Assembly (NCBI GenBank): GCA_038243515.1
Contig: JBBSRA010000007.1
Coordinates: 22,373 to 86,372, forward strand
From: Bacillales bacterium
GTDB taxonomy: Bacteria; Bacillota; Bacilli; Bacillales_A; Planococcaceae
Reading direction: 5' to 3'
Length of the DNA: 64,000 nucleotides
Shown: positions 1-64,000 of the stretch, one piece after another
Position numbering within the stretch: position 1 is the stretch's first letter
Layout: each line of letters opens with the position of its first letter
The notes under the pieces: model-generated
Told to the model about the DNA's origin: nothing
Databases searched by the model: none
What the model saw: only the letters and a program-made list of their open reading frames with translations
Position numbers and translations under genes: made by a program

Positions 1-2
1 CC

Positions 3-1037
3 TTTGCAGATTGGAAAATTGAAGGTGGCAATATCCAATATTTGAATATACCTTACTTCGATTTATTGGACGGCGTCGAAGAAGTGGTCTCAGAATTGCC
101 AACAGACAGAGATATCTTAGTAGTCTGTGCAAAAGAAGGATCGTCTGTAATGGTAGCGGAAATGCTGTCAGAAGAAGGCGTCCACGCAGCTTATCTTGAA
201 GGTGGTATGAAAGCTTGGAGTGAACATCTGGAACCAGTAAAAGTCGGTGAATTGAGTAACGGTGGCGAATTGTATCAATTTGTTCGTCTTGGTAAGGGAT
301 GCCTGTCTTATATGGTTATTTCTGAAGGAGAAGCCGCTGTTATTGATGCAACTCGCATGGCAACTATCTTCTTGGACTTCGCACAAGAAAAAGGCGCAAC
401 AATCAAGTACGTTTTTGATACGCATTTGCACGCCGATCATATTTCAGGTGGTCGTGCGATTGCAGAAGCAACAGGCGCAAGTTATTATTTGCCACCAAAA
501 GACGCAGAAGGAGTCGTGTTTGAATATGCGGCTTTAGAAAATGGTCTAGAAGTGGAAATCGGAAGTCTAAAACTTGAAATTGAGGCTCTTTATTCACCAG
601 GTCATACAATTGGATCTACGTCGTTTATCGTAGATCAGAAGTATTTGATGACGGGTGATATTCTATTCATCGATTCAATCGGACGTCCGGACCTTGCAGG
701 ACTTGCTGAAGACTGGGTAGGCGATTTGAGAGAATCTCTTTACTCGCGTTATCAAAAATTAGCAGATGAGCTTATCGTTCTTCCAGCACATTTCATGATT
801 ATCGAAGAGTTGAATAGAGACGGTAGTGTTGCTAAAAAATTGAGTGACTTGTTTAAAGAAAACCACGGTCTGAATATTGCAGACGAGCAGGAATTTCGAG
901 ATCTAGTCACGGAAAACTTACCACCGCAACCGAATGCCTATCAAGATATTCGTAAAACAAATATGGGTCAAATCACACCTGATAAAGAAATACAGCGTGA
1001 AATGGAAATTGGACCCAATCGTTGTGCAGTACGTTAA
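3..1037 (+). CDS. Rhodanese + MBL-fold metallo-hydrolase (persulfide dioxygenase-like, YrkH-type); 5' end lies outside the window
   Basis: Frame is open from base 3 (FADWKIEGG...). Rhodanese loop [12 protein letters not shown] motif THLHADH, and PGHT and TGD motifs are present. Confidence 0.85.
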
Positions 1038-1076
1038 CTAAACTAAACTATTAACCAACTCAAAGGAGGAATTTTG

Positions 1077-1304
1077 ATGAATGCAGATAAAGTAGTAAAC
1101 GCAAAAGGGCTTGCATGTCCAATGCCAATCGTCAAAACAAGAAAACAAATGAAAGAAATGGAAAGTGGACAGGTTCTTGAAATTCTAGCAACTGATAAAG
1201 GTGCACAAGCAGATTTAGCTGCATGGGCAAAATCTGGTGGCCACGAGCTGATGGAATCACAAGTAGAGGGCGACGTCTTTAAATTCTGGATTAAGAAAGG
1301 CTAA
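1077..1304 (+). CDS. TusA/SirA-family sulfur carrier protein
   Basis: AKGLACPMP (CPxP) motif. AAGGAGG lies 7 nt before the ATG at 1077. Confidence 0.9.
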   Translation: MNADKVVNAKGLACPMPIVKTRKQMKEMESGQVLEILATDKGAQADLAAWAKSGGHELMESQVEGDVFKFWIKKG

Positions 1305-1362
1305 GAGTTAGATTAAAAGGTATCTTTAGATACCCTTTTCACTTTTAGAAAAGTGACTTAAA

Positions 1363-2139
1363 ATGAGTATGGATTTTATTGTTGTCATTTTTATCATCGG
1401 CTTTGTAGGCTCTTTCATCTCTGGAATGGTCGGAATCGGTGGTTCGATTATCAAGTATCCCATGTTACTTTATATACCAGTAATGCTGGGGTACACGGCT
1501 TTTAGTGCTCATGAAGTTTCGGGCATCAGTGCCATACAGGTCTTCTTTGCGACCATCGCTGGGGTATGGGCATATCGTGGTAGCGGTTATTTGAATAAAA
1601 CCCTAATTGCTTACATGGGGGGTGCCATTCTAGTCGGTAGCTTTATCGGTGGCTACGGCTCTACTTTGTTGTCGGAGCAAGCCATTAATGTTGTCTATGC
1701 GGTATTAGCGACCATCGCTGTCGTAATGATGTTCATGCCGAAAAAAGGTGTCGACGGCATTCCACTTGATCAAGTTACGTTCAATAAGTGGCTAGCAACG
1801 GGTCTCGCATTTGCTGTCGGAATTGCAGCCGGAATTGTTGGAGCGGCAGGCGCCTTTATTTTAGTGCCCATTATGTTGATTGTTTTGAAAATCCCAACGC
1901 GGATGACCATTGCGACGTCGCTTGCTATTACATTCTTGTCATCCATCGGCGCGACAATCGGTAAAATTGTTACAGATCAGATTTTGTACGGTCCAGCAGC
2001 TGTCATGATTGTGGCCAGTATATTAGCAGCACCTCTTGGAGCTAAGCTAGGACAAAAAATGAATACGAAATATCTTCAATGGATTTTGGCTTTATTGATT
2101 TTAGGAACAGCTATTAAAATTTGGTCAGATATTCTGTAA
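1363..2139 (+). CDS. TauE/SafE sulfite exporter family membrane protein
   Basis: Hydrophobic protein with repeated GIGG / [10 protein letters not shown] motifs. It follows the tusA-like and MBL genes as in the yrk/cst clusters. Confidence 0.85.
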
Positions 2140-2151
2140 TCTAGATAAACA

Positions 2152-2200
2152 TTAAAAACGGGCGAAGAAAAGTAAAATACTTTTCTTCGCCCGTTTTTAA
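2152..2200. terminator. Bidirectional intrinsic terminator
   Basis: Perfect 23-bp inverted repeat TTAAAAACGGGCGAAGAAAAGTA-aaa-TACTTTTCTTCGCCCGTTTTTAA between convergent genes. Confidence 0.9.
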
Positions 2201-2260
2201 TTGGGTCTATTTTTTATAAGTAGAATTAGTGAGCACTGGAATGAAAGTCTTCGGTTCTTT

Positions 2261-2938
2261 TTAGTTATAAAAGCTTTGTTCACTGATTTTCTCAATTCGA
2301 TTAGAAGGATACGTGTAGTTGCCTGTCCGTTCAATTTGTGCAGCTTCATACATTGCCAGAGCAACTGATTTTGCTTCTATTGGTTTGTATTTTTGCATTT
2401 TCCCTTTTAGTAATCGACTAAAAACGGGGCTTAATGATGAAGCCGCTTTTTCTCCTAAACGGAATTCTTTGCGATCACCTAGTAGTAAAGAAGGCTGGAA
2501 TATATGCACCGCAGTTAGTCCGATTTTCTTTAAGCGTACTTGCAACTGTCCTTTAGTGCGGCTATAAAACATTTTCGAATCCGAGTCTGCTCCTAATGCT
2601 GTAATAACTAAAAAGTTTTTTACTTGTTGCGATTTAGCGAGTTCTGCCATGTGAAGAGGATAAGCATAGTCAACTTTTTTAAAGGCTTCTTGAGAACCTG
2701 CTTTTTTAATTGTGGTTCCAAGACAGCAATACACATCATCTACATCAAAGTATTGAGCATATTCATCTAACTTATCAAAATCCGTAGGTACTTGCTTTAG
2801 CTTGTCATGAGTTAGTTCAAGAGGTTGGCGAACTAAAACTGTAACTTGTTGATAATGGGAGTTATTTAGAAGGATATGGAGCAATTCATTACCAACCAGT
2901 CCGCTGGCTCCTGCTAGTAAAGCAGTTTTGTTATTCAT
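2261..2938 (-). CDS. NAD(P)-binding oxidoreductase (atypical SDR, CC3/TIP30-like)
   Basis: GASGLVG Rossmann motif, plus CCLGTTIKKAGS, SKMFYSRTKG and QPSLLLG motifs. Confidence 0.8.
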   Translation of the reverse strand: MNNKTALLAGASGLVGNELLHILLNNSHYQQVTVLVRQPLELTHDKLKQVPTDFDKLDEYAQYFDVDDVYCCLGTTIKKAGSQEAFKKVDYAYPLHMAELAKSQQVKNFLVITALGADSDSKMFYSRTKGQLQVRLKKIGLTAVHIFQPSLLLGDRKEFRLGEKAASSLSPVFSRLLKGKMQKYKPIEAKSVALAMYEAAQIERTGNYTYPSNRIEKISEQSFYN

Positions 2939-3075
2939 TGTGAACGACTCCTTTGTCTAGGTCTCTTTTCTCTAAAATCTACTATACCTTATTTTACGGA
3001 GAATTGTCTTTTTGCTTTGATTCTTTCAGTGTAGGGGTACAATAAGAGAAAGGTCAAAAGGAAAGGAAGACGCAC

Positions 3076-5184
3076 ATGAAACCAGTGATACTTGCTGAAA
3101 AACCAAGCCAAGCAAAGGCCTATGCTGAAGCGTTCCAATCTACGAAACGTGATGGCTTTATTGAAATTGCACCAGATCCGATTTTTCCAGAAGGCGCTTA
3201 TATGACATGGGGAATTGGACATCTTGTAGAGTTAAAAGAACCGAAGGCTTATGATCCGAAGTGGGGAAAGTGGTCATTAGCGGCTTTGCCAATTTTACCG
3301 GACAATTACCAGTTTCAGCTAGCGCGAGGCAAAGCACAGCAATTTGGCATTATTAAAAAATTGATTTTTCAAACCGATACGGTCATCAATGCTTGCGATG
3401 TTGACCGAGAAGGGTCCAATATATTTTATAGCATCTACTATCATACAGGTGCCAAGAACAAAAAAATTAAACGTTTATGGATTAATTCTTTAGAGGCGGA
3501 CGAAGTCAGAAAAGGATTTCAAGAACTGCGTGATAATCAGCAAGATTTGTTGTTATATCAAGAAGCCAAAGCGCGTCAAATTAGTGATTGGCTCGTAGGT
3601 ATGAACGGTTCTCGTTTGTATTCTTTGTTGCTTCAAGAAAAAGGAATACACGAAGTTTTTGCCATCGGCCGCGTTCAAACACCTACTGTGTTTTTAATTT
3701 ATCAACGTGAAAAAGAAATTGAAGCGTTTGTTCCAGAGCCTTTTTACGAAATTGAAGGTTTATTTGATGCGGAAAAAGGACGCTATAAAGGCAAAGTGAA
3801 ATTACGCGCAAAAGAACGCAAAGAAGCAGAAGAGTTGCTTGCTAAACATGCGATCAGAGCAAAAGAAGAAGGTGTTGTAACGCAAGTTAAAACTGTAGAA
3901 AAGCACACACCGCCTCCTCAGCTCCATTCTTTATCAACTTTGCAAGCTGTGGCCAATCGCAAGTGGAAATACAGTCCGGCGAAAGTGTTGTCTGTCATGC
4001 AAAGTCTTTACGAGAAAAAACTCGTAAGTTATCCACGCACCGATACGCAACACATTACACCAAGTGAATTTAGTTATTTAGCGGGACAAGTGGAAAAGTA
4101 TCAAAAATTGATAAACACACCATTTCCTATCGCATCAAAAGCACCTAAAAAGCGCTTTGTGGACAGCTCTAAAGTTCAAGAGCATTATGCTATTATTCCG
4201 ACGAAGACGATACCGACAGCGCGCAAAGTAGAAGGATTGGCAAAAGACGAGCGCAATTTGTACGAAGAAGTACTGCGGACGACATTGGCGATGTTCCATA
4301 AAGATTATCGCTATGCTGAAACGAAAGTGACGACAGAGGTTAAAGGTTTGCCATTTTTCACGACGGGCAAAACTGAACTTGAAAAAGGATGGAAAGAGCT
4401 GTTTGCCGTCTCTAAAGAAGCAAAAGAAGAGCCATCTTTGCCTGAATTGCGTGAGCAGGAACGCGTCCAAAGCAAAATTGAACTAAAAGAAAGCATGACA
4501 AAGCCACCAAAGCCTTATACGGAAGGGCAGTTAATTGCTATGATGAAGACTTGTGGGAAGTTTGTCGAAGATGTCGAAGATACCGAGATTCTCAAAGAAA
4601 TTGAAGGTCTTGGTACCGAGGCAACACGAAGTGGCATCATTGAGACCATCAAAAGACATGGCTATATTTCAGTTACCAAAAATATAGTTTCTATTACTGG
4701 AAAAGGCCGCATTTTATGCCAGTCTATCGAAGGGAATTTATTGTCCAGTCCATCGATGACGGCGAAATGGGAAACATATTTAAAGAAAATCGGACGTGGA
4801 GAAGGCTCAGCTGAAGTGTTCTTGACCACAATCGGTAAGTTTATTCAAAAACTGCTCGATGAAGTGCCAGCGCAAATGCAGAAAAACGGCTTGCCAGCAC
4901 AACTAGCGACACCAGACGCTAAAGATGAAATTGCGCTTTGTCCAAGATGCAAAACCGGCATGATTGTTTCAAGAAGAGGCTCTTATAATTGTACGGAATA
5001 TGCTAATGGCTGCAAGCAATCTTTTCCCGCGACTTTCTTGAAAAAAAGACTAACTGCTAAACAAATCGAATATTTGTGTACGAAAGGGAAGACGCCGGTC
5101 ATTAAAGGCTTTGTTTCAAAAAATGGTAAGAAATTTAATGCCAAACTGGTACTTGAAGACAGTAAATTGAAAATGGAGTTCTGA
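3076..5184 (+). CDS. topB: DNA topoisomerase III (type IA)
   Basis: LAEKPS, DVDREG, GRVQTP, SYPRTD (catalytic Tyr), GLGTEATR, and a C-terminal CPRC zinc ribbon. Confidence 0.95.
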   Translation: MKPVILAEKPSQAKAYAEAFQSTKRDGFIEIAPDPIFPEGAYMTWGIGHLVELKEPKAYDPKWGKWSLAALPILPDNYQFQLARGKAQQFGIIKKLIFQTDTVINACDVDREGSNIFYSIYYHTGAKNKKIKRLWINSLEADEVRKGFQELRDNQQDLLLYQEAKARQISDWLVGMNGSRLYSLLLQEKGIHEVFAIGRVQTPTVFLIYQREKEIEAFVPEPFYEIEGLFDAEKGRYKGKVKLRAKERKEAEELLAKHAIRAKEEGVVTQVKTVEKHTPPPQLHSLSTLQAVANRKWKYSPAKVLSVMQSLYEKKLVSYPRTDTQHITPSEFSYLAGQVEKYQKLINTPFPIASKAPKKRFVDSSKVQEHYAIIPTKTIPTARKVEGLAKDERNLYEEVLRTTLAMFHKDYRYAETKVTTEVKGLPFFTTGKTELEKGWKELFAVSKEAKEEPSLPELREQERVQSKIELKESMTKPPKPYTEGQLIAMMKTCGKFVEDVEDTEILKEIEGLGTEATRSGIIETIKRHGYISVTKNIVSITGKGRILCQSIEGNLLSSPSMTAKWETYLKKIGRGEGSAEVFLTTIGKFIQKLLDEVPAQMQKNGLPAQLATPDAKDEIALCPRCKTGMIVSRRGSYNCTEYANGCKQSFPATFLKKRLTAKQIEYLCTKGKTPVIKGFVSKNGKKFNAKLVLEDSKLKMEF

Positions 5185-5279
5185 AGCTTAAAAGCTTATT
5201 TGGTTGCAATAGCACCCGCATTTCTTTGATAATCAATTAAGAGAGCAAAGTAACTAACCTGACAGAAAGGGAGTTTCAG

Positions 5280-6476
5280 ATGAAATACAATTTTGATGAA
5301 AAGATTAATAGAAGAGGTACTTACTCCTTGAAGTGGGACGGCGAAGAATTAATAAAACAATTTGGGCTGACAGAAAGATACGACGAAAACACCATTCCGT
5401 TGTTTACTGCTGATATGGACTTGCCAGTTCCTCAACCTCTAGTAGATGCTTTGCATAAAACAGTAGATCATCGAATTTATGGCTATTCTGTTTTTCCAGA
5501 TGAATATTTTAAAGCGATTCAATTATGGATGGAAAAACGTCATGACTGGAAAGTCGAAAAAGAACAGATTGTTTACAGTCCAGGTACTGTTCATGCATTA
5601 AACATTGCGGTAAGAGCATTTACAAAAGCCGATGACGGTGTCATGATTCAACGACCTGTTTATCCACCGTTTACATCTGTCATTGAAGAGAACGGACGGC
5701 AAGTAGTAAATAACGCATTGAAAAAAGATGACAATGGCTATTATTCCATCAACTTTGAAGATTTTGAAGCCAAAGCACAAGACGACAACACGACTATGTT
5801 TATTCTGTGCAATCCACACAATCCGACAGGTAGAAACTTCAAACAAGACGAGCTTAGAAAGATGGCAGCTATTTGTCGTAAACACCATGTCTTAATCGTT
5901 GCAGATGAAATTCATGGAGATTTGCTTCGCCATGGTGAAAAATTTGTTCCAATGGCAAAAGTGGCAGATCGCAATGATCACATCATTACATGCACAGCAA
6001 TCAATAAAACCTTTAACGTTGCTGGCTTGCATTGCACCAATGTCATCATTTCTGACGAAGAATTGCGAACTAAATTCGCTACGGAAATGGGTATGCAATT
6101 GGCATCTCCGTTTGCGATTTCAGCTTTAATCGCGGTTTATAATGAAGGTGAAGATTGGTTAGTGCAATTGAAGGATTATGTAGATGGCACCATGAACTAC
6201 ATCAAAGAATTTCTAGCCGACAACATGCCTAAAGTGAAAGTAGCGATACCAGAAGGTACCTACATTATGTGGTTGGACTTTAGCAACTACGGCATATCGG
6301 CAATTGAAATCCACGATCGCATTTACAACAAAGCAAATGTGTTGTTAGAAGACGGCAGTATGTTTGGTGAAGAAGGCGAATTTTATCAGCGAATTTGTAC
6401 GCCTTCTCCGCGTCCATTGATTAAAGAAGCTTTAGAAAGAATAGCGAAAGAGTTCGAAGATTTTTCGGAAAAATAA
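5280..6476 (+). CDS. patB: MalY/PatB family PLP-dependent C-S lyase
   Basis: ADMD, LCNPHNPTG, ADEIHGD, NKTFNVAGL and PEGTYIMWLDF motifs. Confidence 0.9.
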   Translation: MKYNFDEKINRRGTYSLKWDGEELIKQFGLTERYDENTIPLFTADMDLPVPQPLVDALHKTVDHRIYGYSVFPDEYFKAIQLWMEKRHDWKVEKEQIVYSPGTVHALNIAVRAFTKADDGVMIQRPVYPPFTSVIEENGRQVVNNALKKDDNGYYSINFEDFEAKAQDDNTTMFILCNPHNPTGRNFKQDELRKMAAICRKHHVLIVADEIHGDLLRHGEKFVPMAKVADRNDHIITCTAINKTFNVAGLHCTNVIISDEELRTKFATEMGMQLASPFAISALIAVYNEGEDWLVQLKDYVDGTMNYIKEFLADNMPKVKVAIPEGTYIMWLDFSNYGISAIEIHDRIYNKANVLLEDGSMFGEEGEFYQRICTPSPRPLIKEALERIAKEFEDFSEK

Positions 6477-6674
6477 TGAGAAGATAGCGATCGAAATTTG
6501 AGTAACAAGCTTAATTTCTGTATTTTCAAAGCAGAATTTAGTATGCTGAATGTACTTGGAAAACAATAGCGTTTCTGAATTTGTATAAGAATGTATGCAT
6601 CAATCATATTTAACGTTTATAAAATGTTGCTTTTTTATATGTTGGTTAAATACTTCAGACAATAGCGCTGAAGT

Positions 6675-6722
6675 AAAAGCCGGAAAGAATGCCTGGAAAA
6701 AGGCATTTCTTTTCGGCTTTTT
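6675..6722 (+). terminator. Terminator-like hairpin just upstream of the small ORF at 6751
   Basis: AAAAGCCGGAAAGAATGCC...AGGCATTTCTTTTCGGCTTTTT stem with a U tail. Confidence 0.65.
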
Positions 6723-6750
6723 CTATTTCTGAACAGGAGAGGAAGCGGAT

Positions 6751-6948
6751 ATGATGTATTATTTCGTAGATCATAAGAAAAAGAAGATTCACCTACGCCA
6801 ATTTGCAGGCGATCGATGTGAGTTTGTAGACACACCTGTTGAATATAGAGAGTTTACTGACCGTGTTGACTACATTACACAACTCGAAAAAAAACATCAT
6901 TATAAACGTTGTGACCATTGCCAGTCGGTACAAACTATTATTAGCTAA
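6751..6948 (+). CDS. Small hypothetical protein (65 aa), possible Zn-binding His/Cys/CxxC
   Basis: AGGAGAGG SD upstream. Ends in RCDHCQ. Confidence 0.65.
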   Translation: MMYYFVDHKKKKIHLRQFAGDRCEFVDTPVEYREFTDRVDYITQLEKKHHYKRCDHCQSVQTIIS

Positions 6949-7022
6949 CCAATTTTTGTTACAGAACTACATTTACATACCATTCAAAAAAGACAACTCA
7001 AAAAAACGAGTTGTCGGATATG

Positions 7023-7049
7023 AAAAAGTCAGCTAAAGCTGGCTTTTTT
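7023..7049. terminator. Bidirectional terminator
   Basis: AAAAAGTCAGCT-aa-AGCTGGCTTTTT between convergent ORFs. Confidence 0.7.
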
Positions 7050-7745
7050 CTATTTCGTAGCTTCTAAAAGCAACAAAATATAGCCTTTATCTCTTACGAA
7101 GTCCCAGTCGAGAAATACTTCTAGAATGGGCTGTTTTAAAATGGCTTCGATATGCGTTTCCAACAGTAATCTTCGTTCCAAAGGACGTTTAACCAATTTT
7201 AATTCTTCTATGAATCCACCGCGAATCAATTCTTTTTCGATTTCAACAAAAATCCCAGACCGTTCAATTAGCAACATCCGGTTATTTAGCCAGTATAGTT
7301 CGGTCAAGTCAGGTGTTTTTTGTGCTTTTCGACTCGCTTCTTCGACTTCTCCACGAATTGCGTCGACTGCAATCGCTGAATCCCATCTAATGTTTCCGGC
7401 GGGCGTTTTGTCTTTCGTGATCGCAAGAATTAGCCCAGTTTGATCGTCTAAATTCCAATCTGCATAAACATAATCAATATCTAGCTCAGCCATTTGCTGT
7501 AAATCTGATTTGATGTCAATTTTCAATTGGTTCATTAGTAAATCTCGCAATTCTAATACTCTGCGGTGTTCGCCTTGCTTCAGTAAAATTTTTTCGGAAG
7601 GAGACAAAAATCCACGAAGGTGAATCGCGATAAACGGTGACTGAACTGTTACAAATACAGAAGTTGGGCCTTTACCAAAATGAGTGCGCAGTAAAGTGGA
7701 AATATAGCTAGCCACTTTAGTGTGAGTAGTTTTCTCTTGCGACAT
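7050..7745 (-). CDS. MpsC/DUF2294 family protein (tandem domains)
   Basis: LLRTHFGKGPTSV is the typical N-terminal motif. The second half repeats it (SRKAQKTPD...EIEKELI...VFLDWD). Confidence 0.75.
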   Translation of the reverse strand: MSQEKTTHTKVASYISTLLRTHFGKGPTSVFVTVQSPFIAIHLRGFLSPSEKILLKQGEHRRVLELRDLLMNQLKIDIKSDLQQMAELDIDYVYADWNLDDQTGLILAITKDKTPAGNIRWDSAIAVDAIRGEVEEASRKAQKTPDLTELYWLNNRMLLIERSGIFVEIEKELIRGGFIEELKLVKRPLERRLLLETHIEAILKQPILEVFLDWDFVRDKGYILLLLEATK

Positions 7746-7792
7746 GATTTAATCTCCTTGTATGTTGATTTATGAAATCGAGAGTTAGTTTC

Positions 7793-8377
7793 TTACAATT
7801 CATATTTCCCTTTTAAAGGAACGAATAATACATTGTTCAAAAGTGTCGTATGGAACTTATTGTTAGTTTCTTTTTCAATTAATCGCAGTTCCTGACTAAA
7901 AGAATCGCCAATTGGGATGACCATTTTGCCACCAATAGACAGTTGTTGAAGTAACTCTTTCGGCACTTCAGAAGCTGAGGCGGTCACCATAATTCGATCA
8001 AAAGGTTGATGTTCTTTCCAGCCTTCACTGCCGTCACCTAATTTGAAATAAATAGTATCAATGTTTAAATGAGCTAACCGCTCTTTTGCACGAGCGTGTA
8101 ATTCTTCAATTCTCTCAATGCTATAGACGGATGCAGTAAAAGCTGCAAGTAGAACAGTTTGAAAACCAGAACCGGTTCCAAGCTCTAGTACTTTGTGTCC
8201 TGGTTGAAGATCAAGTGCCAATGTCATTTCGAGAACAAGTGAAGGTTGAGAGATGGTTTGTTCAAATCCAATAGGAAGAGCATGGTCAAAAAGAGCTAAA
8301 TCTTTGTTCACGTCCATGAAAAAGCTCCGATCCATGTTTTTAAAATAAGAAATGATTTCTTTTTTTTGATGATTCAC
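7793..8377 (-). CDS. pcm: Protein-L-isoaspartate O-methyltransferase
   Basis: LPIGFEQTISQP, VLELGTGSGFQ, PFDRIMVTA and QLSIGGKMVIP motifs. Likely start is GTG 8377 after AGGTGA (ORF track start 8434). Confidence 0.9.
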   Translation of the reverse strand: MNHQKKEIISYFKNMDRSFFMDVNKDLALFDHALPIGFEQTISQPSLVLEMTLALDLQPGHKVLELGTGSGFQTVLLAAFTASVYSIERIEELHARAKERLAHLNIDTIYFKLGDGSEGWKEHQPFDRIMVTASASEVPKELLQQLSIGGKMVIPIGDSFSQELRLIEKETNNKFHTTLLNNVLFVPLKGKYEL

Positions 8378-8531
8378 GAGATCACCTACTTTCTTATACT
8401 GAAACTGTATCGTAGAAAAGTAGTATGGATACAATGCATTTTTTGCTAGGACTTGTTACAGTAATTTTAAGTGGAAAATCGTCCGTTGTATAGCAAATGA
8501 TCTAGCTTTTAGAAAAGAAAGGAGCGATAGG

Positions 8532-9212
8532 ATGACAAATCAACAACTAACCATTAAAACAGTTGAAAAAGGAATACAGTCCAACAAAGAGAGTTGGGAG
8601 CTCGCAACTTTTGGAATGGGTTGCTTTTGGGGACCCGAAGCACGATTTGGAAGTATCACTGGTGTTATGCAGACAAGCGTCGGATTTGCAGGTGGCACGT
8701 CAAAAGCTCCAACTTATCGGCAAATGGGTGACCATACAGAGACTGTTCAAATTAAATTTGATCCTTCTATCATTAGCTATGCAGCTATTCTTAAAGTGTT
8801 TTGGAGCAATCATTACCCAAATCGGGATCAGTACAAAGGAAGACAATATATTTCACTGTTGCATTATCATACAGAAAAGCAGCGACAAACGATAGAAATT
8901 ATCAAAAAAGAAATGGAAAAAGAGTTAGGCGAACCCATCGAAACCGAAATATCTCGCTTTAGTGAGTTTGCATCTGCAGAAGAGCGTCACCAAAAATACT
9001 ATTTAAAACGCTACCCAAAAGCAATCGAGCAACTAGCAGGACTTTATCCCAGTGCAGAGCAATTAAAAGATTCTACTTTTGCTGCACGATTAAATGGTTT
9101 TGTAAAAGGCTTTGGTACAAAAGACAGTATGCGTAAAGAAATAACTCATTGGAGCATCGGAAAAGGTGAAAAGGAATTTTTGACGGAATTATTTGCATCG
9201 CTAAAATGGTAA
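8532..9212 (+). CDS. msrA: Peptide methionine sulfoxide reductase A
   Basis: GCFWG active site, GDHTETVQ and AEERHQKYY motifs. AAGGAG SD. Confidence 0.9.
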   Translation: MTNQQLTIKTVEKGIQSNKESWELATFGMGCFWGPEARFGSITGVMQTSVGFAGGTSKAPTYRQMGDHTETVQIKFDPSIISYAAILKVFWSNHYPNRDQYKGRQYISLLHYHTEKQRQTIEIIKKEMEKELGEPIETEISRFSEFASAEERHQKYYLKRYPKAIEQLAGLYPSAEQLKDSTFAARLNGFVKGFGTKDSMRKEITHWSIGKGEKEFLTELFASLKW

Positions 9213-9334
9213 GTGCTACGTAAAGCCAGAAAAGATAGAGGATTAACAGGCAGTTCTTTATATGATGAATCATATAAAGAAAAAGTCGAGCAAACTGATT
9301 TTTTAACTTACCGCAATAAAAAGGAGTATGTGTA

Positions 9335-9529
9335 ATGGATCAAACAACAATGATTTTAGCATTAATCCCTGTCTTTCTTATTCAACTGGCTTTAATGATT
9401 TTCGCTTTAGTAGATTTAATAAAAAATCCCAACCCAAATGGTCCGAAATGGATGTGGGGCATCATCATTGTCATTATTAACATTCTAGGCCCGATTCTTT
9501 ACTTTGTTATTGGGAGGCGAAATTATTGA
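9335..9529 (+). CDS. PLDc_N-domain small membrane protein (YxlE-like)
   Basis: Two hydrophobic helices with GPKWMW and GPILYFVIGR. Confidence 0.8.
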   Translation: MDQTTMILALIPVFLIQLALMIFALVDLIKNPNPNGPKWMWGIIIVIINILGPILYFVIGRRNY

Positions 9530-10407
9530 GTATTGTAGAAGTAGAGAAATTGACGAAACATTATGGTCGAGAGACCGCTGTAAATGAACTTTCTTTTGCT
9601 TTGGAAAAAGGAACGGCTACAGCTTTGATTGGTCCGAATGGGGCAGGGAAAACGACTAGTTTATCGATGTTGGCAAACTTACTAACGCCATCGAGTGGCA
9701 CGATTAAGATGGACAAAAAACTATCCGTTGGATTTCTCCCTCAACACCCTCGATTTTTTCCTTGGTTAACTGCGTTAGAGTTTACGGAAATGGCAGCAAA
9801 ACTCAGTGGCATTGAATCGAAAAAGGCAAGAATACAAGCTATTCGAACTTTAGAATTTGTCGGACTTGCTCTGGCGCTTCAAAAGAAAATTGGTGGATTT
9901 TCAGGTGGTATGAAGCAGCGATTAGGACTTGCACAAGCCATTGTCCATCAACCTAAACTTCTGCTGTTAGACGAACCTATCTCAGCACTAGATCCGACGG
10001 GACGCCGTGAAATCATGAATTTGTTAAAGTTGTTACAACAAGAGACGACTATCCTGTACTCAACTCATATTTTGAACGATGCAGAAGAAATCACAGATCA
10101 ATTATTGTTTATGAAAGACGGACGGTTGATTGAGCAAGGGTCATTAAAAGACGTTAAAAAGCGTCATGCAGATCCGCATATTCGCATCAGATTTGAAAAT
10201 CGGAGCGAAGCGTTAGCGTTTGCGGGAAGACAATTGTGTAGAACGGAGCTCAAAGGCGATACGGTGTTGCTACCCGTTCATGAAAACCATCCAAGCATGC
10301 AAGAAGTTCTTCAAGTTTTGGCTACCCAAAGTCAAGATATTAAAGGCATTGAGTTTCAATCAGCTTCTCTAGAAGAAATTTTTCTAAAGGTGGTTGCTGC
10401 CAAATGA
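9526..10407 (+). CDS. ABC transporter ATP-binding protein (YxlF-like)
   Basis: GPNGAGKT, FSGGMKQ, LLLDEP and STH motifs. Confidence 0.9.
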   Translation: MSIVEVEKLTKHYGRETAVNELSFALEKGTATALIGPNGAGKTTSLSMLANLLTPSSGTIKMDKKLSVGFLPQHPRFFPWLTALEFTEMAAKLSGIESKKARIQAIRTLEFVGLALALQKKIGGFSGGMKQRLGLAQAIVHQPKLLLLDEPISALDPTGRREIMNLLKLLQQETTILYSTHILNDAEEITDQLLFMKDGRLIEQGSLKDVKKRHADPHIRIRFENRSEALAFAGRQLCRTELKGDTVLLPVHENHPSMQEVLQVLATQSQDIKGIEFQSASLEEIFLKVVAAK

Positions 10408-11189
10408 ACCAGTTTTTTCTGTTAATGAAAAAAGAGTGGCTTGAAAATATTCGTAACTATAAAATTTTTTGGATTCCTACTGTTTTTGTTTTATTAGGTA
10501 TTACTGAGCCGGTTGTCAATTATTTCCTGCCACAAATTTTAGAATCTTCTGGTGGATTACCAGAAGGTGCTGTGTTCGAAATGCCAACACCAACACCTGA
10601 GCAAATACTAATAGCGGTTATGGGACAATTTCAAACGATCGGAATTGTTGTACTGATTTTAGCCTATATGGGAACGATAGCTGGAGAACGCAAAAGTGGA
10701 ACAGCTACTTTGTTTTATGTTCGTCCGCTTTCTTTTTCCGCTTATTTTTTTAGTAAATGGACATTGGCATCGATCATTTCGTTAATGAGTGTATGGCTTG
10801 GGTTTCTGGTGAGCTATTATTATACATTCTTGTTTTTTGGCAAAGTAGAATGGGTTAATCTTTTGCAACTGATGGCAATTTACAGCGTTTGGGTATTGCT
10901 TATTGTCACGTTTGTAGTAACTGCAAGTGCTGTTTTACCGAACAGTGGGCTCGCAGCGACGTCTGCGTTTGCTGCGTATTTACTTCTGCAACTAGTTGAT
11001 GGATTGTTTGGTATGAATTGGTCCATCTCTCCCGTTAAGATTCCTCAGTATGCGGCAGATTGTTTAACAAGTGTTCCTGATAATACGAGTCTATGGGAAG
11101 CGATTGGCATAGCTTGTTTAATCATGGTTGTTTTATTCGGTATAGGAATTTGGGCAGCACAAAAAAACAAAGCAAAGACTAAAGTTTAG
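10404..11189 (+). CDS. ABC-2 type permease (YxlG-like)
   Basis: Six-TM profile with the GERKSGT...RPLS motif. Overlaps the ATPase stop codon. Confidence 0.85.
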   Translation: MNQFFLLMKKEWLENIRNYKIFWIPTVFVLLGITEPVVNYFLPQILESSGGLPEGAVFEMPTPTPEQILIAVMGQFQTIGIVVLILAYMGTIAGERKSGTATLFYVRPLSFSAYFFSKWTLASIISLMSVWLGFLVSYYYTFLFFGKVEWVNLLQLMAIYSVWVLLIVTFVVTASAVLPNSGLAATSAFAAYLLLQLVDGLFGMNWSISPVKIPQYAADCLTSVPDNTSLWEAIGIACLIMVVLFGIGIWAAQKNKAKTKV

Positions 11190-11212
11190 CTCAGGATTCC
11201 TGAGCTTTTTTT
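11188..11212 (+). terminator. Intrinsic terminator
   Basis: AGCTCAGG-att-CCTGAGCT followed by a T run. Confidence 0.85.
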
Positions 11213-11249
11213 ACATAACTAGTAGAATGAAGAGAAAGAGCTAGAATAC

Positions 11250-11464
11250 ATGTTGCATCATATGGAACTCAATGATTCAGATTTAACAGCGTCCAAATTT
11301 GAATCATTTGGTATTTCCTGCAGATTCACGTTCGCAAGTGGACGAAATGACTGAAAAAATGCGACAATTGGAAGTACAGATTCTATACGAAAATTGTCAT
11401 CCTTACGCAGAAGGACCTGCTATATCCTGATCGATTAAAGCTAGAGATTGTCGCACCAACTAAA
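11250..11464 (+). pseudogene. Deleted and frameshifted VOC/glyoxalase gene (YqjT-like)
   Basis: Three ordered fragments in different frames: MLHHMELNDSDL, LNHLVFPADSRSQVDEMTEKMRQLEVQILYENCHPYAEG, DRLKLEIVAP. These match the YqjT-type motifs MLHHVE, LNHLAFHA..VD..T, HP(F/Y)AGG and DRIKVELVAP. Confidence 0.75.
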
Positions 11465-11490
11465 TTAGAATTGAATAGAGGTTACTTGTT

Positions 11491-12315
11491 ATGAAGAAAG
11501 TAATAGTAATTATCGTGCTCGCGCTAATCGTATGGGGTGGCGTTTGGAGCAATAATAAATGGATTAAAACGACTGAGTATACAGTGGTATCGGAAAAATT
11601 GCCTGAAGCTTTTGAAGGAATAAAAATTGTTCAAGTATCCGATTTGCACAACGCCACTTTCGGCAAGGACCAATCTTCCATAATAGATAAAGTCGAAGCT
11701 GCTAAACCGGATGCAATTTTTTTAACGGGAGACCTCGTCGACAGTAATCGTTATAACTTAGAGACAAGTTTAATACTTGTGGATGCACTCGTTGAGATGA
11801 GTAAAGTATATTACGTTACCGGAAATCATGAAGTTGCCTCAAATCAGATTGCCGAAATTGCAGTAGCTTTACAGCAACGAGGAGTTACCGTATTAACGGA
11901 TGATTCTGTTGAATGGGAAAGAGATGGAGTAATGATTCAAATTGCAGGAATCGACGACCCATTGATCGAGCCTACTATTCATGAAGAAGAGGTCATTTAT
12001 GATAGCCTAGATGCTGCTCAATTGACGGATGATTTCACATTACTATTAGCGCACCGTCCGGAATACTTTTCTATTTATGCTGAATACGGCGTAGATATTG
12101 CTTTTTCTGGTCATGCACATGGCGGGCAAGTCCGTATTCCTGGAATAGGTGGACTGATTTCTCCAGGACAGGGCTGGTTTCCAAAAGTGACAGAAGGCGT
12201 TTTTGAAAAAGAACAATCGCAACTGGTAGTGAGTCGAGGGCTTGGAAACAGTACTTTTCCTTTGCGTATTTTTAACCGTCCAGAAATTGTCGTAGCGACG
12301 CTGAAAAAAGAGTAA
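11491..12315 (+). CDS. Calcineurin-like metallophosphoesterase (YkuE-like)
   Basis: DLH, GDLVD, GNHE, LAHRP and GHAHGGQ motifs. N-terminal membrane anchor. Confidence 0.9.
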   Translation: MKKVIVIIVLALIVWGGVWSNNKWIKTTEYTVVSEKLPEAFEGIKIVQVSDLHNATFGKDQSSIIDKVEAAKPDAIFLTGDLVDSNRYNLETSLILVDALVEMSKVYYVTGNHEVASNQIAEIAVALQQRGVTVLTDDSVEWERDGVMIQIAGIDDPLIEPTIHEEEVIYDSLDAAQLTDDFTLLLAHRPEYFSIYAEYGVDIAFSGHAHGGQVRIPGIGGLISPGQGWFPKVTEGVFEKEQSQLVVSRGLGNSTFPLRIFNRPEIVVATLKKE

Positions 12316-12373
12316 AGCTAACGTGAAAACTGGTTGCTCTAGATAGTAAATGAAAATAAGGAGGCCACCTTGT

Positions 12374-12862
12374 ATGATTAAAAAAAGAGAAGTTACATTG
12401 CACCGTTATTCTTCGAAACGATCGATCGGTTATGATTTACCAGAAGAACAACTCGAATTTGCGCGCATTCCTATCGAAATTATTGAAAAAGATGCCAAAG
12501 ATCCATCTAAGCATTTTATTATTATTAAAGCATGTGGAGAAGATGCTGGGTTTTTTGAGCTAGACGAATCGGAAGATCGAAAAAGGTATTCAGATAATCC
12601 GAAAGCTTTGTTGTTACGAGGTTTTTCTGTTAACCCAGAATATCAAGGTAGAGGAATCGCAACAGGATCTATTTATGCGTTGCCAGAATTTATCGAAGAA
12701 GAGTTTCCGAATTTCGATGAAGTAGTACTCGGTGTGAATGCACGTAATATACCCGCTCAGCGACTTTATCAAAAAGCTGGATTTGCAGATACGGGTAGAC
12801 GAATTATGCGTACAAAAGGTGAGCAACACGTCATGTCATTATCTACAAAAAAAGCCAATTGA
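12374..12862 (+). CDS. GNAT family N-acetyltransferase
   Basis: YQGRGIA acetyl-CoA motif and NIPAQRLYQKAGF. AAGGAGG precedes ATG 12374. Confidence 0.85.
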   Translation: MIKKREVTLHRYSSKRSIGYDLPEEQLEFARIPIEIIEKDAKDPSKHFIIIKACGEDAGFFELDESEDRKRYSDNPKALLLRGFSVNPEYQGRGIATGSIYALPEFIEEEFPNFDEVVLGVNARNIPAQRLYQKAGFADTGRRIMRTKGEQHVMSLSTKKAN

Positions 12863-12876
12863 GAGCGCTGTTGCTG

Positions 12877-13221
12877 TCAATCGGCTTTTTTTGTACTTAT
12901 TTCGAAATAAAGATGTTTGTGTAAGCTGCAACCAGGATTAAAAGAAGAAAAACATGATGGACAAGTGGATGCACAGGATAAATATTCAGCAATTGTCAGT
13001 TCGTGCCCACAACTCCCACATAATACAGCCTTTTGATCGAAGCATTCTTTTGGCCAGACTTGGTGTTTGCCACACCCTTCAGCTTGATGGCATTCAACAC
13101 AAGAAAAGTATTCGTTGCAACAGAAAAATTTAATGGCAATCCGGTCGATCGACGAATAGTAGTGGACACAACGCGTTTCTGCATCTACTCCAATGCCTTT
13201 TACTTGTTGAAGGTGACCCAT
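12877..13221 (-). CDS. CHY-type zinc finger protein
   Basis: RCVHY, CCNEYFSCVECH, CGSC, CPSC and FNPGCSLH motifs. Confidence 0.85.
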   Translation of the reverse strand: MGHLQQVKGIGVDAETRCVHYYSSIDRIAIKFFCCNEYFSCVECHQAEGCGKHQVWPKECFDQKAVLCGSCGHELTIAEYLSCASTCPSCFSSFNPGCSLHKHLYFEISTKKAD

Positions 13222-13348
13222 AGTAACTCCCCCTTTTTTAAAAACTATAAACAGCAGAAAAAAGCGTCTTATTTTAAAATAAATAGTTTGATTGATATAG
13301 TTCGATTTCTTACTATGCTACTATGAAAGAGACGAAACTACGAATCTA

Positions 13349-13512
13349 ATTCTTCGGGGCAAGGTGAAAGTCCTTACCGGCGGTGAGCAGGAAACTGTAA
13401 GTCCGTGACCCGTTTGGATAGATGCAAACATAGGCCACTATGTTTTGCACATCCAAACGGTGGAGCTGGTGAAATTCCGGCACCGACAGTTACAGTCTGG
13501 ATGGGAGAAGAA
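13349..13512 (+). ncRNA. FMN riboswitch (RFN element)
   Basis: TCTTCGGGGCAAGGTGAAAGTCCTTACCGGCGGT...GTCCGTGACCCG...GGTGAAATTCCGGCACCGACAGT..AGTCTGGATGGGAGAAG, located upstream of rib genes. Confidence 0.97.
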
Positions 13513-13578
13513 TCTAGAGATCGGTTTCGTTGTGTGCCTCTTCTTTTCAATGCGCTAGAATTGAAAGGAGGAATTTGT

Positions 13579-13864
13579 ATGCCCAAATATCCTTATCAGG
13601 GAGAAGTCTGTGGAAATACAAGCCAATTAGTTTTAACCTTGCTCATTTCCTCTATGGAAAAAGAGCTTTTTCAAAGTATCAAAATAGCCAGCAACCTGGC
13701 CAACTTGATAAAGAAGCAAGGCACATGAGCCAATATTTACAGATTCAAACTCTTCTAAAAAACCTATCCCCACCACCCATTCGCCCCATGGTGGAAAACA
13801 CCCGAAAACTTGTACGACCTTAATTGACTATTTTTTAGCAAGCAGAACGGAGGAGTGTGTCTAA
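13579..13864 (+). pseudogene. Vestigial sequence in the ribD position (49-aa ORF 13579-13728 with strong SD); possibly an eroded ribD
   Basis: AAAGGAGG + ATG directly follows the riboswitch, where ribD normally starts. Short in-order RibD-like fragments appear in mixed frames (REKSVEI, KRAF, SIKIASNL, EARHMSQY, PIRPMVENT). Similarity is weak. Confidence 0.35.
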
Positions 13865-14494
13865 ATGTTTACAGGAATTGTGGAAGAAGTTGGACATGTC
13901 TCGCAAGTTCGCACTAAGCCACAAGCGATGGAGCTAACTATTATGTGTGCGCTTGTTTTAGAAGACCTTAAGCGTGGAGACAGTATTGCCATTAACGGAG
14001 TTTGTTTAACTGTTTCTACTTTTACTTCTAAGACATTTACAGTTGATGTGATTCCAGAAACAGTCCAATCTTCAACGATGAATGGGCTGAAAACGGGAAG
14101 TCGAGTGAATTTAGAGCGTGCTATGCCTGCAACTGGACGATTTGGTGGTCATTTTGTTAGTGGCCATGTTGACGGCATCGGTGCTATTCGTTCTATAAAA
14201 AAAGAAGCAAATGCCATGACCAAAACCATTGAGCTTGATTCGCAACTAATGAAATACATGATGCTAAAAGGTTCAATTGCAGTAGATGGAACTTCTTTAA
14301 CTGTTTTTGCAGTAGGTCTTAACACAGTGACTATTTCATTAATTCCGACAACGCAAGAAGATTCGCTATTAGGAGAAAAAGGTATCGGTGAGAAGGTCAA
14401 TATCGAATGCGACTTACTGGCAAAGTATACCGAGCGGATTCAAACCGCAGAACCGAAAATTAGCAAAAGTTGGCTAGCTGAAAATGGATTTTAA
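13865..14494 (+). CDS. ribE: Riboflavin synthase (alpha subunit)
   Basis: MFTGIVEE N-terminus, [23 protein letters not shown] and [12 protein letters not shown]. Confidence 0.97.
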
Positions 14495-14511
14495 AAGGAG
14501 GCGCTAAAGAG

Positions 14512-15129
14512 ATGTTTTACTCTGTAGAAAAAGCCGTTGATGACTTAAGAAATGGCAAAGCAATCATCGTAATCGATGACGAAGACCGAGAAAATGAAGG
14601 CGACTTTATTGCGTTAGCCCAATGTGCTTCACCTAAAATCGTCAACTTGATGGCAACTGAAGGACGGGGGTTGATTTGTGTGCCTATCGCATCGTCGATC
14701 GCTCAACAATTACAAATTGGTTTAATGACGGATGACAATACAGATGAATTTGGCACAGCTTTTACGATTAGTGTCGACCATAAAGAGACAACAACAGGAA
14801 TTAGCGCTTTTGAACGTTCTCACACCATTATAAGTTTAGCAAAGCAAGAGGCTAAAGCTTCGGACTTTAAACGTCCAGGTCATGTTTTTCCATTAATTGC
14901 AAAAGACGGAGGCGTCCTTGAACGCATGGGCCACACAGAAGCAGCAGTGGATTTAGCAAAACTTGCAGGCGCATCTCCAGCAGGAGTGATATGCGAAATT
15001 ATGAATCAGGATGGCACTATGGCGCGAGTAGACGATTTACAGGAAGTAGCTAAACGATTAGGGCTTGGCATTTTGACGATCAAAGATTTAGTCGCATACC
15101 AACAACAAAAAAAGATGGCGGCTTATTAA
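14512..15129 (+). CDS. ribB: 3,4-dihydroxy-2-butanone-4-phosphate synthase, stand-alone (no GTP cyclohydrolase II domain)
   Basis: [35 protein letters not shown] and VICEIM motifs. Stops at 205 aa. Confidence 0.95.
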
Positions 15130-15151
15130 TTTACTAGAGGAGATGGGTAAT

Positions 15152-15616
15152 ATGACTGTGCAGTTTGAAGGATATTTAAATGGCGAAGGATTACGAATTG
15201 GTATAGTGGTTGGACGTTTTAATGAGTTTATTACAAGTAAATTATTAGGCGGTGCGGAAGACGCGTTAAAACGCCATGGTGTTGCAGGAGATGATGTTTC
15301 CATCGCTTGGGTGCCAGGAGCTTTTGAAATTCCGCTTGTAGCGAAAAAAATGGCGATGAGTGGGAAGTATGATGCAATCATCACTCTAGGAACAGTTATT
15401 AGAGGTGCAACGCCACATTTTGATTATGTTTGTAGCGAAGTCGCCAAAGGAGTGTCACGCGCGAGCGACCATTCAGACATTCCAATCATATTCGGAGTGC
15501 TAACAACAGATTCAATCGAACAGGCCATTGAACGCGCAGGAACAAAAGCGGGTAACAAAGGATGGGAATCTGCAGCAGGGGCCATTGAAATGGCAAACTT
15601 GATGAAAAAATTATAA
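15152..15616 (+). CDS. ribH: 6,7-dimethyl-8-ribityllumazine synthase
   Basis: [26 protein letters not shown] and [10 protein letters not shown] motifs. The second ATG fits the SD spacing. Confidence 0.97.
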
Positions 15617-15621
15617 GTCCC

Positions 15622-15653
15622 ACCTCCTGAGCTTTTGCTCAGGAGGTTTTTTT
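15622..15653 (+). terminator. rib operon terminator
   Basis: ACCTCCTGAGC-tttt-GCTCAGGAGGT followed by a T run. Confidence 0.9.
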
Positions 15654-15768
15654 GAAAAGGTTGAAATATGTAAAATGGGGAATGTGTGATATAACGACAA
15701 AAACGTAAAAAAGAGTTGCGATAAATTTAACTATTAAATGAACTACCAATCCGAATGGAGAGATCGTT

Positions 15769-16299
15769 ATGAAGAAAACCATTTATTTGGTTAGGCATTG
15801 CCAAGCAACGGGGCAAGCACTAGATGCACCGTTGACGGAAATAGGCAAGACTCAGGCAAAGGAATTAGCGGAATTTCTGCGAGAACGAGAAATCATTCAT
15901 TTTGTTTCGAGTCCATTTACGCGAGCAATTCAGTCGATTGAACGTGCAGCCGACCAACAGAATTTGCCAATTGAAATTGATGATCGATTAGCCGAGCGTG
16001 TGTTGAGCTCTGAAGATTTGCCTGACTGGATGGCAAAACTTGAGGCTTCATTTGACGATGATGAGTTGAAGTTTGTCGGAGGCGAGTCTGGAAAAGAAGC
16101 GGGAGACCGAGCGATAGCAGCGATAGATAGAATGGAAGACAGAACCGTAGCGGTTACACATGGAAATTTACTGGGCTTGCTATTAAAAAGAATAGACAAA
16201 CGCTACGGGTTTTCAGAGTGGCAAAAACTAACCAACCCGGATGTGTTCGAAGTAAAGATAACGGAAAAACGTATGTCTGTAACCCGCCTATGGAAATAA
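15769..16299 (+). CDS. Histidine phosphatase family protein
   Basis: LVRHCQ, SSPFTRA, RLAE and VTHG motifs. Confidence 0.9.
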   Translation: MKKTIYLVRHCQATGQALDAPLTEIGKTQAKELAEFLREREIIHFVSSPFTRAIQSIERAADQQNLPIEIDDRLAERVLSSEDLPDWMAKLEASFDDDELKFVGGESGKEAGDRAIAAIDRMEDRTVAVTHGNLLGLLLKRIDKRYGFSEWQKLTNPDVFEVKITEKRMSVTRLWK

Positions 16300-16349
16300 A
16301 TACATAGAAAAACTGGCAGCGAAATTGCTGCCAGCTAATTAGCTGTGAA

Positions 16350-16973
16350 TTACTCAAGTGTATTTCCTTCAGCTGGAATAGGATTGTTTTTCAGCATCCC
16401 TGCGAAATGATAAGTGTTATAAGCAAGACGTTGAATTGCTGATTTAGTAAAATCATTGTCTTTCCCGGAATCCATATAAGAAGGACCTGGTCCTGCTTCG
16501 CCAACCCAGTAGGCATCAACGTTTGGTGGGATAACAAAACCAATATGAGAAAGACTGTAAAGAATAGAAGCTGCAGCATGTTTAGCGCCATCTTCGTTTC
16601 CGGTAATCGCCACACCACCGACTTTGTTATAGAAAACGGATTGTCCTTTATCGTTAGTCTCGCTACTGCTTGCGTATAATCGCTCAATCGTTTGTGTAGC
16701 TAAAGAACTTTTTTCTCCTAGCCAAAGAGGAGTACCGATAATCACAATATCTGCAGCCATTACTTTTTCGAAAACTTGTGGCCATTCGTCTCCTTCGCCC
16801 ATATCTGCTTGTACACCGTGTGCAACGGCATAATCAGCTAAACGAACAACTTCAGATTCTACGCCTAGTTGATTGTAATGAACTTGAACATCTTTGATAA
16901 ACCCTTCCGTATGAGAAGGTTCCTCTGAACCTTTTAAGGAAGTATTAATGAAAAGTGCTTTTAATGTTTGCAT
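16350..16973 (-). CDS. Flavodoxin-fold / NADPH-dependent FMN reductase family protein
   Basis: NTSLK..SHT, ADIVIIGTPLWLG and GNEDGAKH motifs. Confidence 0.8.
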   Translation of the reverse strand: MQTLKALFINTSLKGSEEPSHTEGFIKDVQVHYNQLGVESEVVRLADYAVAHGVQADMGEGDEWPQVFEKVMAADIVIIGTPLWLGEKSSLATQTIERLYASSSETNDKGQSVFYNKVGGVAITGNEDGAKHAAASILYSLSHIGFVIPPNVDAYWVGEAGPGPSYMDSGKDNDFTKSAIQRLAYNTYHFAGMLKNNPIPAEGNTLE

Positions 16974-17135
16974 TGTCTCGCCCCTTTTAAATAGTTAGGA
17001 TATATTTCTTAAAGAAATTGGAGATTACTTATCGTTAACTGAATGCTAATTTAACCTGTACAGTTTTGTATTCCCTACTTAACTGAATATATGCAACATT
17101 CAACTTGGTTTTTCGTCTGTAGAAAAGAGGTGCTT

Positions 17136-18956
17136 ATGGTGAAAAAAACAGATGTCATGCCTTATTTACTCATTTTTCTTTTATTGTTCATTAAGGTAAG
17201 TGTTTTTCGTGTGCTTATTTTTGATGCAAAATCATTTTGGCATATTGTCTTAATTGAATTCCCAACGTGGGCTTTATTGTTGTCGATTGTGTTGCTTGTA
17301 ACTAAAAAGAGAATGTGGCGTGTGGTTTGGATTTTTAATTTGTTTGTTTCTGCTATATTTTTCATTACCACGCTTTATATGCGCTATTACACAACCATTC
17401 CTTCTTACTACGATTTGCAACAATTAACGCAAACGAGTTCTGTCAGTGATACCATCACGATGTTATCCAACCCATGGGATTTTTTGTTTTTCTTAGATGC
17501 TGTGCTGCTATTTTTCCTCGCATGGCGTTGGAAAAATCCTGTAAAGCCAGTAGCAATGAAATATGTTGCGATCTCGATGGCTGCAATATCTTCAATCACC
17601 GTCGTTTATGCTCTTCAACAACCCATTATCGATGTTTCTTATTTTGCAAAAGAAAATGGATTCCTGCAATCTCAAGTAGTTCAATTGTATAATCGCTCAA
17701 CGGACACTGCTCATGCTTCTTCTAGTAAATTATCAGCAAGAGAATTAGAAGAGCTAAAAGGAAATAAGTATGTAGAAATTAGTGAACACGAAAGCTTTGG
17801 AATAGCCGAGGGGCGGCATTTGTTCGTAATTCAAGTGGAATCTTTGCAAAATTTTGTGATTAAAAGAACGTTAAATGACCAAGAAATTACACCCAACCTC
17901 AACAAACTTTTAAGTGAAAGTGCTTATTTTTCGAATGTTTTTCAGCAAGTCGGAGCGGGCACAACGTCTGATGCTGAATGGATTGTTAACACCGGACTTT
18001 ATCCGCAAGGAATGATTCCAACTACCAATAGCCTGTCAGGAAAAAGAGCCTCTTCTTTAGCACGTGCATTAAAAGAAAAAGGATATGGCTCTGCTACGTA
18101 TCACGCAGACGATGTGACGTTTTGGAACCGAGATGTTCTGTATCCGGTTCTGGGCTATGAAGAAGTGTTCTCCATCGAAGAAATGCCGAATGTGAAGAAT
18201 GTTGGATTTGGTCCTGCTGATAAAGTATTATTTGATTTTGCAGCAAGTGAATTACCGCGACAACTTGAGACTTATGACCAAATTTATGCTAATATTGTCA
18301 CGCTTACGAGTCACACACCATTTGAAATGCCTGAAGATATGCAATACTTACATTTGCCTGCTGAGTATGAAGAGATGTATATTGGAAACTACTTGCAATC
18401 AATTCGCTACGCAGATGAAGAAATTGGTGCATTTATTCAAAAACTGAAAGATCAAGGAATTTATGATGAATCGCTAATCGCGATTATGGGGGATCATTCA
18501 GGTATGCATGGCAGCTTAGTGACCGAAGAAGATCAGCGGTTATTAAGCAATTTCTTAGGACACGACTATTCGCTGAAAGATCAATATACCGTTCCGTTAC
18601 TGTTCATAGGCGGCAATCTTTTTGAAAAAACAGAAATGACGCGTCTTGGTGGGCAAACGGATGTAATGCCAACTTTGTTGGCTTTACTGGGCATCGATCA
18701 TGACTTCCCAATGATGGGACATAATTTGTTTGAGTATAAAAAGAATTTAGTAGGAATGCGTTATTATTTACCTGGAGGCTCTTATATTCAATCTGAGCAA
18801 TTTTATAAAGCACCTGGAGCCAAATTGCCGGAAGTGTTATACGATTTGAAAACAATGGAAAAACGTAGTAAAAATGGCGAAGCAAAAAAACATATCAATG
18901 ACACCGAAACATTGATGAACTATGCCGATACATTATTAAAAGAATACACAGAGTAA
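17136..18956 (+). CDS. LTA synthase family (LtaS-like sulfatase)
   Basis: N-terminal TM helices, IQVES, GAGTTSDAE (catalytic Thr), TSHTPF and GDH motifs. AAGAGGTG precedes ATG 17136. Confidence 0.9.
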   Translation: MVKKTDVMPYLLIFLLLFIKVSVFRVLIFDAKSFWHIVLIEFPTWALLLSIVLLVTKKRMWRVVWIFNLFVSAIFFITTLYMRYYTTIPSYYDLQQLTQTSSVSDTITMLSNPWDFLFFLDAVLLFFLAWRWKNPVKPVAMKYVAISMAAISSITVVYALQQPIIDVSYFAKENGFLQSQVVQLYNRSTDTAHASSSKLSARELEELKGNKYVEISEHESFGIAEGRHLFVIQVESLQNFVIKRTLNDQEITPNLNKLLSESAYFSNVFQQVGAGTTSDAEWIVNTGLYPQGMIPTTNSLSGKRASSLARALKEKGYGSATYHADDVTFWNRDVLYPVLGYEEVFSIEEMPNVKNVGFGPADKVLFDFAASELPRQLETYDQIYANIVTLTSHTPFEMPEDMQYLHLPAEYEEMYIGNYLQSIRYADEEIGAFIQKLKDQGIYDESLIAIMGDHSGMHGSLVTEEDQRLLSNFLGHDYSLKDQYTVPLLFIGGNLFEKTEMTRLGGQTDVMPTLLALLGIDHDFPMMGHNLFEYKKNLVGMRYYLPGGSYIQSEQFYKAPGAKLPEVLYDLKTMEKRSKNGEAKKHINDTETLMNYADTLLKEYTE

Positions 18957-19024
18957 TAACCGTTACACTTAAACAAAAGCTGTTAAAGTGATTAGTAAGT
19001 ATGGATGAAGGAGAGAAACAGTCT

Positions 19025-20047
19025 ATGGTAAGAGAATTTGAAAAAGAAGTAATACAAGCAATGGACGAAATGTTTGAAAATGAAATGAAGAAAGTGAACG
19101 ATGCACTTGAGCAAGATCTGTTAATTTCGTTAATTGGAGAAGTAAATGCAGGGAAATCTTCCACCGTCAACAAAATCATCGGAGAAGACATTGCTAGTAC
19201 CAACCCGATGCCAGGAGAAACAGTTAGCGTAGACCCTTATAACATCAAAGGTCTCGAAAATATCAAATTTATGGATACTCCTGGATTAAATGATCCAAAT
19301 GATGAAAACCCTAAAAAAACATTGGAGTTTGTTCAGAAATCTGATGTGATTTTATTTTTCTTAAATGCAGCAGGTACGGTGTTTTCTGAAAGCGAAAAAG
19401 AAAAATTCAACGAAATTGAAAAACACAATAAAGACATTTTGATCGTCTTAAATAAAATTGATGCCGCTGAAAACATCCCATCGATTGTTAAGTTTATTCA
19501 AGATCACACGGCGAATAAATACAAAGTAATTCCGATTTCTTCAAAAACAGAAGAAAACTTGGAAACTTTAAAGAAGGAAATCCTTTTTTTGCTCGAAAAG
19601 AAGGGTAAAGACATACTCTTCGCCAAAAGCATGAAGGGAAAATCCACGGCTGCGAATCGTTGGATTATTGGTGCCGGTGTTTCAGCAGGTATCATTGGAG
19701 CTTCACCAATTCCAGGCTCTGATGTATTGCCTCTGACAACCTTACAAGCCGGATTGATCATCAAATTATCAAACCTTTATGACAAGCCATTAACTAAAAA
19801 AGCAGCGAAAGACATGATTGTTGTTACTGCGACACAAACCATCGGCCACACAATTTACCGGCAAGCTTTGAAATTCATTCCGGGAGCAGGATCTGTTATC
19901 GGTGGAACTGTCGCATCGTCTATGACGTTAGCACTCGGCTATGGGGTGAAGTATGCATATGAAAACAATATTGATATTGACTACGACATGATCGGTGCCT
20001 TATTTGTAAAATTAAAAAACCGTGATAAAAAGCTTGATAAAGGCTAA
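19025..20047 (+). CDS. Era-like GTPase fused to a DUF697/YcjF-type membrane domain
   Basis: G1 GEVNAGKSS, G3 DTPG, G4 NKID. C-terminal ASPIPGSDVLPLT...KFIPGAGSVIGG. GAAGGAG SD favours ATG 19025. Confidence 0.8.
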   Translation: MVREFEKEVIQAMDEMFENEMKKVNDALEQDLLISLIGEVNAGKSSTVNKIIGEDIASTNPMPGETVSVDPYNIKGLENIKFMDTPGLNDPNDENPKKTLEFVQKSDVILFFLNAAGTVFSESEKEKFNEIEKHNKDILIVLNKIDAAENIPSIVKFIQDHTANKYKVIPISSKTEENLETLKKEILFLLEKKGKDILFAKSMKGKSTAANRWIIGAGVSAGIIGASPIPGSDVLPLTTLQAGLIIKLSNLYDKPLTKKAAKDMIVVTATQTIGHTIYRQALKFIPGAGSVIGGTVASSMTLALGYGVKYAYENNIDIDYDMIGALFVKLKNRDKKLDKG

Positions 20048-20055
20048 AAAGAAAT

Positions 20056-20106
20056 AAAAAGACTGTCTTCGAACGTCATGTCAATGACCTTTAGGACAGT
20101 CTTTTT
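20056..20106 (+). terminator. Intrinsic terminator / palindrome
   Basis: AAAAAGACTGTC...GTCAT-gtca-ATGAC...GACAGTCTTTTT. Confidence 0.75.
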
Positions 20107-20170
20107 CAATTTTCTTGCTTCATTTAGATTTGTCATTTAACTTTAAGAGAAAGATAAACGGAGGTGCGGG

Positions 20171-20851
20171 ATGAAAATATTGGTAGTAGAAGACAATCCA
20201 AGTGTCAGTTCTATGCTAGAGCTATTTTTTTCAAAAGAAGGCATTACCGGAGACTTTGCAACAGATGGGTTAGAAGGTTACCGGAAATACAAAGCAGGTC
20301 AATACGATTTGCTAATTCTGGACTGGATGCTTCCGGGGATGGACGGGATTGCGCTATGTCGAAAAATTCGAGAAGAAGGAAGTTCTGTTCCTATCATCAT
20401 GCTGACTGCAAAAGACAGTGAATCCGATCAAGTCATTGGATTTGAAATGGGGGCGGACGACTATGTGACAAAACCGTTTAGTCCGTTAACTTTGATGGCA
20501 CGTATTAAAGCCGTTACGCGCCGCACACAAAAAACAGAACCCGTGTCAGATTTGATTCAAACCGTTTATTTTACGGTCAATAAAGAAACACGTAACATTT
20601 TAAAAGATGGCCGAGAAGTGGATAGCCTAACACCTAAAGAATTTGATTTGCTGGTGTTTTTTCTGCAACATCCAAAGCAAGTGTTCAGCCGCGAACAATT
20701 ATTAGAACAAGTATGGGGATATCAGTTTTATGGTGATGAACGAACTGTAGATGTTCACATAAAACGCTTGCGCAAAAAAATAAATGGCGGAGATAAGCTG
20801 TTCCATACAGTATGGGGAGTTGGCTATAAATTTGAAGAACATGCGGATTAA
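20171..20851 (+). CDS. yclJ: OmpR-family response regulator (YclJ orthologue)
   Basis: LDWMLP, LTAKDSESDQVIGFEMGADDYVTKPFSPLTL and EQVWGYQFYGDERTVDVHIKRLR closely match B. subtilis YclJ as I recall it. Confidence 0.85.
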   Translation: MKILVVEDNPSVSSMLELFFSKEGITGDFATDGLEGYRKYKAGQYDLLILDWMLPGMDGIALCRKIREEGSSVPIIMLTAKDSESDQVIGFEMGADDYVTKPFSPLTLMARIKAVTRRTQKTEPVSDLIQTVYFTVNKETRNILKDGREVDSLTPKEFDLLVFFLQHPKQVFSREQLLEQVWGYQFYGDERTVDVHIKRLRKKINGGDKLFHTVWGVGYKFEEHAD

Positions 20852-22235
20852 GTATTTTTATCAGCTGATCGCCAGCCACATGAGTATTTTGTTGATTGCT
20901 TTTTTGATATTAAGTATTTTGTTCGTTCGCTATGTTGACGACTTTGCCTATAATGAAAAAGCTGAAGAACTTGAGGCATACGGCAGTCAAATTATTAAAG
21001 AGCTCGAACAGGCACGCCCAGGAACTAATTTACAATCCTATGTCTCCATCTTGAACGCGCAAAATATCAGCTTTATTGTTTTTGATCAACAAAGCCGTAT
21101 TTTGTATCCTGTATCAGGCGCTTTTCCGCCTGTAGAACTAACACCAGAAGAATGGAATATAATCGAACAAGGCGAGACATTAACTGTCAATCGTGACGTC
21201 GAGCGATTTGAACTTACGGTCACATTTGTAGCAATGCCCTATTTCGAAAATGGTCAATTAGCTGGAGGCGTTCTTCTCGCTTCGCCGATTAGTGGTGTAA
21301 GCGAGATGATTGCCGAGTTGAACAAAACGTTAGTCACAACGATTTTAATTGCGCTGGCTATAGCGTTGCTTCTAAGTTTAGGACTGTCAAAAATGCATGT
21401 TAGCCGAATCGAACGCATGCGAAAAGCAACCTCGATGATTAGCGAAGGCCATTACGATGTGAATTTGCCGGAATCGAATTTTGATGAATTTGGTGATTTG
21501 GCACATGACTTCAATAAAATGGCTGCCAAACTTCAGCAATCAAATGAAGAAATTGATCGACTTGAAAATCGTCGTCGTCAATTTATGGCAGATGTTTCAC
21601 ATGAGATGCGAACGCCTTTAACAACCATTGCAGGAATTATGGAAGGTCTGCGAAATAACATGATTGAAGAAGATCAACGAGAAAAAGGCATTCGCTTAGC
21701 AAGTGAAGAAACAAAACGGCTTATGCGTTTAGTGAATGAAAACTTAGATTACGAAAAAATTAGATCCAGTCAAGTTACGTTAACAAAAGAAGAAATCGAA
21801 GCGGATGAACTTTTGGAGATTATTCAAGAACAGCTTTATTTGCAAGCAAAAGAAAAAGGCGACCAAATTGTCATTCGGACAAACCCAGGAGATATAATTT
21901 ATGGAGATATGGATCGCTTGATTCAAATTTTGATGAATATCGTCAAAAATGCCATTCAGTTTACTGATGATGGCACGATCACAATCTCGACGCATTCTGA
22001 AAAAGACCAGATGGAAATCACAGTAGAAGACGATGGAGCAGGAATTGATGTAGAAGAAATTGATCTTGTCTGGCGCCGCTTTTATAAAGCGGATTTATCA
22101 CGTGGTAGCGGACAGTTTGGACTCGGCTTATCCATTGTTAAACAACTGGTTACGCTCCATGATGGAGAAATACATGTTGAAAGTCAAAAAGACCAAGGGA
22201 CGAAATTTAGTATTCAGTTGCCCCATAAAAAATGA
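20841..22235 (+). CDS. yclK: HAMP-containing sensor histidine kinase (YclK-like)
   Basis: Two TM segments, DVSHEMRTPL H-box, NIVKNAIQF, DDGAGI and FGLGLSIV. ATG 20841 overlaps the regulator stop. Confidence 0.85.
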   Translation: MRIKYFYQLIASHMSILLIAFLILSILFVRYVDDFAYNEKAEELEAYGSQIIKELEQARPGTNLQSYVSILNAQNISFIVFDQQSRILYPVSGAFPPVELTPEEWNIIEQGETLTVNRDVERFELTVTFVAMPYFENGQLAGGVLLASPISGVSEMIAELNKTLVTTILIALAIALLLSLGLSKMHVSRIERMRKATSMISEGHYDVNLPESNFDEFGDLAHDFNKMAAKLQQSNEEIDRLENRRRQFMADVSHEMRTPLTTIAGIMEGLRNNMIEEDQREKGIRLASEETKRLMRLVNENLDYEKIRSSQVTLTKEEIEADELLEIIQEQLYLQAKEKGDQIVIRTNPGDIIYGDMDRLIQILMNIVKNAIQFTDDGTITISTHSEKDQMEITVEDDGAGIDVEEIDLVWRRFYKADLSRGSGQFGLGLSIVKQLVTLHDGEIHVESQKDQGTKFSIQLPHKK

Positions 22236-22265
22236 GCTAGGGTTATCATTCCTAGCTCATTTTTT
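22227..22265 (+). terminator. Intrinsic terminator after yclK
   Basis: AAATGAGCTAGG...CCTAGCTCATTTTTT. Confidence 0.85.
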
Positions 22266-22299
22266 ATATAGAAAAATTTGCATCTTTGTTAAAACTCTA

Positions 22300-22320
22300 G
22301 TCATAGTTTATTCATAATTG
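22300..22320 (+). promoter_or_regulatory. Putative YclJ-binding direct repeat
   Basis: GTCATAGTTT-a-TTCATAATTG: 11-nt period, resembles the reported TTCATANTTT YclJ motif, and sits just upstream of a TG-TAAGCT -10-like element. Confidence 0.6.
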
Positions 22321-22357
22321 CTTGGTAAGCTATGACTAACGAATAAGAAAAGAGGTA

Positions 22358-23230
22358 ATGACTATGAAGAAAATAATCTATATTTCGATTGGTGCATTAG
22401 CGGCAACCGCTATTTTTATATTGGCTGCTTTTAATGGTGACGAAACAGTAGCCACAGTAGGAGATAAAGAAATAACAAAAGATGCTTTATATGAAAAGCT
22501 AGTGGCGTCTTCTGGAGCAGCGACACTTGATGCGATGATTTCCAACGAAGTGGTCAACCAAGAAGCGGATCAAGCTAACGTTAAAGTAACGCAGGAAGAA
22601 GTCGATGCAGAACTGACTATATACGAAGAAAATTATGGCGGGACAGAAGCTTTAAAAGAAACTCTCGCAGCTAGTGGAATGACAGTCGAAAGTTTAAAAG
22701 ACGAAATAAAAACGTATTTGAAAGTTGAAAAAATAGTCGGACCAACTATCAACATAACAGACGAGCAAATCAGCACTTATTTCGAAGACAACAAAGCAAC
22801 ATTTGAACAAGCTTCAACAGTAGAAGCAAATCATATATTAGTTGAAACACAAGAGCAAGCAGCCGAAGTAAAAGCAAAATTAGACGATGGTGGTGACTTT
22901 GCCAAACTAGCAGCCGAATATTCGACAGACACAAGTAATGCTGAAAATGGCGGAGCATTGGGTGAATTTGGTATAGGAGAAATGGCGCCGGAATTTGAAG
23001 AAGCTGCATTTAGTATGAAAGTAGATGAAATCAGTGAGCCTGTAAAAACAGATTTCGGTTTTCATATCATCCAAGTAACTAGTAAAACAGAGGCAGCTAA
23101 AGCTACTTTAGAAGACAGTAAAGACGAAATTAACGAAATTTTATTTGATGAAGCATTAAACACAAAATATGCTGAATGGTTAGCGGAAAAAACAGAGTCA
23201 TACAAAATTGTCAATAAGTTGACAGAATAG
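22358..23230 (+). CDS. prsA: PrsA-like parvulin peptidyl-prolyl isomerase (foldase)
   Basis: [32 protein letters not shown] and [11 protein letters not shown] motifs. Confidence 0.85.
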
Positions 23231-23243
23231 GAAGTGTATAAAA

Positions 23244-24437
23244 ATGGGATATTACAATTCAACAGAATCAGGAAAGAGTAAAAAAGGATATTTTGCTTCT
23301 AGCTTTACGGGATTGATTGCAGGCGCTTTATTAGTAGGTGTTATTTTGCCAAGTGTAACAGATGGAGAAATTGAGAGTGTTGCAGCAACATCAAGCAATC
23401 AGGCAGTTAGCGGATTACAAACAAGTTCAACAGTTGTTACTTCAGATGTAACAGAAATTGTAGAAGAAACTTCAAGTGCTGTTGTTGGAGTTACCAATTT
23501 ACAAGTGGTACAACAAAATCCATTTGCTTCACAAACGAGTCAGAAAAAAGAGTCGCAAGAAGCAGGAGTAGGATCAGGCGTTATTTATAAAAAAGACGGG
23601 AATATGGCTTACATCGTTACTAATAACCATGTAGTTGAAGGAGCACAAGACGTTATGGTCACTCTAGAGGATGGAACCGAACTTGATGCCGAAGTTCTCG
23701 GAACAGATATTTGGACCGACTTGGCCGTCTTAAAAGTATCGGGAGAAAATATTGAAACCGTTGCGGAATTCGGAGATTCATCGGTATTGCAAGCAGGAGA
23801 ACCCGTGATTGCAATTGGTAATCCACTTGGTCTACAGTTTTCAGGATCCGTAACGACTGGTGTTATTTCAGGAACCGAGCGTTTAGTACCGCTTGATATT
23901 AACCAAGACGGGACAGAAGATTGGCAGTCTGAAGTTCTTCAAACCGATGCGGCTATCAATCCCGGAAATAGTGGCGGTGCGTTGATCAATTCACAAGGAC
24001 AGTTGATTGGTATTAATTCCATGAAAATTTCTCAAGAGGCCGTAGAAGGAATTGGATTAGCGATTCCAATCAATACTGCAATTCCAGTTATTTCAGACTT
24101 AGAATCAGAAGGTGCTGTGCATCGTTCATCTATGGGTGTCTCTATTTTAGATTTAGCTGAAGTCCCAGCACAATACCGTAGTAGCCAGTTAAACTTGCCT
24201 ACAGATGTGGAAGAAGGAATTGTTGTTCAAACAGTGGTTGAAGATTCAGGAGCAGCACAAGCGGGAATGGAAGCGTATGATGTTATTGTTGAATTAGATG
24301 GAAAACCGGTGCGTTCTGTATTAGAACTTCGTCAGTATTTATACAATGAGACAAAAGTTGGCGATACTTTAGACGTGAAAGCGTATCGAAACGGTGAGCT
24401 TCAAAAATTCGAATTGGTATTAAGCGAAAATAAATAA
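23244..24437 (+). CDS. htrA: HtrA/DegP-family serine protease with PDZ domain
   Basis: GSGVIY, TNNHV, DLAVLK, QTDAAINPGNSGG and a C-terminal PDZ domain. Confidence 0.93.
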   Translation: MGYYNSTESGKSKKGYFASSFTGLIAGALLVGVILPSVTDGEIESVAATSSNQAVSGLQTSSTVVTSDVTEIVEETSSAVVGVTNLQVVQQNPFASQTSQKKESQEAGVGSGVIYKKDGNMAYIVTNNHVVEGAQDVMVTLEDGTELDAEVLGTDIWTDLAVLKVSGENIETVAEFGDSSVLQAGEPVIAIGNPLGLQFSGSVTTGVISGTERLVPLDINQDGTEDWQSEVLQTDAAINPGNSGGALINSQGQLIGINSMKISQEAVEGIGLAIPINTAIPVISDLESEGAVHRSSMGVSILDLAEVPAQYRSSQLNLPTDVEEGIVVQTVVEDSGAAQAGMEAYDVIVELDGKPVRSVLELRQYLYNETKVGDTLDVKAYRNGELQKFELVLSENK

Positions 24438-24440
24438 GAT

Positions 24441-24477
24441 AAAAAAAGACTTCCTGTTTTTCAGGAAGTCTTTTTTT
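24441..24477. terminator. Bidirectional terminator
   Basis: AAAAAAAGACTTCCTG-ttttt-CAGGAAGTCTTTTTTT. Confidence 0.9.
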
Positions 24478-24514
24478 ATATGGACATGTTCTATAAATTA
24501 ATAAGGTGAGAAAA

Positions 24515-24718
24515 TTAATCGACAATTCCAAACCAATCCGTACCGATTCCAAAAGCGACAAGAATAAGAATCAAAACAATAAAGATGACAGATCCAATTT
24601 GCAAAGGATTATATCCTTTTACTCGCGGCTCTTGTATTCCTTGTTTCTGGTCATTTGGCCGATTTTTGGCTTCTGTCTCAGTGGCTTCTACATAATCTTT
24701 TTTTTCATTTTCACTCAT
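24515..24718 (-). CDS. Small membrane-anchored hypothetical protein (67 aa)
   Basis: GAGGAGG SD, acidic/polar N-terminus, a single C-terminal TM helix, and a sigma-B-like promoter upstream. Confidence 0.75.
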   Translation of the reverse strand: MSENEKKDYVEATETEAKNRPNDQKQGIQEPRVKGYNPLQIGSVIFIVLILILVAFGIGTDWFGIVD

Positions 24719-24752
24719 TTCATTGCCTCCTCATACTTGCTATTGTTTTTAA

Positions 24753-24778
24753 GTACCCTTTTATTTATAAACTTAACC
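24753..24778 (-). promoter_or_regulatory. Sigma-B-type promoter for the 67-aa ORF
   Basis: GGTTAA-N14-GGGTAC on the minus strand. Confidence 0.6.
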
Positions 24779-25477
24779 CATAACCTTTTCTTCTGCTTGC
24801 AATTCACGATCTGTTAATTTTTTAGCTAGTTCGCGACCAAAAAGCTCAGAAGACTGCGGGTCGCGTCCTGTAAGAATTTGTTTGCTGCCCCAAACTACAT
24901 AAGCATCATGATCTTTTTCTTCGTGGTAGTTCCCAATTTTACTCAATTCGTCTTCGAGACTGAAAGGAAGTAAGTCGACTACTTCTTTTGGTTCTTTATC
25001 ATTTGGATAGCCGGTTACTTTCAAGCCTTCAAGTAAAGCACGGCCTTCTTTAGTTTTTGTGTAAAGGAGTGGTGCGGGTCCGTGACAAACTGCTGAGACA
25101 ATGCCGCCTAGTTCATAAACAACATTAATCACGGCATGCAAGTCTTCATTACGCGCCAAGTCAAACATGGCTCCGTGTCCACCAACAATCATAATCGCAT
25201 CGTAGTCACTGGCTTTAACGTTAACAATCGCTGTAGTTTTATCTGCAATACCTGAATCGTATTGTTTTTGATAAATACCAGTTGGGTCCGCTTCTTTGCT
25301 CAAACTTATTGGATCAACAACTGGTTTGCCTCCATCAATCGAAGCAAGTTCTACTGTGTGACCTTTTTTTTCAAGCTCTAAAGAAGGCGCAAACAACTCT
25401 TCTGCCCACCAGCCTGTTACGTAATTATGTTCTTCGTTTGTATAACCACTTGATAATACTGCTAATACTTTTGCCAT
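24773..25477 (-). CDS. DJ-1/PfpI (type 1 glutamine amidotransferase-like) protein, Hsp31/glyoxalase III-like
   Basis: GWWAEEL, VGGHGAMFD, SAVCHGPA and TGRDPQS motifs. CAGGAGG SD before ATG 25477. Confidence 0.85.
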   Translation of the reverse strand: MAKVLAVLSSGYTNEEHNYVTGWWAEELFAPSLELEKKGHTVELASIDGGKPVVDPISLSKEADPTGIYQKQYDSGIADKTTAIVNVKASDYDAIMIVGGHGAMFDLARNEDLHAVINVVYELGGIVSAVCHGPAPLLYTKTKEGRALLEGLKVTGYPNDKEPKEVVDLLPFSLEDELSKIGNYHEEKDHDAYVVWGSKQILTGRDPQSSELFGRELAKKLTDRELQAEEKVMG

Positions 25478-25517
25478 GTGATCTTCCTCCTGTTTGAAAA
25501 ATTCCTTTGTTGTACAT

Positions 25518-25542
25518 TTACCCTGTAACAAAATCCTGAAAC
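25518..25542 (-). promoter_or_regulatory. Sigma-B-type promoter for the DJ-1/PfpI gene
   Basis: GTTTCA-N13-GGGTAA on the minus strand. Confidence 0.75.
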
Positions 25543-25628
25543 GTGACAGCAAAGGAGTTTTTGGATTTGAGTTCATGGGTATGCTAGGGTTATCGTATAA
25601 AAGAAGACAAAAGGAAGAGGTGCATCAC

Positions 25629-26435
25629 TTGAGAAAACTAAATCAGGACATCCAAGTGACTTTGTTGGAAGCGATGCTAGATGGCAGCAAAGTAGGCACG
25701 ATTGTGACAGATCCGTCGCAACCGGATAATCCGATTATTTATACAAATAACACACTTGTTCAAATGTGTGGCTATACAAAAGAAGAAATGATTGGACGTA
25801 ATTGTCGTTTTCTTCAAGGGCCAGATACAGTAAAAGCAGATGTTGATAAAATTAGAAAAGCTATTGCCAAAGAAGAAAAAGTTGTTGTGACTTTGAAAAA
25901 TTACCATAAAGATGGTTCGCCATTTTGGAATCGTCTCGCTATTGAACCGATTCGAATTGAAGACAAGCTGTATTTTATTGGAACGCAAACAGATGTTACG
26001 CTAGAATACACTCAACAGCAAGAGCTTATCGCTAATGAAGATGAAATTGAAAAGTTGATGTTGCCTATTTTATCCGTTCAAGAAAATGTAGCAACCGTTG
26101 CACTAGTCGGCACAATGAATTTTCATCGTTTTGAAACGTTAAAAGTGAAAATTTGTGAATATGTTCAAGAACATCGCATTGAATATGCGATTATTGATAT
26201 TACTGGATTGTCTTGGAATGAAAAATCACCACTTTTTTGGTTTACACAAATTTACGATGCCCTGCGGATTATGGGAAGTAAATTATACGTAACAGGTATT
26301 TCTGTAAAAGCGGCACACCAATTTGCTAAAGACTTAGATTGGAGCAGTGGATTGGTTACGTTTTCGACAATTGAAAGAGCATTAGACTATATTGCAAAAA
26401 CAGAAAACAATAAAGTTGAAGAAACAAATAAGTAA
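25629..26435 (+). CDS. ytvA: LOV-STAS blue-light photoreceptor (YtvA-like)
   Basis: LOV signature GRNCRFLQG, NYHKDGSPFWN and a C-terminal STAS domain (IIDITG). Likely start is TTG 25629 after GAGGTG. Confidence 0.9.
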   Translation: MRKLNQDIQVTLLEAMLDGSKVGTIVTDPSQPDNPIIYTNNTLVQMCGYTKEEMIGRNCRFLQGPDTVKADVDKIRKAIAKEEKVVVTLKNYHKDGSPFWNRLAIEPIRIEDKLYFIGTQTDVTLEYTQQQELIANEDEIEKLMLPILSVQENVATVALVGTMNFHRFETLKVKICEYVQEHRIEYAIIDITGLSWNEKSPLFWFTQIYDALRIMGSKLYVTGISVKAAHQFAKDLDWSSGLVTFSTIERALDYIAKTENNKVEETNK

Positions 26436-26458
26436 AATTGCTGAAAATAGGTAAATGC

Positions 26459-26488
26459 AAAAAAAACCCGGCAAACGCCGGGTCTTTT
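26459..26488. terminator. Bidirectional terminator
   Basis: AAAAAAAACCCGGC-aaac-GCCGGGTCTTTT. Confidence 0.85.
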
Positions 26489-26492
26489 CACG

Positions 26493-27368
26493 TTATGAAC
26501 TAATATAATCGCCGCCATTAATATGAATAGCTTGTCCTGTCACATAAGTAGAATCTTTAGAAGCTAGATATACGTAAGCAGGAGCCAGCTCGGAAGGCTC
26601 TCCACGTCGTTTTAATAAAGTGTCTTGACCATGCTGTTGAACTTTTTCTGCGTCGAAAGTTGAAGGAATCAATGGTGTCCAAATGGGACCTGGTGCGACT
26701 GAATTTACACGAATTCCTTGGTTGGCGATATTAGCAGAAAGTGAGCGAGTAAAGCTTGTAATCGCGCCTTTAGTTGCAGAGTAGTCAATCAGCCCAGGAG
26801 ATCCTTGGTAAGCGGTCACAGAAGACGTGTTAATGATGCTGTCTCCCTTTTGTAAATGAGGAAGAGCCGCTTGCGTCAAATAAAACATGCTGAAAATATT
26901 CGTAGCGAATGTTTCCATTAATTGATCAGGACTGATGGCTAAAAAATCTTCTTGCGGAAACTGCTTTCCAGCGTTATTTACTAAAATATTTAATTGACCA
27001 AATTCAGCAAGTACATCCACAATAAGTTGATTGCAATTTTCAACATCACTCAAGTCTGAAGCGAATTTTATTCCTTTAACTCCATAAGACTCGATTACTT
27101 GGATGGTTTTATCAGCATCTTCGTGCTCATCAAGGTAGGCAATGGCGACATTTGCACCTTCTTTGGCATAGGCTACTGCAACTGCTCGTCCAATACCACT
27201 GTCTCCTCCTGTAATAAGTGCAACTTTGCCTTCTAATTTTCCTGAACCTACATAATCTTTATCGTCATAAATCGGTTTGGGGTGCATTTGTTCTTCTGAA
27301 CCAGGTTGTGTGGATTGATGTTGGGGTTCAACTTGTTCATCTGTTTTTTCGAATTTATCTTTCGTCAT
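26493..27368 (-). CDS. SDR oxidoreductase, general stress protein type (YdaD/YhxC-like)
   Basis: QHQSTQPG leader, GSGKLEGKVALITGGDSGIG, NNAG, YSATK and VAPGPIWTPLIP. GAGGAGG SD before ATG 27368. Confidence 0.9.
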   Translation of the reverse strand: MTKDKFEKTDEQVEPQHQSTQPGSEEQMHPKPIYDDKDYVGSGKLEGKVALITGGDSGIGRAVAVAYAKEGANVAIAYLDEHEDADKTIQVIESYGVKGIKFASDLSDVENCNQLIVDVLAEFGQLNILVNNAGKQFPQEDFLAISPDQLMETFATNIFSMFYLTQAALPHLQKGDSIINTSSVTAYQGSPGLIDYSATKGAITSFTRSLSANIANQGIRVNSVAPGPIWTPLIPSTFDAEKVQQHGQDTLLKRRGEPSELAPAYVYLASKDSTYVTGQAIHINGGDYISS

Positions 27369-27408
27369 TATAAATCCTCCTCTAGTTTTAAATAGCATTA
27401 AGTTGATT

Positions 27409-27433
27409 ATTCCCGTAGATGGTCCACTTAAAC
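27409..27433 (-). promoter_or_regulatory. Sigma-B-type promoter for the SDR gene
   Basis: GTTTAA-N13-GGGAAT on the minus strand (consensus match). Confidence 0.8.
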
Positions 27434-27465
27434 ACATCAAGTTAGAACTTTAGAGTCGGACTTCT

Positions 27466-27505
27466 AAAAAAGGCATTACCCTCTTTAGATGGGCAATGCC
27501 TTTTT
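27466..27505 (-). terminator. Terminator after sodC
   Basis: AAAAAAGGCATTACCC...GGGCAATGCCTTTTT. Confidence 0.8.
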
Positions 27506-27528
27506 ATGCGTCTTTATTTAAAGTACAT

Positions 27529-28164
27529 TTATTTTACGGTAATAACTCCACAAGCAATGCGGTCTCCAGAGTCACCAGAAGGGTCAGTTTTTTGATCATC
27601 TTCTCCTGCATGAATCAAAAGAGCAGTTCCGCCTTCTTTAAGTAATGAATTTTCTTCGCCAATTTCAAGTGTCACATTTTCAGCTAAAAATTCTTGTGAA
27701 GCAGTGCCATCTTCGCTTACTTCAAGATTTGGTAAGTCACCAGCATGCGGGCCATCGGGATTGTCCATGCCGTGCATAGTGGTTTCTGGGTTAAAGTGAT
27801 CACCAGCTGATTTGAAATCAGGCGTTTCACACATTCCTTCTTGGTGGAAATGAATACCGTGCAGGCCTTGTTCCAAATTATCAACTTGAAGTGCTACCGC
27901 AACACCATTATCTTCTTCGGTCAATTCGGCAGTACCAACTGCATCTCCGTCACTATTCATGAGTTCGACAGTTACTAAAAGAATTTCACCATCGTTACTA
28001 GTCGATTCGCCTTCAGTTGAATCCTCACTAGTTGAATTGTCTTCGGTAGTGTCTTCTGTTGCACCATCAGATTCTGTTGGTACGTCTTCTGTAGAATCAT
28101 TGCCACAAGCTGCTAGAAATACTAAAAAGGTCAATATTAAACCGAGCAAAAGCCAACGCTTCAT
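27529..28164 (-). CDS. sodC: Cu/Zn superoxide dismutase family lipoprotein
   Basis: Lipobox LAAC, HGIHFH, GDHFNP, HAGDLPN and RIACG motifs. Confidence 0.9.
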   Translation of the reverse strand: MKRWLLLGLILTFLVFLAACGNDSTEDVPTESDGATEDTTEDNSTSEDSTEGESTSNDGEILLVTVELMNSDGDAVGTAELTEEDNGVAVALQVDNLEQGLHGIHFHQEGMCETPDFKSAGDHFNPETTMHGMDNPDGPHAGDLPNLEVSEDGTASQEFLAENVTLEIGEENSLLKEGGTALLIHAGEDDQKTDPSGDSGDRIACGVITVK

Positions 28165-28313
28165 CTGAATCCCTCCCTTAATTTCGTCTTACTGTTCATT
28201 ACACTTTAATGCGTGAGAGTAAACGTGATTTTTCAAAACCGATTCTTTTGTAGGAGAAGAAATTTCATCTCAAGCCTTGCTTTGCCAGATGCTCTATTTT
28301 AACTTGTATAAAC

Positions 28314-28367
28314 AAAAAAAGACCTACCGACTCTGACTTATCGTGAAAGTCAGAGTCGGAAGGTCTA
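28314..28367 (-). terminator. Terminator after yfhO
   Basis: AAAAAAAGACCT.CCGACTCTGACTT...AAGTCAGAGTCGG.AGGTCT. Confidence 0.8.
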
Positions 28368-28406
28368 AGACAAGATCAGGAGGTAGGGCTGTTTTCGATA
28401 AGACGT

Positions 28407-31010
28407 TTAGTTGTGATCAATTGTTTTTCTGTTTTTCTTTTTGCGAAAAACTAGTGCAAAGCCAAAGAGCACAGACACTAGACTAACAGCTGCAGCAGGT
28501 TTGAAAAATGGTGGACGATAAGTGAGTAGAACGTCGTTGTCACCTGCAATTATTGGAATGGCCATAAAGGCGAAGTCAGCTCTCAAAACTTCTACTTTTT
28601 GTCCATTCACTTGTGCTTGCCAACCGCGTTCATAAGGAATAGCTAGCTTTAAAAACTCATCGTTTTGAGTATTTTCATAATCTAAACGAACACGACTGCC
28701 ATCAATGGATAAATTACTAGATGAATCAGGTTGAGCTGCTTGTTCACGCAAAGATTCGTAAGATGCAGAAAAAATATGAATATCAGTTATTTCATATGCT
28801 CCTTTTGGAAGACGTATTTCAATAAGCTCATCAGCTGGAATTCGAATCGTTAAGTCGTCTACAAATGTTTTGTAAATTGAGTCGTTGGATTTTCTTGTCG
28901 TTTGATAGTCGTTCACTTCGAGCAAGAATCCTTGGTCAGCGGCTGTCGACACTAGATGGAAAGAGACGAACAAATCACCACTAGATTTTGGTGGGTTTTG
29001 TAGGTCTAAGTTTAAGCCACCTCTTCTTTCAACAACATGTAATACATCTCCATTAAAGATAGCACCGCTTGAAGCGGTATCAAATTCCAGAATGTTTTCA
29101 TTTAACACAGGCAATGGATCCGTTTTTTGACTGTGATCTAGTACAACGCCCGTTATCATCGCTTGTTCACGCATCAATGGAGATAACGCTGCTAGTTGCT
29201 GCTCTTTGTACACGGTAGAAGTAGAGCGTGCAAATGGCAAGACATACTCGTTTTCATAGACGATATACTTTTCAGAAGAGTGGATTTCATTGAAACCATA
29301 TGGAATATTGGTATCTCCGCGCGCACGGATGACGTACTTGCCTTGTAACATACTATACAAGTTCGCTCGGTTACCAAGAGTTGCATAGCGACTAACACTT
29401 TCACGTCCCATATCAATTTCAAGATCATACAAATAAAAATACAGTAAGTTTTTATTTAAAATACTGGAATAGGCACTTAATCCTTGGAAATCTTGAACGA
29501 TAGGAGTATTGTTGCGCACACCTTCCATCCAGTCAATTCGGTAAGGACCGTCGTTTTCTTTTGCGTGAATATAATCGATTAACTTGTTGATTTCTGGATC
29601 ATCATACTCAACACCCGTTATCAAGTCTCTGCTAACTTGTGAGATATTTCCTTCATCAAGAATTTTTTCGATTTGATAAATATTGGTTAAAAACAAAGCC
29701 CATACCAATAGAGATGTCATTAACAACCATTTAACAAGATTTTTCTTGAAATATGTGTATAGAAATAGTAGCAATAATGTAATGACAAGAGCACTAATCG
29801 AAAGTGTTGAAAACAAAGAGTCTATTTCGAAATACTCGTCTTTTCGCGCATAATAAACAAAGCTCAAAATCGTAAGTATGGCCGGGGGTAAAAAACGCCA
29901 TAATGTGAATTTGTGCAATTGATCAAATGCCACGGCAACAGCACCACCCATGACTAACGAGATAAAATATTCCCACCGGTATTGTGGAGCAGAAAATCCG
30001 TTAAAAGCACTGCCGATTATCGGGCTGTTGTGCATAATTACAGCGATAATTCCAAGAAGTGCAAACAAGCGGAATGTTTTATGACTGTAAAGAAACCAGC
30101 AAAACAACAAGAACACGAAAAATGCAGGCAAGATGATAATGGTGTTATTGTACAAAATATTATCTGTTGTTTCATTAAACCAAGGGATTTGTTGTTCGAA
30201 TTCAGGCCTGTGGTTGTTTAAATAAGCATAGACAGCAGGTACAAAAGAAACTGCGCTAATCCCTGCGCCAATCAATCCAGCGACCAAAAAACTCATGATG
30301 CTTTTCTTTTTTTCTTGTTCGTTCTCAGTAAGTGGAATAAACAGACGGAACAGAATGTATAGAGCGGTCAACATAAAATTAATATAAGCAAAGTAGAAAT
30401 TATCGATCATGGAAATTGCAACGGCGACTAAAAACCAGCCTAGTTTCTGTTCGCGGAAAATTTTCTCCACGCCAAACAGTAAAATTGGTAACCATAAAAA
30501 AGAATCCGCGAAAAATTCCCAATATGTTACGTGACGGAAATACATACCTGAAAGCCCATAAAGAGAAGCGCCTAATAACGCTGCAGGTTTTGAAATTTTT
30601 ATATACATAAAGAAACGAGTTGTGATAAATAAGATAGCTGCTAAACGGATGATACTAATGAAAACAGCTGCATTGGCCCAAAACAAGACATCGGTTGTCT
30701 GAATAATGCGAAGTGCCTGCAACAAGGAAATGATTATTACTGAAACTAAAAACACGATTGACGTAGAAAAATAATAAGAAAGTTCGCTAAAAGTGCCGGC
30801 CCCTAAGCCGAAATCAAACGAATAGAAAAACTCTCCTTGCGTATATTGTTTATACAACAGATCTTTAAAAGGCATCATTTGAGAAAGTCCATCATTAATT
30901 CCTACCATGAAATGTCCACTTGACCATTGGGAGAGAAAAACGGCGTGTCCAATTGTTGACAGCAATAGAGTTAGTAACGAGAGAAGAACAATAGGTCGCA
31001 GCTTGCGCAT
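28407..31010 (-). CDS. yfhO: YfhO family membrane glycosyltransferase (GT-C)
   Basis: DGLSQMMPF, GLGAG, SAPQYRW, GLSAYSSI and IPYERGWQA motifs; ~870 aa polytopic protein. Confidence 0.88.
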   Translation of the reverse strand: MRKLRPIVLLSLLTLLLSTIGHAVFLSQWSSGHFMVGINDGLSQMMPFKDLLYKQYTQGEFFYSFDFGLGAGTFSELSYYFSTSIVFLVSVIIISLLQALRIIQTTDVLFWANAAVFISIIRLAAILFITTRFFMYIKISKPAALLGASLYGLSGMYFRHVTYWEFFADSFLWLPILLFGVEKIFREQKLGWFLVAVAISMIDNFYFAYINFMLTALYILFRLFIPLTENEQEKKKSIMSFLVAGLIGAGISAVSFVPAVYAYLNNHRPEFEQQIPWFNETTDNILYNNTIIILPAFFVFLLFCWFLYSHKTFRLFALLGIIAVIMHNSPIIGSAFNGFSAPQYRWEYFISLVMGGAVAVAFDQLHKFTLWRFLPPAILTILSFVYYARKDEYFEIDSLFSTLSISALVITLLLLFLYTYFKKNLVKWLLMTSLLVWALFLTNIYQIEKILDEGNISQVSRDLITGVEYDDPEINKLIDYIHAKENDGPYRIDWMEGVRNNTPIVQDFQGLSAYSSILNKNLLYFYLYDLEIDMGRESVSRYATLGNRANLYSMLQGKYVIRARGDTNIPYGFNEIHSSEKYIVYENEYVLPFARSTSTVYKEQQLAALSPLMREQAMITGVVLDHSQKTDPLPVLNENILEFDTASSGAIFNGDVLHVVERRGGLNLDLQNPPKSSGDLFVSFHLVSTAADQGFLLEVNDYQTTRKSNDSIYKTFVDDLTIRIPADELIEIRLPKGAYEITDIHIFSASYESLREQAAQPDSSSNLSIDGSRVRLDYENTQNDEFLKLAIPYERGWQAQVNGQKVEVLRADFAFMAIPIIAGDNDVLLTYRPPFFKPAAAVSLVSVLFGFALVFRKKKNRKTIDHN

Positions 31011-31029
31011 AGTGTCACCGTCTTTTTTC

Positions 31030-31425
31030 TTATTTTGAAGAAGGCGCATCTTTAAGAATTTTACTCGATACGACGAAAGTTATCGGAACTGTAAATAATA
31101 CCGCAGCAAAAGGTGCAATATTGCTATTGAGGTTTAAAAATTCAACAAAAACAAAGATAAGCACGGTTGAAACAGACATATTCACCACTTGTGTTAATGG
31201 AAAGTACAAATATTTTTTAAGTGTTGGCTTGATACGATACGTTACGTAACAGTTTAAGAAGAAAGAGATATTCAGACTGATCAAAAAGCCAATAATATGT
31301 GCTAACAAATAAGGCAAATTGAATAAGTTGTGTAGTACTAAGTAAATCGAATAATAACTCAAGGTATTAATGACACCGACAAAAACAAAACGAGTAAATT
31401 CTGTATTTAACGATTTAAGATTCAT
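31030..31425 (-). CDS. GtrA family flippase-like protein
   Basis: EFTRFVFVGVINT and four TM helices. Start (31425 or 31434) overlaps the csbB stop. Confidence 0.88.
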   Translation of the reverse strand: MNLKSLNTEFTRFVFVGVINTLSYYSIYLVLHNLFNLPYLLAHIIGFLISLNISFFLNCYVTYRIKPTLKKYLYFPLTQVVNMSVSTVLIFVFVEFLNLNSNIAPFAAVLFTVPITFVVSSKILKDAPSSK

Positions 31426-32353
31426 GGTATTCATCCGCGTTACTGACATCTACAAGGAAATGAGGTCGCTGTTTTGTTTCATTGTAAATTCTGCCGATAT
31501 ATTCACCAATAACGCCAAGGCTGATTAATTGAATGCCACCGAGTAAAAGAATTGCGGTAATTGTCGTAAAGTAACCGGGAGCTCCGATACCTTCTGTCAT
31601 AATACTGTAGAACGTAACCAAAATATAAATGAGCGATAAAAATAGCACGAGAAACCCTGTATAAAAACAAACGCGTAAAGGTTTCATATTAAATGAAATG
31701 ATGCCATCAATACCATAATTGACAAGATTACTAAACGACCATTTGGAATCACCATCTACGCGCTGAACGTTTTCGTAGTTAATAGTCTTTTTGCTTAGAC
31801 CAATCCACGAAAACAATCCTTTTGAAAAACGATTGCTTTCACTTAATGTAAGAATCGCATCAATGGCTTTACGACTCAGCAGTCGAAAGTCTCCTTCACC
31901 ATCTTGTAAATCGACATCTGTAATTGAGTTGATAATCTTGTAGTACAAGGAAGAGAAAAGAGAACGCACTTTAGAATCTCCAGTACGTGAGCGCTTGGCT
32001 ACTACTTGGTTAAAGCCATCTTCATAACCTTGTATCATTTCTCTAATGAGAGTAGCTGGGTGTTGCAAGTCGCTATCCATCACAATGGCTGCGTCTCCTT
32101 GGATTCGTTTTAATCCTGCGAGCATTGCTGACTCTTTTCCGAAATTACGTGTAAGCGAAATATATTTTAAGTTATCATGTACTTCAGCTAATTTTAAAAT
32201 TTCTTGTAACGTATTATCACTACTACCATCATTGATGAACATAATCTCATAACGATATGGAAGCGACTCAAGTTCCTTCGCCAATTTATTGTACATTGCT
32301 GCAATATTGGCTTCTTCATTAAAAGCCGGAACAACGATCGAGATAAGCTTCAT
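31415..32353 (-). CDS. csbB: GT2 undecaprenyl-phosphate glycosyltransferase (CsbB/GtrB-like)
   Basis: IVVPAFNEE, NDGSSD, LTRNFGKESA, MDSDLQHP, IGEYIGRIY and two C-terminal TM helices. Confidence 0.88.
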   Translation of the reverse strand: MKLISIVVPAFNEEANIAAMYNKLAKELESLPYRYEIMFINDGSSDNTLQEILKLAEVHDNLKYISLTRNFGKESAMLAGLKRIQGDAAIVMDSDLQHPATLIREMIQGYEDGFNQVVAKRSRTGDSKVRSLFSSLYYKIINSITDVDLQDGEGDFRLLSRKAIDAILTLSESNRFSKGLFSWIGLSKKTINYENVQRVDGDSKWSFSNLVNYGIDGIISFNMKPLRVCFYTGFLVLFLSLIYILVTFYSIMTEGIGAPGYFTTITAILLLGGIQLISLGVIGEYIGRIYNETKQRPHFLVDVSNADEYHES

Positions 32354-32401
32354 GTGTATTCCCCTCTCCAATTGCTACTAAAAATCCTTCATTAGCTCAC
32401 A

Positions 32402-32427
32402 TTACCCGTGATATTTAAGAAGTAAGC
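32402..32427 (-). promoter_or_regulatory. Possible sigma-B promoter for csbB-gtrA-yfhO
   Basis: GCTTAC-N14-GGGTAA on the minus strand; the -35 element is imperfect. Confidence 0.45.
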
Positions 32428-32436
32428 CTCGGAAAA

Positions 32437-32462
32437 TGAAACTTCCTAGCTTTAGATACGTA
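32437..32462 (+). promoter_or_regulatory. ECF sigma (sigma-W/M/X-type) promoter for the ter/yce operon
   Basis: TGAAAC-N16-CGTA, an exact sigma-W-type consensus, ~180 nt upstream of the first terD. Confidence 0.75.
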
Positions 32463-32644
32463 TAAGTATACGTCAGGTATTTTCAGAAATCATTTGTCTG
32501 AACATTCAGCGCGTTATCAAGAGTTTTCAAAACACATAGCTCCTGAATTTTCATGTTTCTGAATAGACGTTATCCGTTGAATTTTACTTGTTAGACCGAT
32601 ACCATTAAAATAGAATACATACTGATGAATGGAGAGTGTTAGGA

Positions 32645-33259
32645 ATGGCGATTAATCTTGTAAAAGGTCAGAAAATCGATTTAACAAAAGGACGTTCATC
32701 TCTTTCGAGCATTATGGTTGGCTTAGGCTGGGATCCAGTTGCAACCAAAAAAAGTGGAGGTTTCCTAAGTGGTTTATTAGGCGGTGGAGGCGGCGGAGCT
32801 GACATTGACTGTGACGCATCTGTCTTGCTACTTGATGAAAACGGGAAATTAACAGCAAAAGAAAATTTAATTTACTTTGGTAACAAAAAAAGTAAAGACG
32901 GCAGCGTTGTTCACTCGGGCGATAACTTGACTGGCGAAGGTGACGGCGACGATGAAATGATCAATATCGACTTAAAGCGTATTTCCCCATCAATTCATCG
33001 TTTGGTCTTTGTTGTGAATATTTACAACGCTCAGAAAAAGAAGCAAGATTTCGGTATGATTGAAAACGCATTTATTCGCTTGGTTGATAATCAGTCGAAA
33101 GAAGAGTTAGTTCACTACAACCTTACAGAAAATTATGCTGGCAAAATGTCGTTAATTACAGGTGAACTTTACCGTCAAGATTCTGAATGGAAGTTTTCTG
33201 CTATCGGCGAAGGCGCATCAGAACCTGATATCGGATCAATTGCAAACAAATATTCTTAA
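32645..33259 (+). CDS. terD: TerD-family stress protein (YceC/TerZ-like)
   Basis: [32 protein letters not shown] and GELYRQDSEWKF motifs. Confidence 0.93.
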   Translation: MAINLVKGQKIDLTKGRSSLSSIMVGLGWDPVATKKSGGFLSGLLGGGGGGADIDCDASVLLLDENGKLTAKENLIYFGNKKSKDGSVVHSGDNLTGEGDGDDEMINIDLKRISPSIHRLVFVVNIYNAQKKKQDFGMIENAFIRLVDNQSKEELVHYNLTENYAGKMSLITGELYRQDSEWKFSAIGEGASEPDIGSIANKYS

Positions 33260-33272
33260 GGAGTGTTGAATA

Positions 33273-33851
33273 ATGGCAATTAACTTATCAAAAGGTCAAA
33301 AAGTAGATTTAACAAAAAGTAATCCTGGTTTATCAAAAGTGGTTGTTGGTTTAGGTTGGGATACAAATAAATATGATGGTGGACAAGATTTCGATTTAGA
33401 CTCGTCGGTCTTCCTTTTGAATAGTGAAGGCAAAACAGCTTCAGAAGCTGATTTTATCTTCTATAACAATACAACAGGTGCTGCTGGTGCAGTTGAACAT
33501 ACAGGCGACAACAAAACAGGCGAAGGTGATGGAGATGACGAGCAAGTAAACGTTAACTTATCTGCTATTCCAGCATCTATCGAAAAAGCAACTTTTGCTA
33601 TTACGATTCACGATGCAGAAGCACGCGGTCAAAACTTTGGCCAAGTAAGCAATTCATATGTACGTATCGTTAATGGAGATACTAACGAAGAGTTGATACG
33701 CTATGATTTAGGTGAAGATTTTTCAATTGAAACTGCAGTTGTTGTCGGTGAACTTTACCGTCACGGAGGAGAATGGAAATTTAACGCCATTGGCAGCGGT
33801 TATCAAGGCGGCTTAGAGTCTCTTGTAAAGGACTTTGGCTTAAACAGCTGA
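33273..33851 (+). CDS. terD: TerD-family stress protein (YceD-like)
   Basis: [25 protein letters not shown] and [11 protein letters not shown] motifs. Confidence 0.95.
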
Positions 33852-33862
33852 GTAAACGATGG

Positions 33863-33891
33863 AAAAGCAAGGAGACTGTCTCCTTGCTTTT
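33863..33891 (+). terminator. Internal terminator between the terD pair and the enzyme module
   Basis: Perfect AAAAGCAAGGAGAC-t-GTCTCCTTGCTTTT. Confidence 0.8.
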
Positions 33892-33958
33892 TGTCCATTC
33901 ATATCTAAAACCATAATTCAGACCAGCTGTTACGGCAGCGTGCCGGGAGGAGTCACGT

Positions 33959-35104
33959 ATGAAGCATTTTAACGGATTAACCGATTCTGATTTAAAAACT
34001 TTTTTTAAATATTCCCCGGCAGAATTTAACCGTGATACAGAACGGGAAATCTTAAGCTTAGCTTTGGGAGCAGCACTGTATACTCCCGGATCTAGAGCTG
34101 ATTTCGCACAAAAAATTTTAAACGGTGAATACAGTAGCGGTGCATTTGCCGGCTTAACAACATTGATTGTTTGCTTAGAAGATGCTGTGGCTGACACAGA
34201 ACTGAAGAAAGCCGAAGAAAATACTGTAGGCGAGTTTAAAAAACTAGCAGAGGTTGGTGCAGAACAATTGGCAGCAGGGCCTGCGTTATTTTTACGAATC
34301 CGCACACCTGAACAATTGGATCAATTGATCGAAAATATTGGAGCGGCATTAAATGTTTTAACCGGAATCGTTTTTCCGAAATGTTCACCAGCTACTTTGC
34401 CTTCATTTTTTGAAGCACTCGATCGCGCTAGTAAAGTAGCCGGCAGAAAGCTTTACGCATTGCCGTTACTTGAAACAAAAGAAGTGCTGTACAGTGAATC
34501 TCGGGAAAAAACCTTATCAGATTTATACGAGATTATAAAGTCGCAAGCAGAACGAGTTTTAACAGTGCGCGTAGGAGCAACTGATTTTTCCAGCCTTTAC
34601 GGTTTGCGGCGTCCTGCAGATCGAACAATTTATGATGTTCATATTATTCGAGACTGTTTAATCGCGATACTGAACCGCTTTGGTCGTTCAGAAGATGGCT
34701 TTACGGTTTCTGGTCCTGTCTATGAACATTTTTCTAGTGGAGAGCAACTTTGGTTATCGTCAAAGCCTGAAAGAACGCTTTGGGAAGAAGTGCAATTGGA
34801 TATTTTGAATGGTTTTAAAGGGAAAACGTGTATTCATCCGTCACAGATTTCAATTGTCAACACGAGTCACATCGTGTCACTTGAAGCGTACGAAGACGCT
34901 AAATTGATTCTTGAAGAAAGCGGCAAACGCAACGGTGTTTTGAAAAGTCTCAAACGCAATAAAATGAACGAAGTAAAACCGCATTTGAGCTGGGCAAAAA
35001 AAGTGCTTGCTCAAGCAGAAGTTTATGGGGTGCTGAATGAAAACTATCAACCAATCGACGTCCTCAATCATATCCGGGCGAACCAATTATCAAATCAACA
35101 CTAA
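33959..35104 (+). CDS. HpcH/HpaI aldolase / citrate-lyase-like TIM barrel (ter-associated type)
   Basis: LGAALYTP, CLEDAV, VFPK, PLLET, RVGATDF, SGPVYEHF, GKTCIHPSQ and MNEVKPH motifs. Confidence 0.85.
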   Translation: MKHFNGLTDSDLKTFFKYSPAEFNRDTEREILSLALGAALYTPGSRADFAQKILNGEYSSGAFAGLTTLIVCLEDAVADTELKKAEENTVGEFKKLAEVGAEQLAAGPALFLRIRTPEQLDQLIENIGAALNVLTGIVFPKCSPATLPSFFEALDRASKVAGRKLYALPLLETKEVLYSESREKTLSDLYEIIKSQAERVLTVRVGATDFSSLYGLRRPADRTIYDVHIIRDCLIAILNRFGRSEDGFTVSGPVYEHFSSGEQLWLSSKPERTLWEEVQLDILNGFKGKTCIHPSQISIVNTSHIVSLEAYEDAKLILEESGKRNGVLKSLKRNKMNEVKPHLSWAKKVLAQAEVYGVLNENYQPIDVLNHIRANQLSNQH

Positions 35105-36407
35105 GTTATGGGATAATTTAACGATCAATATCGCGGTAACAGATGCGTATCCTGGACTTTCACCAGAATCACTTTTTTCTGTGGCTTTACGCGTGAATAA
35201 GAAGCGTCAATTTTTATTTGTCAGTAAATTGATTGCTAAACACCTAGCGGTGGATCCGTCTTTAGCTCTTGGTACAGGAACATTGTTAGCTTCTTTGCTA
35301 ATGGAAAGAGCAGGTCTAGAAGGATATCCTGATGCAAAATCACTTGTAGAAATGATTGAAACTGGCAAAGCGAATCGTGAACTCAGCTTGCAATCGCTCA
35401 GATTCAAAAAAACGATGCCTCAAAAAACAGTTTTCATTGGAATGGCGGAAACTGCGACGGGCCTTGGTCATTCGGTTTTCCAGCATTTTGAAGGAGCTGC
35501 TTATATTCATACAACACGTGAAGAAATTGTTGGCATGACCCCATCTTTTGTCTTTGAAGAAGAACATTCCCACGCAACTTCCCATAAAGTATATGCGCCT
35601 CCTGGAATGCTTGAAAGAGCAGAGACCATTGTTCTGATTGACGATGAAATCTCGACAGGCAATACTTTGCTGAATCTGGTTTGTGCATTGGATGATCAAT
35701 TTCCTGGGAAAAGCTATGCTTCTCTGTCCATTCTTGATTGGCGAAACGATGGTCAAAAAGAAAAAATAGAAAATATGGTAAATGATCGTGGTATCCGTTT
35801 AAAAATCTTGTCGCTTATGTCTGGTCAGTTTGAATTGGTTCACAGTAAAATGCCTGAAGAACTTGAAAAGAGCCCATTAAGTAGTACTGGTGAAAAAGTT
35901 CCAGCTATTGAAATGAATAATAATAAATTAACGGTTGCTTCAAAAACAGGACAGCAATATATTGCCTATACAGGTCGTTTTGGTATTACCAGTAAAGAAC
36001 AAGATGAAATTACGAGATGGACACAACAAGCAACAGCGCCCTTTGCGAATAGAAAAGATAAAGCATTAGTCATTGGAGTGGGCGAAAATATTTACTTGCC
36101 CCTACGCTTTGCACTGGCGTTAGGAGGAAATCCGCTCGTACAAACGACGACACGCAGTCCCATTTTTGCATCTCAAACCTTAGACTATCCGATACAAGAA
36201 AAAGCAACATTTAACTTACCGGATGCTGAAAAAATCAATCAATTTATTTATAACTTGAATGCATTAGATGTCGATTGTATCTACTTATTAGCTGAATCGG
36301 TCGTTGAGAAATCCGAATGGCAACCTTTACTTGCCTATTTAGAGAATAAGGCGCCAGTAGAATGGATATCCTTTACAACTAGTAAAAGGAGTGAAGAAAT
36401 CGAATGA
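35037..36407 (+). CDS. Ter-associated phosphoribosyltransferase with C-terminal TRSP domain
   Basis: KRQFLFVSKLIAKH, FIGMAETATGLG, EEHSHAT, LIDDEISTGNT and TTTRSPI motifs. Overlaps the upstream gene by 68 nt. Confidence 0.85.
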   Translation: MKTINQSTSSIISGRTNYQINTKLWDNLTINIAVTDAYPGLSPESLFSVALRVNKKRQFLFVSKLIAKHLAVDPSLALGTGTLLASLLMERAGLEGYPDAKSLVEMIETGKANRELSLQSLRFKKTMPQKTVFIGMAETATGLGHSVFQHFEGAAYIHTTREEIVGMTPSFVFEEEHSHATSHKVYAPPGMLERAETIVLIDDEISTGNTLLNLVCALDDQFPGKSYASLSILDWRNDGQKEKIENMVNDRGIRLKILSLMSGQFELVHSKMPEELEKSPLSSTGEKVPAIEMNNNKLTVASKTGQQYIAYTGRFGITSKEQDEITRWTQQATAPFANRKDKALVIGVGENIYLPLRFALALGGNPLVQTTTRSPIFASQTLDYPIQEKATFNLPDAEKINQFIYNLNALDVDCIYLLAESVVEKSEWQPLLAYLENKAPVEWISFTTSKRSEEIE

Positions 36408-37513
36408 TAGCTACCGGTTTAGTAAAAACGAGTTATCCAAAAGAAGACATCACTTTCCTATTAAAAGACGTAAGCGAAGTGTTTACCGAAAGTACATTAG
36501 AAGAACGAGAAAAAGCGGTTCAAACAGGTTCTCATTATGCAGAACGGTTGCCGATGGAATATCAACCTTCTGATGAATACACCAAGCTTTATCACGAAAC
36601 GGTACTAAAAACAAAAGAACAATTGGGTTATTTAGTTGGTCTCGTAACACGTCGCATTTTCATGAATGCTGGAACTGATGATATTGTTCTTGTATCTTTA
36701 GCACGCGCGGGCAGCCCAATCGGTATCTTAATTCATCGTTATGCTAAACAAATGATGAAGATGAAATGGCCACATTATAGTGTTTCTATTTTGCGTGATA
36801 AAGGAATTGATGAGAAAGCAATCGATTCGATTCGTGCCGCACACCCAACAAGCCGCATCCAATTTGTAGATGGATGGACTGGAAAAGGGGCTATTCAAAA
36901 AGAATTGACGAAAGCGGTAAATCACCTTAACCAAGAAAAAAACTTGGATCTTTATGATGATATGGCAGTACTTGCTGATCCGGGTGCATGCGCGGTATTA
37001 TTCGGGACACGGGAAGACTTTCTAATTCCAAGTGCGTGTTTGAACGCGACGGTATCAGGACTCGTGAGTCGTACCATTCTTAACAAGTTGTATATCGGTG
37101 AAGACGATTTCCACGGTGCGAAATTTTACGGAGAACTGCTAGAAGAAGACCTATCAAATGATTTTGTTGATCAAATTACAGAATGCTTCGAGGCTACTCG
37201 TGATAAAGTTAAAGCAGATGCTGTTTCGACACCTGTAACAGCGGAAAGAACATGGCAAGGGATGAAAGAAGTCGAAGAAATCGGTCATCAAATGTATAGT
37301 GAAACGGATTATCATTTGATCAAACCAGGAGTTGGCGAGACGACACGCGTTTTGCTTCGCAGGAGCCCGTGGAAAGTTCTTGTAAATAGTTTGGATAACC
37401 CAGACGTTCATCATATTTTGATGTTAGCAAAAGAAAAAAAGGTACCGGTAGAAGTTGTTCCTGACTTGTTTTATCGTGCAATTGGCTTGATCCGTTCAGG
37501 TAACGAAATATGA
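36404..37513 (+). CDS. StiP-family protein (PRTase-like domain + Pelota/L7Ae-like C-terminus; annotated cysteine protease StiP)
   Basis: SYPKEDITFLLK, HYAERLP, LVSLARAG, FVDGWTGKG, DFLIPSACLN and IKPGVGETTR motifs. Confidence 0.85.
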   Translation: MIATGLVKTSYPKEDITFLLKDVSEVFTESTLEEREKAVQTGSHYAERLPMEYQPSDEYTKLYHETVLKTKEQLGYLVGLVTRRIFMNAGTDDIVLVSLARAGSPIGILIHRYAKQMMKMKWPHYSVSILRDKGIDEKAIDSIRAAHPTSRIQFVDGWTGKGAIQKELTKAVNHLNQEKNLDLYDDMAVLADPGACAVLFGTREDFLIPSACLNATVSGLVSRTILNKLYIGEDDFHGAKFYGELLEEDLSNDFVDQITECFEATRDKVKADAVSTPVTAERTWQGMKEVEEIGHQMYSETDYHLIKPGVGETTRVLLRRSPWKVLVNSLDNPDVHHILMLAKEKKVPVEVVPDLFYRAIGLIRSGNEI

Positions 37514-38325
37514 AGGTCCTGTTTGCTAGTGATTTAGATCAAACGTTAATTTATTCTCGCAATTCGATGGGCATGGACGTGACTGAAGACGAACTAGTGG
37601 AAGTAGAACGTTATGAAGGTAAGCCTTTGTCGTTTATGACGAAAACGAGTCAATCTGCGCTATGGAATATTGCCGATTCTGCTTTTTTTCTTCCAGTAAC
37701 TACTCGCACAAAAGCGCAATATGAGCGGATAACGGGTATTTTTGGAGGGCAAAAACCTCCTCATTTTGCTGTGATTTCTAACGGTGCAGTTATTTTAGAA
37801 AATGGCCAGCCTATCGAGGCATGGTCCGAACAAATTCGTCAGCAGTGCATCGATCGCAAAACGATTATTGAGGAGTTGCTGCCAGAAATTGAACGACATT
37901 TTTCTGAAGACTGGGTACTAAAAGTCAGAAAAGCAGATGATTGGTTTGTTTATTTGATTATCGACCGAGCACGTTTTCCAGAAGACAAGCTGGATTTTTA
38001 CAACAAAACGTTTAATAAACTTGGATGGGGACTATCGCTACAAGGCAGGAAGCTGTATTTCATGCCTGAAAGTATTACTAAAGCAGGCGCAATGGAGTAT
38101 GTTAAAGAACGTCTAGGCGCTAGCTATGTCGTTGCTGCTGGAGATTCGTTATTAGACCTCGATTTATTGGAAAGTGCTGATTACAGCATGCTTGCAGCTC
38201 ACGGAGAAGCCGCGAAGAGTGCAATTCCAATTTCCGAGCATATTCACCACACAAATCACCATGGCATTAAGACCGGAGAAGAAATTTTAGCTCGTGTAGC
38301 GGAAATTTCAATGCAGCGTCAGTAA
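37510..38325 (+). CDS. HAD-family hydrolase (ter-associated)
   Basis: SDLDQTLIYS, PVTTR, NGAVI, QGRKLY and AGDSLLD motifs. Confidence 0.88.
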   Translation: MKVLFASDLDQTLIYSRNSMGMDVTEDELVEVERYEGKPLSFMTKTSQSALWNIADSAFFLPVTTRTKAQYERITGIFGGQKPPHFAVISNGAVILENGQPIEAWSEQIRQQCIDRKTIIEELLPEIERHFSEDWVLKVRKADDWFVYLIIDRARFPEDKLDFYNKTFNKLGWGLSLQGRKLYFMPESITKAGAMEYVKERLGASYVVAAGDSLLDLDLLESADYSMLAAHGEAAKSAIPISEHIHHTNHHGIKTGEEILARVAEISMQRQ

Positions 38326-38349
38326 GCAACAAAGCAAGGAGAGATTCCG

Positions 38350-39963
38350 ATGGTTCAATTGAATCCAATCCCCGCTAAAACCTGGGATCCAGAAAAAATC
38401 GGGGAATGGCTGAAAAAACCGATTGTGGATCACAGCGAAACACAAATTGAAGAAAGTCGTATTACATATCCACAATTACTTGGGCAACTTACCGGTATGA
38501 CACTCGATGCAGATGACTATTTTGCTTCTATCTACGATGTGATGGAAGCGGCGGAAGGGCGGTTAATCCGTCTTTCCGACAAAATGAACAAGCATATTGA
38601 ACAAGATCGTTTAGGGACACTTCAGGATCTTTTCGAAATGAATAAGAAGGAAAATGGGCTATCATCAAACCGAATGGTGGCGTTTTTGGACGGCAAAGGA
38701 TTGCTGCCTAAATTAAAAGATGCTGATTTGAACAGACGTCTGCGGATTGTGCTGATTGATATTCTGAAAGCTTTTCAAGAACAATCCGGAGGAAATACCA
38801 CCCATTCCTCTTTTCGGCGTGTGACGACTGACTTGGTTAAGTGGATGTTTAACCATATACAACCTGAAATTGAAAAATTAGAGCTGGAAAAAGGATTGCC
38901 AGGCTTTTTATGGTATGGCAGCGCTTCAGAAAGTGAGACATGGTTTTTGAAATTGGCAGCAGCTTACGGCTTCCATATCATCGTTTACGATCCTAAAGGA
39001 GACCGCTGGTTTGAAAAAGCCATTGGCAACGAAGGACTTCACAGTCATAGTTTTCAAGTAAACGCCGAGTCGCTACTGCCTTTCCCAGAAGAAAAACCAA
39101 AACGTGTGGGAACAGTCGCTTACCGGGCAACTCAGGAAGTAGACCGCTTATTGCATCACGATGATTCGGGACTTTATAAACCATTCCAATTTAAATCTTA
39201 TTTGACACAATCGGTCCGTCTGAAGACGACGATGGATGAAGCATTTATGCTTGCGAAAGAACGTGCAATGGTTCGACCTTCCTTTTCAGTAGCGAGTGGT
39301 CGAGTTAACATTCCCGTGGTCTTTTCTAAAGTGATGGGCATTGAAAAAGACCGTAAGCGTTTTTGGGATAATATTCATAATTTGACCGAACGCGAAGACA
39401 CGAAACTGATTCGAAGCTTTCCGTTTATCGAAGAACGTAAAGGCAATCAGCAATTTCATTACCGTGCTGCACTTGGAAAAGATGGAAAGCTCGATCCTGA
39501 AAAAATGAAAACAGCGAATTGGTGGAAATACAATAAATTGCCGGATGGCGTTCAGACAGCCATTGCCGCAGCAATGGCAAGACATGTCGAAAAGCCGATT
39601 TTATTGCCTATCAGTGGTGAGTCTTTTGAGGACTTGCAATTGTATGCTTTTTCTCAGTCGATGTCGCTTCCAGAGGCAGTCATCCAATTGATTCAACTAT
39701 TCGATTATCCGCAATTTGTGCCCACAATGTTGTTTTATAATGAAGAAAAAGATGGCGAACTGAGTCGTGCGGATGCCAATGCGATTGCTTTGATCCATGT
39801 ATTTGGACTCGATGTTATCATCGTCAATCCGCAAGGGCATCAAGACCTGGAGCGCTGGGTTGACCCCGAATCGTTTGATACGCACTGGCTCGATGAACGA
39901 AGCTTTAACGAGCCATACCGTGAGCCTTCTGTCGTGAAAAAGTTATTTAAAAAATGGCTATAG
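38350..39963 (+). CDS. yceG: YceG family protein
   Basis: PGFLWYG, TVAYRA, TTMDE, RPSF, PVVFSKVMG and GLDVIIVNPQG motifs; lies directly before the TelA gene. Confidence 0.8.
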   Translation: MVQLNPIPAKTWDPEKIGEWLKKPIVDHSETQIEESRITYPQLLGQLTGMTLDADDYFASIYDVMEAAEGRLIRLSDKMNKHIEQDRLGTLQDLFEMNKKENGLSSNRMVAFLDGKGLLPKLKDADLNRRLRIVLIDILKAFQEQSGGNTTHSSFRRVTTDLVKWMFNHIQPEIEKLELEKGLPGFLWYGSASESETWFLKLAAAYGFHIIVYDPKGDRWFEKAIGNEGLHSHSFQVNAESLLPFPEEKPKRVGTVAYRATQEVDRLLHHDDSGLYKPFQFKSYLTQSVRLKTTMDEAFMLAKERAMVRPSFSVASGRVNIPVVFSKVMGIEKDRKRFWDNIHNLTEREDTKLIRSFPFIEERKGNQQFHYRAALGKDGKLDPEKMKTANWWKYNKLPDGVQTAIAAAMARHVEKPILLPISGESFEDLQLYAFSQSMSLPEAVIQLIQLFDYPQFVPTMLFYNEEKDGELSRADANAIALIHVFGLDVIIVNPQGHQDLERWVDPESFDTHWLDERSFNEPYREPSVVKKLFKKWL

Positions 39964-39983
39964 CCAAAAAGGAGTGACAACAG

Positions 39984-41066
39984 ATGACCAATATGCCAGA
40001 TCAAATTGAACAACAAGAATTGGTAATGAAAGATGAAAATCAATTAAAAGTCCAGTTGAAAAAAGATCCTGAAGTTCTTCAGTTGGCTGCAAAAATTGAC
40101 CCGAAAAACCAAATCGCTTTATTGGAATTTGGCCGTGAACCAGCAAATGAAATTTCAGCTTTTACTGGGAAAGTGCTAAATTCGGTCCAAGCAAACAGCA
40201 TGGAAGAATCTAGTGAGTTATTAAAGCAACTAGGGAAAATCATGGACAAATTCGATAAAAAAGATTTCGTTGAGAAGAAAGGCTTTATGAGTAAAATTTT
40301 CAACAAAGGCAATAAAGTGATTGAGCAATTATTTAATAAGTATCAAACCATGGGAACAGAAATTGATAAAGTATACGTTGAAATCACAAAGTACGAAGGC
40401 GAAATGAAAAAGTCGACAACAACTTTAGAAGAACTGTACAACCAAAACTTCAATTACTTTATGGAGTTAGAAAAATACATCGCAGCAGGTGATGTTAAAG
40501 TTGAAGAACTAAAAGCTCAAGAACCAGCGGTCCGTGCAAAAGCGGAATCTGGAGATCAAATGGCGTTAATGGAGCTAAACTCTTTGCAAAATGCCATTGA
40601 GCTTCTAGAACAACGCGTTTACGACTTGGAAATGGCGAAACAAGTTTCTTACCAGTCGGCGCCTCAAATCCGTATGCTTCAACGCGGGAACACAAAACTC
40701 ATTGGGAAAATCAACTCAGCTTTTGTTACGACCATTCCTATTTTTAAAACTGGCTTGATCAATGCAATCGCAGCTAAGCGTCAAAACTTAGTGGCAGAAT
40801 CGATGAGTGAATTGGATCGCCGTACGAACGAAATGCTATTGAATAATGCCAACGATATTTCACGTCAAAGTGTCGATATTGCAAGAATGTCTGGTCAGCC
40901 AAGCATCAAGATTGAAACCATCGAACAGACATGGGAGACTATTATGCAAGGGATGAACGATACACGCGAAATTGAGCAAGAAAACCGTAAAATGCGTGAA
41001 GAAGGACGTCTCCGAATCGAAGAGTTGCAGAAGAAGTACGAAGATACTCAGCGCAAAGCTAATTAA
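39984..41066 (+). CDS. yceH: Toxic anion resistance protein TelA/YceH
   Basis: LLEFG, KYQTMG.EIDK, LEQRVYDLE, QSAPQIR, INSAFVTTIP and TNEML motifs. Confidence 0.9.
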   Translation: MTNMPDQIEQQELVMKDENQLKVQLKKDPEVLQLAAKIDPKNQIALLEFGREPANEISAFTGKVLNSVQANSMEESSELLKQLGKIMDKFDKKDFVEKKGFMSKIFNKGNKVIEQLFNKYQTMGTEIDKVYVEITKYEGEMKKSTTTLEELYNQNFNYFMELEKYIAAGDVKVEELKAQEPAVRAKAESGDQMALMELNSLQNAIELLEQRVYDLEMAKQVSYQSAPQIRMLQRGNTKLIGKINSAFVTTIPIFKTGLINAIAAKRQNLVAESMSELDRRTNEMLLNNANDISRQSVDIARMSGQPSIKIETIEQTWETIMQGMNDTREIEQENRKMREEGRLRIEELQKKYEDTQRKAN

Positions 41067-41084
41067 TTAGAGGAGGAATAAACT

Positions 41085-41663
41085 ATGTCAGCAATTAACC
41101 TTTCAAAAGGACAAAAAATCGATTTAACAAAAACAAATCCGGGACTTACGAAAGTGGTCGTCGGTTTAGGTTGGGACACCAATAAATATAGTGGTGGCGG
41201 CGATTTCGACTTAGACGCTTCTATTTTCTTAGTAGGGGAAAATGGTAAATCACGCGGTCCAGAAGATTTTGTTTTCTACAACAACCTTGAAGGTGGAAAT
41301 GGTTCTGTTGTTCACACTGGTGATAACTTGACAGGTGAAGGAGACGGCGACGATGAGCAAGTGATTGTTGACTTGCCAAACGTTCCTGCTGACATTCACA
41401 AAGTTGTGTTTACAGTAACGATTCACGAAGCAGAAAGCCGGGGACAAAACTTTGGTCAAGTTTCTAACGCATTTATCCGCATCTTGAATGAAAATTCAAA
41501 CGAAGAACTAATTCGTTATGATCTTGGTGAAGATTTCTCAATTGAAACGGCTTTAGTGGTTGGAGAATTATACCGCCACGGCAACGAATGGAAATTCAAC
41601 GCAATTGGCAGTGGTTATCAAGGCGGCCTTGCAGCATTAGTAAATGATTTTGGTTTAAGCTAA
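41085..41663 (+). CDS. terD: TerD-family stress protein (third paralog)
   Basis: [25 protein letters not shown] and [11 protein letters not shown] motifs. Confidence 0.95.
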
Positions 41664-41670
41664 ATTAATT

Positions 41671-41714
41671 AAAGACCGTCTATCAGTTTAATGAACTGAT
41701 AGACGGTCTTTTTT
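41671..41714. terminator. Bidirectional terminator (ter operon / dctM)
   Basis: AAAGACCGTCTATCAGTT...AACTGATAGACGGTCTTT. Confidence 0.9.
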
Positions 41715-41739
41715 GAAACTAACAAATGACTAGTAGAAA

Positions 41740-43005
41740 TTAAGTTAAGAACAAAGAAATTTGAGGGAATATGATGATGAGAATTAGAACAATAATAAAT
41801 ATCATGAAGAAAGGAACTACACCTTTTATAACTTTCTCCACTTTTTCACCGGTTATTCCACTGACAACGAATAAGTTGAGTCCAACTGGCGGTGTGATCA
41901 TACCCAATTCCATGTTGACTACCATAATAATTGCGAAATGGATAACATCAATTTCCAATGCAGAAATGATAGGAAGTAGAATTGGAAGTGTAATTAAGAT
42001 AATTGCTGTTGGCTCTAAGAACATTCCAAGGACGAAAAATAGTAAACTGACAATAATTAAGAATGTCCATTTATTAAATCCACTATCACTTACCCAAGCT
42101 GCAAAGTCTTGTGGAACTTGCTCGGTTGTTAAGAACATACCGAAAACCAAAGCGGCAGCAATAATTAGGAAAATCATTGACGTCGTGTTAATCGATTCTT
42201 TGGTAATTTCAACAAATTGAGACCAAGTCATTTCTCTGTAAACAAGAATAGAAATAATGATTGCATATAAAGCAGCTAAAAAAGAGGCTTCTGTCGGAGT
42301 TACAATTCCTGTATAAATGCTACCTAAAATTAGGATGGGCATTACAAGTCCCCAGGTAGCTCTCAGTGTAGGACGCCACCGATCTTTTAAAGGAACTTTC
42401 GGCAAGCCACCATAATTTTTTCTGTGCGCTACAATTACTGCATAGACAATTAAAGCGAGGCCGAGTAGAATTCCTGGTAAAATTCCAGCTGAAAATAATC
42501 GTCCAGTAGATTGTTCTGAAACGGATCCATAAAGAATTAGTGGAATTGAAGGGGGAATTAGGATACCTAATGTTCCGGCCGCAGCGACTAATCCCATAGA
42601 ATAACTTTTATCATATCCAGCTTTGACCATCATTGGAATCATAATGGCACCAATGGCTGCAGCAGTTGCAGGACTTGAACCTGAAATAGCTGCAAAAATC
42701 ATACAAGTGATAACGGTTACTACGGATAAACCGCCTTTTGTATGACCAACCCAAGATCGGATGCATTCAATCAAGTACTTTGATATACCACCTTTAGCCA
42801 TGATTAATCCGGCAAAGACGAATCCAGGAATCGCCATTAATGTTGTACTGTTAACTCCAGTAAACATTTTTTGTATGACAGTATTCAATGAGAAATCAAC
42901 CATGTAAAGTCCGACAATACTAGAAACTGCCAGGCTTATGGCAATTGGCACTCGCAAGAAAGCGAAGACAAAAAGTAAAACGATTACAATTATAGCTGCT
43001 TCCAT
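41740..43005 (-). CDS. dctM: TRAP transporter large permease
   Basis: LMAIPGF, AISGSSPATAAA, LGILIPPS, GIVTPTEA and ITPPVGLNL motifs. Confidence 0.93.
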   Translation of the reverse strand: MEAAIIVIVLLFVFAFLRVPIAISLAVSSIVGLYMVDFSLNTVIQKMFTGVNSTTLMAIPGFVFAGLIMAKGGISKYLIECIRSWVGHTKGGLSVVTVITCMIFAAISGSSPATAAAIGAIMIPMMVKAGYDKSYSMGLVAAAGTLGILIPPSIPLILYGSVSEQSTGRLFSAGILPGILLGLALIVYAVIVAHRKNYGGLPKVPLKDRWRPTLRATWGLVMPILILGSIYTGIVTPTEASFLAALYAIIISILVYREMTWSQFVEITKESINTTSMIFLIIAAALVFGMFLTTEQVPQDFAAWVSDSGFNKWTFLIIVSLLFFVLGMFLEPTAIILITLPILLPIISALEIDVIHFAIIMVVNMELGMITPPVGLNLFVVSGITGEKVEKVIKGVVPFFMIFIIVLILIIIFPQISLFLT

Positions 43006-43490
43006 TCTGCATCTCCTCCGCCCGTAACATTTTCTTTCTTAATAAAGTATCGATAAGCTTTTTCGCAGAAACGGATAAATAACAAAGTGCCTGCAATCGG
43101 CATGATTAAGTAATTAATCCATATCGGGAAGCCGACATCAATAGTTTTAATATCTTGGCTATATGCTGTTGTTACCATATCAAGGCCAGTCCAAAAGATG
43201 AAAATACTGAAAGCAGAGCCAATCAATAACGTAACTGCTTGAGAGAATTGCTGCATTTTAGGTCCAAACCTATCGTAAAGTACGTCTATCGCAATATGCT
43301 TATCTTCTTTCAAAGCTGATGAAAAGCCGATAAAAATGGCCCACACTAAAAGCATTGTATAAATTTCGGTAGCCCAACTTTGAGAACTTCCTAAGACATA
43401 ACGCATAAAAACGGAGTATAGACTAATAGCAATTCCAAATAAAAAGAAGATGATAGAGAAAGCGCTCTCAATACGATCCAGATATTTCAT
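42990..43490 (-). CDS. dctQ: TRAP transporter small permease
   Basis: Four TM helices; RYVLG..SWATE and HIAID motifs. Confidence 0.9.
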   Translation of the reverse strand: MKYLDRIESAFSIIFFLFGIAISLYSVFMRYVLGSSQSWATEIYTMLLVWAIFIGFSSALKEDKHIAIDVLYDRFGPKMQQFSQAVTLLIGSAFSIFIFWTGLDMVTTAYSQDIKTIDVGFPIWINYLIMPIAGTLLFIRFCEKAYRYFIKKENVTGGGDAEWKQL

Positions 43491-43517
43491 TTAAATCCTC
43501 CTCAATCAATATGTATT

Positions 43518-43806
43518 TTGGATACGAAAACAATTAGTCAAATCATAATACAAGTTATAACTAATAACAAGCAAAATTTAGAATAGAAAGAAAATTTAAC
43601 TGATATAACTTTAGTGCTATTCATTTCTTGATATACTTAGTTCTAAATAATTACTGAAAGATGCTAAAAAAGAAATTACTATAAAAGATAGAATATTTAA
43701 ATTTTTCTTTACATTCGTTTTTTTCTATGATAATTTTGTGGTAAGTTGTATCCAAAATTCAACGCAAGGACATCAACTTAATTTCTTTTGTTTATATCGT
43801 ATACAA
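43518..43806. promoter_or_regulatory. Three putative GntR/FadR operators in the dctQ-dctP intergenic region
   Basis: TTGGATACGA (43518-27), TTGTATCCAA (43746-55) and TCGTATACAA (43797-806), resembling TTGTATACAA-type FadR-subfamily sites. Confidence 0.55.
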
Positions 43807-43838
43807 AGGGTAGAGAGAAAGAGAGGAGCAGATAAAAT

Positions 43839-43852
43839 TGAAAGCCCTTACA
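43839..43852 (+). promoter_or_regulatory. Putative cre (CcpA) site upstream of dctP
   Basis: TGAAAGCCCTTACA has one mismatch to TGWAANCGNTNWCA. Confidence 0.6.
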
Positions 43853-43904
43853 AAAAAGATTTGAGTTTATCTTGAGATTTTAAAAAAATTAGGGGGTTTT
43901 TTAG

Positions 43905-44933
43905 ATGAAAAAACACATTTTAACCTTATCATTATTAATGTCTGCGGTTGTATTAGCTGCTTGTGGTGATGATGAAGCAGCCACTAAAGGAGAAAGTAGT
44001 GGTGACGACGTTCAAGAAATGACCATTAAATTTTCTCACGTCGTAGCGGAAAATACACCTAAGCATCAAGGTGCATTAGCTATGAAAGAATATATAGAAA
44101 AAGAATCTGACGGTGCAATTGAAGTTGAAATTTATCCTAATAGTTCACTGTTCGGAGATCAAGACGAATATCAGAACTTAGTTTCGAATAATGTTCAATT
44201 TATCGCGCCTGATTTATCAAAATTTGTCGGGAATAATCCGCAATTTAATGTGCCATCTCTTCCTTTTATGTTTGATAATGATGAAGAAGCAATTGCATTC
44301 TGGGACGGTGAAAAAGGCCAAGAGATTTTGGGTAGTTTAGAAGGTGATGGTGTACTTGGTTTATCTATGTGGCCAAATGGTGGTAAGCACGTTACCAATA
44401 ATGAACGACCAATTGATTCACCAGACGACTTTGAAGGCTTGAAATTCCGAACTCAAGGTGGTCAAGTGCTAGAAGCTATTTATGCCGCTTTAGGTGCGGG
44501 CTCTGAATCTATTCCTTTTGGAGAACTTTACACAGCACTTGACCAAGGAGTTGTAGAAGGTCAGGAAAATACGTTCAGCAACATTGAATCTAAGAAATTC
44601 GATGAAGTTCAAGATTATATGACTATTATGAACCACACACGTGTAGATTACGCTATTTTCACAAACACTGATTTTTGGGAAAGCATGAACGACGCGACAA
44701 AAGAAATCGTAGAAGCCGGAATTGACGAAGGAACAGAAGTGGCACGTGAAGAAGCAAAAAATCTAAATGAAAAAGCTCTTGAGTTAATTCGCGAAAGAGG
44801 ACAGGTCGAAATCATCGAGTTGACACCTGAACAAATCGAAGAGTTCCGTACAACTTTAGAACCTATTTATGATGAATTCGAAGATGAAATTGGTGCCGAT
44901 GTATATGAAGCGGCGCGTGAAGCTGCTGAATAA
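43905..44933 (+). CDS. dctP: TRAP substrate-binding lipoprotein
   Basis: Lipobox LAAC, KFSHVV, PSLPF, GLKFR and ALDQGVVEGQEN motifs. Confidence 0.93.
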   Translation: MKKHILTLSLLMSAVVLAACGDDEAATKGESSGDDVQEMTIKFSHVVAENTPKHQGALAMKEYIEKESDGAIEVEIYPNSSLFGDQDEYQNLVSNNVQFIAPDLSKFVGNNPQFNVPSLPFMFDNDEEAIAFWDGEKGQEILGSLEGDGVLGLSMWPNGGKHVTNNERPIDSPDDFEGLKFRTQGGQVLEAIYAALGAGSESIPFGELYTALDQGVVEGQENTFSNIESKKFDEVQDYMTIMNHTRVDYAIFTNTDFWESMNDATKEIVEAGIDEGTEVAREEAKNLNEKALELIRERGQVEIIELTPEQIEEFRTTLEPIYDEFEDEIGADVYEAAREAAE

Positions 44934-44951
44934 TAATAAATTAAGAGAACT

Positions 44952-44986
44952 AAAAAAGTTGGCGGTTTCCGTTGCCAGCTTTTTTT
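44952..44986 (+). terminator. Terminator after dctP
   Basis: AAAAAAGTTGGCGG...TTGCCAGCTTTTTTT. Confidence 0.75.
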
Positions 44987-45065
44987 AGTTTAAACTTTGC
45001 TTTAAGAAAAGTGTTTTGTAAGAAAAAATTAACCAAACCAATACTTTACAGACAGGAGAATGGAT

Positions 45066-45449
45066 ATGAACAAAGAGAAATTTGAAAAAGGATTGGAAAT
45101 ACGTAAAAGTGTATTAGGCGCAGAATATGTAGATCAATCAATTCAAAATGCGACGGAGTTTAATATGCCCATGCAAGAATTGGTTACAGAGTACTGCTGG
45201 GGAGAAGTTTGGGCACGCCCAGGACTAACAAAAAAAACCCGGAGTATGCTTAATCTCGCCATGATTACAGCATTAAATCGACCGCACGAATTAAAACTGC
45301 ACGTTAGAGGAGCTATCAATAATGGTTTGACGAGAGAAGATATACAAGAAGTTTTTCTTCAAACTGCTATTTACTGTGGCGTGCCAGCAGCGATTGACAG
45401 TTTTAGGACAGCAAAAGAAGTGTTTGATGAAATAGACAAAGAACAGTAA
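45066..45449 (+). CDS. Carboxymuconolactone decarboxylase family protein (PcaC-like)
   Basis: GLEIRKSVLG, WGEVWARPGL, LKLHVRGA and QTAIYCGVP motifs. Confidence 0.88.
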   Translation: MNKEKFEKGLEIRKSVLGAEYVDQSIQNATEFNMPMQELVTEYCWGEVWARPGLTKKTRSMLNLAMITALNRPHELKLHVRGAINNGLTREDIQEVFLQTAIYCGVPAAIDSFRTAKEVFDEIDKEQ

Positions 45450-45471
45450 TTCACTAGTTGTCGAATTATTT

Positions 45472-46395
45472 TTAAGTAAAGAGAATTCGAGATAAGAAAA
45501 TCACAATTGTTATAGACAATGCACTAAAAATAGTTGAAACAAAAACAGCTTGAGCGGCAAAAGCGGCTTCGTTTTCATATTCCTGTGCAATAATGGCGCT
45601 ATTAACAGAACTTGGGACGGCGGAAGCAATAAATAATGCTTGAGCTGTAATAACATCTACATGTAGAAATGGAATAATAATAAAAGCAGTAAGCGGACTG
45701 ATGATAAGCCTAACAGCGACACTAAGGTACACAGTAAACATATTTTTAGTGAAGTTCAATTGAACCACTTGAGCTCCCAACGTGAGTAACGCTACAGCAA
45801 TCAATGCATCTGCGATGTAGGAGCCCGGTATATAAATAAACTGCGGTAGTTCTAAGTTGAATGCATTTAGCAGTAAGCCGAAAAACATTGCATAAAGTAT
45901 CGGCATTTTAAAATAAGGAACCGTATCTTTGATTTTAGTTTTATTCAGTTTTTCTAAACTGATGATGCCATACGAGTACACCAACAAATTTTGAAAAGTA
46001 AGAACCAGTACTTGAACGCCCATCGCAACGGGGTCTTGTCGAAAGGCGAGATCATTTACAGAAATGCCGTAATTGCCCGAGTTGTAAAACAAAGAGCTGT
46101 GTGAAAATGCGATACGAAGCCCTTTGCTAAAACCAAGAAGTCTACTGATCACATTGGATACAAAATACAAAAATATAGATAAAAAAATAAAAAAAGCTAA
46201 TACTTTAAAAAACAAATCCCAAGCCAGATCAGTTTCGTAAAGACGAATAAAAATTAGTCCGGGAACTAAATAATAAATATTAATTTTTGCTAGCGTGTTT
46301 AAATCAAGGTGAAATTTGAAATGTAGAAATGCACCAATTCCGATTAGGATGAGTATGGGGACAATGATGTTAAGGAAAATATTGAAAATTTCCAT
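45472..46395 (-). CDS. AEC family (malate/malonate permease-like) transporter
   Basis: IVPILILI..G, NSGNYG, ALLTLG and PSSVNSAIIA motifs. AAGGAG SD before ATG 46395. Confidence 0.85.
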   Translation of the reverse strand: MEIFNIFLNIIVPILILIGIGAFLHFKFHLDLNTLAKINIYYLVPGLIFIRLYETDLAWDLFFKVLAFFIFLSIFLYFVSNVISRLLGFSKGLRIAFSHSSLFYNSGNYGISVNDLAFRQDPVAMGVQVLVLTFQNLLVYSYGIISLEKLNKTKIKDTVPYFKMPILYAMFFGLLLNAFNLELPQFIYIPGSYIADALIAVALLTLGAQVVQLNFTKNMFTVYLSVAVRLIISPLTAFIIIPFLHVDVITAQALFIASAVPSSVNSAIIAQEYENEAAFAAQAVFVSTIFSALSITIVIFLSRILFT

Positions 46396-46505
46396 GAGAT
46401 GTACTCCTTTCGTTTGTTCCACAAATAGAACTTTGTGCCGTTTCTGTACAATATACACTATTAAGAAAATTATACCAATCAATTTTGAAACTGAGGTGAA
46501 TCTAA

Positions 46506-47435
46506 ATGAAGCTACCTAAAAAAGTAAAGATAAATGAAGTTGTCTTAAGAGATGGACTACAACTAGAAGACAAAGTACTGACTTTAGATGAGAAAAAAAA
46601 GATATTTGATCAATTAGTAAAAGCTAATGTTCAGACGATAGAGTTTGGTTCATTTGTGCATCCTAAATTAGTGCCACAAATGACAAACAGTGGGGAACTA
46701 TTTGAATTGATATCGGAAAATCCGAATGATGTAAAGCTGATTGCGTTGATTCCCAATTTAAAAGGAGCAAAAAATGCACAAGAAAAAGGCGTAAAAAACA
46801 TAAATTTCGTCTTCTCAGCTAGTGATACACATAATAAGCAAAATGTTCAAAAAAGCACAGAAGATTCACTGAGTGAGCTGAAAGAAATTCTCAGTTATTG
46901 CAAAGAACATGACATGTGCTTGAGTGTATCGATTGCGACGACTTTTGGATGTCCTTTCGAAGGTGAAGTAAAAAAAGAACGGATTTACTGGATTCTTGAG
47001 CAATTAACGTCTTTAGATCTAGAAACAATTACGTTAGCGGATACTACGGGTATGGCAAATCCACAACAAGTTTACGACTTGATAACAGACCTAATAAACA
47101 AATTTCCACAACAATTATTCAATCTTCATTTTCATAATACAAGAGGAATGGGACTTGTAAACATGATGGCTGCAATGCAAGCTGGCGTCACAAGTTTTGA
47201 TGCTTCCTTAGGTGGACTTGGAGGTTGTCCATTTGCTCCTGGAGCAACTGGCAATATCTGCACAGAAGATGTTGTTCATATGCTTCATAGTATGGGAATT
47301 GAGACAGGTCTGTCATTAGACGAGTTGATAATCGCTTCTAAGACGCTTCAACAACTTGTCGGTCATGAAACACCGAGTTATGTTTTAAAAGCAGGTCCAT
47401 ATAACCGAAAATATTTGATACCTACAAAGAAATAG
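46506..47435 (+). CDS. HMG-CoA lyase family (DRE-TIM) acyl-CoA lyase
   Basis: LRDGLQ, FGCPFEG, LADTTG, HFHNT and GLGGCPFAPGATGN motifs. Confidence 0.9.
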   Translation: MKLPKKVKINEVVLRDGLQLEDKVLTLDEKKKIFDQLVKANVQTIEFGSFVHPKLVPQMTNSGELFELISENPNDVKLIALIPNLKGAKNAQEKGVKNINFVFSASDTHNKQNVQKSTEDSLSELKEILSYCKEHDMCLSVSIATTFGCPFEGEVKKERIYWILEQLTSLDLETITLADTTGMANPQQVYDLITDLINKFPQQLFNLHFHNTRGMGLVNMMAAMQAGVTSFDASLGGLGGCPFAPGATGNICTEDVVHMLHSMGIETGLSLDELIIASKTLQQLVGHETPSYVLKAGPYNRKYLIPTKK

Positions 47436-47520
47436 AAACCTTATCTAACGGAAACCAAAAAAATATGCAATAAGCAGCGCTATTTTTTGTTACCTATCGA
47501 TATAAACTAGGAGGATTATT

Positions 47521-48315
47521 ATGTCTAAGTGGGAAACTTTGTTATTGAATAAACAATTCAGCAATGACAATGTCTATGTAATTGAACTGAATAGACCTGA
47601 AGCAATGAATTCGTTGAATACAAAAATGGCTGTCGAATTGATTGAATGTTTGACATCACTGGAGCAACAAAAAGATTTGCGTGCGTTAGTACTGACGGCT
47701 AAAGGAGAAAAAAGCTTTTGCGTAGGAGCGGATTTAAAAGAACGGAAAGGAATGACAAACGAACAATGGAAACAGCAACATGATATTTTCGAAGAGGCCT
47801 ATGAATTGTTGCGAAACTTTAAGTTGCCAGTGATTGCAGCAGTTAATGGATTTGCCTTAGGAGGAGGCATGGAGATGTTGCTAAGCTGTGACCTTCGCTA
47901 TGCTTCCGAACAAGCTAAAGTAGGATTGCCTGAAGTTAAATTAGGAATTATTCCAGGTGTAGGAGGAACTCAACTATTGCCGCGCGCCATTCCAGTCGGA
48001 TTAGCGAAAGAAATGCTTTTTAGAGGAAATCAAGTTGATGCGCAGAAAGCGTTGGAAGTTGGAATTCTGAATGGTGTTTTCACGAAAGAAGAATTGATGT
48101 CAAAAACAATAGAAATTGCCAAAGAAATTGCGCAGAATGCACCACTATCTTTGCAATCGATCAAGAAATCTATTCAAACCGGATTGCATACAGACATGAA
48201 TACGGCTCTTTCGATTGAACTTGATCAATACTACAAATGTGCTAATTCGGAAGATCGAATGGAAGGTATTTTAGCTTTTAATGAAAAACGAAAACCAAAT
48301 TGGCAAGGGAAATAA
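47521..48315 (+). CDS. Enoyl-CoA hydratase (crotonase), methylglutaconyl-CoA hydratase/YngF-like
   Basis: FCVGADLKER, NGFALGGGME, LPEVKLGIIPG.GGTQ and F.EKRKP motifs. Confidence 0.9.
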   Translation: MSKWETLLLNKQFSNDNVYVIELNRPEAMNSLNTKMAVELIECLTSLEQQKDLRALVLTAKGEKSFCVGADLKERKGMTNEQWKQQHDIFEEAYELLRNFKLPVIAAVNGFALGGGMEMLLSCDLRYASEQAKVGLPEVKLGIIPGVGGTQLLPRAIPVGLAKEMLFRGNQVDAQKALEVGILNGVFTKEELMSKTIEIAKEIAQNAPLSLQSIKKSIQTGLHTDMNTALSIELDQYYKCANSEDRMEGILAFNEKRKPNWQGK

Positions 48316-48354
48316 AAGGCCTAATTAATTTATTGGCGAAAGGAGATTCAGAAA

Positions 48355-49695
48355 ATGGAATTGAGCAGGCAATTAGCAAACTATAGCTTAAATCTGCAAT
48401 ACGAGGATTTGCCTGAAGAAGTCGTGTCATTTACAAAGTTATGTATTCTCGATTATTTCGGATCAGCAATAGCTGGATCAGATAAAAAACCGGTTCAAAT
48501 AATTAGCAACTTAGTAAAAGAAATGGGTGGCTTTGAACAAGTAAAACTATTTACTGGAGGAAAATCAAGTGTATTAAATGCGACTTTAGTAAATGGATCG
48601 GCCAGTCACATAATGGAACTAGATGATATTCACAAAGGATCGATTATCCATGCAGCTACCGTTGTTATTCCAGCAGCATTAGCAGTTGCGGAATGGCGAC
48701 AATTGAGTGGGAAAGAACTGATCACCGCTGTAGTCGTAGGATACGAAGTCTGCTTTAGAATCGGCGAAGCAGTATCGCCTTCTCATTATTATTATTGGCA
48801 CAATACTGCTACGTGTGGGACATTCGGTGCCACGGCTGCTGCTGGAAAACTACTTGGTCTGACAGAAGATCAAGTAGTCGATGCTTTAGGAAATGCAGGA
48901 TCACAAGCCGCTGGACTATGGGAATTTATTGTTGACGGTGCCATGACAAAACAACTACACACGGCAAAAGCCGCAATGAACGGTACAATGGCTGCTTTAC
49001 TGGCGCAAAAAGACTTTACAGGACCGAAGAAAATTCTCGAAGGCGATCGTGGATTTTTTAATGCGATGAGTGAAGAACATGATGCTTCTAGAATAACGGA
49101 AAATCTTGGACAAGAATTTAAAATTTTGGAAAACTCTTTTAAAATTCATGCTTCTTGTCGGCATACACATCACGCCATCGATTTGCTGATCGATATTTTC
49201 AAAGAAGATCAACCTATACTAGAAGACATCGAATCGGTGGAAGTCGATTCCTATCAAGTTGCCCTTACTATCACGGATGACGTAGACCCTCAAACAGAAT
49301 ACGCAGCTAAATTCAGCCTCCAGTTCTGCTCAGCTTTAGCTTTGTTGAATGGTCGTGCAAGTCTGGAGGATTTCGGCGAAGAAAAGTTGTGGGATAAAGA
49401 CGTTCGAGCATTGATGGAGAAAGTAAATGTTCATGTGGATCCTTTAATTGATGGTAGCTATCCAAAACAATGGGGAGCAGCAGTCACTGTTTTGTTAAAG
49501 AATGGACAGAAAATTTATAAACAAACGGATTTTCCAAAAGGTGATCCTGAAAACGCGGTTACTACAGAAGAGTTGCTTGAAAAATTTATAGGAATGGCTA
49601 CATCAATGCCAAGCCAACAACGACAAGTTTTAGCAGTGAGTTTAATGGATTTAGAATCGATAGAAAATATTAGTGATCTTATGGCGACACTATAA
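48355..49695 (+). CDS. MmgE/PrpD family protein
   Basis: ELDDIH, IHAATV, WHNTATCG, KQLH, FKIHASCRHTH, AKFS and PKGDP motifs. Confidence 0.9.
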   Translation: MELSRQLANYSLNLQYEDLPEEVVSFTKLCILDYFGSAIAGSDKKPVQIISNLVKEMGGFEQVKLFTGGKSSVLNATLVNGSASHIMELDDIHKGSIIHAATVVIPAALAVAEWRQLSGKELITAVVVGYEVCFRIGEAVSPSHYYYWHNTATCGTFGATAAAGKLLGLTEDQVVDALGNAGSQAAGLWEFIVDGAMTKQLHTAKAAMNGTMAALLAQKDFTGPKKILEGDRGFFNAMSEEHDASRITENLGQEFKILENSFKIHASCRHTHHAIDLLIDIFKEDQPILEDIESVEVDSYQVALTITDDVDPQTEYAAKFSLQFCSALALLNGRASLEDFGEEKLWDKDVRALMEKVNVHVDPLIDGSYPKQWGAAVTVLLKNGQKIYKQTDFPKGDPENAVTTEELLEKFIGMATSMPSQQRQVLAVSLMDLESIENISDLMATL

Positions 49696-49759
49696 CTAGC
49701 AATAGTACGATTGACGAATGGAAAACGGAGAAAAGAATCCATGTAAAGAAGGCGTTTCT

Positions 49760-50284
49760 ATGGAACGTAATAGTGAACAATTAATAGGGGTAGTAAATTT
49801 GATCAATCAATTAAAAACCTTTAACTCATCTGAACTAAAACAAGCCACTTATTTATTATCGCTTTTGCAGGAGCCGCAAGACGATTCAATCGATAACGCT
49901 GTACCGATGCATTTTCTTGGAAGATTTTTAGGGATGAAACAACACAAAGACGGGACAACTGAAATGGCTTTAGGATTTCAGAATGAAAATACTTATGGTG
50001 TAGCACAAGGTGGGTCTATTTATACATTGGCTGATGTCGCAATTGGCTTTAGCATCTTGCAGAATTTAACAGAAGAAGAAAAAGTATTTACTTTAGAGCT
50101 GAAAGTGAATTTTATTGAAAAAGGACAAGGTTCTCGTTTGATCGCGACTCCTTGTATTTTGAGACAAGGCAGAACTACAGTAGTTTCTGAGTGCGCGATT
50201 CATGATGATTCGGGGAAATTAGTGGCCAAAGCGCTGGGTACTTTTTATATCAGTAGAACAAAGAAAAGAAAGGAAGGAGACTGA
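49760..50284 (+). CDS. PaaI/hotdog-fold acyl-CoA thioesterase with N-terminal extension
   Basis: NTYGVAQGG..TLADVA and TLELKVNF motifs. Confidence 0.85.
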   Translation: MERNSEQLIGVVNLINQLKTFNSSELKQATYLLSLLQEPQDDSIDNAVPMHFLGRFLGMKQHKDGTTEMALGFQNENTYGVAQGGSIYTLADVAIGFSILQNLTEEEKVFTLELKVNFIEKGQGSRLIATPCILRQGRTTVVSECAIHDDSGKLVAKALGTFYISRTKKRKEGD

Positions 50285-51129
50285 TGAAGGAAATCGCATA
50301 TGAAGAAATTATGGAAAAAGTAAAAACGATGTGCATAGAGTCCAACTACAATCTCGGAGAAGATGTTTACGCAGCGTTTAAGAATGCGTTGCAAACGGAA
50401 CGCTCAGAAACGGGCAAAGAAGTGCTGACGCAACTGATTGATAATGCCGATATTGCCAAAGTCGAAAGAGTACCAATGTGCCAGGATACGGGTACGGCAG
50501 TTTTTATCGTGGAAGTGGGTCAAGATTGTCACATTGTTGGTGGCAGGTTAGTAGACGCCATTAATGAAGGTGTGGAAAAAGGATATAGTGAAGGATATTT
50601 AAGAAATTCTATGATTTACAATCCGATGAATCGGACGAATACAGGAAACAACACGCCAGCCATTGTCCATATTGACTTGGTTGAAGGACAAGAACTGACG
50701 CTGCATATGACCGCTAAAGGAGGCGGTGCAGAAAACATGAGCGCACTGAAAATGCTGAAGCCTTCTGATGGTATGGAAGGAGTCAAGGATTACATTTTAT
50801 CCATTGTTAAAGAAGCGGGACCAAATGCATGTCCGCCGCTAGTAGTCGGTATCGGTATCGGAGGTAATTTCGAGCGTTGTGCTTTTTTAGCTAAAAAATC
50901 ATTGTTTCGTCCTTTAGGTGTACGCCACCAAGATCCAATAGTTGCAGAGCTTGAACTGGAATTAATGGAACAAATCAACCGCCTCGGCATCGGACCACAA
51001 GGCATGGGCGGCAGTACAACTGCACTAGACGTCAAAGTGGAACTCGAATCTTGTCATATTGCAGCTTTACCAGTAGCAGTCAATTTAAATTGTCACGCCA
51101 GTCGTCACCAAACAATTGTGCTGAAATGA
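50284..51129 (+). CDS. Class I Fe-S hydro-lyase alpha subunit (fumarase/tartrate dehydratase family)
   Basis: PMCQDTG, GYLRNS, KGGGAEN, ACPP, GPQGMGG and CHASRH motifs. Confidence 0.92.
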   Translation: MKEIAYEEIMEKVKTMCIESNYNLGEDVYAAFKNALQTERSETGKEVLTQLIDNADIAKVERVPMCQDTGTAVFIVEVGQDCHIVGGRLVDAINEGVEKGYSEGYLRNSMIYNPMNRTNTGNNTPAIVHIDLVEGQELTLHMTAKGGGAENMSALKMLKPSDGMEGVKDYILSIVKEAGPNACPPLVVGIGIGGNFERCAFLAKKSLFRPLGVRHQDPIVAELELELMEQINRLGIGPQGMGGSTTALDVKVELESCHIAALPVAVNLNCHASRHQTIVLK

Positions 51130-51138
51130 GGTTATTAT

Positions 51139-51687
51139 ATGCAAAAGAAAATCCAATTGCCTTTACGTACTGAAGATATCGAATTGCTGAAAGCAGGAGA
51201 TCGCGTACTGCTGTCTGGTACTGTATACACAGGCCGAGATGCAGCCCATAAGCGAATGGTAGAACAAGAAAAAGAAGGGATATCACTTCCTATTGAACTG
51301 GAAGATCAGGTTTTGTATTATACGGGTCCAACTCCAGCCAAACCTGGAGAAGTTATCGGTTCTGCGGGTCCTACGACGAGCGGAAGGATGGACTTGTATA
51401 CACCAGCTCTTCTTGAAAGGGGCTTGAAGGGCATGATTGGCAAAGGCTATCGAAGTGAAGAGGTCATTGCTTCTATGCTGAAACATAAAGCTGTTTATTT
51501 TGGTGCTGTCGGTGGTGCTGCTGCATTGATTGCGCGTTCAATTAAAAAAGCTGAAGTGATTGCCTATGAAGATTTAGGAACAGAAGCCATTCGGAAATTG
51601 AGTATTGAAGATTTTCCAGTGTTTGTTATCAATGATATTCATGGTGGAGATATCTACAAAGATGAAATCGCAAAATATAAGCAATAA
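51139..51687 (+). CDS. Class I Fe-S hydro-lyase beta subunit
   Basis: TGRDAAHKR, YYTGP, GPTTSGRM, IGKG and YEDLGTEA motifs. Confidence 0.92.
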   Translation: MQKKIQLPLRTEDIELLKAGDRVLLSGTVYTGRDAAHKRMVEQEKEGISLPIELEDQVLYYTGPTPAKPGEVIGSAGPTTSGRMDLYTPALLERGLKGMIGKGYRSEEVIASMLKHKAVYFGAVGGAAALIARSIKKAEVIAYEDLGTEAIRKLSIEDFPVFVINDIHGGDIYKDEIAKYKQ

Positions 51688-51724
51688 TCAATGAACAGTG
51701 AGGTACCCAAAAGGAGGTAGCAAT

Positions 51725-52624
51725 ATGAAAGCAGGAATTATCGGATTAGGCAATATGGGCGGTCGTATGGTGAAAAGACTACTTGACCAAGGAGTAAAAG
51801 TTGGAGTTTTTGATCTGAACAAAGACTTAGTCCGAAAATTTGTAGAGATGGGCGCAGAAGAAGCGAAAAGCCCTGCAGATTTAGCAAAGAAATTTTCATA
51901 TGTTCTGACAGTCTTGCCGAATGTTTTCATTGTTAAAGAAACGCTGATGGGTACAGAAGGCTTAATGGAAGGCATGAATTCCGATAGCTTGTTGATTGAA
52001 ATGACGACATCGATTCCTTCTGTCACAAAAGAACTCAATGCTTTATTGAAAGAGAAAGATCTAAAGATGATCGATGCACCAGTTAGTGGAGGCGTCAAAA
52101 AAGCAGAAAACGGCACTTTGTCCATCATGGTCGGAGGCGAGAGAGTCGATTTTGATAGAGCAAGACCGCTACTAGAATGCATGGGAGCCCATATTTTTCA
52201 TGTCGGAGAAGCGGGAGCAGGTCATACGATTAAGGCATTGAATAACATGATTTCCGCTACAACTTTGGCGGCTACAGGAGAAGCGATGGCACTCGGCGTT
52301 AAACTAGGTCTTGATCCTGAAAAAATGCTTGATGTCATTAATGCAAGTACCGGCAGAAGTTTTTCCAGTGATTTTAAGTTTCCCAATCAAGTTCTGACAC
52401 GAAGATTTGAAGTCGGTTTTACTTTGGATTTGATGGTCAAAGATTTAAAAATTGCAATGATGATGGCAGAAGAAGAAAAGGTGCCTATGTTTATTTCCAG
52501 TGCGTCTTTTCAGCTGTGGAAGCATGCTTGGTCTCAAGGAGGCGGCGATCAGGATCATACGGCTATTATAAAGTATATCGAGGAAATGTTTTCTATAGAA
52601 ATTAAAGGATCCGAATTGTTCTAG
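51725..52624 (+). CDS. Beta-hydroxyacid dehydrogenase (3-hydroxyisobutyrate/tartronate semialdehyde reductase family)
   Basis: GLGNMG, DAPVSGG, GTLSIMVGG, KALNN (catalytic Lys) and KDL motifs. Confidence 0.9.
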   Translation: MKAGIIGLGNMGGRMVKRLLDQGVKVGVFDLNKDLVRKFVEMGAEEAKSPADLAKKFSYVLTVLPNVFIVKETLMGTEGLMEGMNSDSLLIEMTTSIPSVTKELNALLKEKDLKMIDAPVSGGVKKAENGTLSIMVGGERVDFDRARPLLECMGAHIFHVGEAGAGHTIKALNNMISATTLAATGEAMALGVKLGLDPEKMLDVINASTGRSFSSDFKFPNQVLTRRFEVGFTLDLMVKDLKIAMMMAEEEKVPMFISSASFQLWKHAWSQGGGDQDHTAIIKYIEEMFSIEIKGSELF

Positions 52625-52675
52625 TGTTCAAAGATAGCCTTTAATGAAAAACATAAAATATTCGAGGGGTGCTAT

Positions 52676-53341
52676 ATGGAAAATTTCAAATTAACAGAAC
52701 AAGATAGAGCCACTTTGCAGTATAAAGTAACAAATAAATTGAGAGAACTAATACTCAAAGGTGAGTTCAAAATGGGAGAACGCTTGATGCAAGAAGAGTG
52801 GGCTCAGAAATTAGGAGTTAGTCGAATGCCACTTAGAGAAGCATTGCGTCAACTAGAGGTTGAGGGCTTAGTTAAGATTGAACCTAGAAGAGGTGCAGTA
52901 GTTACTCCAATTTCCACTGAGGATATTGAGGAAATCTACCAATTGAGAGCTCTTCTGGAAGGACAGGCAGTTGTGAAGTCTCTTCCATATTTGGGGAATG
53001 AGGAAATACTAGAACTTGAAAATCTATATAACGCAATGATCAAGCTAAAAGCTGATGAAAACGATGTTGAGATTTTCATGAAACTAAATGCCGAATTTCA
53101 TCGAATTTTAAGAGAAAGTTGTCCATGGAGAAGAATTCAAGGATTCATCGAAACTTTATGGAAAGGGATTCCTCCTTACACACCGAGTCTCCTATCAAAT
53201 CACTTAGCAGATTCACATGAAGAGCATCGCTTAATGTTGGAATATGTAAAACAAAAAGACGAAGTTCAATTAAAAAGGATTACAGAAAAGCATATACTAA
53301 GAACCAAAGAAAACTTGATTGAGATGATGAACAAAGAATAA
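52676..53341 (+). CDS. GntR family regulator, FadR subfamily (FCD domain)
   Basis: LGVSRMPLREAL HTH, EIYQLR..LE, FH and EH motifs. Confidence 0.92.
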   Translation: MENFKLTEQDRATLQYKVTNKLRELILKGEFKMGERLMQEEWAQKLGVSRMPLREALRQLEVEGLVKIEPRRGAVVTPISTEDIEEIYQLRALLEGQAVVKSLPYLGNEEILELENLYNAMIKLKADENDVEIFMKLNAEFHRILRESCPWRRIQGFIETLWKGIPPYTPSLLSNHLADSHEEHRLMLEYVKQKDEVQLKRITEKHILRTKENLIEMMNKE

Positions 53342-53388
53342 CATTTTTAATTCACAGGAAGTTTGACAATCAGAGAGGGGCAAATGGT

Positions 53389-54447
53389 ATGAAACAAATA
53401 GAGTTGGCGGTAATTGCAGGAGATGGCATTGGAAAAGAAGTCGTTCCTGAAGCATTGCGTGTTCTGGATGTGGTAGCAGAAATTCATGGCGGTTTGAAAT
53501 TCAATTCGACCCATCATGACTGGAGCTCAGAGTACTATGTCCAACATGGAGAAATGATGCCCAAAGACGGCTTAAATCAATTGATACAAAGTGATGCGGT
53601 GTTCCTGGGAGCTGTTGGAGATCCGTCATTAGTTGCCGACCATATTTCACTAGGTGGCTTATTGCTGAAAATCCGTAGAGAATTTGAGCAAGTTATCAAT
53701 ATTCGTCCAGCCAAACAGTTGAAAGGAATCGTATCTCCTCTAGGAAATCCGCAGAATTTCGACATCATGATTGTCCGCGAGAACAGCGAAGGTGAATATA
53801 GCAGTGTCGGAGGAAGAGTACACAGTGGAGAAGATGAAATCGTCATTCAAAATGCAGTTTTTACAAAAAAAGGTGTTTCACGTGTTATTAAATATGCTTT
53901 TGAGTTGGCTCAAAAACGGAGTGGTCATGTAACAAGTGCCACTAAATCAAATGGAATTGTCCATTCCATGCCTTTTTGGGACGAAGTCTTTAAAGAAGTC
54001 GCAATGAATTATGGAGACGTTCAAACTAATAGCGAACATATTGATGCGCTTTCTGCTTTTTTCATTACAAAGCCGCAGACCATGGATGTCGTAGTAGCTA
54101 GCAATTTATTTGGAGATATTTTGAGTGATATTGGAGCCGCCATAATGGGCAGCATAGGGATAGCGCCTGCTGGAAACATTAATCTAAACGGCAAATATCC
54201 ATCTATGTTTGAACCTGTACATGGTTCAGCACCGGATATTTTTGGAAAAGGAATTGCTAATCCAATTGGTCAGATTTGGACAGCTAAAATGATGCTTGAT
54301 CATTTAGGAGAGCATGAAATGGGTATATTATTGCTAAATGCCATTGAAGAATCTATGCAATCTGGTATCAAAACTGCAGATATTGGAGGTAACTCTTCAA
54401 CAAGTGAAGTAACCGATGAAATTATTGCTAAGCTTCGAAAAAAGTAA
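53389..54447 (+). CDS. Tartrate / D-malate dehydrogenase (decarboxylating), beta-decarboxylating dehydrogenase family
   Basis: GDGIGKEV, ATKSNG, HIDAL, SNLFGDILSD and EPVHGSAPDI motifs; TtuC/DmlA/YcsA-type. Confidence 0.88.
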   Translation: MKQIELAVIAGDGIGKEVVPEALRVLDVVAEIHGGLKFNSTHHDWSSEYYVQHGEMMPKDGLNQLIQSDAVFLGAVGDPSLVADHISLGGLLLKIRREFEQVINIRPAKQLKGIVSPLGNPQNFDIMIVRENSEGEYSSVGGRVHSGEDEIVIQNAVFTKKGVSRVIKYAFELAQKRSGHVTSATKSNGIVHSMPFWDEVFKEVAMNYGDVQTNSEHIDALSAFFITKPQTMDVVVASNLFGDILSDIGAAIMGSIGIAPAGNINLNGKYPSMFEPVHGSAPDIFGKGIANPIGQIWTAKMMLDHLGEHEMGILLLNAIEESMQSGIKTADIGGNSSTSEVTDEIIAKLRKK

Positions 54448-54555
54448 GAATTTCTTAGCAGCTATAACGAAAACAACTATCATCATAAAAAGAACTAAAT
54501 TTTCTGAAAATACATTTACAACTGTTGAATTATTTAGTACGATACGTAGTAAGTT

Positions 54556-54573
54556 GATATTGTATCCAATATC
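54556..54573. promoter_or_regulatory. Putative GntR operator upstream of the CitE-like gene
   Basis: Near-perfect palindrome GATATTGTATCCAATATC with the same TTGTATCCAA core as the site at 43746. Confidence 0.6.
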
Positions 54574-54594
54574 CAAAGTATGGAGGATAAACCA

Positions 54595-55449
54595 ATGAAT
54601 AAACAGCGTTCTTATTTATTTGTACCTGCAACTAGTCTTTCGTTAATAAAGAAGGCAGTCTTATCTGTGGCGGATATTGTTATTGTAGACTTAGAAGATG
54701 CGGTAGCCTTATCTGAAAAGCAGGCTGCAAGAGATGTTATGAAAGAAGCTTTGAAAGTGTATAAACAGGAACACAAAATCATTGTCCGCATCAATTCTTT
54801 GGAAACTTCTCTTTGGGAAGCGGATTTGGAAACAGCCATTAATAATGGAGCTGCAGGAATTATGCTTCCAAAAGCAGAAGATGAGCAAGGAATTCAAAGA
54901 GTATCTAATAAGATACGTGAAATTAGAGAGAGCAAAGATGAAGCGTTTGAATTGATCCCATTAATAGAAAGTGCTAAGGGCGTACAGTTCGCGTACGCAA
55001 TTGCCTCCGCAGATTCTTTAGTTTCGGCGTTGGCTTTCGGATCCATTGACTTTTCACTGGATATTGACTGCGAGCTAACTCCAGAAGGAATGGAATTGCT
55101 GTTTGCTCGCTCGCAGTTGGTTATTGCTTCGAAGGCGGCGGGTATTCGACCTCCAATTGATGCGGTTTATCCGAATTTAACAGATGAAGAAGGATTGAAA
55201 AATCAAACAGTTTTTGCAAATCAACTCGGCTTTAAGGCGAAACTGGTTATTCATCCGAAACAATTAGAAGTTGTCCATCGAGTGTTTTCGCCTTCAGATG
55301 AAGAAATCACAATGGCTAAAAAAATTATTGAGGCATTTGAACAAGCTGAAAAAGAAGGTATTGCTTCGATTAAAGTTGAAGGGCAATTTGTTGACTATCC
55401 TATCTATAAAAAAGCTAAAAAACTTTACAGTAGAAATAGTGAAAAGTAG
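54595..55449 (+). CDS. CitE/HpcH-family acyl-CoA lyase (citryl/citramalyl-CoA lyase-like)
   Basis: RSYLFVP, VDLEDAV, VRIN, MLPK, LIESAKG, FGSIDF and LVIHPKQ motifs. Confidence 0.9.
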   Translation: MNKQRSYLFVPATSLSLIKKAVLSVADIVIVDLEDAVALSEKQAARDVMKEALKVYKQEHKIIVRINSLETSLWEADLETAINNGAAGIMLPKAEDEQGIQRVSNKIREIRESKDEAFELIPLIESAKGVQFAYAIASADSLVSALAFGSIDFSLDIDCELTPEGMELLFARSQLVIASKAAGIRPPIDAVYPNLTDEEGLKNQTVFANQLGFKAKLVIHPKQLEVVHRVFSPSDEEITMAKKIIEAFEQAEKEGIASIKVEGQFVDYPIYKKAKKLYSRNSEK

Positions 55450-55695
55450 TGTTGAAAAGCAGTTTAACCACTGTTATGTAGATAACTTCTGACAGACGAA
55501 ACCAACAACTTATGCTGTACTAAAATACATAAAACCATATTGCAAGAAGACGCTGCAACGATGATTATAAAATTAGTAATTTGAGATGCTAGTAAAATTT
55601 TCTTGAAGTTCTGAATGACAATCTTAAGTAACTATTATTTTGTACGGTTACATTGAACGAATTGTAACGAAGTGCGAATAAAAGGAGGGATAACA

Positions 55696-56388
55696 ATGGC
55701 CGATAAAATGGAATTCAATCAGGAAATTGCGACAGAGTACGACAAAGGAGTAAGGCGGACGTTGCCGACATATGATCCGATGTTACGCTTGTCACAAACA
55801 TTTCTTCACTACGCGCTTAAAGAGCAAGCCGAAGTACTTGTAGTCGGTTGCGGTGGAGGAAATGAATTAAAAGCTTTTGGAGTACCAAATCCGGGATGGT
55901 ATTTTACAGCAGTAGATCCTGCAAAAGCCATGCTTGAAGCGGCTAAAGTAAAAGCAGAACAAGTAGGGATTGAAAAGCGTATCGAGTGGATAAACGGTAC
56001 TGTAATGGATGTACCAATGGAAAAGCACTTTGATGGTGCAACTTGTATTCTGGTTTTGCATTTTATCCCTGAAATAGAAGAAAAAAAGGCGTTACTAATG
56101 AAAATAAGAAGTCATCTAAATTCAGGAGCTCCTTTCGTGTTGGTTAGTAAATTTGGAGATCCAGATGATTCAGAGTTTAAAGAGCTCGTAGCTTTGTGGA
56201 AGAATTATTGGTTGGATATGACCAACTTATCTGCTCAAAAAGTAGAAGAGTTAATGAAAGGCACTTTAACGGATTCATCGATTTCTGAAGCTGACATTCG
56301 GCAACTGCTAACAGACGCTGGATTTCATCGAATTGCCAACTTCTTAAAAACTAATCAGTTTGGGGGCTGGATTTGTTACGCAGATTAA
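55696..56388 (+). CDS. Class I SAM-dependent methyltransferase
   Basis: VLVVGCGGG, AVDP..AML and FDGATCILVLHF motifs. AAAGGAGG SD. Confidence 0.88.
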   Translation: MADKMEFNQEIATEYDKGVRRTLPTYDPMLRLSQTFLHYALKEQAEVLVVGCGGGNELKAFGVPNPGWYFTAVDPAKAMLEAAKVKAEQVGIEKRIEWINGTVMDVPMEKHFDGATCILVLHFIPEIEEKKALLMKIRSHLNSGAPFVLVSKFGDPDDSEFKELVALWKNYWLDMTNLSAQKVEELMKGTLTDSSISEADIRQLLTDAGFHRIANFLKTNQFGGWICYAD

Positions 56389-56456
56389 AAAGATCAAAAT
56401 CAATTCTGTATGTTTTCAAAAAAGAATAGTGGCTGCGAAAAGGGAGGGACAGAAAC

Positions 56457-57878
56457 GTGAAAAGCAATTCAGCGGAAAATGGGAGAACGCTCCTATTCAT
56501 CGGAATAGCTATTTTAGGTTTTCTTGCTGTTTATTTTTTATTGCCAAATGACTTTTCTTACGCGGCTAAAGTAATGACCAGTATTATTACTCTTGGTATT
56601 ATTTTATGGTCATTAGAAACGATACCTATTGGTTTGACCGCATTGATTATCTTATTGTTGATGTTGTTATTCGACGTCGCAGATACATCAGTTATCTTTA
56701 GTGGGTTTGCTTCACCAGCCACTTATTTAATCGTTGGTGGAATGATGCTTGCGACGGCAGTTAACGAAACTGCTTTAATTAAACGAATGAGCTATACGAT
56801 TTTAAAAAGGTGGGGTGGTCGCTCAGCGGGATTGCTTGGTAGCATTATTATTATCCAGCAGATCCAAGCCTTTTTTATTCCTTCGACTGCAGTGCGGACT
56901 GCATTAATTTTACCAGTTTCAACAATGATTATTGATACAACTCAGGCAGAACCTGGAGGCAACTTAAGGAAAATGATTATGCTGGGTGTCGCTTTTGGCG
57001 GTGTCATCAGTGGGACTTCTGTTATGACAGCGGCAATCGGTAATATTTTGACAGTGGAGTTGCTCAATCGTTTAGCAGGTATTAACATTACATATTTTCA
57101 GTGGTTTTACTATACGTTTCCTATTTGGTTACTATTAATCCCGGCTATATGGTTTATGCTACTGAAAGTCTTTCCTTTACCAGAAGAGCAGAAATATTTT
57201 CCAGCAATCAAAGATGAAATGACAAGGAAGTTAGAAGAATTAGGTCCAGTTAACGCACAAGAAATCCGCTGTTTAGCAATTTTGTTAACCATTGTTATTT
57301 TATGGTTGACTGAGCCTCTTCATGGTTTGCATCCTAGCATTCCTGCTCTTGCAGGCGTAGTGTTGATGACTTTTCCTATTATTGGTGTTGCTTCGTGGGA
57401 GCCTGTAGTTCGGATCAACTACAATACGGTATTACTGGTCAGTATTACGTTGTCAATGGGCTATACGTTTGTGGATTCCGGCGCTTCGACGACAATTAGT
57501 CAGTATTTAAGTGTTGATTGGTTTATGCAACTTATACAAAATCCGTTTCCTTCAATAGTGATTGTTATCATTTTGGCTCAGATTTTTCATAAAATGATTT
57601 CAAATGTTGCGACTGCAGTTGTCGTGCTAGTGCCGATTGTTATAAGCGTTGCTCAAAATGCCGGAGTTGATCCATTGGTTATGGCGTTTACTACTGGATT
57701 GACTTGTCTTTTCGGATTTATCTTAATTGTTGAGTCCATGCCAAACTTGATTGCTCATAGCACAGGAATAGTTTCACAAAAAGATTTTTTAAAGCCTGGT
57801 TTATACGCAACTGTAATTTCGGTGAGTGCTACGATTTTTGTTGCGGCCACTTGGTGGAATTGGATTGGATTGATTTAA
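56457..57878 (+). CDS. DASS/SLC13 di-/tricarboxylate permease
   Basis: FSGFASP, FIPSTAVR, TAAIGN, MISNVATA and SMPNLIA motifs. GTG start after GGGAGG. Confidence 0.88.
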   Translation: MKSNSAENGRTLLFIGIAILGFLAVYFLLPNDFSYAAKVMTSIITLGIILWSLETIPIGLTALIILLLMLLFDVADTSVIFSGFASPATYLIVGGMMLATAVNETALIKRMSYTILKRWGGRSAGLLGSIIIIQQIQAFFIPSTAVRTALILPVSTMIIDTTQAEPGGNLRKMIMLGVAFGGVISGTSVMTAAIGNILTVELLNRLAGINITYFQWFYYTFPIWLLLIPAIWFMLLKVFPLPEEQKYFPAIKDEMTRKLEELGPVNAQEIRCLAILLTIVILWLTEPLHGLHPSIPALAGVVLMTFPIIGVASWEPVVRINYNTVLLVSITLSMGYTFVDSGASTTISQYLSVDWFMQLIQNPFPSIVIVIILAQIFHKMISNVATAVVVLVPIVISVAQNAGVDPLVMAFTTGLTCLFGFILIVESMPNLIAHSTGIVSQKDFLKPGLYATVISVSATIFVAATWWNWIGLI

Positions 57879-57906
57879 CAAACTAATTTTAGAGGAGGAA
57901 AATGAT

Positions 57907-59073
57907 ATGTTGCCATTGGAAGGAATAACCGTTGTTTCTTTAGAACAAGCTGTTGCAGCACCATTTGCAACTAGACAATTAGCCGATTTGGGAGCGCGGG
58001 TCATCAAAGTAGAAAGACCAGGAGTAGGAGACTTCGCCAGAAACTACGATAAAACAGTAAAGGGAATGGCAAGTCATTTTGTATGGATCAATCGTTCGAA
58101 AGAGTCGCTAGCACTAGATCTCAAGAAAGAAGAAGCCAAAGAAGTGTTGCATAAACTGTTAAAAGACGCGGATGTATTTCTTCATAACCTAGCTCCTGGT
58201 GCCGTCGATCGACTTGGATTTAGCGCGCAAGAACTAAAAAAAAACTACCCGCAATTAATTATTTGTTCTATTTCTGGTTACGGTACTTTCGGACCTTATA
58301 CAAATAAAAAAGCGTATGATTTACTCATACAATGTGAAGCAGGGTTGGTGTCAGTTACAGGAACGGAAGACACACCATCTAAAGCAGGAATTTCAATTGC
58401 AGACATTGCAGCAGGGATGTATGCATACACTGGCATATTAACTGCGATTATTTCACGCTATAAAACAGGGAAAGGCGCGATTATTGAAGTATCAATGCTT
58501 GAGGCCTTGGCAGAATGGATGGGTTATCCTCTTTATTACTCAGCTTACGGAGACAATGAACCGCCACGGACAGGTGCCAGCCATTCGACGATTTATCCTT
58601 ATGGTCCGTTTAAAGCGGGTGATGAGAAAATGGTATTCATGGGAATTCAAAACGAGCGAGAATGGGTTGAATTTTGTGGAACTGTTTTGAATAATCCTGA
58701 ATTGGCTTCGGATTCACTGTTCAATAGCAACTCCGAGCGAGTTGCTAATAAAGAAGCATTAAAAGAAATTATTGAAACTGTTTTTCAGACAATGAACTCT
58801 ACTCAAGTAATTGAAAAACTTGAAGAATCGCGAATTGCGAATGCACGTTTAAACACGATGAACGAATTAGTCGAACACCCGCAATTGGCAGCACGCAATC
58901 GTTGGAGAGAAGTGGATTCGCCGGTTGGAAAACTAAAGGCGCTCATTCCACCTGTTACGTCGGATGAAGTGGATACGGTTATGAATCCGATTCCAGCTGT
59001 CGGAGAACATACAGATGCTATTTTAGTAGAGTTAGGTTTTTCGAAAGAACAGATAAGCAAATTGACTACTTAA
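57907..59073 (+). CDS. Family III (CaiB/BaiF) CoA transferase
   Basis: LEQAVAAPFATRQLADLGARVIKVERPGVGDFAR, NRSKES, SISGYG, AYDLLIQ and SIADIAAG motifs; Ict/SUGCT-like. Confidence 0.92.
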   Translation: MLPLEGITVVSLEQAVAAPFATRQLADLGARVIKVERPGVGDFARNYDKTVKGMASHFVWINRSKESLALDLKKEEAKEVLHKLLKDADVFLHNLAPGAVDRLGFSAQELKKNYPQLIICSISGYGTFGPYTNKKAYDLLIQCEAGLVSVTGTEDTPSKAGISIADIAAGMYAYTGILTAIISRYKTGKGAIIEVSMLEALAEWMGYPLYYSAYGDNEPPRTGASHSTIYPYGPFKAGDEKMVFMGIQNEREWVEFCGTVLNNPELASDSLFNSNSERVANKEALKEIIETVFQTMNSTQVIEKLEESRIANARLNTMNELVEHPQLAARNRWREVDSPVGKLKALIPPVTSDEVDTVMNPIPAVGEHTDAILVELGFSKEQISKLTT

Positions 59074-59102
59074 AAAATTGTATTTGAAGGGGGAAATTTA
59101 TA

Positions 59103-60278
59103 ATGCCGACATTAACACAAACAGAAAGAGAGCAATTACGTCAAAAAGTCCGAGAACTATGTTCAGAATTCCCGAATTCGTATTGGAGAAAATTAGATTT
59201 AGAACGTGAGTATCCTTACGAGTTTGTAGATGCGCTAACAAAAAGTGGATATCTTTCAGCATTAATTCCTGAGAAATATGGCGGTAAAGGCTATGGTATG
59301 ACAGAAGCTACGATTATTTTAGAAGAAATTAATCGTTCTGGTGGCCACGCTGCAGGTTGTCATGCTCAAATGTATACGATGGGTGCATTATTAAAACACG
59401 GTAGTGAAGAACAAAAACAGCAGTATTTGCCTGGTATTGCAAATGGATCAATAAGGTTTCAGGCCTTTTCTGTAACAGAAGACAAAGCAGGCTCTAATAC
59501 TACTGCTATCGAAACGTTTGCTGAAAAAACAGCAAACGGTTATGTCGTTAATGGTCATAAAAATTGGACTAGTCGTTTACTGCAATCAGATTTAGTCATG
59601 TTACTTGCCCGTACAACACCAATTGAAAATGTAGGAGAAAAGCGCGCTGAAGGGCTTAGTTTATTTTTAGTTGATCTTCGAATCATTCGCGAACAACAAC
59701 CTGAATCTCTAGAAGTGGAACCGGTTCGTGCCATGTTCAACTATGCAACAAACCAAGTATGGTATAAAAACATGGAAATTCCAGCAGAATGTTTGATTGG
59801 TGAAGAAGGTAAAGGGTTTCGATATGTACTAGACGGCATGAATGCAGAACGGACCTTATTGGCGGCAGAAGCGATAGGAGATGGATACTTTTTTATCGAT
59901 AAAGCGACTAGTTACGCGAATGAACGAGAAGTCTTTAACCGGAAAATTGGTGAAAACCAAGGCATTCAATTTCCGATTGCACGAGCTTACGCAGCAATTA
60001 AAGCTGCCGACTTAATGCGTTATGAAGCAGCAAGAAGATTTGATAATAATGAAAAATTCGGCGAACAAGCCAATTTGGCAAAATTCTTGTCCAGTGAAGC
60101 GAGTTGGCAAGCAGCGAACGTCTGCCTAGATACATTCGGTGGTTATGGATTTGTCGACGAGTATGACGTAGAGCGGAAATTTAGAGAAACGCGAATGTAT
60201 CAAGTGGCACCAGTCAGCAATAATATGATTTTAGCTTATTTAGGACAAAATGTATTAAAGATGCCGCGCTCTTACTAA
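59103..60278 (+). CDS. Acyl-CoA dehydrogenase
   Basis: IPEKYGG, CHAQMY, SVTE, NGHKNWTS, LDGMNAER, NQGIQFP and FGGYGF...ERKFRE motifs. Confidence 0.93.
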   Translation: MPTLTQTEREQLRQKVRELCSEFPNSYWRKLDLEREYPYEFVDALTKSGYLSALIPEKYGGKGYGMTEATIILEEINRSGGHAAGCHAQMYTMGALLKHGSEEQKQQYLPGIANGSIRFQAFSVTEDKAGSNTTAIETFAEKTANGYVVNGHKNWTSRLLQSDLVMLLARTTPIENVGEKRAEGLSLFLVDLRIIREQQPESLEVEPVRAMFNYATNQVWYKNMEIPAECLIGEEGKGFRYVLDGMNAERTLLAAEAIGDGYFFIDKATSYANEREVFNRKIGENQGIQFPIARAYAAIKAADLMRYEAARRFDNNEKFGEQANLAKFLSSEASWQAANVCLDTFGGYGFVDEYDVERKFRETRMYQVAPVSNNMILAYLGQNVLKMPRSY

Positions 60279-60534
60279 ATTGCTATAAGAAAAAAACTGT
60301 CTCATAAGTTTCATGAAATAAAACTAGTGGAGAAAAATCAAGCATCGTTCTCTCTATTGGAACGGGCTGATTCAAATAGAAATAGAGACGGTGAAGTGCT
60401 AAGATCTGCTCTTCTAATCTATTGATGTATTTCATCGAATTATATAAGTGTCTTTAGCTTTTTTAGTGCCTAGAGTCATCTAGGTTTGTGAAGAATGGAA
60501 ACGGTCTCAAAGAAAACTAACTATTTAATATATA

Positions 60535-60563
60535 TTGACAATGGATTTTAGCCTGTATATGAT
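60535..60563 (+). promoter_or_regulatory. Sigma-A promoter of the serine operon
   Basis: TTGACA-N17-TATGAT. Confidence 0.85.
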
Positions 60564-60587
60564 GGAGTCAATTCAAAATACAGATTA

Positions 60588-60841
60588 ACTATGTTGATGG
60601 AGATAAGCTTTGTGCGAAGAAATCTCAAGAGAACTGATGGTTGGTGAGAATCAGTGGTTTCAGCATTTGGTAGCACTCCTGAATAGGTGGATTGAACAAC
60701 TCAGTAGATCCATTCGCTTCGTGCTCGTTACGCATGTAAACCAATGAGACTGGCGGTTTTTGACAGTGAATTAGGGTGGTACCGCGAACAAAAGACTTTT
60801 CGCCCCTTGCATCTTTATGTGAGGGGAGAAGAGTCTTTTTG
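60588..60841 (+). ncRNA. T-box leader, serine-specific
   Basis: Stem I with AGAGA and GGTG motifs, specifier AGC (60672-74) followed by ACTCC-TGAA, T-box AATTAGGGTGGTACCGCG (60769-86), and a terminator at 60790-60841. Confidence 0.95.
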
Positions 60842-60902
60842 TGTAATTATAAATAATCACTGCCCGTAAAAGCGGGATAATCGAGAAGGGAATGACATCA
60901 TT

Positions 60903-62066
60903 ATGCTGAGAGACCAACAAATTTTGCGAATCCCAGGACCTACACCAATTCCACCAAGTGTACAACGCGCGATGGCACAGCCGATGATCGGTCACCGTGG
61001 GCAAAGCACATCTGACATAATCAGTGACATCCGTCCAAAATTGAAACGTGTTTTCGGAACGCAACAAGAAGTCATCATTTTAACAGGCAGTGGAACAGCA
61101 GGTCTAGAAACAGCTGTAGTCAATACGATTGCTCCTGGTGAAGAAGTGCTGGTTCTTGTAACTGGCGCATTCGGAGAGCGGTTTGAGAAAATTTGTAAAG
61201 CATATGGCATTCAAACTCACGTTTTCGAAGTTGAATGGGGATTAGCAGTTGATCCTGAAGCAGTGAAAAATTTTCTTTTGGAACATCCCGAAATTAGGGT
61301 TGTCTTTTCAACATTTTGCGAGACGTCCACGGGTGTCTTGAACCCAATTAAGGAAATGGCTGCTGCTGTAAAAGAAGTATCAGAAGCGCTTGTTATTGTA
61401 GATGGCGTTTCTTGTGTAGCAGGGACAGAAACTGAAATGGACAAATGGGGAATTGACGTTGTGGTTACGGGTTCACAAAAAGCTTTTATGCTTCCAGCAG
61501 GACTGTCATTTATCGCTGCAAGTGAGCGTGCATGGAAGAAAATCGAAGCCAATCCTCAGCCTAGATTTTACTTGGATCTTAAAAAGCACCGCGATAATCT
61601 ATTAAAAGATACAACGCCTTTTACTCCGGCTTTATCGATTTTGTTCGGCTTACAGCAAGTGCTCGAATTGTTAGAAGAAGAAGGGCTGGACAAAGTATAT
61701 GCAAGACATCGTCTAATGAAAGATATGACGCGTGCAGCATTTGGAGCGTTAGGCATACCCTTATTGACTTCTGACAAAGATGCATCACCAACCGTCACAG
61801 CTGTAAAACCCAATGATTTAGATGCTGAAGAATTCCGTAAAGTCATGAAAGAAGAATTTGCTATAGAAGTAGCAGGCGGCCAAGGACATTTAGCGAAAAA
61901 GATTTTCCGTATTGGTCACATGGGGCATTGTTCTCCGGCAGACATGCTGCAGACAATCGCAGCAATGGAAATTGGCTTAATAAAAGTGGGTAAAAAAATC
62001 GAATTAGGTAAAGGCATTGCTGCTGCACAGCACGTTTATTTGACAGAAGGAGAGAAAACCAAATGA
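60903..62066 (+). CDS. Class V aminotransferase (serine-pyruvate/AGAT-like), probable phosphoserine aminotransferase substitute
   Basis: IPGPTP, GHR, SGTAGLE, ETSTG, VDGVS, GSQKA (PLP Lys), TPFTP and FRIGHMG motifs. Confidence 0.88.
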   Translation: MLRDQQILRIPGPTPIPPSVQRAMAQPMIGHRGQSTSDIISDIRPKLKRVFGTQQEVIILTGSGTAGLETAVVNTIAPGEEVLVLVTGAFGERFEKICKAYGIQTHVFEVEWGLAVDPEAVKNFLLEHPEIRVVFSTFCETSTGVLNPIKEMAAAVKEVSEALVIVDGVSCVAGTETEMDKWGIDVVVTGSQKAFMLPAGLSFIAASERAWKKIEANPQPRFYLDLKKHRDNLLKDTTPFTPALSILFGLQQVLELLEEEGLDKVYARHRLMKDMTRAAFGALGIPLLTSDKDASPTVTAVKPNDLDAEEFRKVMKEEFAIEVAGGQGHLAKKIFRIGHMGHCSPADMLQTIAAMEIGLIKVGKKIELGKGIAAAQHVYLTEGEKTK

Positions 62067-63649
62067 CTTTTCATATACTCATCAGTGATCCACTCAGCGA
62101 AGAAGGAATTTATCCACTACGTCAGGCAAACGGTGTAAACATTGTTATGGAAACTAATTTAACGCCAGAACAATTAGAAGATCGTATCGACGGATTCGAC
62201 GCTTTACTTGTTAGAAGTCAAACGCAGGTGACACGCGAATTAATTGAGAAAGCGTCTAACTTAAAAATTATTGGGCGTGCAGGAGTTGGCGTTGATAATA
62301 TTGATTTGGAAGCAGCGACGGAATATGGCATTATCGTAGTCAATGCACCAGATGGCAATACCAATTCAGCGGCTGAACACACAATGGCTATGATCATGTC
62401 GATGGCACGTAAAATCCCTCAAGCTTTCTATGCTTTGCGAAATCAGCAATGGGACCGAAAATCTTATGTGGGTGTTGAATTGAAAAATAAAACGCTTGGT
62501 GTTGTTGGATTTGGACGAATTGGTCAAGAAGTAGCAGCACGCGCAAAAGGACAGCGAATGAACGTCATTGCGTATGACCCTTTCTTAACGGCCGAAAGAG
62601 CAGAAAAGCTAGGAGTCGATTTTGGTTCTGTAGAAGACGTGTTAAAAGCGGCCGATTTTGTGACAGTTCATACGCCTCTATTAAAAGAGACGAAGCATTT
62701 AATCAGTAAAGAAGCATTTGAAATCATGAAAGATGGCGTTCAAATTGTCAATTGTGCACGTGGCGGGATTATCGATGAAGACGCGTTGTACGATGCTGTG
62801 AAATCAGGAAAAGTTGCCGGAGCAGCACTTGATGTTTTTGAACAAGAGCCGATGGTTGATTTTCGGTTATTGGATTTACCTGAAATCATCGCAACGCCTC
62901 ATTTAGCTGCGAGTACGTTTGAAGCACAAGAAAGCGTAGCAGTAGATGTTAGCATGGACGTAGTCAGCTATTTCGAGACTGGAACTGTCCGTAATTCAGT
63001 GAATCTTCCGTCTGTGCCAAAAGAAATCATGAAGAAAATTGAGCCTTATTTTGATTTATCAGAGCGTCTAGGTACTTTTTTAACCGATTTGACAGATGCC
63101 ACTGCAGAAGAAGTTATCGTGAGTTACGCTGGAGAGTTAGCTAACATGGACGTAAGACCTTTAACGCGCAATATGTTAAAAGGCATGCTGAAGCGTCATC
63201 TTGGAAAACAAGTTAATAATGTAAATGCTTTATATCTAGCAAATCAAAAAGGCATTGTCGTTACTGAACAAAAGACTACAGAATCGAAAGGGTTTACGAC
63301 CTTAATCACTGTAGAAGTAAAAACGGCAAATGGTATTAGAAAAGCAGCTGGTACTTTATTAAATGGACAAGGAGCACGTATTGTTAAAGTAGATGATTAT
63401 GTAGTAGATGTTGTGCCAGAGGGTCATCTTTTGTATGTTCGTCACAATGACCGTCCAGGCGTCATCGGGCGTGTCGGAACTTTGCTTGGGCAGGAAAACG
63501 TCAATATTGCAACGATGCAAGTGGGGCGCTCTATTGTCGGTGGAGATGCAATTATGATGTTGTCTATTGATAAACCTGCAGAAGCAAGTAGTTTAGAGCA
63601 GTTAGTGAGTTTAGAGGAAATCCAAGGAGTCACACCTATTAACTTATAA
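62063..63649 (+). CDS. serA: D-3-phosphoglycerate dehydrogenase (type I, ASB+ACT)
   Basis: [36 protein letters not shown] and ACT domain HNDRPG. Confidence 0.96.
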
Positions 63650-63656
63650 CAAATAG

Positions 63657-63708
63657 AAGGGTTGCCACTAAAAAGTCATAAAAGATGACTTTTAGTGGCA
63701 ACCCTTTT
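63657..63708. terminator. Bidirectional terminator
   Basis: AAGGGTTGCCACTAAAAAGTCAT-aaaag-ATGACTTTTAGTGGCAACCCTTTT. Confidence 0.9.
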
Positions 63709-63713
63709 GTCGA

Positions 63714-63998
63714 TTACAGTTGTTCTAATAGTTGAAGCAATTCTTCTAAATGTTGGATTTCGTATGTTGGGACGATGGTTTCATGTGGGACGTGGTGTTC
63801 ACGATTGATCCAAACAGAACGAATGCCTGCTTTGTTCGCACCTAAAATATCCGTCATTAAATTATCTCCAACCATTAGTACCTCATTAGCTGTAAAGTCA
63901 AATTTTGATAAAGCATAACAAAAAATATCTGGGTCCGGCTTACCTTTTCCAAAAGCACCAGATACAATAATATGATCGAAAAAAGGAGCGATTTCAGG
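63714..63998 (-). CDS. ysaA: HAD hydrolase YsaA-like (phosphoserine phosphatase candidate); C-terminal part only
   Basis: Not in the ORF track (no start in window). Translates as PEIAPFFDHIIVSGAFGKGKPDPDIF...MVGDNLMTDILGANKAGIRSVWINR...*. Confidence 0.85.
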   Translation of the reverse strand, partial: PEIAPFFDHIIVSGAFGKGKPDPDIFCYALSKFDFTANEVLMVGDNLMTDILGANKAGIRSVWINREHHVPHETIVPTYEIQHLEELLQLLEQL

Positions 63999-64000
63999 TG

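Follow-up and report, generated by a model that had tools for sequence, protein, structure and literature searches.

We identified an 18.5-kb island of 19 genes in a Planococcus genome (positions 41740-60278 of the window, the whole 64,000-nucleotide stretch analysed) that is probably a single regulated unit for the breakdown of branched C5-dicarboxylic acids, and the Bacilli counterpart of the itaconate-methylsuccinate cluster of Pseudomonas and Cupriavidus. The substrates imported and burned would most likely be methylsuccinate, itaconate, mesaconate and citramalate. Using the ORF list, Pfam and NCBIfam, we recovered all 19 gene families claimed by an initial annotation of this DNA, in the order and within the limits that it gave. 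Both boundaries of the island are real: the left edge is marked by a strong terminator with an 18-bp stem (41671-41711), and the right edge by a T-box leader (60585-60810) heading a separate aminotransferase/SerA operon.

Comparison with the P. aeruginosa cluster

We compared the island protein by protein with P. aeruginosa PA0878-PA0886 (locus L016). The initial annotation had named Ict, Ccl, an acyl-CoA dehydrogenase, an MmgE/PrpD protein and DctPQM as occurring together in this cluster and had proposed a Gram-positive counterpart; direct comparison supported both points. With PA0879, PA0881, PA0882, PA0883, PA0884 and PA0886 as references, the island proteins were the unique close matches, and by far the best, in the 2.9-Mb host genome (92.9% complete). 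The CoA-transferase and the acyl-CoA dehydrogenase are of the P. aeruginosa subtype, as had been suggested, matching PA0882 at 58% and PA0879 at 55%, with runners-up in their own genome at 37% and 35%, respectively.

The family III CoA-transferase (57907-59073, + strand) gave 475 bits to PA0882 and 225 bits to human SUGCT. As an orthologue of Ict (itaconate/methylsuccinate), it would use succinyl-CoA as the CoA donor for (R)-methylsuccinate, itaconate and (S)-citramalate. The acyl-CoA dehydrogenase (59103-60278, + strand) gave 449 bits to PA0879 and at most 170 bits to solved acyl-CoA dehydrogenases (best PDB match); as an orthologue of Mcd, an (RS)-methylsuccinyl-C4-CoA dehydrogenase, it would oxidise methylsuccinyl-C4-CoA to mesaconyl-C4-CoA. 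These two predicted steps rest on orthology to experimentally characterised enzymes: in experiments from 2023-2025, the Ict, Mcd, Msi and Ccl proteins of Pseudomonas and Cupriavidus degraded itaconate, (R)/(S)-methylsuccinate, mesaconate and (S)-citramalate, and conferred growth on them (PMC9875883; PMC12290011).

Regarding the MmgE/PrpD protein (48355-49695, + strand), it resembles the two-base epimerase/isomerase Msi, with 42.5% and 331 bits to PA0881, and 166 bits to its best solved relative. All seven Msi active-site residues are kept (H85, E88, H99, Y145, H149, K199 and K263), the His/Tyr two-base pair among them, and the protein would convert the (S)- and (R)-forms of free methylsuccinate into each other. 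This PrpD subfamily may have a role other than, or besides, methylsuccinate racemisation, since three Bacilli genomes carry a PrpD-FumAB-CitE core without any Ict or Mcd orthologue. Orthologues of the island PrpD also reach 443-461 bits in a search with the published Msi HMM, short of its authors' cut-off of 550, and Bacilli were therefore left out of the count of the published Msi survey. For the Msi-like step, as for the crotonase/HMG-CoA-lyase and hydro-lyase/CitE steps, family membership and catalytic residues are established by sequence comparison.

Hydratase and lyase steps

Compared with the Pseudomonas pathway, the island probably uses a different hydratase and an additional lyase. No homologue of the MaoC-type hydratase Ich was found in the 92.9% complete host genome at E<1e-5. 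Because this canonical enzyme is missing, we propose as hydratase the crotonase-family enoyl-CoA hydratase (47521-48315, + strand; Pfam ECH_1, 244 bits), in which both catalytic glutamates are present (E118 and E138) and which matches human AUH with 175 bits. AUH, a crotonase, is held to act in mammalian itaconate catabolism. The island crotonase would take over from Ich, hydrating mesaconyl-C4-CoA and perhaps also itaconyl-CoA. Of the proposed substrates, itaconate is less certain than methylsuccinate or mesaconate, because it hinges on the crotonase isomerising itaconyl-CoA. Crotonases add water with a facial selectivity opposite to that of MaoC enzymes, so (R)-citramalyl-CoA would be the expected product. 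Next to the crotonase gene lies that of an HMG-CoA-lyase-family beta-hydroxyacyl-CoA lyase (HMGL; 46506-47435, + strand; NF004283, 317 bits, cut-off 246), our candidate (R)-citramalyl-CoA lyase, which would yield acetyl-CoA and pyruvate. The lyase motifs are present (R15-D16, HxH and the GCP-loop), the protein gave 271 bits to PDB 6nds and 238 bits to B. subtilis YngG, and a distinct paralogue (42%) lies on contig C4. This suggests a branch running from the crotonase through (R)-citramalyl-CoA to the HMGL-type lyase, alongside the (S)-branch of CitE, a stereochemical course that we infer.

HMGL and crotonase could instead act on the C6 analogues 3-methylglutaconyl-CoA and HMG-CoA, their nearest relatives being leucine-catabolic enzymes of the YngG/YngF type. 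Concerning the proposed (R)-citramalyl-CoA branch, we examined 12 loci with an Mcd-type acyl-CoA dehydrogenase (52-70% to PA0879) from Bacilli other than Planococcus. Five have a MaoC/mesaconyl-CoA-hydratase-like protein, six have crotonase and HMGL, one has both and none has neither; the MaoC type in these clusters is the short MaoC hydratase. Among the compared Bacilli clusters, crotonase and HMGL are adjacent whenever present, never separate and never without the acyl-CoA dehydrogenase. CitE-type PA0883 splits (R)-HMG-CoA and (S)-citramalyl-CoA, and HMGL-type PA2011 splits (S)-HMG-CoA (PMC6689899); given these stereospecificities, MaoC with CitE and crotonase with HMGL are the expected pairings.

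In the (S)-branch, a two-subunit, class-I-type Fe-S hydro-lyase (alpha, 50284-51129; beta, 51139-51687; both + strand) is a putative mesaconase that would convert mesaconate to (S)-citramalate. It scored 408 bits with NF004885 (cut-off 276) and 282 with NF005310 (cut-off 238), and falls under the NCBIfam cut-offs for L-tartrate dehydratase. Mesaconase activity is known for class I fumarases (PMC4682846; PMC9875883), and since the housekeeping FumC is located outside the island, on contig C45, the hydro-lyase is accessory. Once activated with CoA, (S)-citramalate would be split by the CitE-type acyl-CoA lyase (54596-55449, + strand; 37% to PA0883), the proposed (S)-citramalyl-CoA lyase Ccl. Among PDB entries it is closest to the lyase of PA0883 type, with 138 bits, followed by human CLYBL, with 127 bits, and it scored 174 with the NCBIfam model RipC_Ccl, under the cut-off of 375. 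The gene most likely starts at the ATG at 54596, which has a GGAGGA site (alternative start, 54580). The PrpD-(thioesterase)-FumAB adjacency is the best-conserved trait of the compared clusters.

Transport, regulation and accessory genes

Uptake would proceed through the TRAP system DctPQM, with the DASS and AEC carriers possibly contributing. The large permease subunit DctM (41740-43005, - strand; Pfam DctM, 412 bits) is 44% to PA0886; it is accompanied by the small subunit DctQ (42990-43490, - strand; Pfam DctQ, 113 bits) and the solute-binding protein DctP (43905-44933, + strand; Pfam DctP, 312 bits; 42% to PA0884). DctP belongs to the C4/C5-dicarboxylate clade and matches PDB 9dtl/9ht3, which are PA0884 itself, with 251 bits. 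The DASS di/tricarboxylate symporter (56457-57878, + strand) scored 204 bits with TIGR00785 (cut-off 199). The AEC permease (45472-46394, - strand; Pfam Mem_trans) most likely starts at the ATG at 46394, with an AAAGGAG ribosome-binding site, instead of the TTG at 46482.

In the divergent control region between dctQM and dctP (43491-43904), the 10-mer TTGTATCCAA, which resembles an operator, lies at 43746-43755, and a copy with one mismatch at 43518-43527. A cre-like palindrome follows at 43839-43852, immediately 3' of a promoter-like -10. The 10-mer and the cre-like site keep the same relative position in loci L001-L009, L012 and L017. Upstream of CitE, a promoter-like site (54515-54543, + strand) is followed by TTGTATCCAA at 54560-54569; the 10-mer also precedes CitE in L001-L007 and in Siminovitchia (L010/L011). 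A further, conserved copy lies inside the AEC gene (46154-46163); there are three exact copies within the island and just seven in the remaining genome. The position of TTGTATCCAA is conserved across four genera, and so is the cre-like site. Through this putative operator and the cre-like site, the promoters of the transporter and of CitE would be linked. The GntR/FCD regulator (52676-53341, + strand; Pfam GntR and FCD), whose orthologue is present with the cluster in nearly all genera, is the candidate binder of TTGTATCCAA, and would control island expression as a repressor together with the cre-like site.

Five further genes may provide side entries for related hydroxy-dicarboxylates. The PcaC-like carboxymuconolactone-decarboxylase-family protein (45060-45449, + strand; TIGR02425, 161 bits, cut-off 155.7) is a conserved member of the clusters of Planococcus and Halobacillus and of the L019 cluster, and neither PcaH nor a bona fide PcaD was found in the host genome. 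The hotdog-fold thioesterase (4HBT/PaaI-like; 49718-50284, + strand; Pfam 4HBT, TIGR00369) overlaps the start of the hydro-lyase alpha gene by one base, has only uncharacterised PDB relatives and also lies between PrpD and FumA in L009, L017, L019, L020 and L022. The HIBADH/tartronate-semialdehyde-reductase-like beta-hydroxyacid dehydrogenase (51698-52624, + strand; Pfam NAD_binding_2/11) has its top NCBIfam matches under their cut-offs. The decarboxylating tartrate/D-malate dehydrogenase family member (53389-54447, + strand; NF006048, 623 bits, cut-off 501; TIGR02089, 570, cut-off 470) is kept in the Halobacillus, Robertmurraya, L021 and L030 clusters, and the SAM-dependent methyltransferase (55672-56388, + strand; Pfam Methyltransf_12/25/11) is restricted to the Planococcus/Planomicrobium versions.

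Distribution among Bacilli

The full island is found again in seven Planococcus/Planomicrobium species, and at least ten other Bacilli genera, including Halobacillus, Robertmurraya and Siminovitchia, have it in rearranged form, so the clustering of its genes is not by chance. The Bacillota in a 2025 survey number just six and are all Sulfobacillia, and in the open-access literature we found no pathway of this type in Bacilli, which is consistent with the earlier statement that none had been described in Planococcaceae. What would be new here is a Gram-positive (Bacilli) version of the known Pseudomonas pathway, with a changed hydratase and an added lyase.

Gene content and match to the Pseudomonas cluster

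Using ORF calls together with Pfam and NCBIfam searches, we recovered at 41740-60278 all the gene families listed there by the initial annotation, in the same order and amounting to 19 genes. The two dctQM genes and the AEC permease gene lie on the minus strand and the remaining 16 on the plus strand with short gaps, which do not exceed 52 nt from the crotonase gene to the tartrate/D-malate dehydrogenase (TDH) gene; the genes for the thioesterase and the hydro-lyase alpha subunit overlap by one base. The starts of AEC and CitE were revised to the ATG codons at 46394 and 54596, respectively, as the most likely ones. The left edge of the island is a strong terminator (41671-41711) after the ter/yce operon. 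It consists of a perfect hairpin with an 18-bp stem and flanking A- and T-runs, a bidirectional terminator between a terD-like gene and dctM. A terminator scan inside the island gave nothing informative. The right edge is a 624-nt gap with a promoter-like site and a T-box leader at 60585-60810 (RF00230, 113 bits). Across 60535-63649, this T-box stands behind an 11/12 promoter-like site and is followed by a class V aminotransferase gene (BhcA-like, below the cut-off) overlapping that of a SerA-type D-3-phosphoglycerate dehydrogenase (528 aa, ACT domain); the two probably form a serine biosynthesis operon that responds to tRNA. As a T-box-controlled SerA operon, the aminotransferase and the 528-aa gene were ruled out as island members.

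As a reference for protein comparisons we used a P. aeruginosa locus (NZ_CP131792.1), reached by querying plasmid records with the PrpD protein (tblastn), in which the PA0878-PA0886 gene order is followed by acs. The record is filed as an 847-kb plasmid, its gene order is presumably that of the PAO1 chromosome, and it may represent part of the chromosome or a megaplasmid derived from it. A C. metallidurans match (H18) carried no annotation. The CoA-transferase of the island is 58% identical to PA0882 (Ict) over its full length (475 bits), the acyl-CoA dehydrogenase 55% to PA0879 (Mcd, 449 bits) and the MmgE/PrpD protein 42.5% to PA0881 (Msi, 331 bits), with 37% for CitE against PA0883 (Ccl), 42% for DctP against PA0884 and 44% for DctM against PA0886. 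The Pseudomonas and Cupriavidus cluster proteins have been characterised experimentally (PMC9875883, PMC12290011). This direct protein comparison supports the earlier inference, made on reading the DNA, of a Gram-positive counterpart to PA0878-PA0886, including an Ict-orthologous family III CoA-transferase and an Mcd-orthologous acyl-CoA dehydrogenase. Within the 2.9-Mb assembly, the island genes are the sole close matches to these proteins, the next acyl-CoA dehydrogenase being at 35% and the next CoA-transferase at 37%. Scores against solved structures are far lower: the CoA-transferase comes closest to human SUGCT (succinate-hydroxymethylglutarate CoA-transferase, 225 bits), the acyl-CoA dehydrogenase reaches at most 170 bits, and PrpD is nearest to B. 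subtilis 'IRG1' (166 bits). Two of the top three structural matches of DctP (9dtl and 9ht3) are PA0884 itself. CitE, the only one in the genome, has a PA0883-type lyase and human CLYBL (127 bits) as its nearest solved relatives.

Compared with the known Pseudomonas/Cupriavidus cluster (Sasikaran 2014, de Witt 2023, Gonner 2025), the window likewise groups CoA-transferase, acyl-CoA dehydrogenase, PrpD, CitE and TRAP DctPQM, but it carries a crotonase and an HMG-CoA-lyase-family protein (HMGL) where that cluster has the MaoC-type Ich and the VOC/Rdo lactonase. No homologue of PA0878 (Ich) was found at E<1e-5 in the 2.9-Mb genome (92.9% complete), nor any of PA0880 (the lactonase) anywhere in it, and a Siminovitchia MaoC protein used as query gave only a marginal match there (E=0.001). 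Entry of mesaconate through a class I fumarase type enzyme would be common to both systems, although the gene lies outside the cluster in Pseudomonas and inside the island here. PrpD neighbours the hydro-lyase in the window and Mcd in Pseudomonas, and the regulator is of the GntR/FCD type instead of the LysR-type ItcR of Proteobacteria. About seven genes are extra: TDH, the HIBADH-like dehydrogenase, CMD, the thioesterase, the methyltransferase, AEC and DASS. The Yersinia RipABC system also ends on a CitE-type lyase, but it has a family I CoA-transferase (RipA) and a MaoC-type hydratase (RipB) and no Mcd or Msi; with CitE scoring 174 against a cut-off of 375 for the RipC_Ccl model and no family I CoA-transferase, we ruled out this type. 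Mammalian itaconate catabolism (succinyl-CoA ligase or SUGCT, AUH, CLYBL) resembles the window in its crotonase-family hydratase and CitE-like citramalyl-CoA lyase, and differs in having no dedicated acyl-CoA dehydrogenase, PrpD-family enzyme or HMGL-type lyase. Overall, we consider it probable that the island serves C5-dicarboxylate catabolism.

Distribution and putative control across Bacilli

Seven Planococcus/Planomicrobium species have the full island, with protein identities of 60-98%. An orthologue of its PrpD (at least 49% identity) was found in about 21 of 400 sampled Bacilli species (~5%), spread over about a dozen families, and in 3 of 11 sampled congeners, so that the distribution is patchy and accessory. 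We fetched 18 further loci and mapped all island proteins onto each of them; their acyl-CoA dehydrogenases are 52-70% identical to PA0879 and their CoA-transferases 55-67% to PA0882. Three layouts were distinguished. The first has a short MaoC protein matching the Pfam family MC_hydratase (mesaconyl-CoA hydratase, 80 bits), as in Siminovitchia, where the canonical five genes and a regulator are arranged CitE-CoAT-MaoC-ACAD-PrpD-GntR; loci L023, L024 and L027 are similar. In the second, shared by the window with L001-L009, L012, L017-L019, L033 and L034, crotonase and HMGL are present, and L031 has both hydratase types. The third is a core without hydratase, GntR-CitE-PrpD-(thioesterase)-FumAB (L020-L022 and L030). 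Among the 12 non-Planococcus loci with an Mcd-type acyl-CoA dehydrogenase, five have MaoC, six crotonase plus HMGL, one both and none neither. Crotonase and HMGL were always found together in the loci compared, and never without the acyl-CoA dehydrogenase; in one congener (L018) they form the compact unit PrpD-ACAD-crotonase-HMGL.

The two Siminovitchia loci (L010 and L011) have orthologues of the CoA-transferase (64-67%), acyl-CoA dehydrogenase (56%), PrpD (60-62%), GntR (67%) and CitE (38-40%), and share with the window the 10-mer TTGTATCCAA upstream of CitE. They differ in keeping the mesaconyl-CoA-hydratase-like MaoC gene and in having no crotonase, HMGL, hydro-lyase, TDH or TRAP genes. 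Downstream of the five-gene cluster of L010 (12134-17042) there are genes for two Zn-alcohol dehydrogenases, a metallo-beta-lactamase-fold protein and an aldehyde dehydrogenase, and upstream (1989-4614) a 2-oxoacid:ferredoxin oxidoreductase pair.

The exact 10-mer, which fits the imperfect palindrome TTGnATnCAA, has three copies in the island (43746, 46154 and 54560) and seven in the rest of the genome. One covers the promoter-like -35 on the minus strand in the dctQ/dctP spacer, and another separates the promoter-like site of CitE from its ribosome-binding site. Each of the seven Planococcus/Planomicrobium loci has the same 10-mer at the equivalent places, Halobacillus and Robertmurraya have it in their dctP spacers and Siminovitchia, as said, before CitE, a placement across genera that agrees with a shared operator remarked on separately in the initial reading. 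A cre-like palindrome at 43839-43852, directly after the promoter-like -10 of dctP, is likewise conserved. Neither motif is enriched in the window, with 8 occurrences of the 10-mer (one mismatch allowed) against 7.1 expected and 6 of the cre pattern against 6.2. The case for both rests on their positional conservation across genera. The copy at 46154-46163 falls inside the AEC coding region and is conserved at the nucleotide level even in Halobacillus, where the AEC protein is only 67% identical, a sign that the divergent HMGL operon may have a regulatory site within this gene.

The hydro-lyase, PrpD and the accessory dehydrogenases

Both subunits of the Fe-S hydro-lyase pass fumarase-type models and fail those of L-tartrate dehydratase (184 vs 365 and 89 vs 264), scores that do not support an identity as TtdAB. 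A role as housekeeping fumarase was ruled out, as a class II fumarase (FumC) is encoded elsewhere in the genome. Class I fumarases are mesaconases that feed (S)-citramalate to Ict/Ccl in Burkholderia and engineered P. putida (PMC4682846, PMC9875883). Given the model scores, FumC elsewhere and this precedent, the most economical reading of the sequence is that the hydro-lyase would convert mesaconate into (S)-citramalate, which would be activated to (S)-citramalyl-CoA and cleaved by CitE.

In PrpD, all seven residues assigned to the active site of Msi are kept (H85, E88, H99, Y145, H149, K199 and K263, aligned with H88, E91, H102, Y148, H152, K202 and K266 of PA0881), comprising the carboxylate-binding residues and the His/Tyr two-base pair that mark Msi according to Gonner et al. 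2025. This pair is specific to epimerase-type members of the family (PMC12290011). The survey in the same paper accepted HMM scores >550 and placed Msi almost solely in Pseudomonadota, with six cases in Bacillota, all from Sulfobacillia. Among the matches listed in its Supplementary Data 4, orthologues of the window PrpD score 443-461 bits, below this cut-off, and rank near the top. Those scored there are at 75-87% identity (L001, L002, L003, L004, L005 and L007) or 60-66% (L010, L011, L012 and L019), and belong to Planomicrobium stackebrandtii, Planococcus soli, sp. 4-30, sp. ISL-110, CPCC 101016 and CPCC 101110, and further to Robertmurraya kyonggiensis, Siminovitchia terrae and S. fordii. 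Going by these entries, the Bacilli orthologues therefore went uncounted in 2025. A second, divergent MmgE/PrpD paralogue, 33-34% identical to that of the window, is present in L008 (5370-6716) and L009 (751-2073), and also in L012 and L019; in Robertmurraya it adjoins an Ldh_2-family dehydrogenase gene.

PrpD and Mcd are 9.4 kb apart in the window and adjoin each other in L009-L012, L018 and L019. The most conserved feature of the clusters overall is the adjacency of PrpD, with or without the thioesterase, to FumAB, and three Bacilli genomes (G012, G041 and G080) carry the PrpD-FumAB-CitE core with GntR, and with or without TDH, DASS and the HIBADH-like gene, in the absence of any Ict or Mcd orthologue. 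The role of PrpD may therefore be tied to the hydro-lyase, not to Mcd. The Bacilli protein may perform a racemisation feeding a free-acid route, or isomerise or epimerise another 2-substituted succinate; for a plain methylsuccinate isomerase, we judge the case evenly balanced.

By its scores, TDH belongs to the tartrate/D-malate dehydrogenase equivalogs (623 bits vs a cut-off of 501 for NF006048, and 570 vs 470 for TIGR02089), and it recurs in several genera. It cannot oxidise citramalate, because this is a tertiary alcohol. In NCBIfam, the HIBADH-like protein comes closest to 2-hydroxy-3-oxopropionate reductase. CMD (45060-45449) passes the PcaC equivalog model marginally (161 vs 155.7), and a true PcaC of the protocatechuate pathway was ruled out, since the genome has no PcaH match (hence no PcaHG) and no PcaD above cut-off. 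TDH, the HIBADH-like protein and CMD could together make up a side module handling D-malate, tartrate or 3-methylmalate. CMD is unusually conserved: its identity in Halobacillus and L019 is 85-89%, that of its neighbours 62-75%. The methyltransferase is restricted to Planococcus/Planomicrobium. Outside the window, at 13541-17321 of contig C13 of the same genome, a second TDH paralogue (51% to that of the island) sits directly beside a TRAP DctM/DctP set, possibly a separate locus for D-malate/tartrate uptake and oxidation.

One could argue that such a module makes the island a composite, in which CoA-transferase, acyl-CoA dehydrogenase, crotonase and HMGL handle CoA esters, and TDH, a tartronate-semialdehyde-reductase-like enzyme, the hydro-lyase, PrpD as tartrate/3-methylmalate epimerase and CMD as decarboxylase handle free C4 hydroxy-dicarboxylates (tartrate, D-malate), with only regulator and transporters in common. 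The genuine family membership of TDH, the reductase match of the HIBADH-like protein, the core found without Ict or Mcd and, among the orthologues listed in Supplementary Data 4, PrpD scores under the Msi cut-off are all in line with this. The hydro-lyase is nevertheless of the fumarase type, the conserved core includes CitE, for which the breakdown of tartrate or malate has no use, the same operator is found at the promoters of the transporter and of CitE, and for comparison there is no known tartrate epimerase gene. We regard a composite island as unlikely. Less likely again is that the free acids are the main route, with PrpD racemising methylsuccinate, the housekeeping succinate dehydrogenase producing mesaconate, the hydro-lyase (S)-citramalate, then CoA activation and CitE, and the CoA-transferase, acyl-CoA dehydrogenase, crotonase and HMGL as a parallel add-on. 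Succinate dehydrogenase accepts one methylsuccinate enantiomer, as classical enzymology has it, and the conserved adjacency of PrpD to FumA-FumB in genomes without Mcd also favours such a route. Against it, no paralogue of succinate dehydrogenase lies in or near the island, and the clusters without Mcd have no dedicated citramalate-activating enzyme; a literature search for methylsuccinate oxidation by succinate dehydrogenase returned nothing usable.

Proposed hydratase replacement and significance of the pathway

Returning to C5-dicarboxylate catabolism through CoA esters, the missing Ich leaves the crotonase and HMGL to be placed. The crotonase keeps both catalytic glutamates (E118 and E138), and HMGL has the RD, HxH and GCP motifs and passes an HMG-CoA lyase model (NF004283, 317 bits vs a cut-off of 246). 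The leucine context of such a lyase (methylcrotonyl-CoA carboxylase, isovaleryl-CoA dehydrogenase) was not found, the island having no carboxylase genes. An HMGL paralogue (contig C4) and other crotonase paralogues are encoded elsewhere in the genome, so the island pair appears dedicated. A homologue search with HMGL returned solely auto-annotated Bacillales proteins, the nearest named relative being that of Planococcus faecalis (94%). The crotonase is no closer to human AUH (175 bits) than to generic short-chain crotonases, AUH being the literature precedent for a crotonase within itaconate catabolism. The hotdog thioesterase was considered as a hidden MaoC-type hydratase and rejected: it is unlike the Siminovitchia MaoC and PA0878, and its relatives, solved ones included, are solely uncharacterised thioesterases.

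Water is added to one face of 2-enoyl-CoA by MaoC-type hydratases and to the other by crotonases. The addition of the MaoC type to mesaconyl-C4-CoA gives (S)-citramalyl-CoA, as known for Ich; that of a crotonase in the same binding mode would, by the priority rules, give (R)-citramalyl-CoA. Applied to the crotonase-type methylglutaconyl-CoA hydratase, this reasoning correctly yields (S)-HMG-CoA. Friedmann et al. reportedly described in 2007 an (R)-citramalyl-CoA lyase of the HMG-CoA-lyase family in Chloroflexus aurantiacus, a precedent for that family cleaving the enantiomer opposite to that of CitE-type lyases. Window HMGL shares Pfam family and catalytic motifs with the (S)-HMG-CoA lyase PA2011/YngG and would belong to one family with the Chloroflexus enzyme. 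Among characterised lyases, the CitE-type PA0883 and Rv2498c cleave (S)-citramalyl-CoA and (R)-HMG-CoA, and the HMGL-type PA2011 cleaves (S)-HMG-CoA (PMC6689899). We infer that the MaoC-CitE and crotonase-HMGL pairings seen in Bacilli are exactly what this stereochemical rule would predict. Downstream of Mcd, HMGL would thus cleave the (R)-citramalyl-CoA made by the crotonase, a branch whose likelihood we place at or slightly under even.

In a broader and more tentative reading, which we find somewhat doubtful as a whole, many Bacilli would run this inverted Mcd-crotonase-HMGL branch beside the (S)-citramalate/CitE branch and consume both enantiomeric series, and PrpD would act on free acids as a novel isomerase or epimerase (converting itaconate to mesaconate, say, or acting on 3-methylmalate/tartrate) rather than a plain methylsuccinate racemase, because it is tightly linked to the Fe-S hydro-lyase and present even without Mcd. 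That the island instead degrades the C6 acids 3-methylglutarate, 3-methylglutaconate or HMG to acetoacetate and acetyl-CoA, through a SUGCT-like CoA-transferase, the acyl-CoA dehydrogenase, a methylglutaconyl-CoA-hydratase-like crotonase and a true HMG-CoA lyase, is very unlikely: it would suit the HMG-CoA lyase subfamily model passed by HMGL and its nearest solved relatives (HMG-CoA lyases), the SUGCT structure and the crotonase's nearest model (the Bacillus YngF-type PRK07657), but the CoA-transferase and acyl-CoA dehydrogenase are far closer to Ict and Mcd than to SUGCT or glutaryl-type acyl-CoA dehydrogenases, the island has no acetoacetate-activating enzyme, sister clusters swap the crotonase/HMGL pair for the mesaconyl-CoA-hydratase-like MaoC gene, and leucine catabolism is already provided for by a further HMGL and further crotonases in the genome.

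Itaconate and methylsuccinate abound among fungal, immune and gut metabolites, and to our knowledge the routes by which they are broken down have been elucidated only for Proteobacteria, Mycobacterium and mammals. The type of pathway is already known, with its experimental basis in Proteobacteria. A literature search found no description of the Bacilli version, its GntR control, the crotonase/HMGL replacement or the embedded hydro-lyase and TDH, all of which appear undescribed. For bioconversion of branched C5-dicarboxylates, the island offers candidate enzymes in the proposed (R)-citramalyl-CoA route, together with a sensor of the GntR type and a TRAP binding protein from a Gram-positive source. 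It draws attention to a PrpD subfamily that may in reality catalyse something other than the isomerisation of methylsuccinate. It is also a testable case of non-orthologous replacement obeying a stereochemical rule, MaoC going with a CitE-type lyase and crotonase with an HMG-CoA-lyase type. Taken together, some 5% of the sampled Bacilli species would carry a related but rebuilt pathway which, judging from the matches listed in Supplementary Data 4, the score cut-off left out of the 2025 survey.

Follow-up and report, generated by a model that had tools for sequence, protein, structure and literature searches.

The itaconate-methylsuccinate gene cluster of Pseudomonas and Cupriavidus is reportedly the subject of work by Sasikaran in 2014 and de Witt in 2023. 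As PA0878-0886 it encodes Ich, Mcd, a VOC-family protein, Msi, Ict, Ccl and a TRAP transporter (Gonner 2025, PMC12290011). The same source gives the functions of Ict, Mcd and Msi in P. aeruginosa, lists the residues of Msi (a catalytic His/Tyr pair and carboxylate-binding His, Glu, His, Lys and Lys) and notes that MmgE/PrpD substrates have a succinate backbone in common (PMC12290011). Class I fumarases act as mesaconases (PMC12290011 Fig. 6; PMC4682846).

The leucine pair (AUH/LiuC/YngF with HMGCL/LiuE/YngG) brings together the crotonase (ECH) and HMG-CoA-lyase (HMGL) families. Methylglutaconyl-CoA and HMG-CoA each have one carbon more than their homologues mesaconyl-C4-CoA and citramalyl-CoA. 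Friedmann et al. are said to have described, in 2006 and 2007, a succinyl-CoA:(R)-citramalate CoA-transferase and an (R)-citramalyl-CoA lyase from Chloroflexus aurantiacus, the latter (2007) reportedly an HMGL-family enzyme that yields acetyl-CoA and pyruvate; no crotonase, Mcd or Msi is known to be linked to them. In the mammalian itaconate route (CoA activation, AUH as proposed, CLYBL), the substrate of CLYBL is (3S)-citramalyl-CoA, and a role for AUH has been deduced from early studies of mitochondria, reportedly those of Wang, Adler and Lardy in 1961. Finally, the CitE-type Rv2498c of M. tuberculosis acts in two routes, on (S)-citramalyl-CoA for itaconate and on (R)-HMG-CoA for leucine (PMC6689899). 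CitE-type PA0883 is specific for (R)-HMG-CoA and HMGL-type PA2011 for (S)-HMG-CoA, and the geometry of (S)-citramalyl-CoA is that of (R)-HMG-CoA (PMC6689899).

The window, i.e. the whole 64,000-nucleotide stretch of Bacillales DNA that was analysed, contains a Planococcus island with the genes in Table 1. The crotonase, CitE and CoA-transferase genes, which the preliminary description had picked out as a trio, are intact ORFs at the positions that it gave.

Table 1. Genes of the island, with the matches on which each assignment rests
Feature	Position	Strand	Match
TRAP dicarboxylate transporter (DctM; DctQ; DctP)	41740-43005; 42990-43490; 43905-44933	-; -; +	Pfam DctM, DctP
CMD/PcaC-like protein, 129 aa	45060-45449	+	PF02627; TIGR02425 161 bits (cut-off 155.7)
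HMGL-family C-C lyase	46506-47435	+	PF00682; NF004283 317.3 bits (cut-off 246)
Crotonase-family enoyl-CoA hydratase	47521-48315	+	PF00378 full length, 243.6 bits
MmgE/PrpD-family protein, Msi-like	48355-49695	+	42.5% to PA0881
Hotdog-fold PaaI/4HBT-type thioesterase	49718-50284	+	PF03061, TIGR00369
Class I fumarase-type Fe-S hydro-lyase (alpha; beta)	50284-51129; 51139-51687	+	PF05681, PF05683
HIBADH-like dehydrogenase	51698-52624	+	Pfam, NCBIfam
GntR/FCD regulator	52676-53341	+	Pfam, NCBIfam
Tartrate/D-malate-type dehydrogenase (TDH)	53389-54447	+	NF006048 622.9 bits (cut-off 501)
CitE-family acyl-CoA lyase	54580-55449	+	PF03328; 36% to PA0883
SAM methyltransferase	55672-56388	+	Pfam, NCBIfam
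DASS-family anion symporter	56457-57878	+	Pfam, NCBIfam
Family III CoA-transferase (CoAT3), Ict orthologue	57907-59073	+	PF02515; 58% to PA0882
Acyl-CoA dehydrogenase (ACAD), (RS)-methylsuccinyl-C4-CoA dehydrogenase Mcd orthologue	59103-60278	+	55% to PA0879

The substrate class is indicated by three genes. CoAT3 matches PA0882 over 386 aa (474 bits; next genome paralogue 33%), ACAD matches PA0879 over 384 aa (447 bits; next paralogue 35%), and the MmgE/PrpD protein scores 331 bits against PA0881 (Msi) and only 166 bits against bsIRG1; each is the genome's top match by a wide margin. In alignment to 2hp3, the MmgE/PrpD protein keeps all seven IDS-epimerase/Msi residues (His, Glu, His, Tyr, His, Lys and Lys), and it is probably an (S)-(R)-methylsuccinate isomerase. 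Given how close these proteins are to Ict, Mcd and Msi as characterised in P. aeruginosa, the substrates would be branched C5-dicarboxylates and not 3-methylglutarate. The comparison supports the island as a branched C5-dicarboxylate pathway in a Bacillales form, acting on methylsuccinate, mesaconate, citramalate and possibly itaconate.

The likeness to the Pseudomonas cluster extends to the CitE-type lyase and to the TRAP genes, which are 42-44% identical to PA0884-0886, and a class I fumarase-type mesaconase would feed the same pool. In contrast to that cluster, the island lacks a MaoC-type Ich and a homologue of the VOC-family PA0880 but has a crotonase and an HMGL; its regulator is of the GntR type rather than LysR; its citramalyl-CoA probably has the opposite stereochemistry; and it carries a PaaI-type thioesterase, a CMD-family protein, TDH, an HIBADH-like dehydrogenase, a methyltransferase and DASS as extras.

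That the island has no MaoC dehydratase had been claimed in the preliminary description, and no island ORF has a Pfam match to the MaoC domain (PF01575, PF13452). The one hotdog-fold product is, by its PF03061 and TIGR00369 matches, a thioesterase and not a MaoC protein. The genome-wide check agrees: MaoC domains occur at two places only, both outside the island, in a beta-oxidation cluster (contig C20) and in a gene between mdh and phoPR (contig C5). P. aeruginosa Ich (PA0878) has no tblastn match in the draft genome, and an Ich-like MaoC from Oceanobacillus finds the C5 gene only (24% identity, E 7e-4), an absence that is not absolute in a 113-contig draft that is 92.9% complete. The product of Mcd requires a hydratase and, with no Ich-like MaoC in the island or the draft genome, the MaoC-type step needs a substitute.

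The candidate substitute is the crotonase. Its residues 15-263 align to positions 3-250 of the 251 in the PF00378 (ECH_1) profile. Both catalytic-Glu motifs (GGGxE and PE) of crotonases that act as true hydratases can be read in the translation, as GGGMEM and GLPEVK, together with the oxyanion-hole segment (VGADLKER); the motifs are assigned by what is established for rat ECH. Across 10 orthologues, E118 and E138 do not vary. The enzyme had been called methylglutaconyl-CoA-hydratase-like, with a GADLKER motif. The motif is there, at residues 69-75 (VGADLKER in the translation), but the resemblance is not specific: among PDB entries the B. anthracis crotonase 3kqf scores 220.7 bits, rat ECHS1 182.4 and AUH (1hzd) 174.6, and assignment as a specifically AUH/LiuC-like enzyme was rejected because AUH scores below both others. 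The top NCBIfam model, PRK07657, gives 274.9 bits, under its cut-off of 363. No methylcrotonyl-CoA carboxylase is linked to the crotonase; carboxyltransferase genes lie on contigs C1, C2 and C5, outside the island.

We also compared gene neighbourhoods. An Mcd-like ACAD is encoded in 52 of 301 sampled Planococcaceae genomes, and 40 loci were fetched around it. A crotonase 42-80% identical to that of the island, and in the same tree group, is present in 33 of these 40 and directly abuts Mcd in 27 (gap ≤122 bp), counts that overstate independence as the genomes are kin. Proteobacteria also have the crotonase-Mcd pair, with ACADs 53-65% identical to PaMcd (L040, L042, L044, L049, L051, L052, L059, L060, L062, L064, L065 and L081); on Paraburkholderia pPT365 the order is ECH-CoAT-ACAD(64%)-MmgE/PrpD-ETF-HMGL. 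When 140 crotonases were placed in a tree, the 48 rows adjacent to Mcd all belonged to a single group of 76, which has only moderate support in this quick tree (SH-aLRT 83) and the signature residues M78, W83, H87, E91 and Y237. The Mcd-adjacent label changes 15 times on the tree, compared with a shuffle mean of 40.8, and none of 500 shuffles was as low.

Sister genomes (L118-L120) have the order CitE-FumAB-CoAT3-MaoC-ACAD, their CoAT3 and ACAD being 67-69% and 77% identical to those of the island (77-80% for the ACAD across the CoAT3-MaoC-ACAD clusters of sister genera); their top match to the island crotonase reaches only 43-44% identity and is not on the contig that carries their Mcd. In Planococcus this CoAT3-ACAD pair is separated by just 29 bp, MaoC is missing from between the two genes, and a crotonase is present in addition. 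Elsewhere ECH, CoAT3, HMGL, ACAD and MmgE/PrpD alone make up compact operons (L028, L033). Given the near-universal adjacency of crotonase and Mcd in the loci compared, and a CoAT3-ACAD pair without MaoC where sister genomes have CoAT3-MaoC-ACAD, the crotonase is likely a mesaconyl-C4-CoA hydratase and a functional replacement of MaoC-type Ich. MaoC and crotonase nevertheless share a cluster in four sampled loci (L122, L143, L146 and L149, the last three each as one MaoC-ECH-Mcd-HMGL operon) and in an Oceanobacillus island, and therefore the two hydratases are not simply interchangeable.

The HMGL adjoins the crotonase in most relatives and is present as a paralogue in 26 of the 33 crotonase loci. 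The island protein has the catalytic Arg-Asp, His-x-His and Cys motifs, as RDGLQ, HFHNTRG and GGCPFAPGA (aligned to 6nds and 1ydo), and is a diverged paralogue: 6nds is its best PDB match (271 bits), above YngG (238) and the human enzyme (194), and a second copy, on contig C4, is canonical (YngG 276 bits, human 242). Across the 40 loci, the combinations were ECH+HMGL (17), ECH+HMGL+CitE (5), ECH+MaoC+HMGL (4), MaoC+CitE (3), ECH+CitE (2) and ECH alone (5). The opposed HMG-CoA specificities of PA0883 and PA2011, together with the geometry shared by (S)-citramalyl-CoA and (R)-HMG-CoA, mean that an HMGL-type enzyme would take (R)-citramalyl-CoA. From gene context and family stereochemistry, we infer that the island HMGL is probably an (R)-specific citramalyl-CoA lyase, with which the crotonase is usually paired.

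On balance, and with moderate confidence, we favour a crotonase and HMGL-type branch of the C5-dicarboxylate pathway, probably via (R)-citramalyl-CoA, with CitE in a parallel branch. Substrates would be imported by the TRAP and DASS transporters, and methylsuccinate enantiomers interconverted by the Msi-like protein; the Ict orthologue would make the C4-CoA ester and the Mcd orthologue oxidize it to mesaconyl-C4-CoA. The crotonase would then form citramalyl-CoA, the step taken by MaoC-type Ich in Pseudomonas and Yersinia, and the adjacent HMGL would be the main enzyme to cleave this to acetyl-CoA and pyruvate, via (R)-citramalyl-CoA if lyase-family geometry is a guide. In the parallel branch, the FumAB-type hydro-lyase, which scores above the cut-offs of both NF004885 and NF005310 and is probably a mesaconase, would convert mesaconate to (S)-citramalate, for activation by the CoA-transferase to (S)-citramalyl-CoA and cleavage by CitE. 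Crotonase use of itaconyl-CoA itself would need an isomerase step; any such activity, like the substrate, stereochemistry and lyase pairing proposed for the enzyme, is a reading of sequence and gene context.

The preliminary description had the crotonase taking the place of Ich alongside CitE, as proposed for AUH and CLYBL. On such a reading itaconyl- or mesaconyl-CoA would be hydrated to (S)-citramalyl-CoA and cleaved by CitE, leaving HMGL with another job. The first half of this holds up, since the crotonase is the best candidate by Ict/Mcd/Msi orthology, Mcd adjacency and the MaoC-less CoAT3-ACAD pair; the CitE partnership we consider unlikely. The three genes do share an island, and the solved structures nearest to the island CitE are two acyl-CoA lyase beta chains, 9nzb and 8khl, followed by CLYBL (5vxc); against the RipC_Ccl model NF038242 it scores 174 bits (cut-off 375). 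Crotonase, Mcd and CitE also occur with no HMGL in the stretch seen, in two of the 33 family-sample loci (L133, L142) and in Pueribacillus (L032); the crotonase may thus yield (S)-citramalyl-CoA, or both lyase types may be able to act on its product. However, two Planococcus species (G008, G021) keep the crotonase but lack CitE in otherwise syntenic islands, the Halalkalibacter CitE is split into two ORFs, and CitE is absent from 26 of the 33 crotonase loci yet present in all three with MaoC as sole hydratase, so that CoA-transferase, crotonase and CitE do not behave as the co-evolving unit that had been suggested. Mesaconase and CoA-transferase can, moreover, feed CitE without any CoA-level hydratase. 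CitE is probably an (S)-citramalyl-CoA lyase that is dispensable for the crotonase module.

More doubtful again is a C6 route, already raised as an alternative, in which transferase, dehydrogenase, crotonase and HMGL take 3-methylglutarate through 3-methylglutaconyl-CoA and (S)-HMG-CoA to acetoacetate and acetyl-CoA. It names the right four genes, which are contiguous in one genome (G024); the island HMGL exceeds the NCBI HMG-CoA lyase cut-off; and an actinobacterial clade neighbours the Mcd-linked group, with two crotonases beside HMGL (L057, L097) that look like leucine-pathway hydratases. The substrate is probably wrong, however: the transferase and dehydrogenase match enzymes characterised on itaconate/methylsuccinate and on methylsuccinyl-C4-CoA, the ACADs of other loci are up to 66-69% identical to PaMcd, and the genome encodes, outside the island, both an HMG-CoA lyase of the canonical kind and a set of MCCase-like genes. 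The Msi-like epimerase of the module, from a family whose substrates share a succinate backbone (PMC12290011), fits chiral methylsuccinate and not achiral 3-methylglutarate. Least probable is that the crotonase replaces nothing, and either works in an epimerising pair beside a hydratase or acts on another isomer, e.g. citraconyl-CoA, Planococcus having lost itaconate/methylsuccinate use or relying on a promiscuous enzyme elsewhere: the shared MaoC-crotonase clusters would fit, and C. necator still turns over C5-dicarboxylates when every recognised Ict, Ich and Ccl gene has been deleted, so that promiscuous activities do exist (PMC13491972), but MaoC is wholly missing from 29 of the 33 crotonase-Mcd loci, and the compact five-gene operons are incomplete unless the crotonase is the hydratase.

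The favoured crotonase and HMGL branch resembles the leucine pair in having the same two families side by side and in its proposed chemistry, a 3-methyl-2-enoyl-CoA with a carboxylate being hydrated and then cleaved by a retro-Claisen reaction. It differs in its partners, which are orthologues of Mcd, Ict and Msi with no methylcrotonyl-CoA carboxylase close by; in its lyase, which is the diverged paralogue; and in its crotonase, which resembles AUH no more than it does ECHS1. Chloroflexus reportedly likewise has a family III CoA-transferase beside an HMGL-family lyase, which gives the suggested lyase function a precedent. The mammalian route shares the proposal of a crotonase-family hydratase for the itaconyl/mesaconyl-CoA step and the presence of a CitE-family lyase; unlike there, the bacterial crotonase accompanies HMGL and Mcd rather than CitE. 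Rv2498c (PMC6689899) is a mirror image, showing that a lyase of either family can be exchanged for the other on C5 or C6 substrates as long as the geometry stays fixed; the swap in the island would run in the opposite direction, the leucine-type crotonase and HMGL families appearing to have been recruited to C5-dicarboxylates. We did not find a crotonase and HMGL variant of the branched C5-dicarboxylate pathway in the literature searched, and the comparison points to a version of this known pathway that has not been described.

The remaining genes are conserved to differing extents. The TRAP genes are syntenic with the island in eight Planococcus genomes and in other Bacillales, synteny of the HIBADH-like dehydrogenase, GntR/FCD regulator and TDH is kept in relatives, and the methyltransferase and DASS symporter are co-conserved in several genera. 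Islands of the crotonase type and of the MaoC type alike keep the PaaI-type thioesterase, for which acyl-CoA proofreading is a possible role. No gene of the island is better conserved than that for the CMD/PcaC-like protein, with 80-99% identity across genera.

The window derives from a 2.9-Mb Planococcus draft genome (113 contigs, 92.9% complete), its genus following the names given to close homologues; gene families were assigned by Pfam and NCBIfam. The island consists of 14 tightly packed, co-directional genes at 46506-60278. These assignments and the translations confirmed the family III CoA-transferase (CoAT3), crotonase (ECH) and CitE-like lyase reported in the preliminary description, the GADLKER motif of the crotonase and the absence of a MaoC gene from the island. 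Both catalytic-glutamate motifs are present in the crotonase. The likeness to mammalian AUH that had been claimed for it was not upheld: by similarity it is a generic short-chain crotonase, and AUH is no closer to it than ECHS1.

Genes of the island and related genes elsewhere in the same genome, with identities to P. aeruginosa (Pa) enzymes
Feature	Position	Identity to Pa enzyme	Next genome paralogue
TRAP transporter, AEC-family permease	upstream of 46506-60278 block		
CMD/PcaC-like protein, 129 aa	45060-45449		
HMG-CoA-lyase-family enzyme (HMGL)	46506-47435		
Crotonase (ECH)	47521-48315		
MmgE/PrpD-family protein	48355-49695	42.5% (PaMsi)	none
PaaI/4HBT thioesterase	49718-50284		
Class I fumarase-type Fe-S hydro-lyase, two subunits (FumAB)	50284-51687		
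HIBADH-like dehydrogenase, then GntR/FCD regulator	between 51687 and 53389		
Tartrate-dehydrogenase-type enzyme	53389-54447		
CitE-like lyase	54580-55449	36% (PaCcl)	
Methyltransferase and DASS symporter	55672-57878		
Family III CoA-transferase (CoAT3)	57907-59073	58% (PaIct)	33%
Acyl-CoA dehydrogenase (ACAD)	59103-60278	55% (PaMcd)	35%
Second, more canonical HMG-CoA lyase, divergently adjoining thiolase	C4:1498-3663		
Separate crotonase, biotin carboxylase and carboxyltransferase set (MCCase-like)	C1:110487-114563		
Second tartrate/D-malate-dehydrogenase-type gene	C13:13541-14596		
Two more family III CoA-transferase and ACAD pairs	C53:982-3228; C14:25825-27738	~30-33% (Ict and Mcd)	

[quoted passage not shown] The island MmgE/PrpD protein scored 331 bits with PaMsi but 166 bits with the 'IRG1' structure of B. 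subtilis, and retains the IDS epimerase/Msi residue set (His, Glu, His, Tyr, His, Lys, Lys); the CitE-like lyase scored under the NCBI RipC/Ccl cut-off. As its enzymes are orthologous to Ict, Mcd and Msi, the island should act on branched C5-dicarboxylates and, since the product of Mcd is mesaconyl-C4-CoA, a hydratase is needed.

The crotonase had been pictured as standing in for a missing Ich, and a genome-wide search bore out that the enzyme is missing: P. aeruginosa Ich (PA0878, taken from the public record holding the PA0878-0886 cluster) had no match by tblastn in this 92.9% complete draft. MaoC domains occur at two places outside the island; i.e. as a split pair within a beta-oxidation cluster (AMP-ligase, ACADs, SDR, thiolase) and as a gene between mdh and phoPR. 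The mdh-linked gene was the single tblastn match to the Ich-like MaoC of an Oceanobacillus island (24% identity, E 7e-4). We rejected the MaoC genes, on contigs C20 and C5, as Ich on their context and their lack of similarity to PaIch or to the Oceanobacillus protein. In five related island-bearing genomes there was likewise no MaoC match inside the island. A 188-aa hotdog protein was also rejected as a hidden hydratase, being matched by thioesterase models only and co-occurring with MaoC in MaoC-type islands.

To lessen bias, we anchored a sample of 301 Planococcaceae genomes on Mcd rather than on the crotonase. An Mcd-like ACAD (E 1e-100 or better, at least 52% identity) was present in 52 of the 301, and 40 of these loci were fetched and their genes labelled by tblastn. 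A crotonase 42-80% identical to that of the island was found in 33/40, separated from Mcd by at most 122 bp in 27 of the 33, and the adjoining ACADs were 56-69% identical to PaMcd. The loci carried ECH and HMGL (17/40), ECH, HMGL and CitE (5/40), ECH alone (5/40), ECH, MaoC and HMGL (4/40), MaoC and CitE (3/40), ECH and CitE (2/40) or, on cut contigs, none of the four (4/40). Thus, MaoC alone pairs with CitE, and the crotonase mostly with HMGL. In three Planococcaceae loci (L143, L146 and L149) the operon reads GntR, then MaoC-ECH-Mcd-HMGL-CoAT3-MmgE/PrpD, with both hydratase families yet only the HMGL-type lyase. The MaoC of such operons hints at an itaconyl-CoA isomerase step, or the two hydratases could epimerise citramalyl-CoA.

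The three MaoC-only loci have the order CitE-FumAB-CoAT3-MaoC-ACAD, with CoAT3 67-69% and ACAD 77% identical to those of the island; the island ACAD shares only about 57% identity with the ACADs found beside the crotonase in other genera. The MaoC-type genomes (G154, G230 and G260, the last with a cut contig bearing ACAD only) lacked an island-type crotonase; their best crotonase match was 43-44% identical and lay on a different contig from their Mcd. In the island, CoAT3 and ACAD are 29 bp apart with no MaoC between them. By this comparison the Planococcus island therefore appears mosaic: a crotonase-type island, seemingly without its own adjacent ACAD and without the second CoA-transferase type, is joined to a CoAT3-ACAD pair of the kind found in MaoC-type clusters. 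Such an arrangement would be expected if a crotonase had replaced Ich by non-orthologous displacement.

Orthologues of the crotonase (at least 64% identity) were found in 9 of the 25 Planococcus genomes searched, including the window's own, and the whole island is syntenic in seven. In two (G008 and G021), CitE is cleanly missing while crotonase, HMGL, CoAT3 and ACAD are kept, and another (G024) has the order LysR, then MmgE/PrpD-DctPQM-ECH-CoAT3-HMGL-ACAD. Elsewhere in Bacillales, we found HMGL-ECH-ACAD-MmgE/PrpD-(4HBT)-FumAB in Jeotgalibacillus and Robertmurraya; HMGL-ECH-ACAD-CoAT3-MmgE/PrpD in a JGI metagenome contig; HMGL-ECH-ETFba-FeS-ACAD-MmgE/PrpD in Halalkalibacter, with CitE broken into two ORFs; and ECH-ACAD-FumAB...CoAT3...CitE in Pueribacillus, with no HMGL within the stretch seen. 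Oceanobacillus has both hydratase-lyase pairs adjoining (HMGL-ECH-ACAD-FumAB-GntR-DASS-CitE-CoAT3-MaoC-MmgE/PrpD).

A wider search of genome contigs used a profile from an alignment of 10 orthologues. The matches listed included no Bacillales orthologue and relatives at most 48% identical, the closest non-Bacillales ones being proteobacterial (44-48%). Among these matches, many proteobacterial relatives adjoin an ACAD 53-65% identical to PaMcd, some also an HMGL, and none has MaoC or CitE within 10 kb. Plasmid pPT365 of Paraburkholderia terrae (8001-15846) carries IclR, then ECH-CoA-transferase-ACAD-MmgE/PrpD-ETFb-ETFa-HMG-CoA lyase, a full crotonase-type set that includes ETF genes of its own and an ACAD 64% identical to PaMcd. 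A second, divergent pair of HMGL and CoA-transferase lies upstream of this set.

A quick maximum-likelihood tree was built from 140 crotonases. Each of the 48 rows adjacent to Mcd lay in a single group of 76 (SH-aLRT 83), which left out the own-genome paralogues as well as clades from Streptomyces, clostridia and deltaproteobacteria. The Mcd-adjacent label required 15 changes on the tree versus 40.8 in shuffles, with none of 500 shuffles as low, a difference inflated by kinship. The group has a signature of M78, W83, H87, E91 and Y237, each at least 90% conserved inside and at most 15% outside. Positions 83, 87 and 91 are in the segment after GADLKER which, from rat ECH, we take to line the acyl-tail pocket.

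In the proposed pathway, substrates would enter via the TRAP and DASS transporters, methylsuccinate would be epimerised by the Msi-like protein, and CoA transfer by Ict would give the ester that Mcd dehydrogenates to mesaconyl-C4-CoA. The crotonase would then hydrate mesaconyl-C4-CoA, and the product would be cleaved to acetyl-CoA and pyruvate. CitE may be fed independently of a CoA-level hydratase: the FumAB-type enzyme would turn mesaconate into (S)-citramalate, which would then receive CoA. This would explain how CitE can be lost on its own.

The CitE-type PA0883 acts on (R)-HMG-CoA and the HMGL-type PA2011 on (S)-HMG-CoA, and in geometry (S)-citramalyl-CoA equals (R)-HMG-CoA (PMC6689899). 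By analogy, we infer that the crotonase/HMGL pair is a one-carbon-shorter copy of methylglutaconyl-CoA hydratase/HMG-CoA lyase and, from the lyase-family geometry, that its route should pass through (R)-citramalyl-CoA. The best PDB match of the island HMGL was 6nds (271 bits), ahead of YngG (238) and the human enzyme (194); the copy on contig C4 scored 276 bits with YngG and 242 with the human enzyme. These scores mark the HMGL of the island as a paralogue that has diverged and the C4 copy as the canonical one. An (R)-citramalyl-CoA lyase of the HMGL family is reportedly known from Chloroflexus through work by Friedmann and colleagues in 2007; we found no statement of its family membership in the literature searched. 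The C4 lyase and the MCCase-like set on contig C1 probably serve leucine/ketone-body metabolism separately from the island, and with such genes located elsewhere we rejected a leucine pathway for the HMGL-crotonase pair. M. tuberculosis presents the mirror image: there, CitE-type enzymes took over leucine catabolism.

Comparative genomics lends good support to a putative crotonase/HMGL variant of the pathway. Our fuller proposal, which we advance tentatively and regard as possible rather than probable, is of a second form of the methylsuccinate/itaconate pathway, widespread in Bacillota and Pseudomonadota, with this crotonase group in place of Ich and HMGL in place of Ccl, running via (R)- and not (S)-citramalyl-CoA. 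The set of CoA-transferase, crotonase and CitE put forward in the preliminary description, after mammalian SUGCT/AUH/CLYBL, is a minority reading, kept in play by three genomes with crotonase and CitE but no HMGL in the stretch seen, by operons retaining both MaoC and crotonase, and by the possibility that the crotonase also isomerises itaconyl-CoA, as that description implies. Its alternative, a C6 route from 3-methylglutarate to HMG-CoA, is disfavoured by the Ict/Mcd/Msi orthology, as it is by an accompanying epimerase suited to a chiral derivative of succinate.

For these clusters, we found neither a crotonase-type itaconyl-/mesaconyl-C4-CoA hydratase nor an HMGL-type lyase described in the literature searched. 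Neither is mentioned in a 2025 survey, which places Msi almost exclusively in Pseudomonadota (96.2%; PMC12290011). A 2026 C. necator study found that some activity remained when every recognised homologue of Ict, Ich and Ccl had been deleted, and called for unidentified enzymes (PMC13491972). The crotonase/HMGL form could explain why C5-dicarboxylate turnover survives, as in C. necator, the loss of every recognised Ich and Ccl gene. The present analysis contributes the link to Ict, Mcd and Msi by orthology, statistics on the partner genes and a comparison centred on the missing MaoC.

Itaconate matters both in immunity, as an effector, and in industry, as a monomer; methylsuccinate, formed by its reduction, is abundant and gut-derived. 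Genome surveys of organisms that degrade them use Ict-Ich-Ccl(-Mcd-Msi) as the marker genes. Should the crotonase/HMGL form prove real, this marker set overlooks a whole class of degraders, the synthetic-biology toolbox gains an (R)-citramalyl-CoA route, and a genetically tractable bacterial precedent becomes available for AUH, a crotonase whose part in the mammalian breakdown of itaconate has long been assumed but not proven.

Several other island genes were also conserved. The CMD/PcaC-like protein, with a TIGR02425 score barely above cut-off, is the best-conserved island product across genera (80-99% amino acid identity versus 60-80% for its neighbours); by analogy with the role proposed for the Pseudomonas VOC protein PA0880, its substrate might be a lactone, e.g. 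a paraconate-type fungal product. The SAM-dependent methyltransferase co-travels with the DASS symporter in islands of several genera and, as only a guess from trans-aconitate methyltransferase, may methyl-esterify a toxic unsaturated acid. The two tartrate/D-malate-dehydrogenase-type genes of the genome are 51% identical; the island copy, kept beside CitE in several genera, may act on D-malate, a 3-methylmalate or (R)-citramalate. Three Planococcus loci (L023, L024 and L026) have ~1.2 kb more sequence than the window between CitE and the methyltransferase.
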